DNA of 62,000 bases, taken from NCBI RefSeq assembly GCF_004010195.1, contig NC_057718.1, positions 39,103,143-39,165,142 on the forward strand. Direction: 5' to 3'. The translations under genes were made by a program, and so were the position numbers. A model generated the notes under the pieces. That model saw only the letters and a program-made list of their open reading frames with translations, did no database searches and was not told where the DNA came from. Source of the DNA: Chiloscyllium plagiosum (lineage: Eukaryota). Shown in pieces: positions 1-62,000 of this stretch (positions are counted from its first letter, which is position 1; each line of letters opens with the position of its first letter).

Positions 1-574
1 AATGATATTAGATGACAGATTTTTCTCACCTATCACTGAATATTACAGACCAATTAGTCTGCCAGGGTTTAGGAAAGGAAGAGCAACTGTAGGCAACAAG
101 ACACTGCAGTTTACCCGTTTACATCTGGGAGCTCGCTGTCAGATTTGAAATATCACATTCATGCAGAGTTAAAATGAGGCTTAAAGATTTGTCTAGCTTT
201 AGCTAACGAGAGAAATCTCCAGGAAAACTTGAACTGTGAGAGACACTTCACAGTTAGAAATTATAAAATTGTGAAAGGAAAAGAATAAAAGTAAATTCTC
301 CGGAACAAAGTATCATTTTGGACTGAGTTTGGGAGAATTGAATATCTACTTAAAGGACAGTGTAAAGTATACCTACAAAGTGTGTTTTTCCAGTTGTGTT
401 AAAAATTCTCTTCTGCAGCTTATCACATTGGTTGCCTTCAAAAATAGTGATTATTCAATAGTTGCTTTAGTTTGTCCCAAAAACATCTTAAAACATGAAA
501 CGGTGTGTCATGAACCTGGGACATTCAAATATAGTTTTAAAAAGTTATTGGTCTGTATAGGGATCATGCCACTT

Positions 575-691
575 GGCCCTAAAGTTTGGCATTTCTTTCC
601 TAGATCTCTTGCTTCTCTTGTCCTTTAAACCTACTTCTTTGACCAAGGTTTTCGTCACCTGTTCTAGTATCTTGTTAAGTAGCTCGATGTC
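575..691 (+). repeat. Old L2-type 3' tail remnant, the host site of the L1 insertion (continues at ~6200-6265)
   Basis: AAACCTACTTCTTTGACCAAGGTTTTCGTCACCTG...GCTCGATGTC resumes after the L1 as ATATTTAATTTGATCATGCTCCTGTGAAGTGCCATGGGATGTTTTAC. It resembles the L2 tail at ~15450-15620. Confidence 0.6.
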
Positions 692-704
692 GGGGGAGGG
701 ATCT

Positions 705-714
705 AAGATGGCGG
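705..714 (+). promoter_or_regulatory. YY1-like motif of the L1 internal promoter
   Basis: AAGATGGCGG at about +14 of the element. Matches the YY1 consensus and the position of the YY1 site in mammalian L1. Confidence 0.6.
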
Positions 715-878
715 CGATCTGAGAAGATCACACTGCAGAGCTTCATATCGCAGCAGGAGCAGGACGGTCCTTTAACCACCCAACCCAGGTCATCAGGATT
801 TCTTGGGGCGTTGGAAAGATTGTGGAGCCCCAAGAAAAATTTAAAAATTGACTTACCTGTATTTTCAGCTGTCCAGAA

Positions 879-1680
879 ATGCCTAAAAAGGGAGGAGGAG
901 CATCTGAGGCCGGGCCTGCAGCTCAGCCTGCAGCAGCCTCGGAGCCAATTACTCTCCAGAACCTGGTAAACCAGCTCTCGAAATCTCGCGAGATGTTGGG
1001 GAAACAGATTGAAGAGAAGCTGGCTCCAGTCTTTCTCATGCTGCAGAAGCATGAGCAGCAGCTGGGAGACCTAGAGAAGAGGTGGAGCACAGGGTCACAG
1101 TGGTGGAAGCTGATACCAGTTCATTCAAGGAAGAGATCCAAGCCCTGAAGATACAGTTCGTAATTTGCGTGACCAAGTGGATGATCTTGAAAACAGTGGC
1201 AGGAGAAAAAACATTCGGATCATTCGTCTGCCCGAGGGTAAGGAAGGTGAGCGGCCTGCGGGATTTGTTGAAGATTGGCTTCCGAAATTCCTTGACTTGG
1301 AGACTGACATGAGAGGATTGAAGATAGCCAGGGCTCACCAGGTTGCAGCGTGGAGGTCGGGTCTGGGTCAAAGCCCTCGTCCTTTCCTGGTGCAGTTCCA
1401 TCATTACCAGGATAAGGAGAGAGTCATGGGAGGCTTCCAGACTTCAGGGGAAGGATCCAAAGGTCCTAATTTACGAGGGGTCTAAGATCATGTTTTTTCA
1501 GGACTTTTCAGCGGCGGTGATCCAGAAACGAAAATCGTATGGTGGTGTCAAGAGAAGATTGAAGGAGCTTGGGATTCAGTACTCCCTGAGATATCCGGCA
1601 GTGCTTCGGATCACCTTAGGTGGATCCATGCATCTCTTTGACACATCGGAGAAGGCAAGAGACTTTCAAAGGATGGGTGG
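879..1680 (+). pseudogene. L1 ORF1p (coiled coil plus RRM, Transposase_22-like), frameshifted
   Basis: Overlapping ORFs 879, 1082, 1165 and 1343 carry DDLENSGRRKNIRIIRLPEG, PRPFLVQFHHYQDKE and IMFFQDFS...YSLRYPAVLRI. Confidence 0.9.
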
Positions 1681-2080
1681 GGTATTTATTCCCTTTTTTT
1701 TAATGAAAGAATTTTTTTTATTAATATTAATATTCTATGGGGTGTTTATTCTTTTTAGCTTGTGCTTGTGATGCGGCTCTAGCTGGGAGAAGTGAAGGTG
1801 GTTGAGATGGTTAGATGCCTATTTATGGGCAGTTTGGGATGGGTAGTTGCCCCCTCTGGGCAGGGGATGAGTTCCCCTACTCAGCGCTATTGGCGCTTTA
1901 TATGGTGGTTTGTTTTCTGGTTTTTGTTGTGTTTTATTTTTAATAATTTTGTATGTTTGTTAAATGTAGTGGTTTTAGTTTATGTAGTTTTTATATTTGG
2001 TGGACCATGCGACACTAAGGCTCAACAGTTTGTGGTTCGGGTTCCTCCTCTCTGGAATTTAAATGTAATTGCAGAAGATT

Positions 2081-5000
2081 ATGGCTAATGATTTGATTAA
2101 ATGGTGTACCTGGAACATCAAGGGAAGTCACTCACCAATTAAGAGGAAGAAGGTACTCTTGAGTCTTAGAAAGGAGAAGGTGGATATTGCTTTGTTACAG
2201 GAGACACATTTGGATGACAAGGAGCATTTAAAATTACAGCAGAATGGCTTTGACCGAGTTTATTTTTCATCATTTAGTACCAGAAGTAGGGGAGTGGCTA
2301 TATTGGTAAGGAAAAATCTCTCATTTAAATTGTTGGAATGTGTTAAAGACACAAACGGGAGTTTTGTAATTCTTAAAGCCTTGATAAATGGGGAAGAATA
2401 TGGCATTTTAGATGTTTATTGTCCCCCAGCTCATCCTCTTAAATTCTTGGTAGATGCTTTTTCTAAACTGATAAGTCTCAAGTCTCGGCACATCATTATA
2501 GGGGAAGATTTTAACTGCCTCATGGACCCCACAGTAGACAGGTTGCCTAAAGGTCTCTCAATACCCTCTGCACAAACTAAACAGTTATTGGGTCTGCGTG
2601 GGGAATTTGGGTTAGTGGACGTCTGGAGGTGTCTCCACCCTACAGGTAGGGATTTCACGTTTTTCTCCAATCCGCATAGATGTCACACGAGGATTGATTT
2701 TTTTCTGACCCCTGCGGTAATCCTGGATCTGGTGGCATCCTGTACGATTGGTAATATTGCCATCTCTGATCATGCTCCAGTGTACCTCATGGTTAAAATT
2801 AAGGATGTTACAGTGGATTCAAGGTACTGGCGAATGGACCCCTTTATTCTCATGGACAGCAGGTTTGTGGAGTATTTCTCTAGGGAATTTTGGGCATTCC
2901 TAGACATCGGCAGAGGCTCGGTTGATAGCTCATCTGTTCTCTGGGAAACATGTCAAAGCTTATGCCAGAGGGTTAGTTATTTCATATTCCGCAAGTAGGA
3001 AGCGGCAGAAGGGTGGGCAGCAACGTCTCCTTGAAGCACGGTTGAAGGCAGCCGAGAAGGCCTATTTTGACAGACCCTCATTGGTCAAACTACAGATGAT
3101 TACGGCACTGCGGTCTACACTAAATTCCGTGCTCACGCAGACAGCAAAGAAGGAGCTGGCTTTTGCAAAGCAAAGATTATACGAGCATGGTGACAAGCCA
3201 GGCAAATACTTAGCATACCTTGCCAGAAAGAGAAGTGCCCCACAAACCATTACAGCGATTAGGGAAGGCTCTGGGAACCTAACATGTAATTCTAAAAAGA
3301 CTAATGTGGCATTCCAGAGATTCTACTCTAAGTTATGTCAGTCTGAGAAATGTGAGGAGGGGCAGGCCAAAATGGTATCCTCTTTTAGAGATCTGAAGCT
3401 CCCAGGTGTGACTCCCGAACAACGGTCCTTTCTCAATGCCCCATTATCAGAGCAAGAAGTGCAGGAAGCTGTGAGGCAGCTTCAGAGTGGAATGGCGCCC
3501 GGTCCTGATGGACTTCCCAGTGAATTCTATAAGGAATTTATAAGTATACTGTCAGGCCCGATGCTGAATATGTTTAATGATTCATACAGTCATGTTTGTT
3601 TCCCATCATCTGAGAGAGGCCAATATTTCACTTATCCTTAAAAATGGGAAGGATCTGGAAGACTGTGCTTCATACAGGCCCATCTCGCTCTTAAATGTGT
3701 ACTTTAAGATCCTCTCTAAGGCACGTGCATTAAGGCTGGAGACTGTGTTACCCTCTATTATTAAAGAGGATCAGACAGGCTTCATAAAGGGTCGCAGATC
3801 CTACAATAACATTAGGAGGCTGCTTAACGAATTCAAGCATGCCAACAGCAGTCAATACAGGGATTGGTGATTTCTTTAGATGCAGAGAAGGCATTTGACC
3901 GAGTTGAGTGGCCGTACCTTTTCTATACTCTAGACCGGTTTGGTCTGGGCGAAGTTTTCATAAGATGGCTAAAGATGGGCTACAGTGTACCTCTCGCTGC
4001 GGTCACTACCAACGGGGTACGATTAAGCAACTTTAATATTTCTAGGGGCAACCGGCAGGGCTGTCCCCTTTCACCATTACTTTTTACGTTGGTGATTGAA
4101 CTGTTGGCAGAGGCCATTCGTGGGGATCTCAAAATATCAGCTCCAGAAGTGGGGTCAAAATTACATAAGATCTCGCTGTATGCAGATGATGTTCTAATTT
4201 TCTTGACAAATCCAGCAGTCTCAGTGCCTTGCCTGATACAATGCAATCAGGGTATAAGATTAATTTTGCTAAATTAGAGGCTATGCCTATGGGTGGTCTT
4301 AGGAAAGAGTTTACCCTTGAGAGTGACTATAGATTCCCATTTAGGTGGTCAAGGGGGGTTTTGTGTATTTGGGCATATTCATTACTCCAGTTCTGGATTG
4401 GCTGTTCAAAACCAATTTTACTCAATTATTTGAAAAAAATTAAACAAGATCTCCAAAGATGGGAGGCACTTCCAGTCTCATGGTTGGGTCAAATAGCACT
4501 TATTAAGATGAATATTCTCCCTCGTTTGCTCTACCCTATACGGATGCTCCCCCTGATTTTCAATAAACAAACACTCAGGAGACTGAACAGTTGGTTCAGC
4601 TCCTTTATCTGGCACCGTAAATGGACCCTCATTAAATTAGTCAAACGGCAGTTGCCTCACAGATTGGGGGGAGTAGACCTTCCGGACATTAAAGATTACC
4701 AATTAAGTTCGCTTTTGACCTACATAAGTGACTGGGTTTGTGGGGATTCTCTTTCAATATGGCTAAATATCGAAGTTTCCCAGGCAAGGTGCCCCTTACC
4801 AGTTTGCTGTTTTTGGACAAAGTGAGGACAGTTAGGGAATATTGCCATAACCCAATCGTCATCAATACTGTTAAAGCATGGAGGGCAATTCGGCAGAGGG
4901 AAGGTAATATTGGCAAAACATCTTTGTTTACACCTTTAGTGGGTATGCCGAGTTTTCAACCAGGTATGATAGATTCAGGATTTAAACGTTGGGCAGCTAG

Positions 5001-5867
5001 GGGTATATCTTGCATGGGTGATTTATTTGAGGAAGATATAATGATGTCCTTCGATCAGTTAGTACGGAAGTACGAGTTACCTAATAGAGACCTCTTTCGT
5101 TTTTTTTCAAGTTAGGGACTTTATTCAAAAAAAGACCACACTTTTGACTGATCTCTATAAATCTTGCATAGAAAGAGGGGTACTAAGGGCTAAGCGTACA
5201 CTCTCTGTCAGTACTCTATATCACCAATTGGGGGGTGCCACCTCAGATGAGTCTGATCGACTCTGCAAGATGTGGGAAGGAGAGCTGGGTGTTAAAGTTT
5301 CTTCAGAGGCATGGGAGGATATTTGGGAGAATGCAAGGAAGATAGAAATTTGCAATAGGACCCATGCTTTACAGTTGAAGATTCTTCACAGGGTCCACTT
5401 AGCCCCAGACCGTTTGTCAAAATTTAAACCAGGGATATCTTCAGCATGTCCTTAAGTGCAAGGTCTGTACGGGTACTCTTACCCATTGTCTTTGGTCTTG
5501 TGACAGGCTTCAAACATATTGGAGCGCTGTGGTGGGTGCAATGGAGAGGATTTTAGGTGTAAGGGTGAAGAAGGACCCTATTTCGCTCCTTTTGGGCCTA
5601 CCCATTGTATTTCCTGCAGACTCGTATAAGGAAAAACTTTTCAATATTCTTACATTCTGTGCAAGGAAGAATATCTTGCTAGGTTGGATATCAGAAAACC
5701 CTCCAGGCCTGTCGGGTTGGCGGAAGATTGTTATGGAGCATATTCCCCTAGATTTTCTCCCAAATATGGTACACCACAAAACTGAGAATTTTTACAAGAC
5801 ATGGCAACCCTTTTTGAAATACCTGGACACAGATTTATCTGCCACACTAACAAGGGTTTTTATATAG
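2081..5867 (+). pseudogene. L1 ORF2p (APE endonuclease, reverse transcriptase, Cys-rich domain), multiply frameshifted
   Basis: WNIKG, LQETH, GEDFN, TRIDFF and SDH endonuclease motifs. PGPDG, YRPISLLN, DAEKAFD, QGCPLSP and YADD (4179-4190) RT motifs. C-x-C...HCLWSC remnant near 5446-5502. Stop at 5865-5867. Confidence 0.95.
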
Positions 5868-6334
5868 CCGTAACGATTGTGTTTCATGAGTCCAATATCC
5901 AGGGAGGTGGACCTGTGAATGTATAAGTGTTTTGTTTGGCTGGGCTGAGTTATTACTATTTATTTGTTTGTTGTTAGGTATTTATTTAGTTAGTTAAATA
6001 GTTAGTTTAGGTTTTTTTTAAATTTTATACTTCTCTATATATGTTTATACATTCATATAGGAGGGTAGGTTAGGGAATTTTTTTATTATTTGGGTTTAGT
6101 TTTGTACTGTTTTGAATTGCATTGTTTTGTATTTGTAATATTTAAAAATCTATTTTTTCTTAATAAAAATATATTATTAAAAAAAAGTAGCTCGATGTCA
6201 TATTTAATTTGATCATGCTCCTGTGAAGTGCCATGGGATGTTTTACTGCATTAATTGTAATTGTTCCCACACAACAAGCACTCAGTGGCATTTGACTGGC
6301 TTCTGGTGCCCTAGCTATGTATCTCAAAGTAAAA

Positions 6335-6648
6335 TTAGATTACTGACAGTGTGGAAACAGGCCCTTCGGCCCAACAAGTCCACACCGACCTTCCGAAAAG
6401 CAACCCACCCAGACCCATTCCCCTGCATTTACCCCTTCACCTAACACTATGGGCAATTTAGCATGGCCAGTTCACCTAACCTGCACATCTTTGGACTGTG
6501 GGAGGAAACCAGAGCACCCGGAGGAAACCCACGCAGATACGGGGAGAATGTGCAAACTCCACACAGACAGTTGCCTGAGGTGGGAATTGAACCTGGGTCT
6601 CTGGCGCTGTGAGGCAGCAGTGCTAACCACTGTGCTACCGTGCCACCC
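6335..6648 (-). mobile_element. HE1-type tRNA-derived SINE, full length
   Basis: Minus strand reads GGGTGGCACGGTAGCACAGTGGTTAGCACTGCTGCCTCACAGCGCCAGAGACCCAGGTTCAATTCC (A and B boxes), then a V-SINE-like core and a CR1-like tail ending TAATCTAA. Confidence 0.9.
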
Positions 6649-7660
6649 ACAACATAAGTTCCAACTGTGCAAACATATATGTATCATTTCTGTAGCTCTG
6701 ATTTCATATACAAGTGGTATTATTCACTGTTTGGTTTATACGTTTTTGATGACACCTCTACTTTGGCTCTTATTGCATTGATGACTTATCCACTTACGTA
6801 ATTTTGAAATTCTGATTTTTTTTCTGCAATTATTCAGAGGATGTGGGCATTGTTAGCTCTACCAGTATTTATTGCCCATCCCTAGTTGCCCTGCAGGAGG
6901 TGGTGGTGGTGAACTGCCCTCTTGAACTGCTATAGCCTTTTCAGTGTAGGTGCACCCTCAGTGCTAACAGTGAGGGCAGTTGGAGGATGTTGATCGAGTG
7001 ACAGTGAAGGAAAAGATAATTTATTTCAAGTCAGGATGGTGAGTAGCTTGGCAGAGGACTTGCAGATGATGTTTCCATCTGTCTGCTGTCCTTGTCATAA
7101 ATAGTGGTGGTCATGTATCTGAAAGGTGCTGTCTAACCAAGTCTAAATGAGTTTCTTCAATATACCTTGTAGATTACGCACACTGCTGGTACTGTGCATT
7201 AGTAGTAGAGGGAGTGAATGTTTATGAATGGGTGTGTGTGTGTGTGTCAGTCAAGCAGGTTGCTTTGTCCTGGATGGTGTCAATCTTCAGATTGTTTTAT
7301 CAGAGTTCCACTCACCCAGGCAAGTGGGGAATATTCCATCATACTCCTGACTTGTGCCTTATAGATAGTTGTCAGAGTTTGGGAGTCAGGAAAATGACCT
7401 AGCTTCTGACCTATTCTTGTAGCTACTGTATTTATATGGCTAGTCCAGTACAGTTTCTAGGCAGTGGTAACCCCTAGGCTGATGATAGTGGTGCATTCAG
7501 CAGTGGTGATGCCATTGAAAGTCAAAGGATGATAGTTATATTTTCTATTTTGGAGATCGTCACTGCGTGGCACTGTGAAACAGAAATGTTACTTGTCAGC
7601 CCAAAACTGGATATTGTCCAGGTCATGCTACATTTGGACAGAGACCGCTTCAGTATCTTA

Positions 7661-7793
7661 AAACCAAAATAACTGCAGATGCTGCAAATCAGAAACAAAA
7701 GTGGATGTTGCTGGAAAAGCTCAGCAGGTCTGGCAGCACTTGTGAAGAGAAATCAAAGTTAACATTTTGCATCCAGTGACCATTCCTCAGAAC
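7661..7793 (-). mobile_element. Penelope-derived tail with a degenerate hammerhead motif (third variant)
   Basis: Minus strand GTTCTGAGGAATGGTCACTGGATGCAAAATGTTAAC...CCAGACCTGCTGAGCTTTTCCAGCA...GCAGCATCTGCAG. Confidence 0.65.
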
Positions 7794-8401
7794 ACGTTAT
7801 ACTTAGTCAAATGCACTCTTGATGTTCAGGGCCTTTCCTCTGGAATTCAGTTCTTTTGTTCATTTTTGGACTAAGGCTGTAATAAAGCCAGGAGCTGAGG
7901 GGCCTTGGCAGAATCCAAACTGGGCATTTATTGCTAAGCAAGTATTGTTTAATAGCACTCTGGATGACATTCCATCACTTTACTGAGGATTAAGATTAGC
8001 TGGTTGGGACTGTAGTTGGCTGTCGTGGATTTTCCTTTTCATTGTATAGGACATATCTAGGCAATTTTCCACACTCTCGGGTAGATGTTAATGCTGCCCT
8101 TGTATTGGAAGAGCTTTGCAAGGAGCGCAGCAGATTCTCGAGCACAAATCTTCAGTATTGTTGACAGAATACATCAGGGCCCATAGTCTTTCCAGTATTT
8201 ATTGCCATCAGCCATTTTTTGTTATCATGTAAATTGAGTGAAATTGGCTAAAGACTGGCATTTATGAGGCTGAAATGGATTGTCCACTTGACACATCTGA
8301 CTTAAGTCTGTTGCAAAATGCTTAAGCCCAGCCTTTTGCATTGATGTGGTGGGCTCCTTATCATGGAGGATGGGCATATTTGTGAAGTCTGCTCCTGTCT
8401 T

Positions 8402-8484
8402 GAAAGCGGTGCTCCAAAAGCTAGTGTGCTTCCAATTAAACCTGTTGGACTATAACCTGGTGTTGTGTAATTTTTAACTTTGTC
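8402..8484 (+). mobile_element. Penelope family-2 tail fragment with a 10-bp TSD
   Basis: GCTCCAAAAGCTAGTG...CCTGTTGGACTATAACCTGGTGTTGTG, flanked by CTCCTGTCTT at 8392-8401 and 8485-8494. Confidence 0.75.
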
Positions 8485-8643
8485 CTCCTGTCTTAATAGT
8501 TTAATTCTCCACTACCATTCACAATTGGACGGTAGGACTGCAGAGCTTAAATCTAATTTGTTGACATGAGATTGCATCGTCCTGTCTATCACATGATGCT
8601 TCCAATATTTGGCATGAAGTAGTCCTTTTTTTTAGCTTTCCCT

Positions 8644-8801
8644 GGTGGCATGGTGGCTCAGTGGTTAGCACTGCTGCACCTCAGCGCCAGGGACCTGGGT
8701 TCAATTCCAGCCCGTGTCTGTGATGGTTTCTTCCAGGTGCTCTGGTTTCCTCCCACAGTCCAAAGATGTGCAGGTCAGGTGGATTGGTCATGCTAAACTG
8801 C
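8644..8801 (+). mobile_element. HE1-type SINE, 5' half with an internal deletion
   Basis: GGTGGCATGGTGGCTCAGTGGTTAGCACTGCTG...GGGTTCAATTCC...CCACAGTCCAAAGATGTGCAGG. Confidence 0.85.
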
Positions 8802-9589
8802 TGATCTTAAATGCAGCTATTGTGTAGTGAAAATTGTTGAGATAAAGTAAATTTGTCATTGGATTAATTCGTGAATCTTAAAATAGCCCTATAGACGAAC
8901 GTATAAAGCTGAAGTGTGGCCATGAAATTATACCACTAAAGCTAGTTTGAATCGGCTTGCAGTTTTAACATGGCAGACAAAGTACCTTGATGATAAGTGT
9001 TTGAAGTTAATTTTCCACTTTGTTATATAAATCTAGCTTATGATCTAATTAATAACTCTAATGAGCAACTCAATGTATGAGTATACCTAGCATATAAAGT
9101 ACATGGTTCACAGTTGTGACGCACAGTATGATTGGACTTATTTGGACTAATTAATTTAGAACAGATGAGTCCTTGTAGTAATTTCTCAGTTTTTAATCTG
9201 ATTAGTTGAGTTCATTCTTTAAAAAAACCCATTATTTATACTATTAAAAGTAAATGACCACAGCCTGTACCCATCTCTGTAAAAATAAAATTCCTAATCA
9301 AATTTCAGAGTTTCCGTGCTAGAGTAAGAAATCCTGTCTCTAGGATTATGTATCTTAATAAATAAATACAACCATTGAACTGCTCCTAAAAGAGACCTTC
9401 TTTTCTCTTTAACACAGAAGTTCATGTAGAATTCAGAATTGATAATAATCTATCTCAAAGTAACAAAGGATCATCGTTCATGCAGGTCTTCCAGATGCAT
9501 CCTTATTTCTTGAATGCTGATTCACAGTTCAGTTGTTGCATTGATTTAAATTGAGCGTATATGTGCAAGTTTATTTATCATAGTTGATT

Positions 9590-9956
9590 TTTTTTTTAAA
9601 TTCACTCTTGGGGAATGGGTGTTGCTGGCTAGGCCAGCATTTATTATCCAGACCTAATTGCCAAGAGAGTAGTTAAGCATCAAGCACATTACTTTGGGTT
9701 TGGAGTCATAAGTAGGCTAGATCAGGTGCAGATGGCAGATTTCCTTCCGTAAGGGACATGAGGGAACCAGATGGATTTTTCCTTATGGCAATCAGCAATG
9801 GTTACATGGTTACCATGATGCTGTGTTTAATTCCAGATTTCTATTGAATTCAAATTTCACTATCTGCTTTGATGGCATTTGAATCCAGGTCCTCAGAACA
9901 CTAGTCTGCGTTTCCTGACTACTAGTGCCATGACATTACCACTACACCACTGCCTC
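9590..9956 (-). mobile_element. tRNA-headed SINE sharing its tail with the LINE at 6815
   Basis: Minus-strand head GAGGCAGTGGTGTAGTGGTAATGTC...GGATTCAAATGCC and an A-rich tail. Homologous to 26925-27255 (+) and 53470-53850 (-). Confidence 0.75.
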
Positions 9957-10169
9957 TATGTTTTATTGGTTCAGTACTGGTACTTCTGTAAGAATTGATC
10001 CAGGGTCATAGATCAGTAAAAGGAGTCAAGGAGTCACAAGCAATTTATTGAGGAATGATAAGTAATAATTCACCTGAAAAATACCATCAGAATAAGTGCA
10101 TATATGACCTGTAGCAGCTGAGGACGATTTACCAGTCTCAGATTAAATAGATGAATGAGGCTTAGAAAG

Positions 10170-10620
10170 CAACATGACAAATGGGAGCAGGCACAGACTA
10201 AATGAGCCACTGAGCCGGCTATGCCATTTGGACAACTGTGACTGATCTTCACAGCTTGATTTTCCCACCTTCTCTCTATCCCTTGAGCATCCAAGAGTCC
10301 ATCTGTTTTATCTTAAATATATTCAGTGTATTAAATATATTCAATGATGGAGCAGCCACAATTATCTGGGTTTGAAAATTCAAAGATTCCACAGCACTTT
10401 GAGTAAAGACGTTTCTCCTCATCTCTCTCATAAATTGCTGGCTTTTTATCCTCAGACTGTGTCCCTGTAATCTAAATTCTTCAGCCAGGGGAAACAACAT
10501 CTCTCTGTTCATCCTGTCAACTCACTTCAAAATCTTATGTAAATCAATGAGATCAGCTCTCATTCTTCTGAACTCCAGAAAGCATAGCCCAATTTAATCA
10601 GCCTCTCAACAGAGGACAAC
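10170..10620 (-). mobile_element. CR1 LINE 3' fragment
   Basis: Translation includes LFPLAEEFRLQGHSLRIK...EMRRNVFTQ, typical of the CR1 ORF2 C-terminus. Confidence 0.8.
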
Positions 10621-10769
10621 TACAGACTGATCTCTGTAGCTTGTGGTAACAATACTTTCTTCTTCAATTCCCTCTTGACCTAGATGGAGGTATTACACTG
10701 GAGACAGCAAAGATTCACCTTAGTCGTTTAAACTGACCAAGACATTTGACATGAATTGGTTCCAATGTG

Positions 10770-11660
10770 GCGGCAGGGTTGCATGCCGGCTTTTGTCCGG
10801 GGCTTGTCTGCTCCCATCTACTTTCTTCCTTCTTTTCTTTTTACTTCTGCTCTTTTTCCTCCTTTTTTCTTTCTTTTTTGTTTTCTTTGGCAGTTTAGTC
10901 AGCGAGAGTAGACCATGTACAGAGTCATGGCAGCCTACCGGTGGTCGGAGGCTTCAGTGGCACCTCCTGGCAGTTGGAGGCAGCGACAGCAAGGGTGTCC
11001 GCATTCAGGGGATTGTGGAGGGGAAATGACAGCAGTGACAAAGCTCCTTCAGTGATCGGCAGCGGAGAGTTCAAGATGGCAGAGTCAGCAAGGTTAACAT
11101 CTCTGAGGAGGGCAGCTGGAGCATGACTTGGCATGGTTGTGGCCTGGCCTGGTAGTAGAGTCAAGGACTACTGGCAGAGGGGAGTCCTGGCATTGGCACA
11201 GCAGCAGCAGCGTGGCATGCCTGGAGTGGGTCTCCTGGTATCATTGCGGTGGCAGCAGAGCTAGGGACTCCTGGTTGCATTTGATGTAGGCCCAAAAGGG
11301 GACTGCTGGTTATTGGTGAGTTGTTGGTGGTAGTAGAGCTGGGGATGTGTGGTTGCAGGGTGAAAATTGGGTTTGGATGGGACTCAGCAGCAACAACGAA
11401 GAGATGGTGCCTAAAGAGTGGCGACTGTTACGTTGTGTCCTGTGCAGACAGCAGTGAGGTGGTGGGAGAAGGCTGGCAGCACAGGTGTCACTGGTGAGCA
11501 GGCTCAGAACTCAGGGCTTAGAATGGAGACAGTGGAACAAAGATAGACTGTCTTTTAGTTATATCTTTTTACTCTTTTTTTAAACTATTCAAAATGGCGC
11601 CAGGCTGTGGTAACAGTTGAAGCTTCTCACTGGATTACTCACTATAAAAATACAATGATC
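10770..11660 (+). repeat. GC-richer unclassified interspersed repeat, possibly a non-autonomous Rex-like element
   Basis: Compositional block with a CT-rich tract, GGCAGC-rich body and AAAATGGCGCC...CTTCTCACTG end that loosely resembles the Rex tail at 36010-36060. Confidence 0.35.
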
Positions 11661-11705
11661 CAATGTGATCTTTTCCACCTCAGCTGCTTAGTCATAAAAG
11701 TCAAC

Positions 11706-11860
11706 GGTAGACAAGCAGGAGGCTGGAAGACACCCTTCTTCAGGGTTACACCCGAAATGTCGATTTCTCCACCACCTGATGCAGCCTGCCTTGCTGTGTT
11801 CTTCCAGGCTTCTGCTTGTCTACCTTAGATTCCAGCATCTGCAGTTTTTTTTTGTCTCTA
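11706..11860 (+). mobile_element. Penelope-derived tail with an inverted 5' segment
   Basis: GGTAGACAAGCAGGAGGCTGGAAGA is a near reverse complement of the downstream TCTTCCAGGCTTCTGCTTGTCTACC. The hammerhead is split: CACCCTTCTTCAG (inverted CTGAAGAAGGGTG) then GGTTACACCCGAAATGTCGA. Confidence 0.75.
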
Positions 11861-12157
11861 ATCATAGAGGTCTACAGCATGGAAACAGGCCCTTTGACCC
11901 AACCTGTGCATGCCACCCTGTTTTCACAATTAAACTGGTCCCATATGCCGGCGTTAGGCCCATTTCCCTCCATGCCTATCCCATCCATGTACCTGTCTAA
12001 ATGTTTCCTAATGACAAAATTGTACTTGCTTTCACCACTACCTCTGGTGGAAGCCCATTCCAGACACTCACCACCCTCTATGTGAAAAGATTGTTCCTTT
12101 GGACCCTTTGTATCTCTCCCCTCTCACCTTAAACCTATGCTGTCTAGTTTTAGACTT

Positions 12158-12352
12158 GAGGAGAAAGTGAGGTCTGCAGATGCTGGAGATCAGAGATGGA
12201 AATTCTGTGTCAGAGATTTAATAGCAGTATTGTCTATGGGACTGTATGATTAACTTGCAGTCCTGAAGAAGGGCTAATGCCCGAAACGTCGATTCTCCTG
12301 TTCCCTAGATGCTGCCTGACCTGCTGCGCTTTTCCAGCAACACATTTCCATC
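12158..12352. mobile_element. Split and inverted PLE-derived mini-element with a 15-bp TSD
   Basis: TSD TCTAGTTTTAGACTT at 12143-12157 and 12353-12367. Inverted 3' terminus (12158-12203), ~55-bp filler, then the forward hammerhead-containing part. Confidence 0.85.
12259..12294 (+). ncRNA. Minimal type I hammerhead ribozyme motif, intact core
   Basis: AGTC-CTGAAGA-A-GGGC-TAAT-GCCC-GAAA-C-GTC/GATT. Conserved CUGANGA and GAAA boxes, 4-bp stem II, GUC cleavage triplet, and stem I AGUC/GAUU. Confidence 0.75.
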
Positions 12353-12719
12353 TCTAGTTTTAGACTTCCCTACAATGAGAAAAAGGAGTTGGCTATCTGC
12401 CTTAACTATGCCTCTCAGGCTTTGTTTGTATACTTTTCTTTAGGGGGTGGATATTTTAATATTCAATTACATCTTCAATTGCCTAGTCACCAGGTACAGG
12501 AAGCGAATATGTACTGTTCCATTCCAGCTACTCGTAAACAGTGAAATTACCCCCTTGTTTAGCTCTTCTTTGAACATCTTGTTACCTCCATCTATAGTTT
12601 GATGTAGGCTGCACTTGTCTCATGTTGCACATGATTCCTTCTCAGGGTCAGAGTGCCTAAACAATACAAGTGCCTGGAATTAGTCCTTCACTGGATAATA
12701 GCTTGATGAAAAGATTTTA

Positions 12720-13370
12720 TTCAATAGATGATACGGGGATAGTGGAAAAAGAACAAAAGAGCAGATCTGGGATCGGGCAGAAAATGAGAGACTCTGCATG
12801 ACAAAAGAGGTTTTGGAACAGATAGATAATGAGATAAGCAAAGAAACAAAAGACAGGCTCAGCTGATGTATGAATCGCAGAATATCGAACAGCTGTCAAA
12901 AAGCAAAAAGTAGAGTAAAAGAAATGAACAAAGCATTGACACATGGAAAGTAAAGGAACTAAAATGGGGGAGCAGAGATTGCAGTGTGAAATTATTGAAT
13001 TCACTGTTGAGTCCAGAAGGCTGTAGAGGTACTCCTAATTGAAAGATAAGGTACTCCTCTTCAAGCTTGTTTTGAGCTTCATTGGAACATTGCAATGGAT
13101 CAGAAAGCAGAGACGTCAATGGGAAAGAAAGATGAAGAATTAAAATGACAGGCCACCAGAAGCTTGCCATCATGCATGCAGATACAACAAGACCAATTCC
13201 ACAAAGCAGTCACCCAATCTGCATTTGGTCTCAAATGTGTTGCAAAGACTGTATTGTGAGCAGACAGTACTGTATACTAAAATGTTTCTTTCTGCACAGA
13301 TGCCGGGAATATTCCCAGTATTTTCCATTTTATTTCAAATTTCTAGCATCTGCAATATTTTGCTTTTGAA
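12720..13370 (-). mobile_element. Old Penelope-like remnant (GIY-YIG C-terminus) with an oppositely oriented tail at ~13290-13370
   Basis: Translation LQCSNEAQNKLEEEYLIFQLG..LQPSGLNSEFNNF aligns with LEEERLIFRLGTLQPQGINVDF at 34080-34143. Confidence 0.7.
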
Positions 13371-13663
13371 TGACAACATAATCTTGTTTGTGGGAATGTT
13401 GGTTGAGAGAAAAATAGCGATGAGAACTCTGTTCGATTTCGAATGGTATTTTGGGCTTGTATATAACAATAGAGGCAGATTGGCCCTCAGTTTTCCAATA
13501 AATAGCACCACAGCGACATTGCATTTCTTCAATACCGCATGAATTATCAGCTCACTTTATGTACTCAAAACTATTTTTTTCTGGAAACTACAACCTATGG
13601 CTTAGGTGAGATTTTCTTATAGGTCTATGGTCTCTCTTCCATTTTAGATTGCTTCCTGTATTT

Positions 13664-14210
13664 TGATGTGGAGGGGCAGATGTTGAACTGGGTAGACAAA
13701 GTTAAAAATCACACATAACCAGGTTATAGTCCAACAGGTTTATTTGGGACTACTGGCTTTCAGAGCACTGCTCCTTCATCGGGTAGCTTTGGAGCAGGAT
13801 CATACGACACAGAATTTAAAGCAAAAGATCACAGTGTCATGCAATGGTAATGATATATTGAACAAACCTAGATTGCTGTTAAGTCTTTTATCTTTTAGAA
13901 TGGGTTGCAGGTTTCGGTTCATTAATATGTAAATCCCAGAACTTCTTTCAAGTCACCTTCTTGAGGTAACTTAAGTTATAACTTAAGAAATCTGCAACCC
14001 ATTCTAAAAGATGAAAGATTTAACAGCAATCTAGGTTTGTTCAATGTATCATTTCATTTGCATTACATTGCGATCTTTTGCTATAAATTCTGTGTCTTAT
14101 GATCCTGCTTCATAGCTACCTGATAAAGGAGCAGCACTCTGAAAGCTAGTACTCCCAAATAAACCTGTTGGACAATAACCTAGAGTTGTGTGATATTTTT
14201 AATCTTGTCC
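13664..14210. mobile_element. Fold-back (inverted pLTR) Penelope family-2 insertion
   Basis: 13695-13915 is a near reverse complement of 13987-14210, around a ~70-bp spacer. Each arm holds a degenerate hammerhead (13760-13787 on -, 14117-14151 on +). Confidence 0.85.
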
Positions 14211-14329
14211 TACATTTTGGTAATAGAATTCTAAATTGAGTAGTTTCCTTATTAATAGTTATATATATTCTGCAATTCTAATATATCCTATTTTTTAAAA
14301 GCCCTGATTATTAGCTGTATGCTGTTATC

Positions 14330-15620
14330 ACATCCACCTCAGGCTTTCCCTCTGAGCTTCAGTCCACACCATAAACCTACATTCCCTAGACATTAACTCC
14401 ATCCCACTTCCTAGCCACAGCCTAATGCTGAAACAGAATATCCACAATCTCACAGCCCTATTTGGCCTAAGATAAATCTTCAATCCCATCTCTTTTTCAT
14501 CTATAATACTGCCTAGTTCCACCTCCATAATAACCATTACAGGTGGTTCTGGGATAACATGTTTTGGCAGTGTGATTTGGCTATAACGTTGCTGAAGAAT
14601 TTGGGAGTGGTATTTTTGAGAATACTTAAGATTCCAGCGGGGATTGGTTCACATGTTTTGTTCTGCGCATGCGCCGATATCACCACATGGTTCTGCACAT
14701 GCACCAATGTCCGTGCCATTCTGCCCATTCACAATGTCAGTGCCGGCCTTCTTACTGTTCTGAGCATGTGCCAATGTCAGCTGCCGACAGAGCAGCTTTC
14801 TGTGAGAGGTGCTGTACAGAGAGCAACTTCTTGCCTTTTTTAAATGTACCATGTTAAATTTACTTTTGTGTCGTTAATAAATATGATTTCCACCTTCATT
14901 CCGGTTGTGCTGTACTTTGCATTGGACCTTTGAGCGATTGTGAATGATATTTTTTTACTGGACTTCTCCAATCCTACTTTCCCAGAGGCCCAATTATTTC
15001 TATTAAGCGATTTTCTATTAAGCAAGGTTTCGCTGGAACACAACTCTGGCATTATAGGAGAATTACCTGAATCTACTCCTGCCTCCACCCATTTGCTTTG
15101 CTCACTCAACTTTTAAATAAATTCTGCCTGGACTCCCATCTCTCATCGTTCATAAACTTCAGATTTTCTGAACTTGGGCTATCTTTTCTCACATAAACTC
15201 CTTTTCATCCGTCACCCTTGTAGTTTTTAAACCACATCGGCTCTCAGTCCGCCACCTTGATTTTAAAATACTTATGCTTGCTTTCAAACTCTTTAATGAT
15301 TTAGCTCCATCCTGTCTCTGTAGCCTCCTCAAAATCTTGGTCTACCCATGCTGATATCTGTGCATCAAATTCCATATCTGGCAACTGCACCTTTCAATTG
15401 CCGCAGCTCTAAACTCTAAACTCAATTGCCGCAGCTCTAAACTTCACCCATCTCTCTTTAAGACACTCTTTAAATTTTACCTCTTAAAAAAGCTTTTTGG
15501 TCATTTATCCTAGTACTTTACTGTGCTGCTCAGTGGCAATTTCCTTTCTTATAACCTTCTCTGGTATGCCTTGGGATGTGCTGCTTTTATTAAAGGCTAT
15601 AGACACACAATGTATTGTTT
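14330..15620 (+). mobile_element. Degenerate L2 LINE 3' region, interrupted by a DNA transposon
   Basis: Pyrimidine-rich L2-like text on both sides of 14540-15069, ending GCTTTTTGGTCA...GCCTTGGGATGTG...TTAAAGGCTATA. Confidence 0.6.
14540..15069. mobile_element. Non-autonomous Tc1/mariner (Tigger-like) DNA transposon
   Basis: Starts TA|CAGGTGGTTCTGGGATAAC and ends CATTATAGGAGAATTACCTG (imperfect TIRs). The right TA has decayed to AA. Confidence 0.7.
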
Positions 15621-15913
15621 AAAGAAGAGTCCAGCACACATTTAGGAATTTAATTCCTTTTCTTCAGTTTATTTTCTCTCAGCCTGGAGCACAATGGAGG
15701 ATTATAGTGTTTTATTTATATTGTTATACCTCATATATTATACCTTTCCTACTCCTTTATCTATGTATAGATTCGGTTCCAGGTCCCTCTAACAATTAGG
15801 GAATCTGTAAGTCACACTTTTGATAGCAATTTGTTTTAAACATCATTGATCCCTAATGGGATCATTTTCCAAACTTATGACCTCTATTTTCTAAACTTAT
15901 GACCTCTCTCCAG

Positions 15914-16250
15914 CAGTGGTTCTCAAACATTTTTAGTTGTTTTTCAAAATTGATTAGTAATTACTGACTCCCTAGTTAAATCTAATCTTGATGTGAAAAG
16001 CTGTATGTAATCAGTATATTAGTGAGGTATATGTTCTAATATTTTTCTACAAAAGTATTTACTTACAGATATCAATGATATAAGTGTTCTTGCTTCTCAT
16101 TCACAGAGTCTATGTATCCATGCATACCCCATTTCTAGGTGAACGAACCACCCCAATCTGCATTGCACACATGACAGCTATTGTCATGTTCCGCCTCCCA
16201 GTTCACATTATTCCGTGGTAAAACTGTGAACTCCAGTTTGAAAACTATTG
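15914..16250. mobile_element. Short hAT (Charlie-like) non-autonomous element
   Basis: Imperfect TIRs CAGTGGTTCTCAAAC and GTTTGAAAACTATTG. The 8-bp TSD is not clearly preserved. Confidence 0.5.
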
Positions 16251-17819
16251 CGCTGAGTGTAAAAACCATTCGTTCATCTATTTGTCACACCTAGAAATCT
16301 GTGTGTTTTTGTTCATATGTGTTTTCCTGTATGGAACCAAATCAAAATCCTCATCTGAGTCATCTGTGTCCTCACTGTAGCAAATGAATTATCTTTCCTT
16401 GTGGTGTTGTTGCAGCCCACCTGTATCTGGTGACTCATTGTGCACTGGTCCCACAATGTCAGTTGAACAAATGTCTTTCATTGCTATCAACTGAGGGACC
16501 TTTTTCCTCAGAAAATAATTGATGCTTATTCATTTTATTTGAAGATATATTTGCCAGCTAAATTTTGGATATCTGTAAACAAAAATGTAGAAAGGAAAGT
16601 TGTGATGAAGGAAGAACAGTTGGACTGGAATGCACAAGACACGTGCATTCTGTCATTTCTGAGTGTTTCAGTGCTGCCAGGTGCAATAACCTGAGAAATT
16701 CCCACCCCTGTAATGCAGAACATGTCTCCATTGCATGTACATGACATGCAATGGACACTCAAGCTTTTCATCACCACATATATGTTGCTTTCCTGGGTCA
16801 GTTGAATAACCCCACACAACCTACATAGAAGGGGTGGCTCAGGGGGATGTGCATCATTTCTCCTGAAGGACTGCCATTGATGCAGAAGTCCACACCTAAT
16901 AATCTGTGCCTGTTTGCCTCCTTTAAGCTATAGAAATGTCTTTGACAACAGGGACCTTGAGAAGTCACCAAAGTTCGTGTTAAATTAAGCACTCATCACT
17001 ATTGTTGTGAAACCTGCACCATCTACCAATATCATAACAAAGCCCTATTCCTGGAGAGCCATCTCTCCAATAGATAGGCCATTGGGTCCAGCTGCCCAAA
17101 AACTAATCCTTCAACAGTTTCTTTAACCAATGCCGAAAACGGATATATATGGATATGATGAAGTCACCCTAAAGCATGGAGACATTGACACCACATTGAC
17201 TGAGAGGAGAAAGTTTTTAGCTGCTCAGCACAGCACCTCATAATCCATCAAAGTGCAAGCTATTTCAAGGCTCACTGACTTGGCTGTGAAGAAGAAGGTG
17301 GTGGCAGAAGAAGGAGAAGAAAGACAACCCAGGGCTGTGAATTCCATTTCACTATCTAACAGCATGCCATCATTGTGGATTCCAAGTTGGGCTCCTCAGC
17401 TAGCCTGACAAATGTCATCCTCAATTCCAAGGGACAGCTGATGACATACAGTACATTCACCATAATAAGCAGGCACATTTGCATCCCATATGCCAATGAG
17501 ACCACACACTGGAAAACCGTGCTTTTTCAACACAGGCACACATGCATGTGCGCACACGCACACACATAGACCCCACCATAAGCCATCGTCTGGGATGAAT
17601 GTGTACAACGCAAGTGGGTGGCATGACATATTAGGGCTGGTACATATGGGGGAAAGGTGTTACGGTGTTCCAAGGAAGTAAGGAGATGGTGCACATGGCA
17701 TGAAGGGTAAGTAATGTTGGAAGCTGGGGGGTACTGAGAACAAGTGAGAGAAGGTTTCACTTGCAACAAAAGGTGACAGAACATGAGTTTGGCAATGGCT
17801 TGGTGCAGTGAGTTGGCAG

Positions 17820-17935
17820 AGAGTAGATTATTGTACTGACACTGGTGGAGCAGGGAAGGCCATTCACCTTACTGCACTGCTGCACTTTTCCCCCCTCACC
17901 CTGAAGATGGTGCTGACCAGGGTGGCGATCTCTCA
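17820..17935 (-). mobile_element. PIF/Harbinger Myb/SANT-domain remnant
   Basis: Minus translation EIATLVSTIFRVR...QQCSKVNGLPCSTS resembles the trihelix motif and the copy at 31340-31560. Confidence 0.45.
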
Positions 17936-19472
17936 AGGTTGTTCAAGTCTGCTGGTGTTGAGGATCTAATATTTGAATTTAGGCTGTTGTCAAAAGCAAC
18001 AAGTATATGTAGATTTTTATTAACTACAAAATGACTTTTAAATTTAAAATTACACAACAAAATGGCTGCAAGTAATGATTTGACTGTGTGAACTTGAATT
18101 GATGCTTTGCTAAGTTGGTTGTATTTAGAGATAAGAGAGAACAATGGATTTTTCATAATATGAATCATAAGACAGTGATTTAGTATTCGAACTAACCTTG
18201 AACTGCTTGCATGGGATGGTGCTCCATGTAAATTAAGAACCCTTTCCTGGGGAATATCATTGGGTTAACCCGCTGTAAATTATGTCACCTTATTATATGT
18301 GATTGGTCTTTTCTTGTAATTAAGGCTGTACTATCTCTTAAAAAACATATAAATAATGTGTAAATTTTTAATGTAATTGCGCCATTTCTCCACGGCACAC
18401 AGAAGCTTTTAACCTCTATGTTGCTGGACAAATTTGTGCCAGGCTGCCTTATTTTATTAAACTGGTAACCTTGCTTTAAACAGACTGTACTCCTCGTGAT
18501 TTTTTTGACTGATCTCGAACCAAGAGGCCCCTTTGGAGGGGTCTAGATCTTCACTGTGGCCTCTTCTGGTCCTCCATGTATAGTGCTCCTTATCTCTCAA
18601 CCACTCCATCCACAAGGACCTCTAGGTCCCTCCCTGAGAACTATTGTACCAGCCTCTGCTTCTCTGCCATCTCTCCTGATTCCTTCACGCCTGAACAGGG
18701 CAGCTGCCAGGTTTGCAGTAGGCTGTGAAAGATGGCAAGGGCGCTAGTCTTAGAGCGCATGTCCAGTCAGTGGTCAGTTGCTCTGAGAACAGTGTATAGT
18801 AAGATGAGACAGAAATCGAATTGATATTTGCCATAATGGTAGTAATGCCAGTTAATGCGGTAAGTTTGATGAGATACGGTATGAAACCTTGCTCGGTCTC
18901 ACAGTGAGAACCACTCCACCAAACTCAACGTGATGCGCACATAATCAAAAGAACGTAAAATTCAACCCAAAATGGATGTGACAAGAACCAGTTGCATTAC
19001 GTTATCCGTCAGGATTCATTTTGGCTGAATGCACTAGAGAATGTAAGGAAGAGGCATTTGTGTAGAATAGAGAGAAGCAAATTTAGGCTGATGCTAAAGA
19101 ATATTTTTCACAGTATAAGACTTGAAAGTACCTTAAGATTAGATGAAGGGAGGGAATACCATACATGGAAAGTACACTGCATTAATGGGAGGCAATGATC
19201 TGTTTTCCTACTTGGTTTGATCTAGTTTGATCATTGAATGCTTTCTTGCATTCCTTCCAGATGTATAAGTTATGAAGGAAGCATTTTCACTCTTGATGAC
19301 CTCCTCCCATTCCGTTGGACTGTGCTTGTGAGCTTGTAGTTCTCTTCACAAAAGCTTAAAGTTTGTAATTTAATATAAAAACAGATATGCCTTCTAAGAT
19401 TTCTACAAGACTTTAAATCCTGCAGCAGCAGTACTAGACTTCATGCATGACAATGTGTTTGGAGCTCAGTTG

Positions 19473-20390
19473 TGTTAAGGATATGTATTTGTATTTATGG
19501 CCTATGTGAAAAATGGAAGATTAGAAACTGTTTTGACACTTTCTGGATTAAAAATTGTTTTTGCCATGTGATCTTTTGGAAAATGAGGGCAGCAGTTTAC
19601 TAAATGCTGTAGCCTACCTGATGTCCGCAGAAAGCCAAATGCCTTTGGAGAAAAAGAGAAATGAAGATTTTTGGAGTTATGAAATCAGGCTTATGGCTCT
19701 TAATTGTTTGAAAAAAAAACAGCTTTAGTAAAGACTCTGGACTATCTGTGATTATAGTTGCGTCGTAACACTTTCTGGATTTGATTTTCTTTTCACAGAC
19801 CAAGTGGTAAATAAGGAAAGAAACCTTATTAGTACAATTCTCTCCCTTTTTCTCTCAGTAAAAGATCTTGGAACTTTGGTCAAGTTTCCAAATATCAGTA
19901 TTTCTGACTATTGTACAAACCTGAAAAGCTAAACTGTGGCCACTTTCTAAAGACTCAGGTCCAGCTTGAGTTCAATCCAGATCTTCCTTCAGTCTATGGC
20001 TGTCAGCAATCTGATTCATTGACAAGAAACCTGGCGACGTAATCATCAAATTCTATCCTGTGTTTTCAGACACTTGGTCAACAGGTCTGTTTGCTTTGCT
20101 TTTAAAAAAAAAGTCTTTGCAGCATCTACTGTCCATTTATATTGTCTAAGTGTGTCTGTGTTTGGGATTAAGAGGATCTACTTCTAATTCTGGATTCTAT
20201 TTTAAGAAGTTTTGTGTTACTTTTTTGAGTTTGTTAAAGAAGTCTGGTAAAAGTTTATTTTATTCTGGGAGTAATACAAAAAGGAATCAATTGACCTTTT
20301 TTGGACATTGAATCAAAACACTTATTCTAATGGTGCAACTGGTGGAATAGTAGGGTTTGATTAACTGTGCATTCTACCCATCACTTGTAA
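19473..20390. repeat. Possible old solo LTR
   Basis: Begins TGTTAAGG and has an overall layout like 37102-37985. Ends and TSD not resolved. Confidence 0.3.
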
Positions 20391-20898
20391 TCTTGAAATT
20401 AGGATCTCTGGAACATTGTGGGTGACTTAGGCATAATTTGGATTCTATCCCAATTCAGCTCAGCTCATGCCCAAATGGAAAATCTCTGCAACTTTCTTCA
20501 CATTTTCTGCAAAGATCAACAGGCAATGTATGAAAAATAAGATTGATAGCACTCTCAGTAGCCCCCTCACAGCTGGAGAAAGCTCTCTTTGATGCATAGA
20601 CTAGATTCATCTTCACATTGTAAACTCATTTCCATGAGTTATGTTCTGTAAACAGTTTGCTGCAGTCAGATTAGCTTAATTGCAGACACCACATGCACAG
20701 GAACTATTAAAGACCATCCTTTGTTTTGCAGTGATTGAAATAAAACTGTCAAACTCCAAAGATAATTGAATTGGGAATTGTACTGTTACAGCTCTGTTTC
20801 TCAGAGTTTAAGCTTGTCTCTAAAAACAGCTGTATGTCATGTTCTTATAGATCTAATTCATTGTAAATATTTCAATAAAGTGTATCTAGAGAGTCATT

Positions 20899-21082
20899 GT
20901 GCTCCGGTTTCCTCCCACAATCTAAAGATGTGCAGGTTAGGTGAATTGGCCATGCTAAATTGCCCATAGTGTTAGGTGAAGGGGTAAATGTAGGGGAATG
21001 GGTGGGTTGCTCTTTGGAGAGTCGGTGTGGATTTGTTGGGCCGAAGGGCCTGTTTCCACACTGTAAGAAATCTAATCTAATC
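20899..21082 (+). mobile_element. HE1-type SINE, 5'-truncated
   Basis: GTGCTCCGGTTTCCTCCCACA...GGGCCTGTTTCCACACTGTAAGAAATCTAATCTAATC. Confidence 0.9.
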
Positions 21083-21636
21083 ATCCTCACCTGTTACCTT
21101 TGGTTTTATCAATTAAAGGGTCAGTACTGTCACTATGGGAAATGGTTGTGTGACAAGTTTTATTTGTGGTAGATGTCTGTTCTGAAATGAGACTTGAGAC
21201 GAACTTGCAGTGGGTTACACAGGATCCTCCTGCCTGCCTCCCCCAGGGTTTGCTGAGTTATTTGGAGACACCTATTCTGGAAGTAAAATATCTCACCTGT
21301 CCAATGTGGTCAGAATGTTAACTATCCAACACTGAGGAAGTGTCAACAAGCTGAGGACTCCCAGATCCTCAATTCTATTTTTATAAAGGCTTAGAAAAGA
21401 AATTAATTCTTTTATTTAGAGATCCTATAAATTGATTCAGCAGCAGTGAGACATACTTTTGCCCATCTGGAGGAGAGTCCACCTCAATCAATATTTTTAA
21501 CTGATCCAGGTGTAAACTTGAGTCCTGACTGAGCCAGTCTACCAGGAAGTTCTACTATAAAGAGTCCTCCACTCACTAGAAAAAAGGAAATTGAGATGGG
21601 ACCTGATTGAGGTTTAAAAAATCATGAAGGGTGTAT

Positions 21637-22178
21637 AAAGTTAAAATCACACAACACCAGGTTATATTCCAACAGGTTTAATTGGAAGCTCACTAGCTTT
21701 CGCTCCTTCATCGGGTGCTTGTAGAGGGCACAATTGTCAGACACAGAATTTATAGTAAATGTTTACAGTGTGATGTAACTGAAATTATACATTGAATAAT
21801 ACCTTAATTGTTTGTTGAGGCTTTCATCTGTTAGAATACTATGATCGTTTCACTTCTTTTATGTGTAAATCATAAAACCTTTTTTGTAAAAGTTGCATTC
21901 TCAGGTTAACTGTAACAATTGGTGTTAGCTAGACAATATGTTGAAGGTGTTAGCCCCCTGTGTTCTCTGTCTTTGCCATAATGTTTAGACTGATTGTAAA
22001 CTAAAAAGTGAGATAACAGAGTCTTACATGAATTCAAGCAGTTTTTGAGCAAAGTACAATGTAACTCTGCAAGTACAAATTCACCCCACAAACGTATATG
22101 TATATGTGTGCATGTGGGTCTGTGTGTGTGTGTCTGTCTGTGTTGGGGACAGACACACACACATATATACACACACAT
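21637..22178 (-). mobile_element. Penelope family-2 3' region with a deleted hammerhead and a TG/CA fold-back end
   Basis: Homologous to 13695-13915. Minus strand CACCCGATGAAGGAGCGAAAGCTAGTG. Ends in TGTGTGTGTGTCTGTC...GACAGACACACACACA. Confidence 0.75.
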
Positions 22179-22259
22179 TTTTTTTCTCGCTCTTACATGG
22201 ACCTTGGAGCGGAGTATATGGAACTTACTAGCACTTGCAAAACTTAAAGGGAGTGTTAG

Positions 22260-22620
22260 TTGCTACTGTCCCTTTTATTCCATGACCTATAATTTTCCTC
22301 AGAAGTCTGTTGTATGGCACTGTATCAAACATGTTGTGGTAGTCCAATACACCACATCAACAGGAGAAAGTGAGGACTGCAGATGCAGGAGATCAGAGTT
22401 AAAAAATGATGAAAGGCTTATGCCCGAAACATTATTTCTCCTGCTCCTCAGATGCTGTCTGACCTGCTGTGCTTTTCCAGCACCACACATTTTGACACCA
22501 ACAGTTTTGTCCTCAACAATCTTCTTTGTAACCTCTTCAAAACAAAATCTCGAGCAAGGTTGATAGGATTTTCCCTTATGAAATCCACACTGAGTTTTTA
22601 GAATCACCCTACACTTTCCA
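22260..22620 (-). mobile_element. Degenerate CR1 RT fragment
   Basis: Translation QCGFHKGKSY...FEEVTKKIVEDK..VDVVY (CR1 RT). Confidence 0.7.
22363..22496. mobile_element. Split and inverted PLE-derived mini-element
   Basis: Inverted terminus GGAGAAAGTGAGGACTGCAGATGC, then forward TGATGAAAGGCTTATGCCCGAAAC...CCAGCACCACAC. CAACAG is repeated at the flanks. Confidence 0.8.
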
Positions 22621-22949
22621 ATGTTGTACAATTTTGTTCAGTCACAATCATATTTAATGGTAGACACTGTATTGCAAACTTTGCAAATGCTGGCTGGTTG
22701 GCTCAGTTTAGTACTCTGCTTGTTGCAAACACCCAAAGGAAAATGTAGTATTGACATTCTCCACTCACATCGTGTAGATTTTGGCTTGCCCCCGGATTGG
22801 TATTCTTGGGTGTTGTCCTGATGAACATATGGTGAAAATTTTGGACATTTTTTTCATAAAGGTTCCAACTCTGTATAACCAAATGACAATTAGTAAAAAA
22901 AAAAGTAGTACTGAGGAAATTAATGAAATTGTAAATGAATAAATCTTCT

Positions 22950-24500
22950 GATCCTGATGATCAACAGAGTGTTGAAAGAAGTGGTTGTAAACATTGTGGG
23001 TGCATTGATGGTCATCTTCCAATATTCTATAGAATCTGGAATAGTTCCAATAGATTGAAAGGTAGTAAATATAATCCTACTATTTAAATAGGAAAGAGAG
23101 AAAAAAAACAGGGAAAGTAACCAGTAAAGAAAATACTTGAATATATTACAAATGATGAGAGAACTGAATACTTAACACAGGGATTTATGAAGGAAAAATC
23201 ATGTTTAACCAAATCTGTTAATTTTTTTTGTGGCTGTGACTAGCTGTAAATAAGGGGATATTAATGATGTAGTGTAAATGGATTTTCAGAAGGCTTTCAA
23301 TAAGGTCCCGCACAAGAGACTAATGAACAAAATTAGAACACACCGTATTGGGGTAATATATGACATTGGTTGAGAATTATTTACAAATGAAAGGTTCAGA
23401 TCTGAAATGTGCAAGGACTCCCTTGCACTGATGCTGCTTGACCTGCTGTGCATCTTCCAGCTCCACACTTTATCGATTCTGACTTTCCAATATCTGCAGT
23501 CCTCACTTTCTCCAATTGTGTACAAATAGAAAACCAGAGAGTAGGAGTAAATGGATCATTCCTGGTTGGCTTGACTTGTAGGTTATCACAAGGATCTGGC
23601 TATTCATAATCTCTATTAATGGTTTAAATATGGAAGCCAAATGTTTCTAAGCTTGTTAATGACACAAAATTATGTAAGAATATGAGCTGTGAGGAAGCCT
23701 CAAGGGTGTTTTGATAGGCTAAATTTGCAGGAAAGAACATGACAATTGGAATATAATGTCGAAAAAATAAGTGAAATTATCCATCTTGATTGGAGAAACA
23801 GAAAGAAGAGTTTTTCAGATATAGTGAAAGATGGGGAAATGTTCGTATCCAAAATCACCTGGGTGTCTTTGTTCATGAATCATTGAAAGCAGGTGCAACA
23901 AGCCATTAGGAAGGCAAATCATATGTTGGCCTTTATTGCAAGAGGATTTGAGTACAGGAGCAATTGTTTAGAGCATTGGTGACATCCTACTGACAGTATT
24001 ATGAATACTTGTCTCCTTGCCTAAGGTAGAACATTCTTGCTGTAGAAGAAGTTTACCAAAGCCTCACCAATTGATCACTGGGATGGCAGGAGTGTCTTTT
24101 GAGGAAAGATTGAAGAGACTGGGCATATCTTCTCCAGAAGTTAGAAGATTGAGAGGTATTCACATAGAAACATGCACAATCATTACAGGGTCACTGCTGG
24201 AAAGATATTCTCCGTAGAACAACAATCTCAGAAAAGGGGAGACCATTTTGAACTGAGAGGAGGAGGAATTTCTTCATTCAGGTTGGGGAATGTTGAGAAT
24301 TCTGAATCCCTGAGGGTTATGGCAGCTTTGTCATGAACATACAAAATAACTGATTCATTGGTTTCTAGATATTAAAAACATCAAGGGATAAGGGGATAGT
24401 GTGGGAAAATGATGTGAAAGTAGTAGATCAGTCATGATCAAGTTGAATATCCAAGCAGGCCTGAGAGGCTGAATGGCCTACTCCTACTCCTATTTCCTAT
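22950..24500 (+). mobile_element. Degenerate CR1 LINE (ORF2 RT to 3' tail) with a PLE tail inserted at ~23390-23520
   Basis: GATTTTCAGAAGGCTTTCAATAAGGTCCCGCAC (DFQKAFNKVPH), SFEERLKRLG...RRLRG, and tail GGCTGAATGGCCTACTCCTACTCCTATTTCCTAT. Confidence 0.85.
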
Positions 24501-24658
24501 TAAGCTATAAATTCCATCCCAAATAATTGTTTATAGAAATTTCCCTACCACCAAGTTAACTTGTCCAGTCTGTAATTATTGGGTTGACCTTTACAGGGTT
24601 TTTAAAAGAAAACGGTAATGTTGGCACTTCTCCAATCCTCTAGCATGACTTTGAATCC

Positions 24659-24711
24659 TGTTCCCTGGATGCTGCCTGACCTGCTGCGCTTTTCCAGCAA
24701 CACATTTCCAG
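24659..24711 (+). mobile_element. 53-bp PLE tail micro-insertion with a 10-bp TSD
   Basis: CTTTGAATCC at 24649-24658 and 24712-24721 flanks TGTTCCCTGGATGCTGCCTGACCTGCTGCGCTTTTCCAGCAACAC. Confidence 0.8.
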
Positions 24712-24841
24712 CTTTGAATCCAGGGAAGCTTATTGCTAATGCCTCAGTTTTTACTCTCACTTTCAATATATTTGCATCAGTTGTATCATCCTTTCATCTT
24801 TTACTTATAAGTTTTGTGTCCAATATATCCTCTCTCACTAG

Positions 24842-24965
24842 CACCTGAAGGAGGAGCGAGGTTCCGAAAGCTTGTCTTTTCAAATAAATCTAATGGACTA
24901 TAATCCGGTGTTGTGTGATTTTTGACTTTATCCATCCCAGTTCAACACCAATACCTCCACATCAT
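24842..24965 (+). mobile_element. Penelope family-2 tail starting at a degenerate hammerhead
   Basis: CACCTGAAGGAGGAGCGAGGTTCCGAAAGCTTGTC...GGACTATAATCCGGTGTTGTG...CCTCCACATCA. Confidence 0.75.
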
Positions 24966-26499
24966 CTTCAATATCTTTGTTTGCATGTTATCCAGTCCCA
25001 GTCCAATGTCAACTTTAAGTACTGACAGCTTATCCACTGCCTCCTTTCTGTTGCTGCACTTCTTCCCCTGTCAATATGACTTGGGATTCAGGTGAATTTG
25101 TGCTGCAAGTCCCAAGAAATAGTTTGTAAAAATTAGACTCATTGGTCTGAATATGGCATCAAAGATACATTTGAAGTTGTACTGGTTAGGTTATGCTTTA
25201 GGCTTTTACTTACACAAATATTATGTAGGCATAAATGTACAATCTTCCACAAAGCAGTGCAACAGACTAAGAAATAAATTTAATTGTTTTTATTTCCATT
25301 AAATGAATTCCTTGACTTATTTAACCTACTGTACTATTATTACAGCTGCAGTGGGCTTATTATTAATACAGTTGCAGTAAGCTCATTAAAATTGCTTATT
25401 TTTCTTACAATGGCGTCCACTTGTTCAGTTGTCTGAATAACCTTACATAAAATTACTAAAAATGAATCTATGAATCTATACCGAACCATATAATAGTTTC
25501 TGAAGTGTGCGTCAGTTTCTTAGTATATTACATACTTTGGGCTGTATAAGGACTTTTAAAATATGCAACTAGTGCACATGGATCTAAGAAAGTGAACGCA
25601 ATTGGAAGAACCTTCCGGAAATATTGCAAAGGGCACAAGCAAAAGTATGAATGTTATGTGCACCTTTGAGTGTGAGATGGATTGCGAAACAGAGACTATT
25701 CATTAGCTATCTATATGACAGAGAATTGAAACTTCAGACTCCATGTTAAGTGAGGAATACTACCTTATATCATGGACATGGAACACATATTGACGGAAAT
25801 CAGCCACACTGATAGTACTGCCATTACAAAACTGGATTAATGACCGGAAAAAATGTGAAACCTTATTTATTATAAATAATAACAGTTGGAAGGAATGATT
25901 TCAAGGCAACAGTTTGAGCTCTAAGCTTTGATGATCGTCAGAAATGATTGGTCTCCTTGCTCCCACTTACACTGACAGCTGAGTTCCTCAATTCCATTTT
26001 GAACTTATAATAACTTCAGGTATCTGGCATACTGTATATCATTGCTGTGATCCTGCTCCTACTATCAGTCCAATTACACAGGGTTCTCTCATTGGGTGTT
26101 TTAACATTCTGAAGACCTGTATGGTGAGATGAAAAATCATGATGGTACAGTTGAAAAATTTCTGCTGATGAATGTTGTTTGCCTTTTAATCACATTATCT
26201 CTGCCATATAAAATCTTGCCAATAATAATTTACAGGTGACATGATTGTTGTATTATTATGATTGAAATATTTGAAATTGAAATTGACATTTTCATTGCAA
26301 TACAGTTAGTTGTTCTTGTTGTGTAATGTTTATCATTATGAAATACAAGAGAATTTGTTTCTGTTGATCAAACTGGTGAATACAAACTGTTTAGAGCATA
26401 GATTTACTGTTGTGTCACAGTAAGTTGAAAAGCAATAAATGAACCCAAGGTGTGATATCATAAATTTTCTGAAGTTATTAATTAGACTGATTCCTGGAA

Positions 26500-26835
26500 T
26501 GAGAATTGTCCTACAAGGAGAGATCATGTAGTCTAGGACCAAATAATGAAAGATTATCTCATTAAAGCACATAAAAATCTTAAGTGGCTTGCCAGCTAGA
26601 TGCTCAGACTTTAATTCCTCTGGCTGGGAAATTAGGCATTGCAGTTTCAGAATAAGAAGTCAGCCAGTTAGGACTGGGATGTGAGAGAATTTCTTCACTC
26701 AGAGGGGTGAAGACAGCTGACGATGCTCAGTCTTGAATATACTAATTAAGGAGCATAAGGATGGTGAAGTTGATGTAGGCGATCAGCCTTGATCTTATTG
26801 AACAGTGGAGCAGGCAGGAAGTACCTATTTTCTTG
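26500..26835 (+). mobile_element. Old CR1 3' fragment
   Basis: GAGAGAATTTCTTCACTCAGAGGG and GATCAGCCTTGATCTTATTGAACAGTGGAGCAGGC. Confidence 0.6.
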
Positions 26836-26924
26836 TAAGGGGCATCCATGGTAATAAACTTGTATCTATGGTAGATCTTCATTAAGTAACAGATAGGCAT
26901 TTCATAGGATCTAGGCCCCAATTT

Positions 26925-27255
26925 TAGTTAACATTAGACTATTAATCTAGAAGCATAGCTAATGTTATGAGGACCTGGGTTCAATTCATGCCATGTCAGA
27001 TTTAAGAATTTGAATCCTGTAAAGAATCTTGAATTCAATAAGGACTCCAATTAAGGGTCATGATGATGACTAAATCTGTTGTCAATTGTTGGAAAACCCA
27101 TCTGGTTCACTAATGTCCTTTAGGAAAGTAAACTGTCATCCTTACCTGGTCTGGCCTACGTATGACTCCACAGCAATGTGGTTGACCATTAATTGCCCTC
27201 TGAGCAATGCTGGCCTAACCAGAGGCAGGCGCATCCTGTCAGTGAATAAAACACC
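26925..27255 (+). mobile_element. tRNA-headed SINE (same family as 9590-9956)
   Basis: GACCTGGGTTCAATTC B box and AAACCCATCTGGTTCACTAATGTCCTTTAGG core. Confidence 0.7.
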
Positions 27256-30094
27256 ATTTTTACCATGACGGAGAGTGTTTCTGTGGCAGTGCTGGAAGAA
27301 ATCTGGGACTCCAATTCACTACTGTTTGTTTGGATCAGCAGCAAACTGTTTTGGGGAACTGGGTTGCCATGATATGGTCCGAGTTCTCAGGGGATGTGGA
27401 ATGGGGTGTTGTGTAACCATTTGGAGCAAGGGGTTACTTAGGTATTTTGAGACTGTGATGAAGATTGTTTGAATAAGATGCATAAACCCCTTGGAACCAT
27501 CCTACATGTCAAGATGCATCTAGAAGTGTCAGCAAGCATCAACAAGTGTCAAACTGTTAAGAATTGTCAGCAAGTGTCAAAATGTATTTTTATGAACGAT
27601 AGTGCCTTTCTCAATAGAGAATCTACAAACTGAACTTTAAGTAATATAGTTATATCTTTCTCCTACATAATGGAGGATACTCACTGAGTTGGCAAGAAGT
27701 GGGAAAGAGAGCCATGAGAGGTGGTAGAGGGGCATATGGTATAATGGGAGATATGAGGGCCTGCATTGCACTGTGTTGTTTTATGAGGGTTTCTGGATAT
27801 GGGTAGAAGATAGGTTGCGTGGGTTAGCATGAGTAGGACATAGGGAGTATATCAGGATGAAGGGGAGTGAATAGGAGGTGTGGAGGAGGTAAAGCAACCT
27901 TTGGGATTGTAAAAAGGCATGTTGTGCATAAAAAGTACATAAACACAATAATATTGCCAAAGTTTGAAGGAACTGCCTTAAAAGAAATATGTGAATTAAA
28001 CTAACACCATGATAGGCATTTCAATGCCTGTCCGTATAGCTATTATAGGATTTGAGCTAATTTACTGATCTCCCAACATTTTCACAACAGGGCATCTATT
28101 AAGTGAGCATTTTGATGGAAAGCTCCATTATTGAATGGAAATGTTTGTTACATAGGAGATTGCGTTTTTAAAAGTAAAGCACTTAAATTAAATGTTTGTT
28201 TTCATAAGGGATTAGTTGAAGAATTTTAAGCTATTGCTTTTTCTTATCAGTTATAAATTTGTTTCCCTAACTGATGACATCATCAGCATGCTGCATGTTG
28301 TTTGCCCATGGTGAGTTGGCATCGAGAGGGAAGAGCAAAGGGTGGTGGGTGGAGGGTATGAATTGGCATAGATTGGAATGAGTTTGGATAGAGGTTATAA
28401 ATGGTCTGTGGGGATTGTGAAAATATTGTGTTTGCGGGGCTATTGAGGATGGATAATGGGTATACATACAGGAGTTATAAACAGCTGAGGGAATAGATAA
28501 ATGAATATAGGTTGGCACAAGAGCAATAAAAGGATACAGAGGGTGAGTAAATCAGCATAGAGTGGCTTTGATGGGGCATTGGCAGAATGTAGGATGAGAC
28601 GGAGTCATGAGGAGGGATGCCTGATGTTTTAGTTGTTGTTTCTAAGCTTTGACCAAAGTGCTTGGAGCCCCAAGTAGGCTTTCCACCCAGTCTGCATCAG
28701 GAACTGGCAGCCTTCTAGATTCTTCGCAGTTTGCAGTGCAACCTACAGCTTCTTTCCAAAGATGGTAAGTGTGAGCACTCATCTATAAAGGTCAGGTTCG
28801 CAGAGGGTGGATTTTTCCCAACTTTATGCATCCAACCCGGGAATGAAAATCAAGTTTAGTGTTTAGCTATAGCTTATAAATGCAAGACATATGGAGGGTG
28901 AGATAGATGGCCCAATCTTGGTCCTATTTCCTTTGTTCAAACAAAATAAACAAGTCTCTTTAGTCGGTCATATTTCAAAAGATCAGAAATCTCACATTTT
29001 AGAAACCATTAATGAATTTCTGAGAAAATAGATTAAGTTGGAGTAGAATTTAATGACTTTTAATAATGGCTTTAATTGCCGTTTGACTCTGTCATCTAAA
29101 GTTATAATATAAACTGAATAAGCTCATCAGTAAAGGAAAAATGATTGTGAATCTTTGTTGCTTCTAGTTGATTAACTGATTAATTTATTTTCTGACTGCA
29201 GCCCATTCAGCAGCGTGAATTGCTCACAATAGCAGTTCTATAATAGTTGTCTTTTAGATCCAAGTAATATGTAAATAAAAAGTCTGAAACAGGCATATGC
29301 GGAAGTGAGTAAAATACATTTCTCTGAATGTTTTCATAACTATGTAAATGATTCAAATTGAATGTCATGTCAACAGCTTACATTTAGTGCCCAGAATAAA
29401 AACCTTGACATACTTCGTTGATAGTCTGAGGCTCTGAACCTGGTAAGATGAGGTTATTGCCTTCTTCCATAGGAATGCTTTACTTAATAGACTGCCGGTA
29501 GGTTGTTGTGGATTTAAATTACCACTTAAAAGCACAAGTGGTGTGACTGCATGGATAAGAAGGTGAAGGTAGTGTCAAGTATGAAATGGGTATTGTGTTC
29601 ATTCATATATAGACCTGTAGCAAATAATTTTACACTTTTGAAGCAGTGTTATTATAGTGCAGAAGAAAGCCAATCTGATAGGATGCATATCTGTGATCAT
29701 GGTAAGCTGCACGACCTGGTAATGCCTAGGGGCATTGGGATGCTCTTTGGAGGGTCGGTGCAGACTCGATGGGCTGAATGGCCTCCATCTGCACTATAGG
29801 GATTTTGTGACTGTGGCATACCTAATAATTTTTCAATCAAGACCGACATAAATAAAAGCTGGGAGGACAGCACCTCTATTCCAGCAGCATCACTTTGAGG
29901 AATGACATAACACTAGAGGGTTTAACAGAAATTTTAAAAAAGTATAGATCCAAATAATTTTATTAAGAAACATGACCAATGACTTAACTGATATTTACCA
30001 TTACATTTCTCCCTGATCATCTCAAACAATCTCTCATCTACATAGAACTGTGCATATCTCCATTTATAAAAGTGTTTTCATAAGCATGTTTTCA

Positions 30095-30740
30095 AAAAAA
30101 AAATCTTTCTTGGACTGTGGGCATCACTGTCATGGCCAGCTTTCTTGTTCATCCCTAATTGCCCTTGAGAAGGTATTGGTGAGCCACCTTCTTGCAGTCC
30201 ATGTGATATAGATATAGGCTGTACAGGAAATAGAGTTTCAAATCAGGATGATGTGTGGCTCAGAGAGAATCTTGCAGTTGGAGTTGCTTCCATGTGCCTG
30301 CTGCCCTTGTGTTTCTAGGTGGCAGAGGTCACAGGGTTAGAAGTTGCTTTAAAAGGAACTTTGGCAAGTTGTTACAGAGAATCTTGAAGATGGTACACAC
30401 TATTGTCATTGTGAACTGGACGTAGAGAAGGTGATTGTTTAAGGTGGTGGATAAAGTGCTGATTGATCAGGCTACATTTTCCTGTATTGTGTTGATTGTG
30501 TGTGGCTGGAGTCACACTCATCTGAGCAACTGAAGAGAATTCCATAACATTCTTGCTTTGTGCCTGTGGATCATGGACAAGTACCTGGGGAGTCAGAAGA
30601 TAGATACATATAACAGAATTCCCAATCTCTAACCTGCTGTTATAGTATTTATGTCCAGATCAGTTCCTGGCCAATGGTGAACCTCCAAGACATTGATGGT
30701 AGGGAAATCAGTGATGGTAATGTCATTGAATGTCCAGGGG
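30095..30740 (-). mobile_element. Degenerate LINE 3' end (same family as 6815-8640)
   Basis: ATCCCTAATTGCCCTTGAGAAGG...GGTAATGTCATTGAATGTC parallels 6870-7530. Confidence 0.6.
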
Positions 30741-31339
30741 AGTATGAGATAGTTAAATTGCAACATTAGGAGCAACTCGCTGCATCATTCATGCATTTGC
30801 CAAAAGGCAAGGTGAGTTTCTAACTAGGCAGCAGCAAGCTGCCAATTAGCTTGTTAATTGCCTAATTAATGCTGCAACTCACTTCATTAATATCTTACCA
30901 AATGTGCCAAACAAGCTAGCTGTTGAGAATTCTCAAAATGGAAATCAGAGTGGAAGGAGTTGAATAAATACTTTGCGTCAGTTTTCACACTAGAAGACAC
31001 TAATAGCATTCCAAAAATTCTAATTAGTCAGGTGCAAATGAAGAGGAAATAAGTGCATTAATTATCACGAGAGCAAAGGATTAAGTAAACTGAAAGAGAG
31101 TGACATGGCTGTGATTGCTGATGCTGGTGGCAGAGAAGTGATAAGGTGACCTGAGTGTGTAAGTAGGCAGTGCAGAGGCGATACAGAGTTAATGGTGAGG
31201 GAGATAGGAGGGTTGAGAATAAATTTAGAGAGATGATGTTGAAGGCAATTGGTAAACCGCAGAACATGAGTCGTGGTGGACGGTGGGAGTGGTAGCAGAG
31301 ATTGTGTGAGTATGGGATGGCAGAGGGAACATTACGGCA

Positions 31340-31560
31340 CTTATCCTGGTGGAGCAGAAGAAGGTAATTGAGCTTCTTTATGGCACTCTAGCCATTCCTT
31401 CACACCATGAGAACACACTGACCCAATAAGCTACCTCAGACTGGACTGTCCGGGTCTGGTGGTGTGGCCTTTTCTGCCAGTTTTGCATAAAGAAGAGCCC
31501 CTCATTTACATCACCCCAACAGCAGGACCTCCAGGTCCCTCTTGGGAAATCATGGGACAA
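31340..31560 (-). mobile_element. PIF/Harbinger Myb/SANT (NAIF1/MSANTD-like) coding remnant
   Basis: Frameshifted minus translation FPKRDLEVLL...WQKRPHHQTRTVQSEVAYWVS...WLECHK. Confidence 0.55.
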
Positions 31561-32109
31561 CTTGACAACTTGACACTTGCCAAGGTTCTGACACTGTCTT
31601 TGCACTGTCTCAGTCACTGAGCAGGGCAGCTTCGGAATGCCAGTGCTCATCTGGGTGTACAGCAGTATTTCAAAGATGGTGCAGGCAGCAAAGATGCTGG
31701 TTTTCCAATGGATATCTGCAGCATGGTGAGTTCTTCTAGGAATGATACATGATAAGGTCAGGATGGAATCAGACATAAGCAATGTCATAGGAGTGGGGTA
31801 GGCAGCAAATGAAATGAATTTGGTGTGATATGGCAATAAATCTTGTCAAGCCTCATGACAAGAAACCATCCAAAAAACTCAATGCTGCTTGCACTTGGGC
31901 AACAGAATATAAAATTCAGCCTTATATAGTGGTGGCCTAGACCCATCACAATTGTGTGGATAAAAGATGTCCACTTCAACAGCAGTACCATAATGGTCTT
32001 TGGATATTGGTAACCTATTTACTAACATGCCACTCTAAGAACCAATTAAAATCTGCACCAGATCACTAGATTATTACAATCTAAATGCCAGAACTGGGTC
32101 AGTCATCTT

Positions 32110-32295
32110 TCAGTTGAAAAGTGTGGCACTGGAAAAGCACAGCAAGTCAGACAACATCCGAGTAACAGGAGAGTTGATGTTTTGGGCATAAGCACTTCAT
32201 CACGAATGTGGGTGGGGGGGAGCGGGTGGAGTGGGGCAGGCTGAGACATAAATGGGGTTGAGGGGCTAGGGGGAATGTAGCTGGGAAGGAATTTA
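32110..32295 (-). mobile_element. Penelope family-1 tail with a decayed hammerhead
   Basis: Minus strand CATTCGTGATGAAGTGCTTATGCCCAAAACATCAAC...GACTTGCTGTGCTTTTCCAGTGCCACAC. Confidence 0.75.
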
Positions 32296-33684
32296 GTAGA
32301 CAATTGTGGGTCAATATGCACTTCAGTACTAATAAAGCCCACGAAAATTTGGTGTCACGACATTGAACATATAGCCAGAATTGCATCTGAGTTGTGTAGT
32401 TACTATATCATCTCAGGGCACTTTTAATTTTCTAAGGAGCCAACTGTAAATAGGCATTAGACTCTTTAAATATGTAAATATTTCAAAATGAGTAAAATTC
32501 GGAAACTAACTCCACTTATGCCTAGTTTTGCCAGGTATTAAGCAATCTAGCCAGCAATCTTTAAAGACGAAAAAAAGAGTTTCGGCAAATGTTTTAATCT
32601 CTGGGGCAGGAAGAATCAGGAGTAAATACAGATATCCAGAGAGAAAACAATTCTGTTTTTCAGTAAGGTAGGCTTGACAGTTATTTCTATTGTCGCTATT
32701 CTTTTGTCCAAACTGCTGAAGCATTTACTATATCCTTATTTCATTTTGTTAGTTATTTCACCACTAAACCTTTTACTTTCAAGTCAGATTATTGTAATAA
32801 TATTTGGGCAGTAATCAAAGGATAATGGTAGCACTTGGCATTAAAGTTGCATTGCTTTGCCTAAAATAAGTATATTATTAATGCTGGCATTAAATTAAAC
32901 TTGGTGAACAAATGCTGGAATTATACAAACAAATCCATATACAACTGAAAATGACTCATTAAATGTTTGCTAGTGACTCTGGGTCTACTTAGGCTGATAT
33001 AAAATAAGATACAAAATGCCAGCACAGGGAAGCTAGAGCACCAGTTGTGACCAGCCAGATCTGGTGGGATGGGAATAGACTGGCAGCTATCTTGAGCTGA
33101 ATGTTAGGCACAGCCTGGGAAAGAATGTAGTAAGTGAATGATTGTGAACAGGGCCATCAAAAAGCTGGCAGTTCCCAAAGTCATATTGATGAAACTAAGA
33201 GGAACACTCCTTTTCCTTCTCACTTCACCAAAGTGCAATGGTTAGTTCCTGGGTATTGGTGGACAGCAGTTGCACTAATCTCTGTGAAGTGTTTTGCAGT
33301 GGCCTACTGTGAAGCCTTTGCTGTATTCGAGTCACCTTTCTGATATGGAAGAGTAAACTTATGAACAATTACAACAGGGAATTACAAATTTTAACTATTT
33401 GTTAAAGAATTTAATGGCATTCAACAGGTATTACCAATTGTTCAATATCACAAATTGATAACAAATTTGCATTGAGTGGCTTTTGAAGAGCAATAACATG
33501 GTAGTTTTAAAACCAATACCTATACCTGTTTTGCAAAAGGTATAATTCTGTACAGCCTGGTGATCTGTTATTCTTTACTTAAATTATGGGTGTCAGTGAA
33601 GCTTACCATATTCCTCTATTCATTGTTGTGAGATCTTCCATTGTCCGGTAGTTTGTTGTAAACCCTTTTCTACTCGCATTAGAG

Positions 33685-34385
33685 ATCTCCGTGACTACCT
33701 TGTCAGGTCCATGCGCCCCCAACAACCCATCCTCCCGTCCTGGCACCTTCCCCTACCACCACAGGAATTGCAAAACCTGCACCCACACCACCTCCCTCAC
33801 CTCCATTCAAGGCCCCAAAGGAGCCTTCCACATCCATCAAAGTTTTACCTGCACATCCACCAATATCATTTATTGTATCCGTTGCTCCCGATGCGGTCTC
33901 CTCTACATTGGGGAGACTGGACGCCTCCTAGCAGAGCGCTTTAGGGACCATCTCTGGGACACCCGCACCAATCAACCACACCGCCTTGTGGCCCAACATT
34001 TCAACTCCCCCTCCCACTCAGCCAAGGACATGCATGTCCTAGGCCTCTTCCACCGCCGCTCCCTCACCACCCGATGCCTGGAGGAAGAACGCCTCATCTT
34101 CCGCCTCGGAACACTTCAACCCCAGGGCATCAATGTGGACTTCACCAGTTTCCTCATTTCCCCTTCCCCCACCTCACCCCAGTTCCAAACTTCCAGCTCA
34201 GCACTGTTCCCATGACTGTCCTACCTGCCTATCTCCTTTTCCACCTATCCACTCTTTATCTCTCTACCCTTCAGGCACTCTGCCTGTATTCCTGATGAAG
34301 GGCTTTTGCCCAAAACATTGATTTTCCTGCTCCTTGGATGCTGCCTGACCTGCTGTACTTTTCCAGCACCACTCTAACCTAGATT
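33685..34385 (+). mobile_element. 5'-truncated Penelope-like element (Neptune-type): Cys linker, GIY-YIG endonuclease and hammerhead-bearing 3' pLTR
   Basis: Open frame 33691-34215 has CKTC, FTCTSTNIIYCIRCSRCGLLYIGETGR, VAQHFNSPSH and LGTLQPQGIN. Then ATTCCTGATGAAGGGCTTTTGCCCAAAACATTGA (34288-34321) and the shared tail. Confidence 0.92.
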
Positions 34386-34789
34386 GTGAATTTGACTTAG
34401 CTTCATCATGTTAATTATTGGTTCCTTTATTTTCAGCCTGTTTGGTGGACAAATGTCTTTCTAGTTACTGCTACTGATGGTCTTTGTAGGCTGGTTTGAA
34501 AAAGCATTATTCATATGTTTCTAAATTCCCTTGTTACAACAACAGTTTAAATTCTTATAATTCCTTTAATGTAATACAACCTCACAATAGCATTATCAAA
34601 CGAACTACCATATTGAGCCTCCTAAAGAGATATCAGAGCAGACAACTCATAATGTGGTTGAAGATGTAAGTGTTAAGAAGCCTCTTAAAGTTAGATAGTG
34701 GGATATGTCTCTTTACTGCAGCATTCTGCTATGTCTCTCTCCATTTGTGTAGTATACTGCTTACTTTTCCTCCTGCAAAAAAACACAAC

Positions 34790-36060
34790 CTCAAATTCCT
34801 CATCATTCTGGTACCAAAGAAAACACATGCAACATGCTTCAATGACTACTGCCCTGTGGCGCTGACCTCCATAATCATGAAGTGCTTCGAGAGGCTAGTC
34901 ATGTCCCACATTAACTCCAGCCTCCCATGATCCCTTGTTATTTGCCTAGCGGCAGAACAAGTCCATGGCTGATGCCATTGCCCTAGCCCTACACTCATCC
35001 CTGGAACATCTAGATAATAAGAATACCTACGTCAGGCTTCTACTTATTGACTACAATACAGCCTCCAACACTATAATCCCTACCAAACTAATCTCCAAAC
35101 TCCAAGACCTATGTCTCAGCTTTGCCCTCTGCAGTTGGATCCTCAGCTTCCTAATCAACAGACAGCAACCAGTGAAGAGAGACAACTGCACCTCCTCCAC
35201 GATAATCCTCAACACCAGTAAGGAAGCGTACTCAGCCCCATACTGTACTCCCTGACGACTGTGTGGCCAAATGTCGTCCAAACACCATCTACGAGTTTGC
35301 TGTCAAACAACGATAAGACTGAATACAGGAAGGAGATAGAGTGATTGGTGTCATGGTGCAACAATAACAATCTCTCGCTCAATGTCAGCAAAATTAAAGA
35401 GCTGATCATTGACTTCAGGAAGAAAGGAGGAGGACACTCCCCTATCTGCATCAATGAAGCTAAGATGGAGAGGGTTGAGAGCATTTAGTTCCTGGGAGTA
35501 ACTATGCCTAACAGTTTGTCCAGGACCACTCATGTAGGTGTGATGGTCAAGACGGCACAATAATGTCTCCTCCTCTTCAGGAGACTAAGGGAACTTGGCA
35601 TGTTCATTAAGACCCTCACCAACCTTTGCAGATGAACCATAGAAAGCAATTTAGCTGGATGCATCATGGCTTGGCACTGCAACTGTTCTGCCCAGGACAG
35701 TAAAAAACTATGGAAAGTTGTGAATACAGCCCAGATTATCACGCAAACCCACCTCCCATCCATTGACTCCATCCACACTTCTCATTGCTGCGGAAAAGCA
35801 GCCAACATCGTCAAAGATCCCTCCAACCCCAGTTATAATCTCTTTCAACCTTTCCCATCAGGCAGAAGATACAAAAGCTTAAAGACATGAACCAATAGAT
35901 TGAAGAACAGCTTCTTCCCTCCGTTATTAGACAGCTGAATGGACCTCTCTAATTTTGAGAGGTTTCTACATGTCCTTCTATATTATGATCTTCCTGTACG
36001 ACATGCAAAATAAAACTTCACTGTACCTAGGTACATATGACAACAATAAATCAAATCAAA
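34790..36060 (+). mobile_element. Rex1/Babar-type LINE, 5'-truncated and degenerate
   Basis: PKK...[48 protein letters not shown], and LFQPFPSGRRYKS. Tail GACAACAATAAATCAAATCAAA. Confidence 0.85.
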
Positions 36061-36069
36061 ACAAATTTG

Positions 36070-39000
36070 CCCACATGATCCTGCATCTGGCAATTTTTTC
36101 CCATTCATGTAATCTGTCTGGTGTTTTTCAGACTCTTTGTATCCTCCTCACAGCTTGCACTCTTGCCAATCATTGTATTGATAGAAAATTTGGCTGCAGT
36201 ACTGTCGGTCCTTTCATCTAAATCATTAATATAGATTGTAAACAGTGAGGAACAGCACCAATCTCTATGGCACTCCATTCAATTTGAAAATGATAGATGA
36301 TAGGTTAAGTGACTTAAAATTTCCTGTTTTCTGTCACCATGCTTTCTTGCATAAAGGAGTTGAATCTTGCAATTTTTCAATCAACTATGACATTTCCAGA
36401 ATCTAAGGAATTTTGAAATCTAACATCCAACTAATCCAGTATCTCTACAACTTTTTCTTTCCTGTGTTTGTGATGCAAATAATCAGGTCTTTAGTCTAAT
36501 TTGCTCTATTTTTCTCTAGTGATAGGAATTGTTTTACTTTCCTCTTTCCCTTTTGGTTTTGATTTTCTTCCAATTTTGGAATGTTTCTGGTGTTTTCTCC
36601 TGTGAAGATAGATTCAAAGTCTCTGCTATTTCCTTGCTTCCCATTATTAAATCCACAGTCTCACCCTCCAAAGAACAAGTGCTCATTTTTGTTAGTTGTT
36701 TCCTATTTATGTACTTATAGATGAATTCACTGTTTGTATGTTTCATGATGGATTTCTGTCATCCCATCTAACCTTCTTTTGTCATTCTTTCCTGGCCATC
36801 CATAACTTCCTTAGTTAGCCACAGATGGTGCAATCTCCTTGTAGACTTCTTTCTCAATGAAACATATTGTTGATGACAATTAAGAATTATCTCCTTAACT
36901 GTTTGCCATTCCTTCCCTAACATCTTACTTTGTAACCCATTTTTCCATTCCACTTTAGCCAACTCTGTCTTCTTAACCTTATGTTTGAGACTCTAGTTTC
37001 AAACCCACATTTCTCACCATCAAACTGAAATTCTATCATGTGATCACTTTTGCCAGGTGAATCCTTTACTATGAGGTCATTAATTAAACCTGGCTAATTA
37101 ATGTAAAAGTATGGTATCATTTTATTTTCTGAATTTTAGATTAGGGGTTAATATGGAAAAATGGAAGTTTTAAAATAAAGAAGTTTGTAAGGAATTTCTG
37201 AAATTACTGAAGTTCATTATGTGTGATATTTACATTGCTGCTTTGTTTAAGCAATGTGAGACTTGGCTGGTAACATGTAGTTTATTGGTTTGTGCAATTT
37301 TGACCAGACATAAATACAAAGGTCATCAGCCTGCTGACAATTCTCTGATTGGTTCCTGGGCAGATGAACAGTTTTTTAGGTATGAGCAATTCAGTGAGAA
37401 GCCCTTGAACTGTTGGAAGGGCAGGTGATTTAACTGTTTCTCTCTCTGTAGTGTAATACCTGAAGCCTGAAAAAAGCCAGATTTTCTCCCACCAGTTGCT
37501 GTAAGCTGTTGGTTTAGTCAGAAACAATCACCCAGTGCCTCCTGCGAAAAAGTGAAAGAAGCCAGCAAAAGGAGATTGAAGATAAGAAAGTCTTGGCAAC
37601 CAAAATTATTGTCCCAATGAATTCTGTGGACTGGTGCTATTGAATTCTGCTTTCCAATTTTTTTCTCTCCACCCATAAATACTACTTTAATTGTTTGTGT
37701 TTTTATTTTTGGGATTTTGTTTTAAAAGAGACTGAGATTTGTTTAACAAGTAGAGCCGTACATTGATCATTCATAGCTGTTTATTTATGATTAGAATTTA
37801 CTTAATAATAATTTCTGTTTGTTACAAATAAATACAGGAACCAGATCAATGTTTTCTGTGAACTCGATTCAAGCGAACAGGTAAACTAGGGACTTCGCAT
37901 ACTTTGATTAAATCCTTAATTTTTTTAGCAACCCAGGAGTAGCAGGACTTGAGAATTAGTGCACTTTGCTGAGCAGATCTTAACATTCTTTATTCTAGTC
38001 AAAAATATCTTGTTGCTTGGTATATTGTTCTCAGAAGTTGTTCCAAATATAATTTATGATTTCATCCTCTGATCTGTGTTTTCCAATTTGATTCATCCAA
38101 TTTATTTCAGATTAAAATTCCTCATAATTATTTCAATTCCTTTTTTACAAGCCCACGTTATTACTTTGTTTACACTCTATCCTGCAATATCGTTATTACA
38201 CTGAGGACCTATAATGTACCCAGACAAGTGCTTTAATTCCTTTTCTTATCATTCATTTTTATTTCTTATCTAAGCTGATTCTATATCTTGATCCTCTGAA
38301 TGAAGATCATTTCTCATTGCTCTACTGAATATCCTTTATTAACTGAGCTTTCCCTCCCTTTTTCCCAGACATTTCAAAATGCCCAATACTGTTAAGGATT
38401 TAGGTCTCAACCATGGTCATTTGCAGTCATGTCTCTGTGATGGCTATCATAATCATCATCATTTACTTCTATTTGTGCAATCAACGTTTCCAAATTGTAA
38501 CAATGACCATGTGCTTACAGATACAGAGCCTTAATTCTGTCTTCTTACAATATTTCCCTATCCAGACCTCATTTTCTGAGGCATTGTTATGTTCGAATAC
38601 TCTGTTCCTTCTTCTACCCTGCACTATTGTCTTGTCCTTTAACTTTCCAAATGTTCCCTTGTCTTAATTTTTCCCCTTCCCCTCTCCACACAAAAAAAGG
38701 GTTGCTTTAAAAAACAGTTCACTAGGACACTGATCTCAGCATGGTTCAACTGCAGACAACCCCTATAGTATTGGTCCCTCTTTCTCAATACTCATGTCAG
38801 TTCCCCATGAATCAGACCTATTTCTCCCATACCAATGTTTTAAGACACTCATTCAACTTTCTGATATTGTCTACCCTATACCAGTTTGACTCAGGTAGTA
38901 ATTCAAATATCATTACCTCTGTGGTTCTGATTTTATTTAAATTTAGCCCATAGTTGCTGATACTCCCTTAGTAGATCCTCTTTTTAGTCTTACCTGTGTC

Positions 39001-39500
39001 ATTGGTACCCACATGGCCTTAACAACTGGATATTTTGCCTCTCACTTCCACGTTCTCTCCAGCTCTGAGGTGATCTTTTACCTGGCAGCAGGCAGGCAAC
39101 ATAGCCTTTCACACTCAGCTCATGTTGCAGAGAACTGTATATGTTTCCCAACCATGCTGTCCCCTATTATAACTATATACCTACCACTTGACTCCACTGT
39201 GGTGTGTGGACAATTTACTCATCTTCTTTGCAATCCCTGCTGTCATCCAAACAAGCTAAAATATCATCAAAGGTGTTGGACCATTGCAAGGGCTGACACT
39301 CCTTCATTGTGACATTCTGGATCCCCATAACTGCCTCTCTTACAGTTTCACCCATGTCCCTGAACACAAACCAAATCTGAAGAGCTAGCCAAAGGGGTAT
39401 GATTATCTTCTGAAACAAGTTGCCCAGATAAGTTTACAATTATAGATTGGACTCCAGCTCATCAACTCTAGCCACAGGTTCCTGAAGCTGCAGACCCTGA
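36070..39500 (-). mobile_element. Highly degenerate CR1 (ORF2 N-terminal half and upstream region), interrupted at 37102-37985
   Basis: Translations LEGETVDLIMGSKEIAETLN and LAKVEWKNGL...EWQTVKE...LWLTKEV. The upstream boundary is approximate. Confidence 0.55.
37102..37985. repeat. Possible solo LTR inserted in CR1
   Basis: TGT...ACA ends (TGTAAAAG...GATCTTAACA) interrupt CR1-like sequence. TSD not evident. Confidence 0.4.
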
Positions 39501-40505
39501 GTTGTAAATGATTCAGTTCTGGAGTCTATTCACAAACTGAGTTGCAGCCAAGTCAGAATTCAATGCACGACAATGTAAAGCAACTGTTTGTAAGTACAGG
39601 AAATTTTCGTACATCGAGTCTTTAAAATTACACCCTTATATGAGATTGCATTTGTAAGCATGAATGTTCATAAGTGGTAAATGAGGGGCCCCCTTTACTA
39701 AGATATGGTTGCCATGGATCACAAATTTCCACCAGTATCTGTATGCTGCAGCTGCACCACAATATCTGACCTACTCTTAGTTTGTTTTATTCAACTAGCT
39801 AGATCTCATATTTACAAATATTACTCAACTGATATCCAAAATTATGTGTTTAGCTAGTTTCATTATAAATCTAGTAGTGCTAAAGGGAATCAAAGCCATA
39901 ATGCCCTTCAGCCAGTGAACTCTGAGCCTGCCTGTGGTGTGACAGTTTGGTTTCCTTCTCTTTTTTTCAAACACTAGCACACCCAGTTTGCTTCTGCTTT
40001 CTATGAAATCGTCATTTATTCCCCAACTGTTTCTCTCTTTTATCTTCACTACTGCTGCAAGTCCTTACCCTTCACTGTGCTCGCTCGCTCTCTCTACCCT
40101 CCTCCCCCCGCCGCACCCCGCCCCCCCAAAAAAAACCCTCCAATCCCACCCCCTTAATTCTCCACTGCTGCTGTTGTCTCCAATCAAGTCCTTATTTTTT
40201 CTTCTCTGGTCTAGGTGCAGTTCCAACAGTGGCCAACACTCCTGATGGTGCTGCTTGGATTAAGGAATTACAAGCAAACTGATTGCACAGTAGCTCCTAG
40301 AAATTGGATATTTCCTTTATAAGGGAAGATGATCTGACTGCAGCTCACCAGCGACTTAATTGCCACATCTGGTCAGGGCTTGTGGAAGTGGCCACAGCAT
40401 TATTGTCCCAAAGTTTTCTGACTTGTTCAGGGCCTCCATGACCTCAATTGAATTTGGTTCTCTTATCACTGTGAAGGCAACAATATGCAAATGTCGTGTT
40501 CGTGT

Positions 40506-41294
40506 CACAGAGTCATAGAGATGTACAGCGTGAAACAGACCCTTTGGTCCAACCCAACGATGCCAACTGGATATCCCAACCCAATCTAGTCTCACCTGCC
40601 AGCACCTGGCCCATATCCCTCCAAACCCTTCCTACATATACCCATCCAAATGCCTTTTAAATGTTGCAATTGTATCAGCCTCCACCACTTCCTCTGGCGC
40701 CCATTCTATACACGCACCACCCTCTGTGTGAAAAAGTTGCCCCTTAGATATCTTTTATATCTTTCCCCTCTCACCCTAAACCTCTGCCATCTAGTTCTGG
40801 ACTCCCCAACTCCAGGGAAAAGACCTTGTCTATTTATTCTATCCATGCACATCATGATTTTATAAACCTCTATAAGGTCACCTCTCAGCCTCCAACGCTC
40901 CAGGGAAAACAGCCCTAGCCAATTCAACCTCTCTGTATCTTCCAACCCTGGCAACATACTTGTAAATCTTTTCTTAACCATTTCAAGTTTCACAACATCC
41001 TTCCAATAGGAAAGAGATCAGAATTTCACGCAATATTCCAAAAGTGGCCTAACCAATGTCCTGTACAGCCGCAACATGACCTCCCAACTCCTGTACTCAA
41101 TACTCTGACCAATAAATAAAAGCGTACCAAACGCCTTCCTCACTGTCCTATCTACCTGCGACTCCACTTTCAAGGAGGAATGAACCTGCACTCCAAGATC
41201 TCTTGGTACAGCAACACTCCCTAGGACCTTACCATGAAGTGTAAAAGTCCTGCTAAGATTTGCTTTCCCAAAATGCAACACCTCACATTTACCT
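40506..41294 (-). mobile_element. CR1 (HER1-like) LINE 3' ~0.8 kb
   Basis: LHFGKAN...RDLGVQVHSSLKV...RTLVRPLLEYC and RLRGDLIEVYKIM. Tail CTCTATGACTCT. Confidence 0.92.
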
Positions 41295-41354
41295 AGGGCT
41301 TAGCTCTTCAAAATAAAAACAGCTTCCCTAATGTTTCTCTGCTTTTGTTCAAGA

Positions 41355-41510
41355 CAATGCCATGGCATCCTTTACATCTAGTTAAGTGCAGGATTATCTC
41401 ATCTGAAATTCAGCACATCTGACAATGTAGCACTCCATTAACATTATACTTTGCGCTTATAGAATGGATCTTGGAGCCAAGACCTGCTGACTCAGAAGCA
41501 AAAGTGATTT
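41355..41510 (-). mobile_element. Old Deu-domain-like SINE remnant
   Basis: GCCATGGCATCCTTTAC...CTCATCTGAAATTCAGCACATCTGACAATGTAGCACTCC...CTGACTCAGAAGC. A similar remnant lies at ~13430-13610. Confidence 0.45.
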
Positions 41511-41664
41511 TAGAGGCACAATGCAATTGGTGACTGAATTCAATATAAAATCTAATTAAGCATGCCAAATAAAATTTATATTACCACAACTGTGAACAGT
41601 ATCTAAGGATAGGAGATCCATGTATTCCTTGTAATCAGCACTGCTTATTATTTTTGTTTTGCAG

Positions 41665-41750
41665 GTTGGCCATGGATACCTGTAACAGTCCTGGCATATT
41701 TCTACTGCTATGCCCAAGTGGGAATTGAATATGACCGAGTCAAAAATTAA
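41665..41750 (+). CDS. HHAT: Last coding exon of hedgehog acyltransferase (MBOAT family)
   Basis: Acceptor TTTTTGTTTTGCAG (AG at 41663-41664), phase 1. Encodes (G)WPWIPVTVLAYFYCYAQVGIEYDRVKN*, matching the recalled human HHAT end [23 protein letters not shown]. Convergent with KCNH1, as in human. Confidence 0.9.
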
Positions 41751-42304
41751 ATCTTCTGTTAACCGAGCTATACTTTACTAGTATAAATATTGATCGTGTT
41801 TTAAAAAGAGACATGCTGTCAAAGCTTTTCATCAACACTCAAGACAAAATCACAAGAATAACACCTCTCAAAGGCAACAGTTTATTACCTCAATCAATCA
41901 ATCCACTTGCCAGCAATTCTGCATCGCATGAGATATAAATTGTTGATCCATTTCATGGCATTAATCAAGTTCTGTACTGTCAAGCAACTAATAATACTAA
42001 ACTTGAAAAAAATCTCATTACTGTTTTATATTTAAAATGCAAAACTTAATTTGGATACCTTTTGGCTGCATTTTCATCTTCAAATTTGCTATTTGGGTAA
42101 ACTTAACATGTGCCTCTGCTATGCATAGTGTTTGGGGAGAGAACTGCACCAGAAGTGGAGCTGCATCGATTTCCTTGGGGGAAGGAGAGTTTGCAGTGCA
42201 TACCATCCGTGACATTCTTTCATGATAATAAAGGAGAATGCTGTCAAGTTTGTGGCACTGCTTGCTTCCAGACAATCAGGTAATCTGTGCAGCACTTTTG
42301 TGCA

Positions 42305-42310
42305 AATAAA
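42305..42310 (+). terminator. Candidate HHAT polyadenylation signal
   Basis: AATAAA ~555 nt after the stop, followed by a GT-rich tract (TTGGTGTGTGTAAGTTATGTT). Another AATAAA is at 42227-42232. Confidence 0.4.
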
Positions 42311-42348
42311 TGATTCCTTGGTGTGTGTAAGTTATGTTAATATAAATA

Positions 42349-43245
42349 CAGAGGAACCTCGATTATCTGAATATCGGATTGTCCAAAGATCTCTATGTCC
42401 CGATAAAAACATTACATCAAAGAGGTGTTACCAACACTGATCGCGACTTTTGTTTACAATGATTAAAAGTGAATTTGGCTTACAAATAACAGACGCCAAG
42501 AACAGTCCTGGACATTGATGGGAGCCCAGGTACCGTCACCAGATGACTGACCTCCTGTCCCCCTCTCTCTCCCCATAATTTCCCTGGAGTTCTACAGGGG
42601 GGTGTATCCTATACACACTTTCGCCAGATAATCTCTCCAACATTGTCTTGTACAGGGCAGAGTGTGAACTTGTCAAAAAGTTGTGTGTGTGGCTGTGTGC
42701 ATGTGTGTGCGGCTGTGTGCATGTGTGTGCTATTTTGAGACTCACGCACCCCCCCCCCCCCCAAAGGCAGCAGCAGTCTTGCTGTTGTTGTCCAATCCGG
42801 CTGCTGTCTCTACTCCGTTACTTCATTTTGTTCTGGAGTCCCATTTGGGGAGAAGATATAAGAGGCATCTGACTGCTTCATCCGCTGACTGGAACCGTGG
42901 AAAGTTGAAAACATGCAGCGGGGTGGGGGTTTGCGCTGTGTGCTGCTGCCTAGTCTCCTGAACGGGGAGCAGACTCAGCAAGCGCTCAGTCTGGCAATCC
43001 CATTGAAGTGAAGCAGCGGCAGGGAGAGGCTTCAGCAATGCTGCTGGTCCCTTACACACAAGTGTATCTGCTCAGAAACAAACCCTGAGACAGAGAGAGG
43101 GAGCAAGGCAGGAACAGCAAGGAAAAAGGAAACTTAAGAAAACTCCGAGTCCCAGAGGAGAAACATTGAATCGGTTTTCCGAATAATCAATCATCCAAAC
43201 GAAATACTGCCTGCCAATCTCGTTTGGATAATCGAGATTCTTCTG
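42349..43245. mobile_element. Non-autonomous Tigger/pogo-like DNA transposon (897 bp)
   Basis: TA|CAGAGGAACCTCGATTATC...GATAATCGAGATTCTTCTG|TA, giving TIRs and a TA duplication (42347-42348, 43246-43247). No transposase ORF. Confidence 0.88.
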
Positions 43246-43249
43246 TAGT

Positions 43250-43467
43250 GGGTTCGATTAGCTCTGTTGGCTGGATGGTTGATTTGCAAGGCAGAGTAAC
43301 ACCAACAGTGTGGGTTCAATTGCCACGGCATCTGAGGTTACTATGAGGTCATCTTTCTCAGCCTCTCCCTTGCCTGTGGTGTGGTGACCCTCAGATTAAA
43401 CCACTACCAGTTGTCTCTCTGTAGTAAAGCAGCCCTGTGATCCAGTAGGAGTATGGTGACTTTATTA
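43250..43467 (+). mobile_element. Short tRNA-derived SINE
   Basis: TAGCTCTGTTGG (A box), GGGTTCAATTGCC (B box), and tail GTATGGTGACTTTATT. Confidence 0.65.
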
Positions 43468-44181
43468 GCACTTATTGACATAACTATTTTTCAAAAACAC
43501 ATTAAATTACCTGGTATTTAAATTCTTATTTTGGTGTCAATTAGTGAAATTAATGCAAATATATGAAATTCCCCTACCTAATATTTTAGTGAAATCTTGT
43601 AACCCTATTAAATTAGTGAACAAAAGGAAGGCAGAATTACACATATATAGTCAAGTGTGATTCTAAACAAGCAAATTGTTGTATTTGCTACATGCCACAG
43701 GCTAATTTACAGAATTCAGTTAGGATTCCGAACCTGTTTTATTAAATGAGATTAATCCAGAATAGCTGATAAATTAAATCTGGTTACCTAATCCCAAAGA
43801 AGATTTAAGGGGTCATATTCAATAAAAAAAACTTTATCTGTAGGAATTAACCTGAACTAGATTGTGATGCAAAGCTTAAACATTGCATTATCAGTGATAG
43901 CAGGTCAAAGAGTGCATTGGCTAGACATTCACCAGTAGTTTATCTTCTTCCATTTCGGTGCTTACATTCGAGTGCTTATATTGAGTGCTTATGGGGTGGC
44001 ACGATGGCTCAGTGCTTAGCACTGCTGCCTCACAGTGCCAGGGACCCAGGTTCAAATCTGGCGACTGTCTGTGTGGAGTTTGCGTATTCTCCTAGGTCTG
44101 CGTGAGTTTCCTCCGGGTGCTCCGGCTTCCTCCCACAATCAAATGATGTATAGGTCACGTGAATTGGTCAAGCTAAATTGC

Positions 44182-44324
44182 TTGACCAATTCTTCATTCC
44201 TGAAGAAGGGCCTGTGCCCGAAACGTCGAATCTCCTGTTCCCTGGATGCTGCCTGACCTGCTGTGCTGTTCCAGCAATAAAGTTTCAACTTTGATCTCCA
44301 GCATCTGCAGACCTCACTTTCTCC
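44182..44324 (+). mobile_element. PLE-derived mini-element (hammerhead to 3' end) with a 14-bp TSD
   Basis: TCAAGCTAAATTGC at 44168-44181 and 44325-44338. Ends CCAGCATCTGCAGACCTCACTTTCTCC. Confidence 0.9.
44196..44231 (+). ncRNA. Minimal type I hammerhead ribozyme motif, intact core
   Basis: ATTC-CTGAAGA-A-GGGC-CTGT-GCCC-GAAA-C-GTC/GAAT. Perfect 4-bp stem I (AUUC/GAAU) and stem II. Predicted cleavage after 44227. Confidence 0.8.
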
Positions 44325-44968
44325 TCAAGCTAAATTGCCCATAGTGTTCAGGTATGTGTACGTTAGGTGCATTAGTCAGGGGTAAATATAGGGTAGTAGG
44401 ACAGGGGAACGGGTCTGGGTGGGTTACTTTTTAGAGGGTCATTGTGCACTTGGGCTGAAAGGCCTGTTTCCACAAGGTAGGGGCTCTATGATTCTATGAT
44501 CACATCAGAAAACTCATATATTCATATGAACCAAATTTAACTGAGTCATGGCAAGCTGTTGCATTGCAATTGATTATATAAGAATAGTTTCTACCAGAAG
44601 GTAAATATATATCAGCAAGAAAATAAGATCTTCATTGTACTTGCTTCTTCTTTGTCTCACTAACCTCTAGCATTACATTCTCTGTTCCCTGCTCACTGAA
44701 GTTGCATATATGTAATCCACACATGGTCAAACATTAGACACATTTTTCTGTCTTGAGTGTGGGTAACCTTATCTTGATCATCCACACCATGGTCCTTCAG
44801 AGCATTTACTCCAGTCTTCAGCCTAGTGGGCTTGCCTTTACTTGATTTGACTCCTACTGAACTAAACTTAACCAAATCAAATTAGCAATGGAACATTCCA
44901 CTGCACCTCACCATTAGATTTGGAGTCATCAAGGACCACACCCTTGAGGTCAACTTCCACTCATGACA

Positions 44969-45024
44969 GAGCTGAAAATGTGTTGCTGGAAAGTGAGGAC
45001 TCCAGCATCTGCAGTCCTCACTTT
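44969..45024. mobile_element. 56-bp scrambled PLE-tail micro-insertion with a 14-bp duplication
   Basis: TTCCACTCATGACA at 44955-44968 and 45025-45038. Contains inverted GAGCTGAAAATGTGTTGCTGGAAAGTGAGGACT plus forward CCAGCATCTGCAGTCCTCACTTT. Confidence 0.75.
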
Positions 45025-46679
45025 TTCCACTCATGACACCCAGCTCCATCTCCATCTCCACAATGCCTCCACTTTTTCTTGTAGTTCTTGTCCAGCAACC
45101 AGTCTTACACACAGTTTCCATTGACTAAATCTTGGAAAGGTTGAAGGCTTGTCCTCTGCCACTGCTACAGAATTATAACCATGACATTATTTATTCTTAG
45201 GTTGAATCAGATTGCTCACAACCTTGTAGTCCTATTTCAACTTGCATTGGACTACCACGCCAAAGCTTTTCAGTGCCAAAGAACACCTATTTTTATTTCT
45301 AATACTGAGCAGGAATTTTCAGATGGTGTAATTTCCCACACTGCCATTCAGAGTCAGTGGGGAACGCAGCCTGAATTCAATGCTCTGAGGAGGTTCATTG
45401 ACTAGAAGCAGGACTACATAGCTGACATAAGATGGATATGGTCCAGAGACAGCCCAACCAATAAACCTGCCAGCAGGGTCACTAATATTCTGCCCATTGT
45501 CCACCTCAAACCATTTGTTACTGGGACCCTTATCTTTGCCCTGAATCTCATAACAAAAGCACAGTGAGAAATGTAAACAAATTGCTTTGATAATATTGCA
45601 GACAGGAAATGCAAAAAAAGAGGGAGGCATGCTGGGAATAAAATGAAGGAATTTAACAACTCATAACTGAGGGCAGACCAAGGAATAGGAAGGGGAATTG
45701 TCATCTGGAGAATGGATTGGGATCATAGAATTAAAAAAAGAACAATTGTCGTAGTTAAATATATTTATGTTAAAGAAAACATATGACTGACAAATATTAT
45801 TCCTTGAAATCAGGTGCTCTGCATGTGTATTTCCTCTCTTGATCCCTCTACTTGTCTGTACTCTCTTTTAGCATTGATTTCATCCAGAATTAAAGTTCTA
45901 AACAAATTTTGTCATTCTAATTTAACAATAAATGTAATAATGTTTCTTATTGGTTGTTTAGAAATCTTTTTTTCAGTAGCATTTTAGACTGCTTGAACAA
46001 TTTCTGCATGAAAAAGTGTAAATACTCTTTGTGCGTACAGAGTAAATATTGTTCTGCCAGTAATGATTACTAGTTTGCATTGGTCCATTGGATAGCTATT
46101 GCTTTAAATAATTCTGAATGTTATCCTTTTCATTATTCTTAGTCATTTCCCATATTTGTTGTATTCATACTTATTTTTAAAGAATATAGTTTTAATAGTC
46201 TAATTAAGATTGAGCCATCATTAGATGCTGTAAGCTTTATTTTGCATATAACCTGTCACAATTTATCTTATCTCAAACATTAAAAAAACTCATTCATTTT
46301 CATTAAATTGTGACATTATAACTTTCTACATAGGTCCTATTATGATCTTTCTCAGTTAGATCAGCTGATTTGTGCAGAACTTTCATTAGTTGTATTGTGT
46401 CCTTGCAACTGCCTAGAAATTGACTGTCAAACAATGCTTGCTGTTGTAGATTTTTTAATTACTTCAGAATGATATTTCTATCTTTTTAGTGAATGAGTGA
46501 GGTTCCCAAGGTGAATGGAGTATTTTTATATGTCAGTGTTAACTAATGAATAACATGAAGATGATATTATGCAGCACATTGTTTCAAAAATTAAATTTTA
46601 AAATGAAGGGCAGCATGTGACTATTTAATAAGCCGACGATCACTGATCTCATTGATTTATACACAAATCCAAAAGCTTA

Positions 46680-49600
46680 TGTATAAAATACTCTTTATTG
46701 TTATAAATAAAGTTTACATATCTTTACAAATCAAATAATTTGTGCTTCATGTTTTTTTTGTTACTGTAATATATTAATATATATGATGTGCATAAATTAT
46801 ATGTAATTGATTTTCAATAAATGTTGCAAAACCGGTACATATGCCATTACTGGCAGCTTTTCTTGCTGACCACAAAAATAGTTCAGTACTTTTGCCATGC
46901 CCACAGGAGTATGTGCATAATTACACAAAATTAAAAGTAGTAGTCTTGAATCAATATTGTAGGTTATCTGGTGCTTCTTTGATGTGGGAAGAAAATAAGT
47001 GAAGCACATTCCTACAGGACCCTATTGAATGCAGTTTGCAGGTTCATGCAAAAAGCCCCTACAAATAAAGAAATTCAGAACGTTTTTCTTTAATATCAGA
47101 ATTTTCACCAGTCACTTGTAACAATCTTATGAACCTGATTGCATCTTTAAATTGGTATTTTCCCCAAAGTTTAGGAGGTTTCACTCTTTAAGGAGAAGAT
47201 TTGTTCAGCAATCTAATTCACAACTTGTAACTACTGTACACAGTATTAATCAGCCTCTGAGAGGTTAACTCAAATACCCTATACATCAAATTTCTTTTAA
47301 GTACATCTGTCCATTGCAAGTTGCTAATCTGAATATACATAGCATTTTGTTAAATTTGTGTCAGTATTCAGAATGGATTCCCAGAAGCAAGGTTAATGCA
47401 CAATTAGAAAAGTCTTATCAATTCATTTCACTGTCTAACTTGTTTTAAGAAATTAGTCATTTATTGTTCTTTGGAAATCACAGCTTTTATATGATTTCAG
47501 CTAGCTGAAGCAATTTGAACTGAATTGTAAAAAATACACATTAGAAATGATTTAAAACTTATTAAAAAAATTAAAGCATTCTTCTAAGTACCTCTTATGC
47601 AGACCACATATATTGCATGGTAACATCAGCTAATTCATTGTAGATTAATTAACAAAGGCTACTATAGAAAAAATACATGGAAATAATTGTCGATATTTGA
47701 CAAAGACTTCAGAATTATTTCAGTTCCTAGTTAATGACAATGAATTAAACCACTCATTTTAACTGAGCAATGTAAACATCATTCCCGGTTTAAGACTGAA
47801 TTCTTACAGCCTGTCGAGTGTAGCCTTTCAGTATTCAACTTGTACAATATTATTAACTGTGGTTCGCTGGAAAGAATTATATTTTGGGCAAACAACTTTA
47901 TATAACAGCACTAGTAGAAACTTTTACATCATTAAACCATTTATCCAAACTGAAACTGATATTTAAATTGTTGCTTATAACATTCAGAAAAGCTGACATT
48001 ACAAATTTATATTGTTCCCATCTGTTTTTAAAGTAAGCTTCCTCTGTGTTGAGATACATTACAATGTTGTTTTTATTAAAATGTTGTCTTTGAGCTGATA
48101 CCTCAGCGGATGCTCTGTTGGTCTCGAACTGTTTAAGTCTCTTCTGCCTGTACATAATAAATCAGCACTGATTATGTTGCACTAGATACTTTGGATTACA
48201 AAAGTCTGTCTATGCTGCTACTGAATGAATTCTCCACAAGTGGTTTTTTGCTGTAGAACAGCTATTGTTTACATTCACTTTTATAGTGGAATAAAATGCT
48301 TACCAATTCTATCCCATTTCACTTTTATCTTGTGTGACCAGTGGAATCATGCAGAGCGATCTTCAGAAAATACATAGATCCTCTGGCATATTTTAAATAT
48401 ATGTGCACGCAGCCATTGTTTATGCTGCTTTTATTACTGTCTATTAAGTTTGGATTCTAGGAAAGTGCGTCAATAAGTTGAGTACCGGCATTTGTACTGT
48501 TGGATAAAAACTAATTGTGTCAGTGATGTCCAAATACCAAGAATGAATTGAAAATAAAAATCTGCCTCTTTTAGCTCAACAGAAGATTTCTGGATAAACA
48601 AGAAAAAACACTGGCTACTTGAGTGTGTCGTTAGAAGAAGGGAGTCTGATTTAGTGACATGAATATAAAAGTTGGCCTACAGATGTAAGTCTTTCAGAAT
48701 TCAGCTTGGAAATTGATTAAGTATTCCAAGCTGTTGTAGCACACCTACAACTAAATGGAAGAAATAATCCAGAATGTCCACTTATGATCAATGACCGCAA
48801 CGCAAAAGGCCAAGATATAGGACGAAATGCAGAACGTATAGAGTCATACAGCATAGAAACAGAACCTTCGATCCAACCCGTCCAAACCGACTATAATCTC
48901 AAACTCAACGAGGCCCACCTGCCTGCACTTGATCTATATCTCTCCACCCACCCACCCCCGTCCCCCAATCATCACCACCACCACCATCAAACATCTCTTA
49001 TTCATATACTTATCTAAATGTCTATTAAATGTTGTAACTGTACCCGCATCCACCACTTTTTCTGGAAGAAGCACAATGACATGGCATAATTTTGTGCCTT
49101 TAGAAGTGAGAATGAGCAATTTTAAAAAAAACACAGCCAAGGTATGAGAAGACTGCAGGCAGAAACAACAGGAAAGGGAACATAAACAACTGACAACCCT
49201 TCTATGTTCTAAAATTACAAATCATTTTTACTTTTGAAATTTCTGTCCAAAAAAACTTTTTTTTTAAAAAAAGTGTACTGTTTGATTTGAATTGCTTCAA
49301 CAAAGCAAAGGTTACTATGAACAAGAAGCAGATCCAAATCCAAAGCTGCAAAGCAGCAACATTGAAGTTGGTCTTCAGCTGTAACTTTCCTGCAATTAAT
49401 AAATAATCAAAAATATATCGATGTCCTGGGAAAAATAAAGCTACATGGAGCATAAAGAAGTGATATGTTTTGTGTATAATCTAGAAAAAAAGTGATAAAT
49501 ATTTAATCTGAAGAAACACAGTACAGATCTGTAAAAACTCCAAAAGTTCCTTTGGTTATCCCAATTAAATAGAGGAGCTATGTGGACATTATGCTACAAA

Positions 49601-49951
49601 ATAAGGAATCTTAAATTATCAATATTTTTTCAGCAAGTATTTCCATGAAATGTCATAATAAGCCACATGCAAAGATATTTATAGAATAACTGTTCGTAAT
49701 TTTATGTCCTTAAAATTAATCAAAATATGCAATGTAGAAAATCAGTAAAAACAAAAGTAGTTTTCTTCAGCTGTCATTCTGTCAATGAGGTGCACATGTG
49801 TTTGTGCATTCCTCCCAGAAATCAGAAAACAAGCACAATTAAGTCCCATCATTTCAGCACTCTGGACAGCTCATCTTCAAACTGGATAATGTTTAGCAAA
49901 TGACACCTGAATTTTCCCATGTTTGATTTTTGTCACTTAAAGGCTCTTCAG
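46680..49951 (-). other. Putative KCNH1 3' UTR
   Basis: AT-rich, repeat-poor sequence after the stop codon. Minus-strand AATAAA at 46694-46699. The end point is inferred. Confidence 0.5.
48835..49068 (-). mobile_element. CR1 3' tail inside the putative KCNH1 3' UTR
   Basis: TATAGAGTCATACAGCATAGAAACAG...AAATGTTGTAACTGTACCCGCATCCACCACTTTTTCTGG. Confidence 0.8.
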
Positions 49952-50797
49952 CTAGAACTGTTGGTCTTCCTTATCAGATTCTGGGGTTGTTGGTCTTGAT
50001 ATTTCAAATATTTCCTGTGGCGAATTTGAGGATCTTGCATTTAATATTCTCAGTATTTCTGAAAGTTGTTTTTCAATATTGGTGATCTTGTTATTCAGGG
50101 ACTTTATGTCCTGTTTCAGCTCACATTTTACTTCTAAAATGGTTGCTTGAAGGGTTTGTTCAGGAATTGGATAAAAAGTGTGCTTTGCCTCCGTCTGCAC
50201 AGGGCTTCGGTCCTGGGGGCTCCTTGTTTCTCCTGCGTTGTCTAATCTCAGATCGCTCTTTGTGATACCACTATCACATGAATCTGTTTTTCTCAAAGAC
50301 ATCTCCTCATGTGTTTTAGTTCTTTCTGGTAAAGTCTCCATCGATTCTGCCTTTGACACTTTATTCCAGTCTTCTGCTTTAGAAGTAGAATCTTTAAATT
50401 TTGACCAACCCTTTCGCTTACTGGATTCACCAGATTGTCTAGCAGCTGCAAATTGCTCAGATGTTGGGGCCTGCAGTTTATCCTGATCTGATGTCTCTGA
50501 TGTCGAGGCTCTAACCACTTGTGAAGGGACTGGAGTTGCTGGACTTTCAGTTACTGTAACTACACTGGTTGTTGCTGCAGCATTTGCTACATGGCCATCT
50601 AACTGTGCAATGCCTTTCTCGATATCATTAACATCCTTCAATCTTTCTGCTGCTAAACGAGCCTCCTTCTGTTGTCTAAACCTTTGAAAAAGTCTGCGTA
50701 CAGGATGGTCGGGAGGCAGGTTTAATGGAGCCTCATTCTTTCTCCTCATTCTTTCTTCTTCTTCACGCTTCACATCACTGATCTTCCTGAACACAAT
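49952..50797 (-). CDS. KCNH1: Last coding exon of voltage-gated K+ channel EAG1 (Kv10.1)
   Basis: Acceptor TTCTTTCATTTATGTAG|ATTGTGTTC (phase 0). [89 protein letters not shown] and a C-terminal coiled coil. TAG at 49954-49952. Confidence 0.97.
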
Positions 50798-53469
50798 CTA
50801 CATAAATGAAAGAATTAAAAATTAGAGATTAATGATTCAGTCATGATATGTTACATATGCAGTGACGTAAGGTGACGTGAGCACTATACATTACAACACT
50901 TCATTGTGATGTAATTATCACCCATGATTCTTGCTTATGCACCTATAAAACAGAACTTGGCCTTCAATCGGAAACAGATAGAACTCAAAACTTTCCAAAT
51001 AAAACCCTGCTTTATGTGTAAAAGGTTACTTCCTAATTCATATGCAATCAAAAATGTTGAACTGTGGTTCAAGGCCACAAAGTTATTTTGCTTAAGTATT
51101 TAAGGGCCTATATCTATTTTCAAAAGGTTATGTTTCAGTCGGAATAATTCTTTAAAAATTACTGCGCTAATTGTTAGATTAATAGTGTCTGATTTTAGAC
51201 AAAGGTTCAAAAAGACAATCAGTACAATGAAAGTAACTTCTGGTTGTGCACTAAGATCAATCAAACAATTGGATGTTTTTTTAAAAAAACTAAATGATTT
51301 TCTTTAAGGTTCTGGAGTCTCCTCATAATTAGCAAGAGTTTATTTGTCACTGCATATAACTTCTTAATAATTTTATAAGCTAAATGATACATGCCTAAAG
51401 ATGAGCAGGAAAAGAAAGGCCTGGGTTCTCATACATCTTTCGACAGTGGCTAGACAAAGTGATAATGCTGTTAAAAAGCTCACAGGTCCTATTGCTATTT
51501 CTGATATTCAGTCTGGATTTTGGGGTAAACATATCAAAGTATTCACATACACAACACTATTTACAATAAATCAGCCCAGCATATATAAAAAATTGCAGAG
51601 GCCAGGTGACTGTTGCAACACACACAAACTAAATAAATACGTAAATGATTTACTATACCTTTAACATGAATCTAAAACTATCAAATCAATTGTCTGATCA
51701 TTGAACTATAAAATAAAATTGTACCATCCAACCATACAGGTACCATATACACAATCCACTGATTACTTAGGCCTCAGTCTTATGGTCTTTTACAACATCT
51801 ATTTTTATCAATCTGCCCTTCCTTACCATGTCCATGTATCAAACATTCCTCTGTTGCAAGTAAAAATAGGCACTTCTCAGAGGCCGTAAATGCTATCATA
51901 CAGTTCCTCAGGAAATAGTGACACTTTCCTTCTGGATTTACCACATCCCAAGAGTGGGTAATGGTATTTCATTCACTTCACTGCCACTGGCTGTGTGTCT
52001 AATTTTTATCTTTCTCTGGCTAGTGGGGTCCTATTAAATCTTCCCTAATATAATTACCTAACACCATACACTTATCTTTATAGCTTAGCTTGACCCATCT
52101 TATTTGTACCAACACCTTCAGGTTTATAAATAGGCACAGGGCAGAATCCTTTGTTCTCGATCTGGGCACTGACTCTGAAGACATTTCTGCGGGAAATTGA
52201 CAATGCCAGGGAGCACATTCATCATCCAATTAAGACGATTCAATCATAACTTTCAATATATATTTGAATAAGGACTAAGTAGAAGAATCAGGAAATGAAA
52301 CTAATTGGAGAGTTGCTTCAATGAGTCAGCACAGGCATGATAAACCAAACATCTTTATATTGAATCAACCAGCAGTTTTAAAGAAATTATATTGCAGTGT
52401 TCAGCTGAAGACAAACTTATTTTGATTTGTATTATAGGATAATAATTTGCTGTGCTTCATTCAAATGATGATACTCAAAATGCTCAGTTAATGAAGTACC
52501 AGCACCTTGAAATCAATTCATCAGGTTCCTTAGAACATCCGGCAAGAACTATTCATCTAGATAAGCTTCAGACATATTTATATCTGACTAAATTGCAATT
52601 TCAGTTGCAATTAAACATTTTCAATGCCTAGAGCTGACAGCAGACATTGATGAGGTACATATTTAACTCCCACTAGCTTCCTATGACTAATAAGGAATGA
52701 GAAAGTTTGACCCATGCAAACCTTCTTCTCTTCCTGTTAATTAAAGTACCTTGTAAAAATGACAAACATTTAAAATAAATACTTTCAATCTTATTATCAA
52801 CCTATGAGGCTGTGGAAGTATATTTAGAGTAATACATTACAGCAACAAATATCCTGTGCTGTAGGACTGGATGAGGAAAGCCACACTTAAGCCACAGGCA
52901 CATCAATCGACTGGAATTCCAAAACCAACATTAGAAATGGTAATGATGCCTACATATGATGAATGTTGGTGCACGTTTTAAGCTAACAATGGGGACTTGG
53001 CTGAGTGGGCTTTATTACTTGGAATTTTACAATTCAGATAGAAGCATCAGTCATTTGAAAGACACCATAAATACAATCGTCTTCCTCGCTTTATGTCCCA
53101 ATCAAAATGCACCAAATTATATTCCCCAAGTAGAATACTTCTTAAACAAATATTTTATAGCAAAATAATATAAATTCAGTGCTCAAAAGTTAAACGGCAA
53201 TATAAAAACAAAAATAGGTGCTTCCTTTTTTTTTATATTGACTTGTCACAAAAGTAGAAAAAAGATCAAATATGATCATAAATAAGTGGAATGCAAATAA
53301 AGAGAGCTGAGAGTTACTTCTGATATATTTCAATATCAGCAGAACTTAATTACCAGATCCATAATTTTCACAGAGCCAGTCACTGAATTAATGCACATGT
53401 AGCTTTAAAACATATTTTAAGTTGCTGGGACAAAATATGCTCCTGGTCTTATTAAGTCAAGTCAACTTT

Positions 53470-54040
53470 TCTTTTAATTCTCTCATGTTAAATTGGAATC
53501 ACTGGTGAGGCGAGCATTTGTTGCCTATTCCTAATTGCTTTGAACTGAGTAGCTTGTTGGCCACTTCAGAGGGCAGGTAGGAGTCTATGGCATTGCTGTG
53601 AATCATATACAATACTGGGTCGAGATGGCAGACTTCCTTCTCTCAAGAGGATTGGTGAACCAGATGGTTTTTATTTACAATTGTTGACAATATAGAAACC
53701 ATATCTAAGTCTAGTTTCAATTCCAGATTTTGCTAATTGAATTTAAATTCCACCAACTGTCAAGGCAGGATTTTAACTTCTGTCCCTAGTGTTTTAGTGA
53801 GGACTTCTGGATTACCTTAGTGACGTTATCACAACGTCACCATCTTCCCAGACAGTTGTTGTTCATATAAGCTAAATTCTACTTAATCTAGAATACTGTT
53901 TATTAATGTAATTATTTTATTCACTCATGAGACAAGGAATCACTGGCTAGGCCAGCAATTATTGCTCCTCCCCAGTTTCCCAGAGGGCACTTCAGAGTCA
54001 ACTACATTCCGGATGATGGACTCACGTGTTGGCCAGATCA
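53470..54040 (-). mobile_element. Two adjacent tRNA-SINE copies (53470-53850 and a 53915-54040 tail)
   Basis: Homologous to 9590-9956. Confidence 0.65.
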
Positions 54041-54748
54041 TTACATCTAATATAAATCAACAATTGCTTTATTGCAGTTCTGCTCTTGCAGGAATGCAGT
54101 TCAGTTCAAATTCTGTATGAAGATAATTCAGATTGTGGCACATATGACATTTTAGTGCTGGTACTTAGAGAGAGAGAGAAGCCTTTGTTACAGTTTCTGG
54201 ATCAAGGTCTTGTTTTCACTTTATGATCCATCAACGTGCACTTATGAAATAGTGATAATAGCACGACTTACTATCTCTCCTGACATTAACTCAATTTTCT
54301 ACTCATGTTATTGTAACTGATTTTGTACAGACCTTTCCTAATACACAGGAGAACTCTTTGCTGCTGTAAAGATACAACCTACAACGTGCCAGAGGGAAAG
54401 TGGGAGAAAGAGGCAGAAAAAGAACAAAAGAAAGAATAAGAAATAAAAGAGAAAAAATAAGAAAGTATAATGAAAGGTTTATGTGGTGAAACAGAATCAA
54501 GTTAGGCCTTGTGCCTTAGGCTTCGCCACATTACACTCGCAATGTCCTGAAATTATACATAGTCGTGACAGCTTTGTTTGTTAATTGACTCTCCAAGTTT
54601 CTATTACAACAAATCTTGTTCCACATGCCAGCTGACTACAAAGAAAAATACTTAGCATTAAGGAGGCATTCTAAATTTTAAAAAAAGCCCATTCAAACAG
54701 CACAATTCAAACAGGCAAAATATCTAAGTCATACATGCATATACTAAA

Positions 54749-54840
54749 GTCGAGAGTCTGGTGCTGGAAAAGCACAGCAGGTCAGGCAGCAGCCGAGGAG
54801 TAGGAGAATCGACATTTCGGGCATAAGTCCTTCATCAGAA
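54749..54840 (-). mobile_element. Penelope family-1 tail with a near-intact hammerhead
   Basis: Minus strand TTCTGATGAAGGACTTATGCCCGAAATGTCGATTCTCC. One stem II mismatch and a C-to-T change after GAAA. Confidence 0.8.
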
Positions 54841-55404
54841 ATTTCCATCAGACCTTAGACTTCATATGCACACCACTCCCCGCCACCTCCATATCCCATC
54901 CATGCCAATCATTCAACTAAAAGTCTTCTACCCATCTCCAATAGCTCTCCAAATACATGATGCCACCCTATGCCTCTCTACCCCTTCTACTGACCCTCAT
55001 GTCCATTTTCAATACTAAGCCCCCTATACCCTTGGCCTTCCATAGCCTTTATGCCAAATTATTGGCTATCTGCAAGTACCCTTGCACAAAAGAGAACAAC
55101 ATAATTATTAATACTTAAAAAATCTAAATTGCAGCTAACACTATTATGAAAAGCACTGTCATTCATGAAAGTACATTCTGACAGAGTTTTGACAGATTTT
55201 CATTCTTGAAAAGTCTTGACAGGTCTTCGAACTTTCTGACAGTTTGACACTTGAGACACTTCTTGACAGCTGACACACCTTGATATGACTTTTCATAATG
55301 TATCTGTTCTTGATACTTCTTGACACTTTATGCACAATTGTCTGCATAGTAAATAATTCTGAACAGTACATGACAGCACCCCCATATCCAAAGGATATAC
55401 AAAT

Positions 55405-56260
55405 CCTCTCACTTTAAACATGTCCCCCAAATGTTGAAATGCCCCATCCTAGGGAAAAGACAACTACCATTAACGATCTATGCCCCTCATTACTTTATAA
55501 ATTTTTATCAGGTCGCTTCTCAAACTCCTATACTCCAGTGAAAAATATCCCAGCCTATCCAGCCTTTCTTTATAACTCAAATTTTCCACACCCAGCAACA
55601 TCCTGGTAAATCTCTTCTGATCCCTCTCCAGCTTAATAATATCCTTCCTATAACTGGGTGACCAGAACGGGACACAGTACTCTAGAAGAGGCCTCATCAA
55701 CGTTCCGTACAGTCTCAATATGATTTCCCCACTCCTATACTCAAAGGACTGAGCAATGAAGGCAAATGCCTTTTTAACCATCCTGTCTATATGTGACAGA
55801 AACTTCAAAGAATTATGCACCTGAACCCCTAGGTCCCTCTGTTCTACAACACCAAGGTCCTACCATGAATTGTATAAGCCCTGCCCTTTTTGTTGGACCA
55901 AAATGCAATACCTTGCATTTACCCAGATTGAACTCCATGTGCTATTTTTCAGCCCATTGACCCATTTGACCAAGATCCCTTTGTAATCTTAGAAAACCTT
56001 TTTCACTGTCTACTCTGCCACCAACATTGGTGTCGTTCGCAAACTTACTAATCATACCTTCCATATTCTCATTCAAATCATTTAAGTAACTGATGAACAA
56101 AAGAGGACTCTAAACCAATCCCTGTGGAACACCACTGGTGACAGGCTTCCAGTCTGAAAAGCAACCCTCCACCACCACACTCTGTCTCCTGCAGGTAAGC
56201 CGATTATATTGGCAAACTCACCCTGAATCCTTTGTGACCTTTATTAATTAGTCTACTGTG
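55405..56260 (-). mobile_element. CR1 LINE ORF2 3' fragment
   Basis: LMRPLLEYCVPFWSPSYRKDIIKLER...LSYKERLDRLG. An upstream GVPQG motif is at ~56118-56135. Confidence 0.9.
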
Positions 56261-56289
56261 CAGTATCATGTTTATTATGTTTCTGGTAT

Positions 56290-56845
56290 AATTTCCATTC
56301 ATGGTGACAGAATCACTCTCTATTCAATGTTCAGTCCTTCAGCCATTGTGCTCAATCAATCCACTGCCATTTACAATGATACATCAACATATTCACCTTT
56401 CTTTCCACCTCTTCTCTGATTTCCCTCCACGATCCATTTTTTCATTCTTCTGCTGATGCCTTTTACAACTCCCTTTGCGGCAAAAGTAGCATCCATTCCT
56501 TTGAATCTTTCCCCATCATTATCCAAGGTCCCAGAAGTTACTTCCATGTGAAACAGTCATGTCACAGTACTATCTCTAACCAAGGAAACTTTTCACAACT
56601 ACTTACAGCTCAAATGTCCCCAAACTCAAAAGAGCAAATGTGATTCAGGTGAGTACTTTACAAATGCTGTCCTGTATGCAACTGTGAACCTGATCCCTTT
56701 ACAATTTTCTACCTCAACAGCCTTCCCATCCCCATTCTGATCTCTCCTATCTTTCACCTCCAACATTACTTACCAAGTAATAGTTAGCTTTTTTATTCAT
56801 GTGAACACTATGCACTAAATGCTGACTTTAGTAAATTCAGCTATT
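56290..56845 (+). mobile_element. Very old Penelope-like remnant
   Basis: Loose similarity to 33800-34150 (CCAAGGTCCCAGAAGTTACTTCCATGTGAAACAG...ACTAAATGCTGACTTTAGTAAATTCAG). Confidence 0.4.
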
Positions 56846-59133
56846 TATCCCCATTTTATTTGCATTAAGGACTAAGGATGGATGAATCCCTCAGTGTTTA
56901 GGGGATACAAAAGAGGTGGCGTAACCAAAACTCCAATAGAGTTGCTTTTGTTTTTAACTGTTCCTAAGCAAATGCAAACTGTGATTATAATGAATCCTAA
57001 TGGTCTTGTTATGTTTAATGCAAGACTGTCAACTGGCATTGTGTAATATTTGCATGAATCCTACTGAATGAAGAGAAGTAAGCCAATTTACACCCCGACC
57101 CTTAAACATTTTAGAATACCAACAAAGGTTTTTATTTTAACCTATAAAAAATACTGTAAATGGCTGCCAAGAAGTGAAGGAACAGGATTGATTATATTTT
57201 CCAGAACTGCATCTAGTAGGAACACAACGTCTCTCTCCACCAAGGAATAATTATGATATTTTAAATATAGAACTCTATAATTCACAATGTGCATAAGTAG
57301 AACATTGGCATATTCTTCTCATAGGAATACGTGTGATTGCCTCTTAGCTCTTACAGAAAAGGATGAATAATTGAAACTATAAATAATGACCAATTTTAGC
57401 AATATTACATGGCTAAGTATAATCAAAATTAGAGCTTTCGTAAATTCTTGTTTCCAAATGAATTACACATTCATTTGTTACCTATTGGCTACTGTAAATG
57501 AAATTTATATCTAATTCATTTTAAAGCCTGTACTTATTGGTATTTCTGTTATCACAAAGAAGTCCCAACGTCTCCTTTCTGACTACCGGTACTTCATTAA
57601 TTGTTTCAAATAATTTTCATACAATTTGGTGGTCAGATTCCTCACAAGAACATGTGTATCAGCAAGTTTTCAAGTGAGATTTCTGATATCAGTATGCACA
57701 ACTGCAGAAAATATTCAAGTAATATATGAACAATTATCTGCATGATGGTGCTTCTCAAAACATCCATTTCAATTCCAGAAGAGGGGGAGAATGTTTCAAT
57801 GATTTTTTTTAAGATGACCTGTTTTGAACAGTTTAATATCCTAAACAAACATAATAATTTGCAAGTATAATAATGCCGGTCATGACATCGGGGTGTCACA
57901 AAGTAGTTAAAGGATCAGCTGCCATTTTTGTTTTCAGCACTATAGATTTAAGCTGACTTGCCCTTTCAGAAAATATTGGGGTTGCAACACAATAGAGTTG
58001 ATCAGAGATCCTGCAACAAGTTTACAGTGCATCTTCATTTCAATTACTCCCAGATTACAATTTGTTTATAAGAGGGTTTTAAACTTTTTCTAATAATAAT
58101 GGAACAGCCTTATATAAAAATGAAACTGAAGGATGCAATTTAATGAACAAGGAATAGAACAATGAATTAAGTCAGAAATAACGTTTAGGTACTCAGTGTA
58201 TGTTTTAAAAGATTAGAGATTATGCATTGGATTTCCATGAAGTCAGGGAAACTCTGTGGAAGTGTGAAAAGGGTGACCAGGATTCACAGATCCCGAACCC
58301 CATTCTCAGGATTTCACATTTTTGCCAAGGCCTTTTAAGGGTATGGGTTAGATTGGGTCACGAGGTAGTATTCTGCAGATTCTGACCTGTTTGGCTCGAT
58401 CGTGAGGATAAGATTTTCCTACTCCATTGTAATTTTCAGTGAGTTAGGCCACCTTTTAGAGAATTCATGGTTCATGGGATCTCAAATGTTTCCCCATACA
58501 GACTTTACCACAGCCCACCCCCCCTGCCCCTGTAAACTATGGCACATCTGTGCTCATACTATATCAAACTATGACCCCAACTATGACAATAAGCCTCAGA
58601 ATGCATTTCTTGCAGAAATCCATTCGGGTGTTGAAACAGTTGTACCCCAGAAAACAAAACATTGTTTGCTTGATAGCACTCTGATCTGTGCTGTCAATTG
58701 TATAATGTTTCTTGAGACAGGTTTCAAGGGCTTGCAGGTTCTGCTAGTTATATTTTAAAGATCTGGTCCATAGTAAAAGGAGTTTTTTTTTAAATTAAAA
58801 AAAAATGCTATTTTTACTATAGCATCCATTGGTTCTATACATTGGATGAATGAACATGGATGTGCTGTGGCTAACAATGGGGTGCGTCAGGCCATGGAGG
58901 GTGGGCGTTGGCATGGTCTGGCATATGCCTTATGAGGGCACATGGGAGTTGGCTACATGGGCATGGCTTGGCATGGAGGGTATGAGGAGCCACACGGTGA
59001 AAAGTGGGATATGGAGAGCATAAGAAGCCATGACAGATGGATGATAGAGTATGATTTGTATCTGCTAGGTGAAAGGCAATATGACAGTATGGAGGGAGCA
59101 TGATGATTGTGTGGGTGGCAGGGGCTGTGAGGG

Positions 59134-60449
59134 TGTGGTGTAAAATTATGTCCCAATACATGTGTGAATCATAATGTAACACATGTATTGGGCCAAGCAG
59201 TGGAATGTGGTGTAAAATTCCAAGCAGTGGAATGTGGTGAAACGGTTAAAAATTATGTCCCAATACATGTGTGAATCTAACCGGAATGGAGGTGTTGCTT
59301 AGTCCCGTGTGAATCTTCTTATCTGTATGTAACCAGAATGGGGTCACGAGATAACCTTGGCTGAGAAGATCAGAATGAATCCAACGAGTTTATTTACATA
59401 TATTAAGGAAAAGAGAATAACTATAGTGAGAATACGACCCCTCAATGATCAAAGTGGATATGTATATGCGGAACCACAGGAAATTCTGAAGGTTCGCAAT
59501 TGATATTTCTCTTCTGTATTTACTGTAGAGAAATACATGAAGACTTGATATGGGAGCTTATGGAAGTTAGTGGTGATATCTTTGGGGACAATCTATATCA
59601 TAGTAGTGGAGCTGTTAGATGTACAGGTATTAGAATGTAGAAAGGTGGATAGATCTCCTGGTTCTGACCATATGTATCTAAGAACACAGCAGGAGGCTAG
59701 AGAAGAAACTACAGGGACCCTGGCTGATATTTTTGCATCATCGTTAGCTATAGGTGGGGTCCCAGAAGACTGGAGGTTAGCGAATGTTGTTTCCTTATTC
59801 AAGAAGGGAAGAAAAGAAATACCTAGGAAATATAGTCCAGTAAGCGTAAGAGAATTTGCGTATTACAGTGAGGGAAGTTTTCAGAAATTGCAGCAGGTCC
59901 TTGATTAGCTGGGGAATTGGGCTGAGAAATAGGAAAATATAGTTTAATATAGATAGACGTGAGTTTTGCATTTTGGAAAGTCAAATCAAGGCAGGAATTT
60001 CATCATGAATGGTAGGGCGTAGTTGTGGTGAAACGGTTAAAAATTATGTCCCTATACATGTGTGAATCTAACCGGAATGGAGGTGTTGCTTAGTCCCGTG
60101 TGAATCTTCTTATCTGTATGTAACCAGAATGGAATGTGTTTTTTAGCCTTGCTCTGCTGTTCACATGAATGTTTATATCTGGAAAAGAGTATATCAGCTG
60201 GAAAAGTCTCCAGTTCGGTGAGTCTGCTCCGGGGTTACGTTTAACCGCCGAGCGTGGGTTGTTGGCAACCGCTCTACGAGAACTGACGGCTCCCAGTTCC
60301 GGTAACATGTAGAGTGAGTATAAGCCAGACCCGTTGTGGCGACGCTGCGGGGAATAAAATGCCCATATTCTAGCAGACTCACCTCTTGGTCGTTTGTTCT
60401 GTGTCAGACTACTCTCCTACGAACCTGACCTTGAGAATTTTTTAAAACA
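59134..60449 (+). mobile_element. Solo LTR (~525 bp reconstructed) with a 5-bp TSD, interrupted by a CR1 fragment
   Basis: TGT...ACA termini, GAGGG at 59129-59133 and 60450-60454, TATAA at 60319-60323, AATAAA at 60353-60358, and CpG-rich sequence. Confidence 0.85.
59342..60023 (+). mobile_element. Decayed internal CR1 ORF2 fragment
   Basis: RSPGSDHMYLR...LADIFASSLAIGGVPEDWRLANVVSLFKKG. Internal deletion near 59845 and no 3' tail. Confidence 0.88.
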
Positions 60450-61683
60450 GAGGGGTAAGGGCTAGAGGGCCTTACTGTTGTTATTACAGCCTGGATTAAG
60501 TCCCAAAGCTTTACGGAGGGGCATTTAAACAACCTGCCTCATCAGCTAGCCATATGACTGCCTCCAAACTCTTTCCTGGATGGACTGGCCCAATGACAGG
60601 CCACAGCCACATTGCTCTCCCTCCCAGTGACAATGAGAAGCACATCTCTGGAGAATTTGCTCATGCATGTGGAATTGGGAATTGTCCAGACACCTATTTC
60701 CAATAGTACGTGGTGGGTCCATGTGCCACACGGAGTCTGGCCATTACTGAGGCATGATGTTTAGCCAAAAAATGGCATGCTAAAGAAGGGAAGTGGCCTG
60801 GGTTTTGATGGAGATGGGGGGACGGTGCAGTTATAGAGGTGCCAGGCAGTTGTCCATAAGAAACGCCAATTTCCTGTCTAAATATGTTTTTTTTACATAT
60901 TGAACTCTTTCAGTTCAAGATCACCAAACTGACCTGGAATTCTAGGCTGATCTACTTCCATTAGCAATTTGGTTTACCTTGTCTCACCAGGTGTCATTGA
61001 ACTTGCTCAGATAGTCATTAAATCCAGGGACACAGGAAGTCCACATTCCTCCCTCCACGAACTTCCGAAACTGCTGGCATTACATGAGAAAAGGCTGTGT
61101 TCCTTAAAACACACTGCAGGATTTCTCATGCAAGGCCATGAACCAGTATATACTCCAACTCTAGTGCAGAAAGTCAGTCTGCATTTTCAATATTTATACT
61201 TTCCAGTACCCTTTGTTTAGTTTCATCTAAAATAGAATTTCATATAATTTACAGCAGAGAAACAGGCTATTCATTCCTACTTGTCTATGTTGGTTTCTAA
61301 ATTCCACTGAGCTTCTTCTCAATCTATAAACACAATTTCACCTTATCAATACATCCTTTGATTTCTTTCTCCCACAGCTTATTCAGATTAAATATTGAAA
61401 GCACTTATCACAGTAAAACAGGTAAGTAATCTGTTGCCTTCAAGTTGAAGTAAATTGAAGCCATTAACTTTCTTGTTTATGGAAGTACAGTTGGCAATGT
61501 TTAATAGATGTTAGGTCTCTGACAATTACCTCCTATAAAAACATTGTGCACCAAATAAATCCTTCTCATTTGGTGGGATAACATGTTGATTGAGAAAGAC
61601 CTACATTTGACCCTCGATTATTTGCTAAGAAGAGCAAGCAACTAATCCACTAAGATCAGGAAGGTCACAATTCTATGCCCAGG

Positions 61684-61869
61684 AGACAGTGAGGACTGCA
61701 GATGCTGGAGATTAGAGTCGAGAGTGTGGTGCTGGGAAAGCACAGCAGGTCAGGCAACATCCAAGGAGCAGGAGTATCGATAGTTCGGGCATAAGACCTT
61801 CATCAGGATTTTCCTGCTCCTTGGATGCTGCCTCACCTGCTGTGCTTTCCCAGCACACACCCTCGACCT
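61684..61869. mobile_element. Fold-back PLE-derived mini-element with a 17-bp duplication
   Basis: ACAATTCTATGCCCAGG at 61667-61683 and 61870-61886. A minus copy (3' end to hammerhead, 61684-61810) is followed by a plus partial copy (61811-61868). Confidence 0.88.
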
Positions 61870-62000
61870 ACAATTCTATGCCCAGGCTGCAATGATCAGA
61901 GAGGATTCAGATTCAAAGAAAGTAAATGGCCAAGGTTGCAGTCTTAATTGCTATCCACTAACCCTTCTGAAAGTGGATAAATGGTCGACTTTGGGTGAGG

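Follow-up and report, generated by a model that had tools for sequence, protein, structure and literature searches.

Short repeats in a 62,000-nucleotide stretch of the Chiloscyllium plagiosum genome (positions 39,103,143 to 39,165,142 of contig NC_057718.1; hereafter the window) contain a hammerhead-ribozyme motif, and several had been described as beginning almost exactly at it. The question is whether the ribozyme sets this boundary, as the preliminary description proposed for a retrozyme-like unit, or whether the ends of the repeats record something else.

Hammerhead cores and their copies in the window

Positions are counted from C3, the first base of CUGANGA, as 0, which places the predicted cut between +27 and +28. 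A minimal-hammerhead descriptor recovered exactly two intact cores in the window, with C3 at 12263 and 44200 on the plus strand, and none in shuffled sequences (0/30); these are the two cores previously placed at 12259-12294 and 44196-44231. Both read CUGAAGA-A-GGGC/GCCC-GAAA-CG-UC with a loopless helix III. The assignment to Penelope-type minimal type I hammerheads was borne out, with CUGANGA, stem II, GAAA, UH and the palindromic 15.2-16.2 pair all present. Among 307 descriptor matches this pair, which the descriptor itself demands, is CG in 262, GC in 43 and UA in 2, and an additional base lies between positions 9 and 10.1 in every match (307/307). The preliminary description had named stem covariation as a check, and covariation between families was found in stem I, where the descriptor imposes no pairing: family 1 has C-G (228/243) and U-A (224/243), and family 2 has C-G (29/38), A-U (29/38) and C-G (25/38). 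The third pair of stem I is a U-U mismatch in 61 of the 243 family-1 matches (families 1B and 1C). In a computed fold of the 42-nt monomer, stems I and II alone are predicted to form (-7.7 kcal/mol), and for want of a loop helix III cannot form in a lone copy. A scan of Rfam gave 9 matches at E<=5, none of them to a hammerhead family. Searched with one strict core pattern, the whole genome gave 70,009 exact matches, a lower bound for cores and equivalent to about 20 per Mb; judged by motif, the putative ribozyme family is thus very abundant, as had been surmised.

Most of the decayed copies listed previously are genuine homologues, by comparison with families 1, 2 and 3. Decayed cores of family 1 lie at 22407(+), 32204(-), 34292(+), 54838(-) and 61808(-), those of family 2 at 14120(+), 13781(-), 21716(-) and 24845(+), and one of family 3 at 7793(-); a further variant forms an inverted pair near 11740/11780. 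The features of the window are as follows.

44194..44329, plus: young family-1A stub, start -6/-5, long 3' end near +126, intact core 44200-44227 with its predicted cut at 44227/44228; inserted in a tRNA-type SINE-like repeat
44168..44181, plus: 14-bp target-site duplication of the 44194 stub (second copy 44325-44338)
After 44181, up to about 44193: inverted short copy of target DNA beside the 44194 stub
12261..12355, plus: family-1B stub with the short 3' end (about +90) and an intact core at 12263-12290
12155..12204, minus: inverted long-end fragment, one insertion with the 12261..12355 stub
12143-12157 and 12353-12367: 15-bp duplication of the 12155-12355 insertion
33652..34215, plus: GIY-YIG endonuclease frame with CxxC linker (PF01541, E 1.1e-4)
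34216..34386, plus: family-1C 3' untranslated stretch, decayed core 34292, short 3' end
54746..54842, minus: family-1 stub, start -4, decayed core
61681..61870: pair of arms set head to head; minus, 61808-61681, with start -2 and the long end; plus, 61807-61870, with start about +28 and the short end
61667 and 61870: 17-bp duplication of this pair
22362..22492: inverted long-end fragment 22362-22405 and decayed stub 22407-22492
32112..32274, minus: old family-1 arm, reaching about 60 nt upstream of the core
24656..24723, plus: family-1 arm, start about +33, without core, 10-bp duplication
23418..23513, plus: family-1 arm without core
13704..14204: family-2 head-to-head pair, 13915-13704 minus and 13986-14204 plus, both arms reaching >130 nt upstream of their decayed cores
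21643..21837, minus: family-2 arm, stem II partly deleted
24762..24923, plus: family-2 arm, core 24845
8405..8484, plus: family-2 arm starting inside stem II
7673..7796, minus: decayed family-3 stub with an ambiguous 5' boundary and a stem II of GGGU/ACCC type
11701..11844: inverted pair, decayed, from a further variant; its arms meet within the core

Identity to the 44194 stub over 45 nt was seen in 51/72 sampled 1A arms. Four copies had been said to begin at the ribozyme. This stands for 44194 (-6/-5) and 54842 (-4) and fails for 24842, which extends about 80 nt upstream of its core (from 24762); the start of 7793 is ambiguous, at -3 or, by loose alignment, at -23. The copies at 13760, 14117, 21690 and 32170 also reach upstream, by 60 to >130 nt, and 34288 forms the terminal part of a longer copy that has the GIY-YIG frame. 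Arms at 8405, 23418, 24656 and 61807, absent from the earlier list, start inside or behind the core. We counted 120 family-1 and 34 family-2 arms in 665,626 bases (regions not selected on arm 5' ends, window included), or about one per 4.3 kb, close to the one per 5 kb first estimated.

The repeats are terminal-repeat stubs of Penelope-like elements

The repeats are terminal-repeat (pLTR) stubs, 90-130 nt long, of several GIY-YIG-encoding Penelope-like families. A GIY-YIG frame stands upstream of the stubs' longer relatives in the window and in families 1A, 2 and 3, and the stubs run colinear with the coding element's 3' end. In the window, the frame at 33652..34215 is the 3' end of a 5'-truncated coding copy and is contiguous with the untranslated stretch at 34216..34386. 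The order of reverse transcriptase (RT), C-terminal GIY-YIG and pLTR was pieced together from overlapping natural fragments, with GIY-YIG in the window and at locus L172 and RT motifs at locus L179 (RVT_1, E 0.012, below the cut-off); the 20 fetched regions contained fragments, deletions and runs of N, and no intact full-length element or intact full frame. The linker before GIY-YIG, CNRRRCNTC, fits the Neptune-clade CX2-5CxxC between RT and EN, a linker type common to Neptune and Nematis (10.1101/2021.04.23.441226).

The 3' ends of 244 arms define two fixed positions about 36 nt apart (88 at +88..+92 and 111 at +125..+127), and target duplications measure 14 or 15 bp in 96 of 161 cases. The tail of ~36 nt, the inverted 5'-truncated partner, partial tandems and the target duplication are all present, and these, with a tail of 30-40 bp, are features of EN+ Penelope-like elements (10.1101/2021.04.23.441226). 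The elements themselves are of an already described kind.

The 5' boundary lies upstream of the predicted cut

The 5' ends are clustered at the ribozyme region and not scattered at random, as the preliminary description had anticipated: among 145 young arms selected by their 3' anchor, 81 start at -8..+3, and 14 near the predicted cut (+28), where no distinct peak stands out. The loss rate is 11% per base at -8..+3 and 0.3-1.2% elsewhere. In the age-mixed sample, 57/120 arms start at -8..+3. Family 3 gives 27 of 30 core-bearing copies at -6..0 (one apparently short copy was re-called long by eye); family 2 is broader, with 11/34 arms at -15..+3 and 10/34 beyond -100. Genome-wide, exact 38-mer matches number 21,012 behind the cut site versus 5,040 upstream of the core, and 1,781 copies begin at A(-4) versus 44 at the control A(-15). 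Copies found by whole-stub similarity, being biased to full-stub matches, were excluded from these end counts. The ends spread over about 12 nt, reaching -6/-7, beyond the start proposed below, and 16-24% of arms run past the boundary. The same stop was seen in 9 of the 15 arms that reach it after reading into the coding start; because they read on into the coding start, these arms began elsewhere. An origin of the boundary from a splice acceptor was rejected, the flanks having no common upstream exon.

The boundary tracks an initiator-like CA at -4 in families 1 and 3 and at -8 in family 2, rather than a constant position in the ribozyme. Cleavage cannot be its origin, as the predicted cut falls about 30 nt farther downstream. 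This bears on the proposal that the RNA ends are made by hammerhead self-cleavage and the unit spreads as small linear or circular RNA, as in retrozymes, which likewise derive from pLTRs (bioRxiv 10.64898/2026.07.22.740005). The intact cores and covarying stems fit such a unit, as do the window arm starting at +28 (61807) and the slightly raised losses at +24..+32 (14 of 137 at risk, 1.2% per base, versus 0.7% and 0.3% on the flanking sides). However, the units straddle the predicted cut instead of ending there, with only 6/120 age-mixed arms starting at +24..+32, and stem I of families 1B and 1C carries the U-U mismatch. Arms are mostly single or head to head and seldom tandem: of 142 intact cores, 130 stand without a partner on the same strand inside 1 kb, several of the 12 that have one lie only 36-66 nt from it, and the window contains no tandem hammerhead units. 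Mostly non-tandem, colinear with a coding element and carrying its two 3' ends, the stubs do not form a retrozyme-like non-autonomous unit; the idea is already contradicted for the bulk of copies and we regard it as very improbable.

The boundary lies at an initiator-like motif, often with an extra G

The upstream edge of the 5' cluster is an initiator-type CA in three families, namely CUCAUU (family 1), UCCACA (family 2) and AUCAGU (family 3). The initiator consensus BBCA+1BW (PMC5287114), expected by chance at 1.6% per position, is matched in full by families 1 and 2 and in part by family 3 (A at the first B), which reads TCAGTT across the start.

A G often precedes the start A. In family 2 it was found in 73/100 junctions by hand count (background 28%) and in about 35/54 after removal of element-derived and long-copy contexts. 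For family 1 with clean flanks, G was present in 12/20 versus 7/40 at other start points (P=0.0013); by hand count it was present in 35/66, after removal of 34 partner-derived junctions, versus 12/44 at the A(-15) control (P=0.006), a difference not significant when a repeated junction is counted once (12/31, P=0.14). Without filtering, i.e. with element-derived flanks kept, other start points also show G (27/65). Family 3 gave about 4/9 by hand count and family 1C gave 2/7. The G excess is thus strong in family 2, moderate in family 1 and weak in family 3. Many of the Gs can also be explained by microhomology with the partner arm. In L1, capped full-length inserts are recognisable by an extra G (PMC11702581). 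The 735 RNA reads, from one poly(A) single-cell run unsuited to end mapping, lie on both strands with 0.9 extending into flanks; their coverage mirrors the genomic copy profile, as in passive two-strand transcription, with no start or end peak listed. A further run yielded 0 reads.

A model for the origin of the stubs

It is fairly probable, in our view, that the stubs start just before the motif because reverse transcription begins at an internal site, ~90 or 126 nt downstream of the core, and continues until it runs off at the capped 5' end of the uncut transcript. The start A would be the transcription start and the extra G the reverse-transcribed cap. Two enzymes would prime at two nicks, and the cDNAs would be joined head to head or to target DNA via microhomology; in a minority of events, copying of read-through RNA or a template jump would lead into the coding frame and the 3' untranslated region. 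In this scheme the hammerhead would be the RNA's first fold, and a leader of about 32 nt, with the cap, would be lost at the predicted cut; inserted copies would derive from RNA that was not cut. An uncut, probably capped RNA is thus the likely template. An anole element (PMC11167929) has a 30-40-bp tail and two sites of internal initiation, a pattern that the two 3' ends match; the internal-start mechanism as applied here is taken over, by analogy, from this Poseidon-clade element.

A different explanation, which we hold to be unlikely, is that the template continues upstream and that, right after copying the hammerhead, the enzyme halts or falls off, or that the cDNA is trimmed back to this point. 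The agent could be a protein clamp, two template RNAs paired as a double hammerhead, or cutting at ATT by the element's endonuclease. The boundary does adjoin stem I in families 1 and 3, the ends do spread over about 12 nt, and a block likewise predicts the stop shared by arms begun further downstream. Family 1 also starts at ATTCC, and ATT is the sequence favoured by the anole endonuclease in that element's terminal repeat (PMC11167929). However, the fold should block on its 3' side (+20..+32), where few ends lie, the family-2 edge is 5 nt beyond its stem I, and a block does not account for the G excess. Trimming at ATT was not supported: families 2 and 3 have no ATT at the edge, and of 161 duplication borders only 22 have ATT/AAT nearby, with partner arms contaminating part of this count.

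Most stubs could instead come from short non-autonomous masters, i.e. deletion derivatives in which the coding start, the tail and the ribozyme are retained. At several loci the coding start is joined to the 3' untranslated region in tandem units (about 320 and 224 nt), and one upstream junction recurs in 14/44 matches. Against this, exact matches to the coding-start marker number only 385 in the whole genome, the 320-nt junction occurs in 4 of the first 30 loci of that marker, and many tandem-unit loci adjoin runs of N with junctions sliding along one diagonal, which suggests assembly error. We consider such masters quite unlikely as the main source; their stubs would look like those of full transcripts and are compatible with run-off at a transcription start.

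Returning to the run-off model, 7 of 24 distinct junctions jump from the putative capped-end boundary into the coding start. A broader, tentative extension, which seems to us possible but is to be taken with reserve, is that Penelope-like elements make strong-stop cDNA followed by template jumps, that failed jumps leave cap-marked stubs, and that the hammerhead is a self-decapping switch.

Comparison with known systems

Comparisons refer to the accessible portions of the papers cited. The min-HHRs described for metazoan Penelope-like pLTRs by Cervera and De la Pena (2014, PMC4209133) likewise have a type I core with an extra base at 9/10.1, and share G10.1-C11.1, a loopless palindromic 15.2-16.2, a short stem I, and occurrence mostly as single motifs from truncated elements with close opposite-strand pairs. 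Unlike in those, stem II is 4-5 bp here, and the at least 70,009 exact cores compare with about 4,000 in coelacanth and 9,000 in Xenopus; the 5'-end pile-up and start-site signature seen here found no mention in the portion of that paper available. The Anolis Poseidon element PAc (Frangieh et al. 2024, PMC11167929) also has two fixed start sites. Both its strands are primed and, in vitro, unprocessed RNA is the dominant template, to which we liken our elements; no RNA reads were reported to end at its cut site. That study addresses the 3' ends of inserts, not the 5' boundary or transcript start. Our elements differ from PAc in having a CX4CxxC linker of Neptune/Nematis type.

Animal non-LTR retrozymes (PMC7229834; bioRxiv 10.64898/2026.07.22.740005) share the type I hammerhead, pLTR derivation, dispersed monomers and very high numbers (126,247 hammerhead motifs in axolotl), and have 150-450-nt tandem units, mostly canonical motifs and circular RNAs. 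In our elements, known here from DNA copies, tandems are rare and units straddle the cut site. The Drosophila virilis Penelope promoter (Schostak et al. 2008, PMC2377424) resembles ours in an initiator-type start in the pLTR upstream of the hammerhead and in partial-tandem structure. Between its start and helix I, which is downstream, are 46 nt and a 75-nt intron, whereas ours would adjoin the motif; its authors saw no obvious mechanism for pLTR regeneration. A literature search of titles and abstract openings returned no report of a 5' pile-up or cap G at Penelope hammerheads and no hammerhead count for cartilaginous fish. The cap-G and initiator tests are the new contribution here.

Retroviral minus-strand strong-stop DNA is a short cDNA made from a site near the RNA's 5' end, which our stubs would resemble. 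Unlike this, our elements would be primed at target DNA and the short product itself inserted; with full-length L1 inserts (PMC11702581) they would share a G before the first transcribed base.

How Penelope-like elements rebuild their terminal repeats, and what the hammerhead does, are open questions (PMC11167929; 10.1101/2021.04.23.441226). Tens of thousands of young, datable junctions, in what is among the densest hammerhead collections relative to the published counts compared, give a direct handle on both; they argue for an uncut, likely capped RNA template and name a candidate start base. If the extended model is true, an element primed about 100 nt from the cap, with run-off, could regenerate its terminal repeat only by a template jump. 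The cap-marked stubs, in their hundreds of thousands, would then mark the transcription start to the base, and the hammerhead, formed by the RNA's first 32 bases, would be a self-decapping switch and not the maker of template ends.

Hammerhead cores in the window

A minimal-hammerhead descriptor (CUGANGA, stem II, GAAA, UH) recovered both intact cores that the preliminary description had claimed, at 12263 and 44200, and found none in 30 shuffles; an Rfam scan of the window returned no matching hammerhead model. The core reads GAAA-CG-UC with a loopless helix III, a form that can fold only as a dimer according to PMC4209133. We numbered positions from C3, the first base of CUGANGA, as 0, placing the predicted cut between +27 and +28. 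The decayed copies listed earlier are true homologues, spread over at least three families of Penelope-like stubs (family 1, with subfamilies 1A, 1B and 1C, and families 2 and 3). At the 5' junction of the 44200 copy, a 13-bp inverted target copy forms a small hairpin in the flank (44168-44193). The neighbouring features are:

49952-50797, minus strand, final coding exon of a gene for an EAG-type potassium channel (KCNH5 as best match, PDB 7yid, E 1.6e-63)
1114-5867, plus strand, a LINE, broken but near-complete, whose frames are ORF1-like, AP endonuclease and RT
6334-6648, 8644-8802, 20878-21076 and 43994-44488, copies of one SINE-like repeat type, which we take to be of the tRNA class

Stubs 54746 and 61681 lie upstream of the KCNH5-like exon on the gene's strand, likely within an intron of this gene.

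Abundance, age and transcription

The suggestion of a very abundant ribozyme family was borne out, as the strict family-1 core pattern has 70,009 exact matches (35,028 + 34,981) in the 3.56-Gb genome and none in the control. The looser minimal-hammerhead descriptor found 32 cores in 603,626 sampled bases. Because the strict pattern is about twice as frequent in this sample as across the genome, we scaled by ratio only and estimate a genome total of about 100,000 intact cores. With decayed arms included, there are 120 family-1 and 34 family-2 arms in 665,626 bases. Published hammerhead counts are about 4,000 for coelacanth and 9,000 for Xenopus (PMC4209133, excerpt), and 126,247 motifs are given for axolotl in the non-LTR retrozyme literature (PMC7229834; bioRxiv 10.64898/2026.07.22.740005). 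The youngest subfamily is recent, since 51 of 72 arms match the 44200 copy without difference across 45 nt. RNA run X19 yielded 735 reads on both strands, a fraction of 0.9 extending into the flanks, with depth tracking the profile of genomic copies and neither starts nor ends forming a peak; this coverage is passive read-through. Run X20, from the same sample, yielded 0 reads.

Element class and stub architecture

In longer relatives, a pyrimidine-rich untranslated stretch lies upstream of the stub and, beyond it, a GIY-YIG frame, found in the window (33652-34215) and at loci of families 1, 2 and 3. The domain order, assembled from overlapping natural fragments whose frames are all partial, is RT, CX4CxxC linker, GIY-YIG; in this order the elements resemble the Neptune/Nematis pattern. 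Three loci outside the window (L163, L172, L180) carry a short upstream frame from about +46, preceding the main ATG, and, in the coding start ahead of the RT, a long Ala/Thr/Pro-rich region of low complexity that contains tandem repeats.

The 3' ends fall at +88..+92 in 88 of 244 arms and at +125..+127 in 111, target duplications of 14-15 bp occur in 96 of 161, and head-to-head pairs join one short-ended and one long-ended arm. The two 3' ends and the pairing correspond to the usual tail and inversion of Penelope elements, which in the anole element are attributed to a pair of internal start sites and both-strand priming (PMC11167929, excerpt). A retrozyme-like unit had been proposed. Among 142 intact cores, 94 stand alone, 36 are partnered on the opposite strand only, and 12 have a partner on the same strand within 1 kb; because the last are so few, the stubs fail the retrozyme definition. 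They are real, very abundant Penelope-like hammerhead elements, not retrozymes.

The only retrozyme-like candidates are tandem units (~320 and 224 nt), each bearing two hammerheads (L121-L132, L135, L155, L156, L159, L112); these may be assembly artefacts, since their junctions, of constant length, slide on one diagonal and runs of N adjoin many loci. A further hammerhead family (L079, L133, L138, L261, L263), in which the extra base following A9 is U and stem II has 6-7 bp, has no intact copy in the window.

A 5' boundary at the ribozyme

The motif and the class of element are already described, as are solo copies and inverted pairs; in a literature search short of several supplements and one key paper, we found no report of a 5' pile-up or cap signature. 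To keep 5'-end counts unbiased, copies were selected with an anchor located behind the cut. Among the first 100 anchor matches listed, on one contig (99 arms, overlaps merged), starts fall at -8..+3 in 56, upstream of this range in 18 and downstream of it in 25, including 8 at +24..+32. Pooling 1A and 1B, and excluding loci picked by their 5' part, 81 of 145 arms begin at -8..+3, a loss per base of 11% there vs 0.3-1.2% elsewhere. Genome-wide, exact 38-mers number 21,012 behind the cut vs 5,040 upstream of the core, and 1,781 copies start at A(-4) vs 44 at the control A(-15). Family 3 behaves similarly (27 of 30 core-bearing copies begin at -6..0); family 2 starts are broader (11/34 at -15..+3). 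In the genome search set, an identical upstream junction at -15 recurs in 14 of 44 control matches on many contigs, reflecting either a small subfamily of chimeric copies or a stub embedded in another repeat.

The ends thus cluster at the ribozyme region, as had been envisaged, but are not set at the cut site: a ribozyme-cut template would give starts at +28, where at most a few percent are observed. Nor is the boundary a fixed unit length, since it is also where arms extending into the coding start end (9 of 15 reaching it, from 27 without N flanks). Of the copies said to begin at the ribozyme, 24842 runs ~80 nt further upstream, and 7793 is a homologue with an uncertain 5' start.

Initiator context and extra G

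All three families have CA at the upstream edge, at -8 in family 2 and -4 in families 1 and 3. Families 1 and 2 fit, and family 3 partially fits, the initiator BBCA+1BW (chance 1.6% per position), a human consensus (PMC5287114, excerpt). In L1, capped full-length inserts are marked by an additional G at their 5' junction (PMC11702581). We counted G in copies starting at the edge A whose preceding base is not the template C.

Frequency of G before the start A
Family 2, matches listed (hand count): 73/100, vs 28% background
Family 2, element-derived and long-copy contexts removed: ~35/54
Family 1, 34 partner-derived junctions removed: 35/66
Family 1, clean flanks: 12/20, vs 7/40 at other start points (P=0.0013)
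Family 3 (hand count): ~4/9
Subfamily 1C (hand count): 2/7
A(-15) control: 12/31 to 12/44
Unfiltered controls: 27/65

The family-1 excess is not significant against the stricter A(-15) count (P=0.14). Among 23 solo inserts whose duplication could be traced, G precedes A in 13: one as a single extra base, eight ending longer filler and four inside or abutting the duplication. Taken over all families the signature is suggestive; in one family it is strong.

A possible mechanism

A capped transcript may start at the edge A, making the hammerhead the first fold of the RNA. Priming would occur at nicked target DNA, with the enzyme starting on the RNA at +90 or +126 and running off the cap to leave a 95-130-bp stub; joining two run-off cDNAs could produce palindromic junctions. 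Perfect head-to-head joins at -4 occur in 25 of 100 family-1 matches listed, many being both arms of one insert. At some ends the sequence carries on into the coding start (7 of 24 distinct junctions in the peak), which reads as template jumps. Arms passing the boundary (16-24%) would need either read-through RNA or a jump to the 3' end of the transcript. By analogy with the anole enzyme, which needed sequence behind the tail (PMC11167929, excerpt), stubs are likely dead on arrival because they are without it. The 5' boundary together with the possible cap signature provides a testable mechanistic lead.
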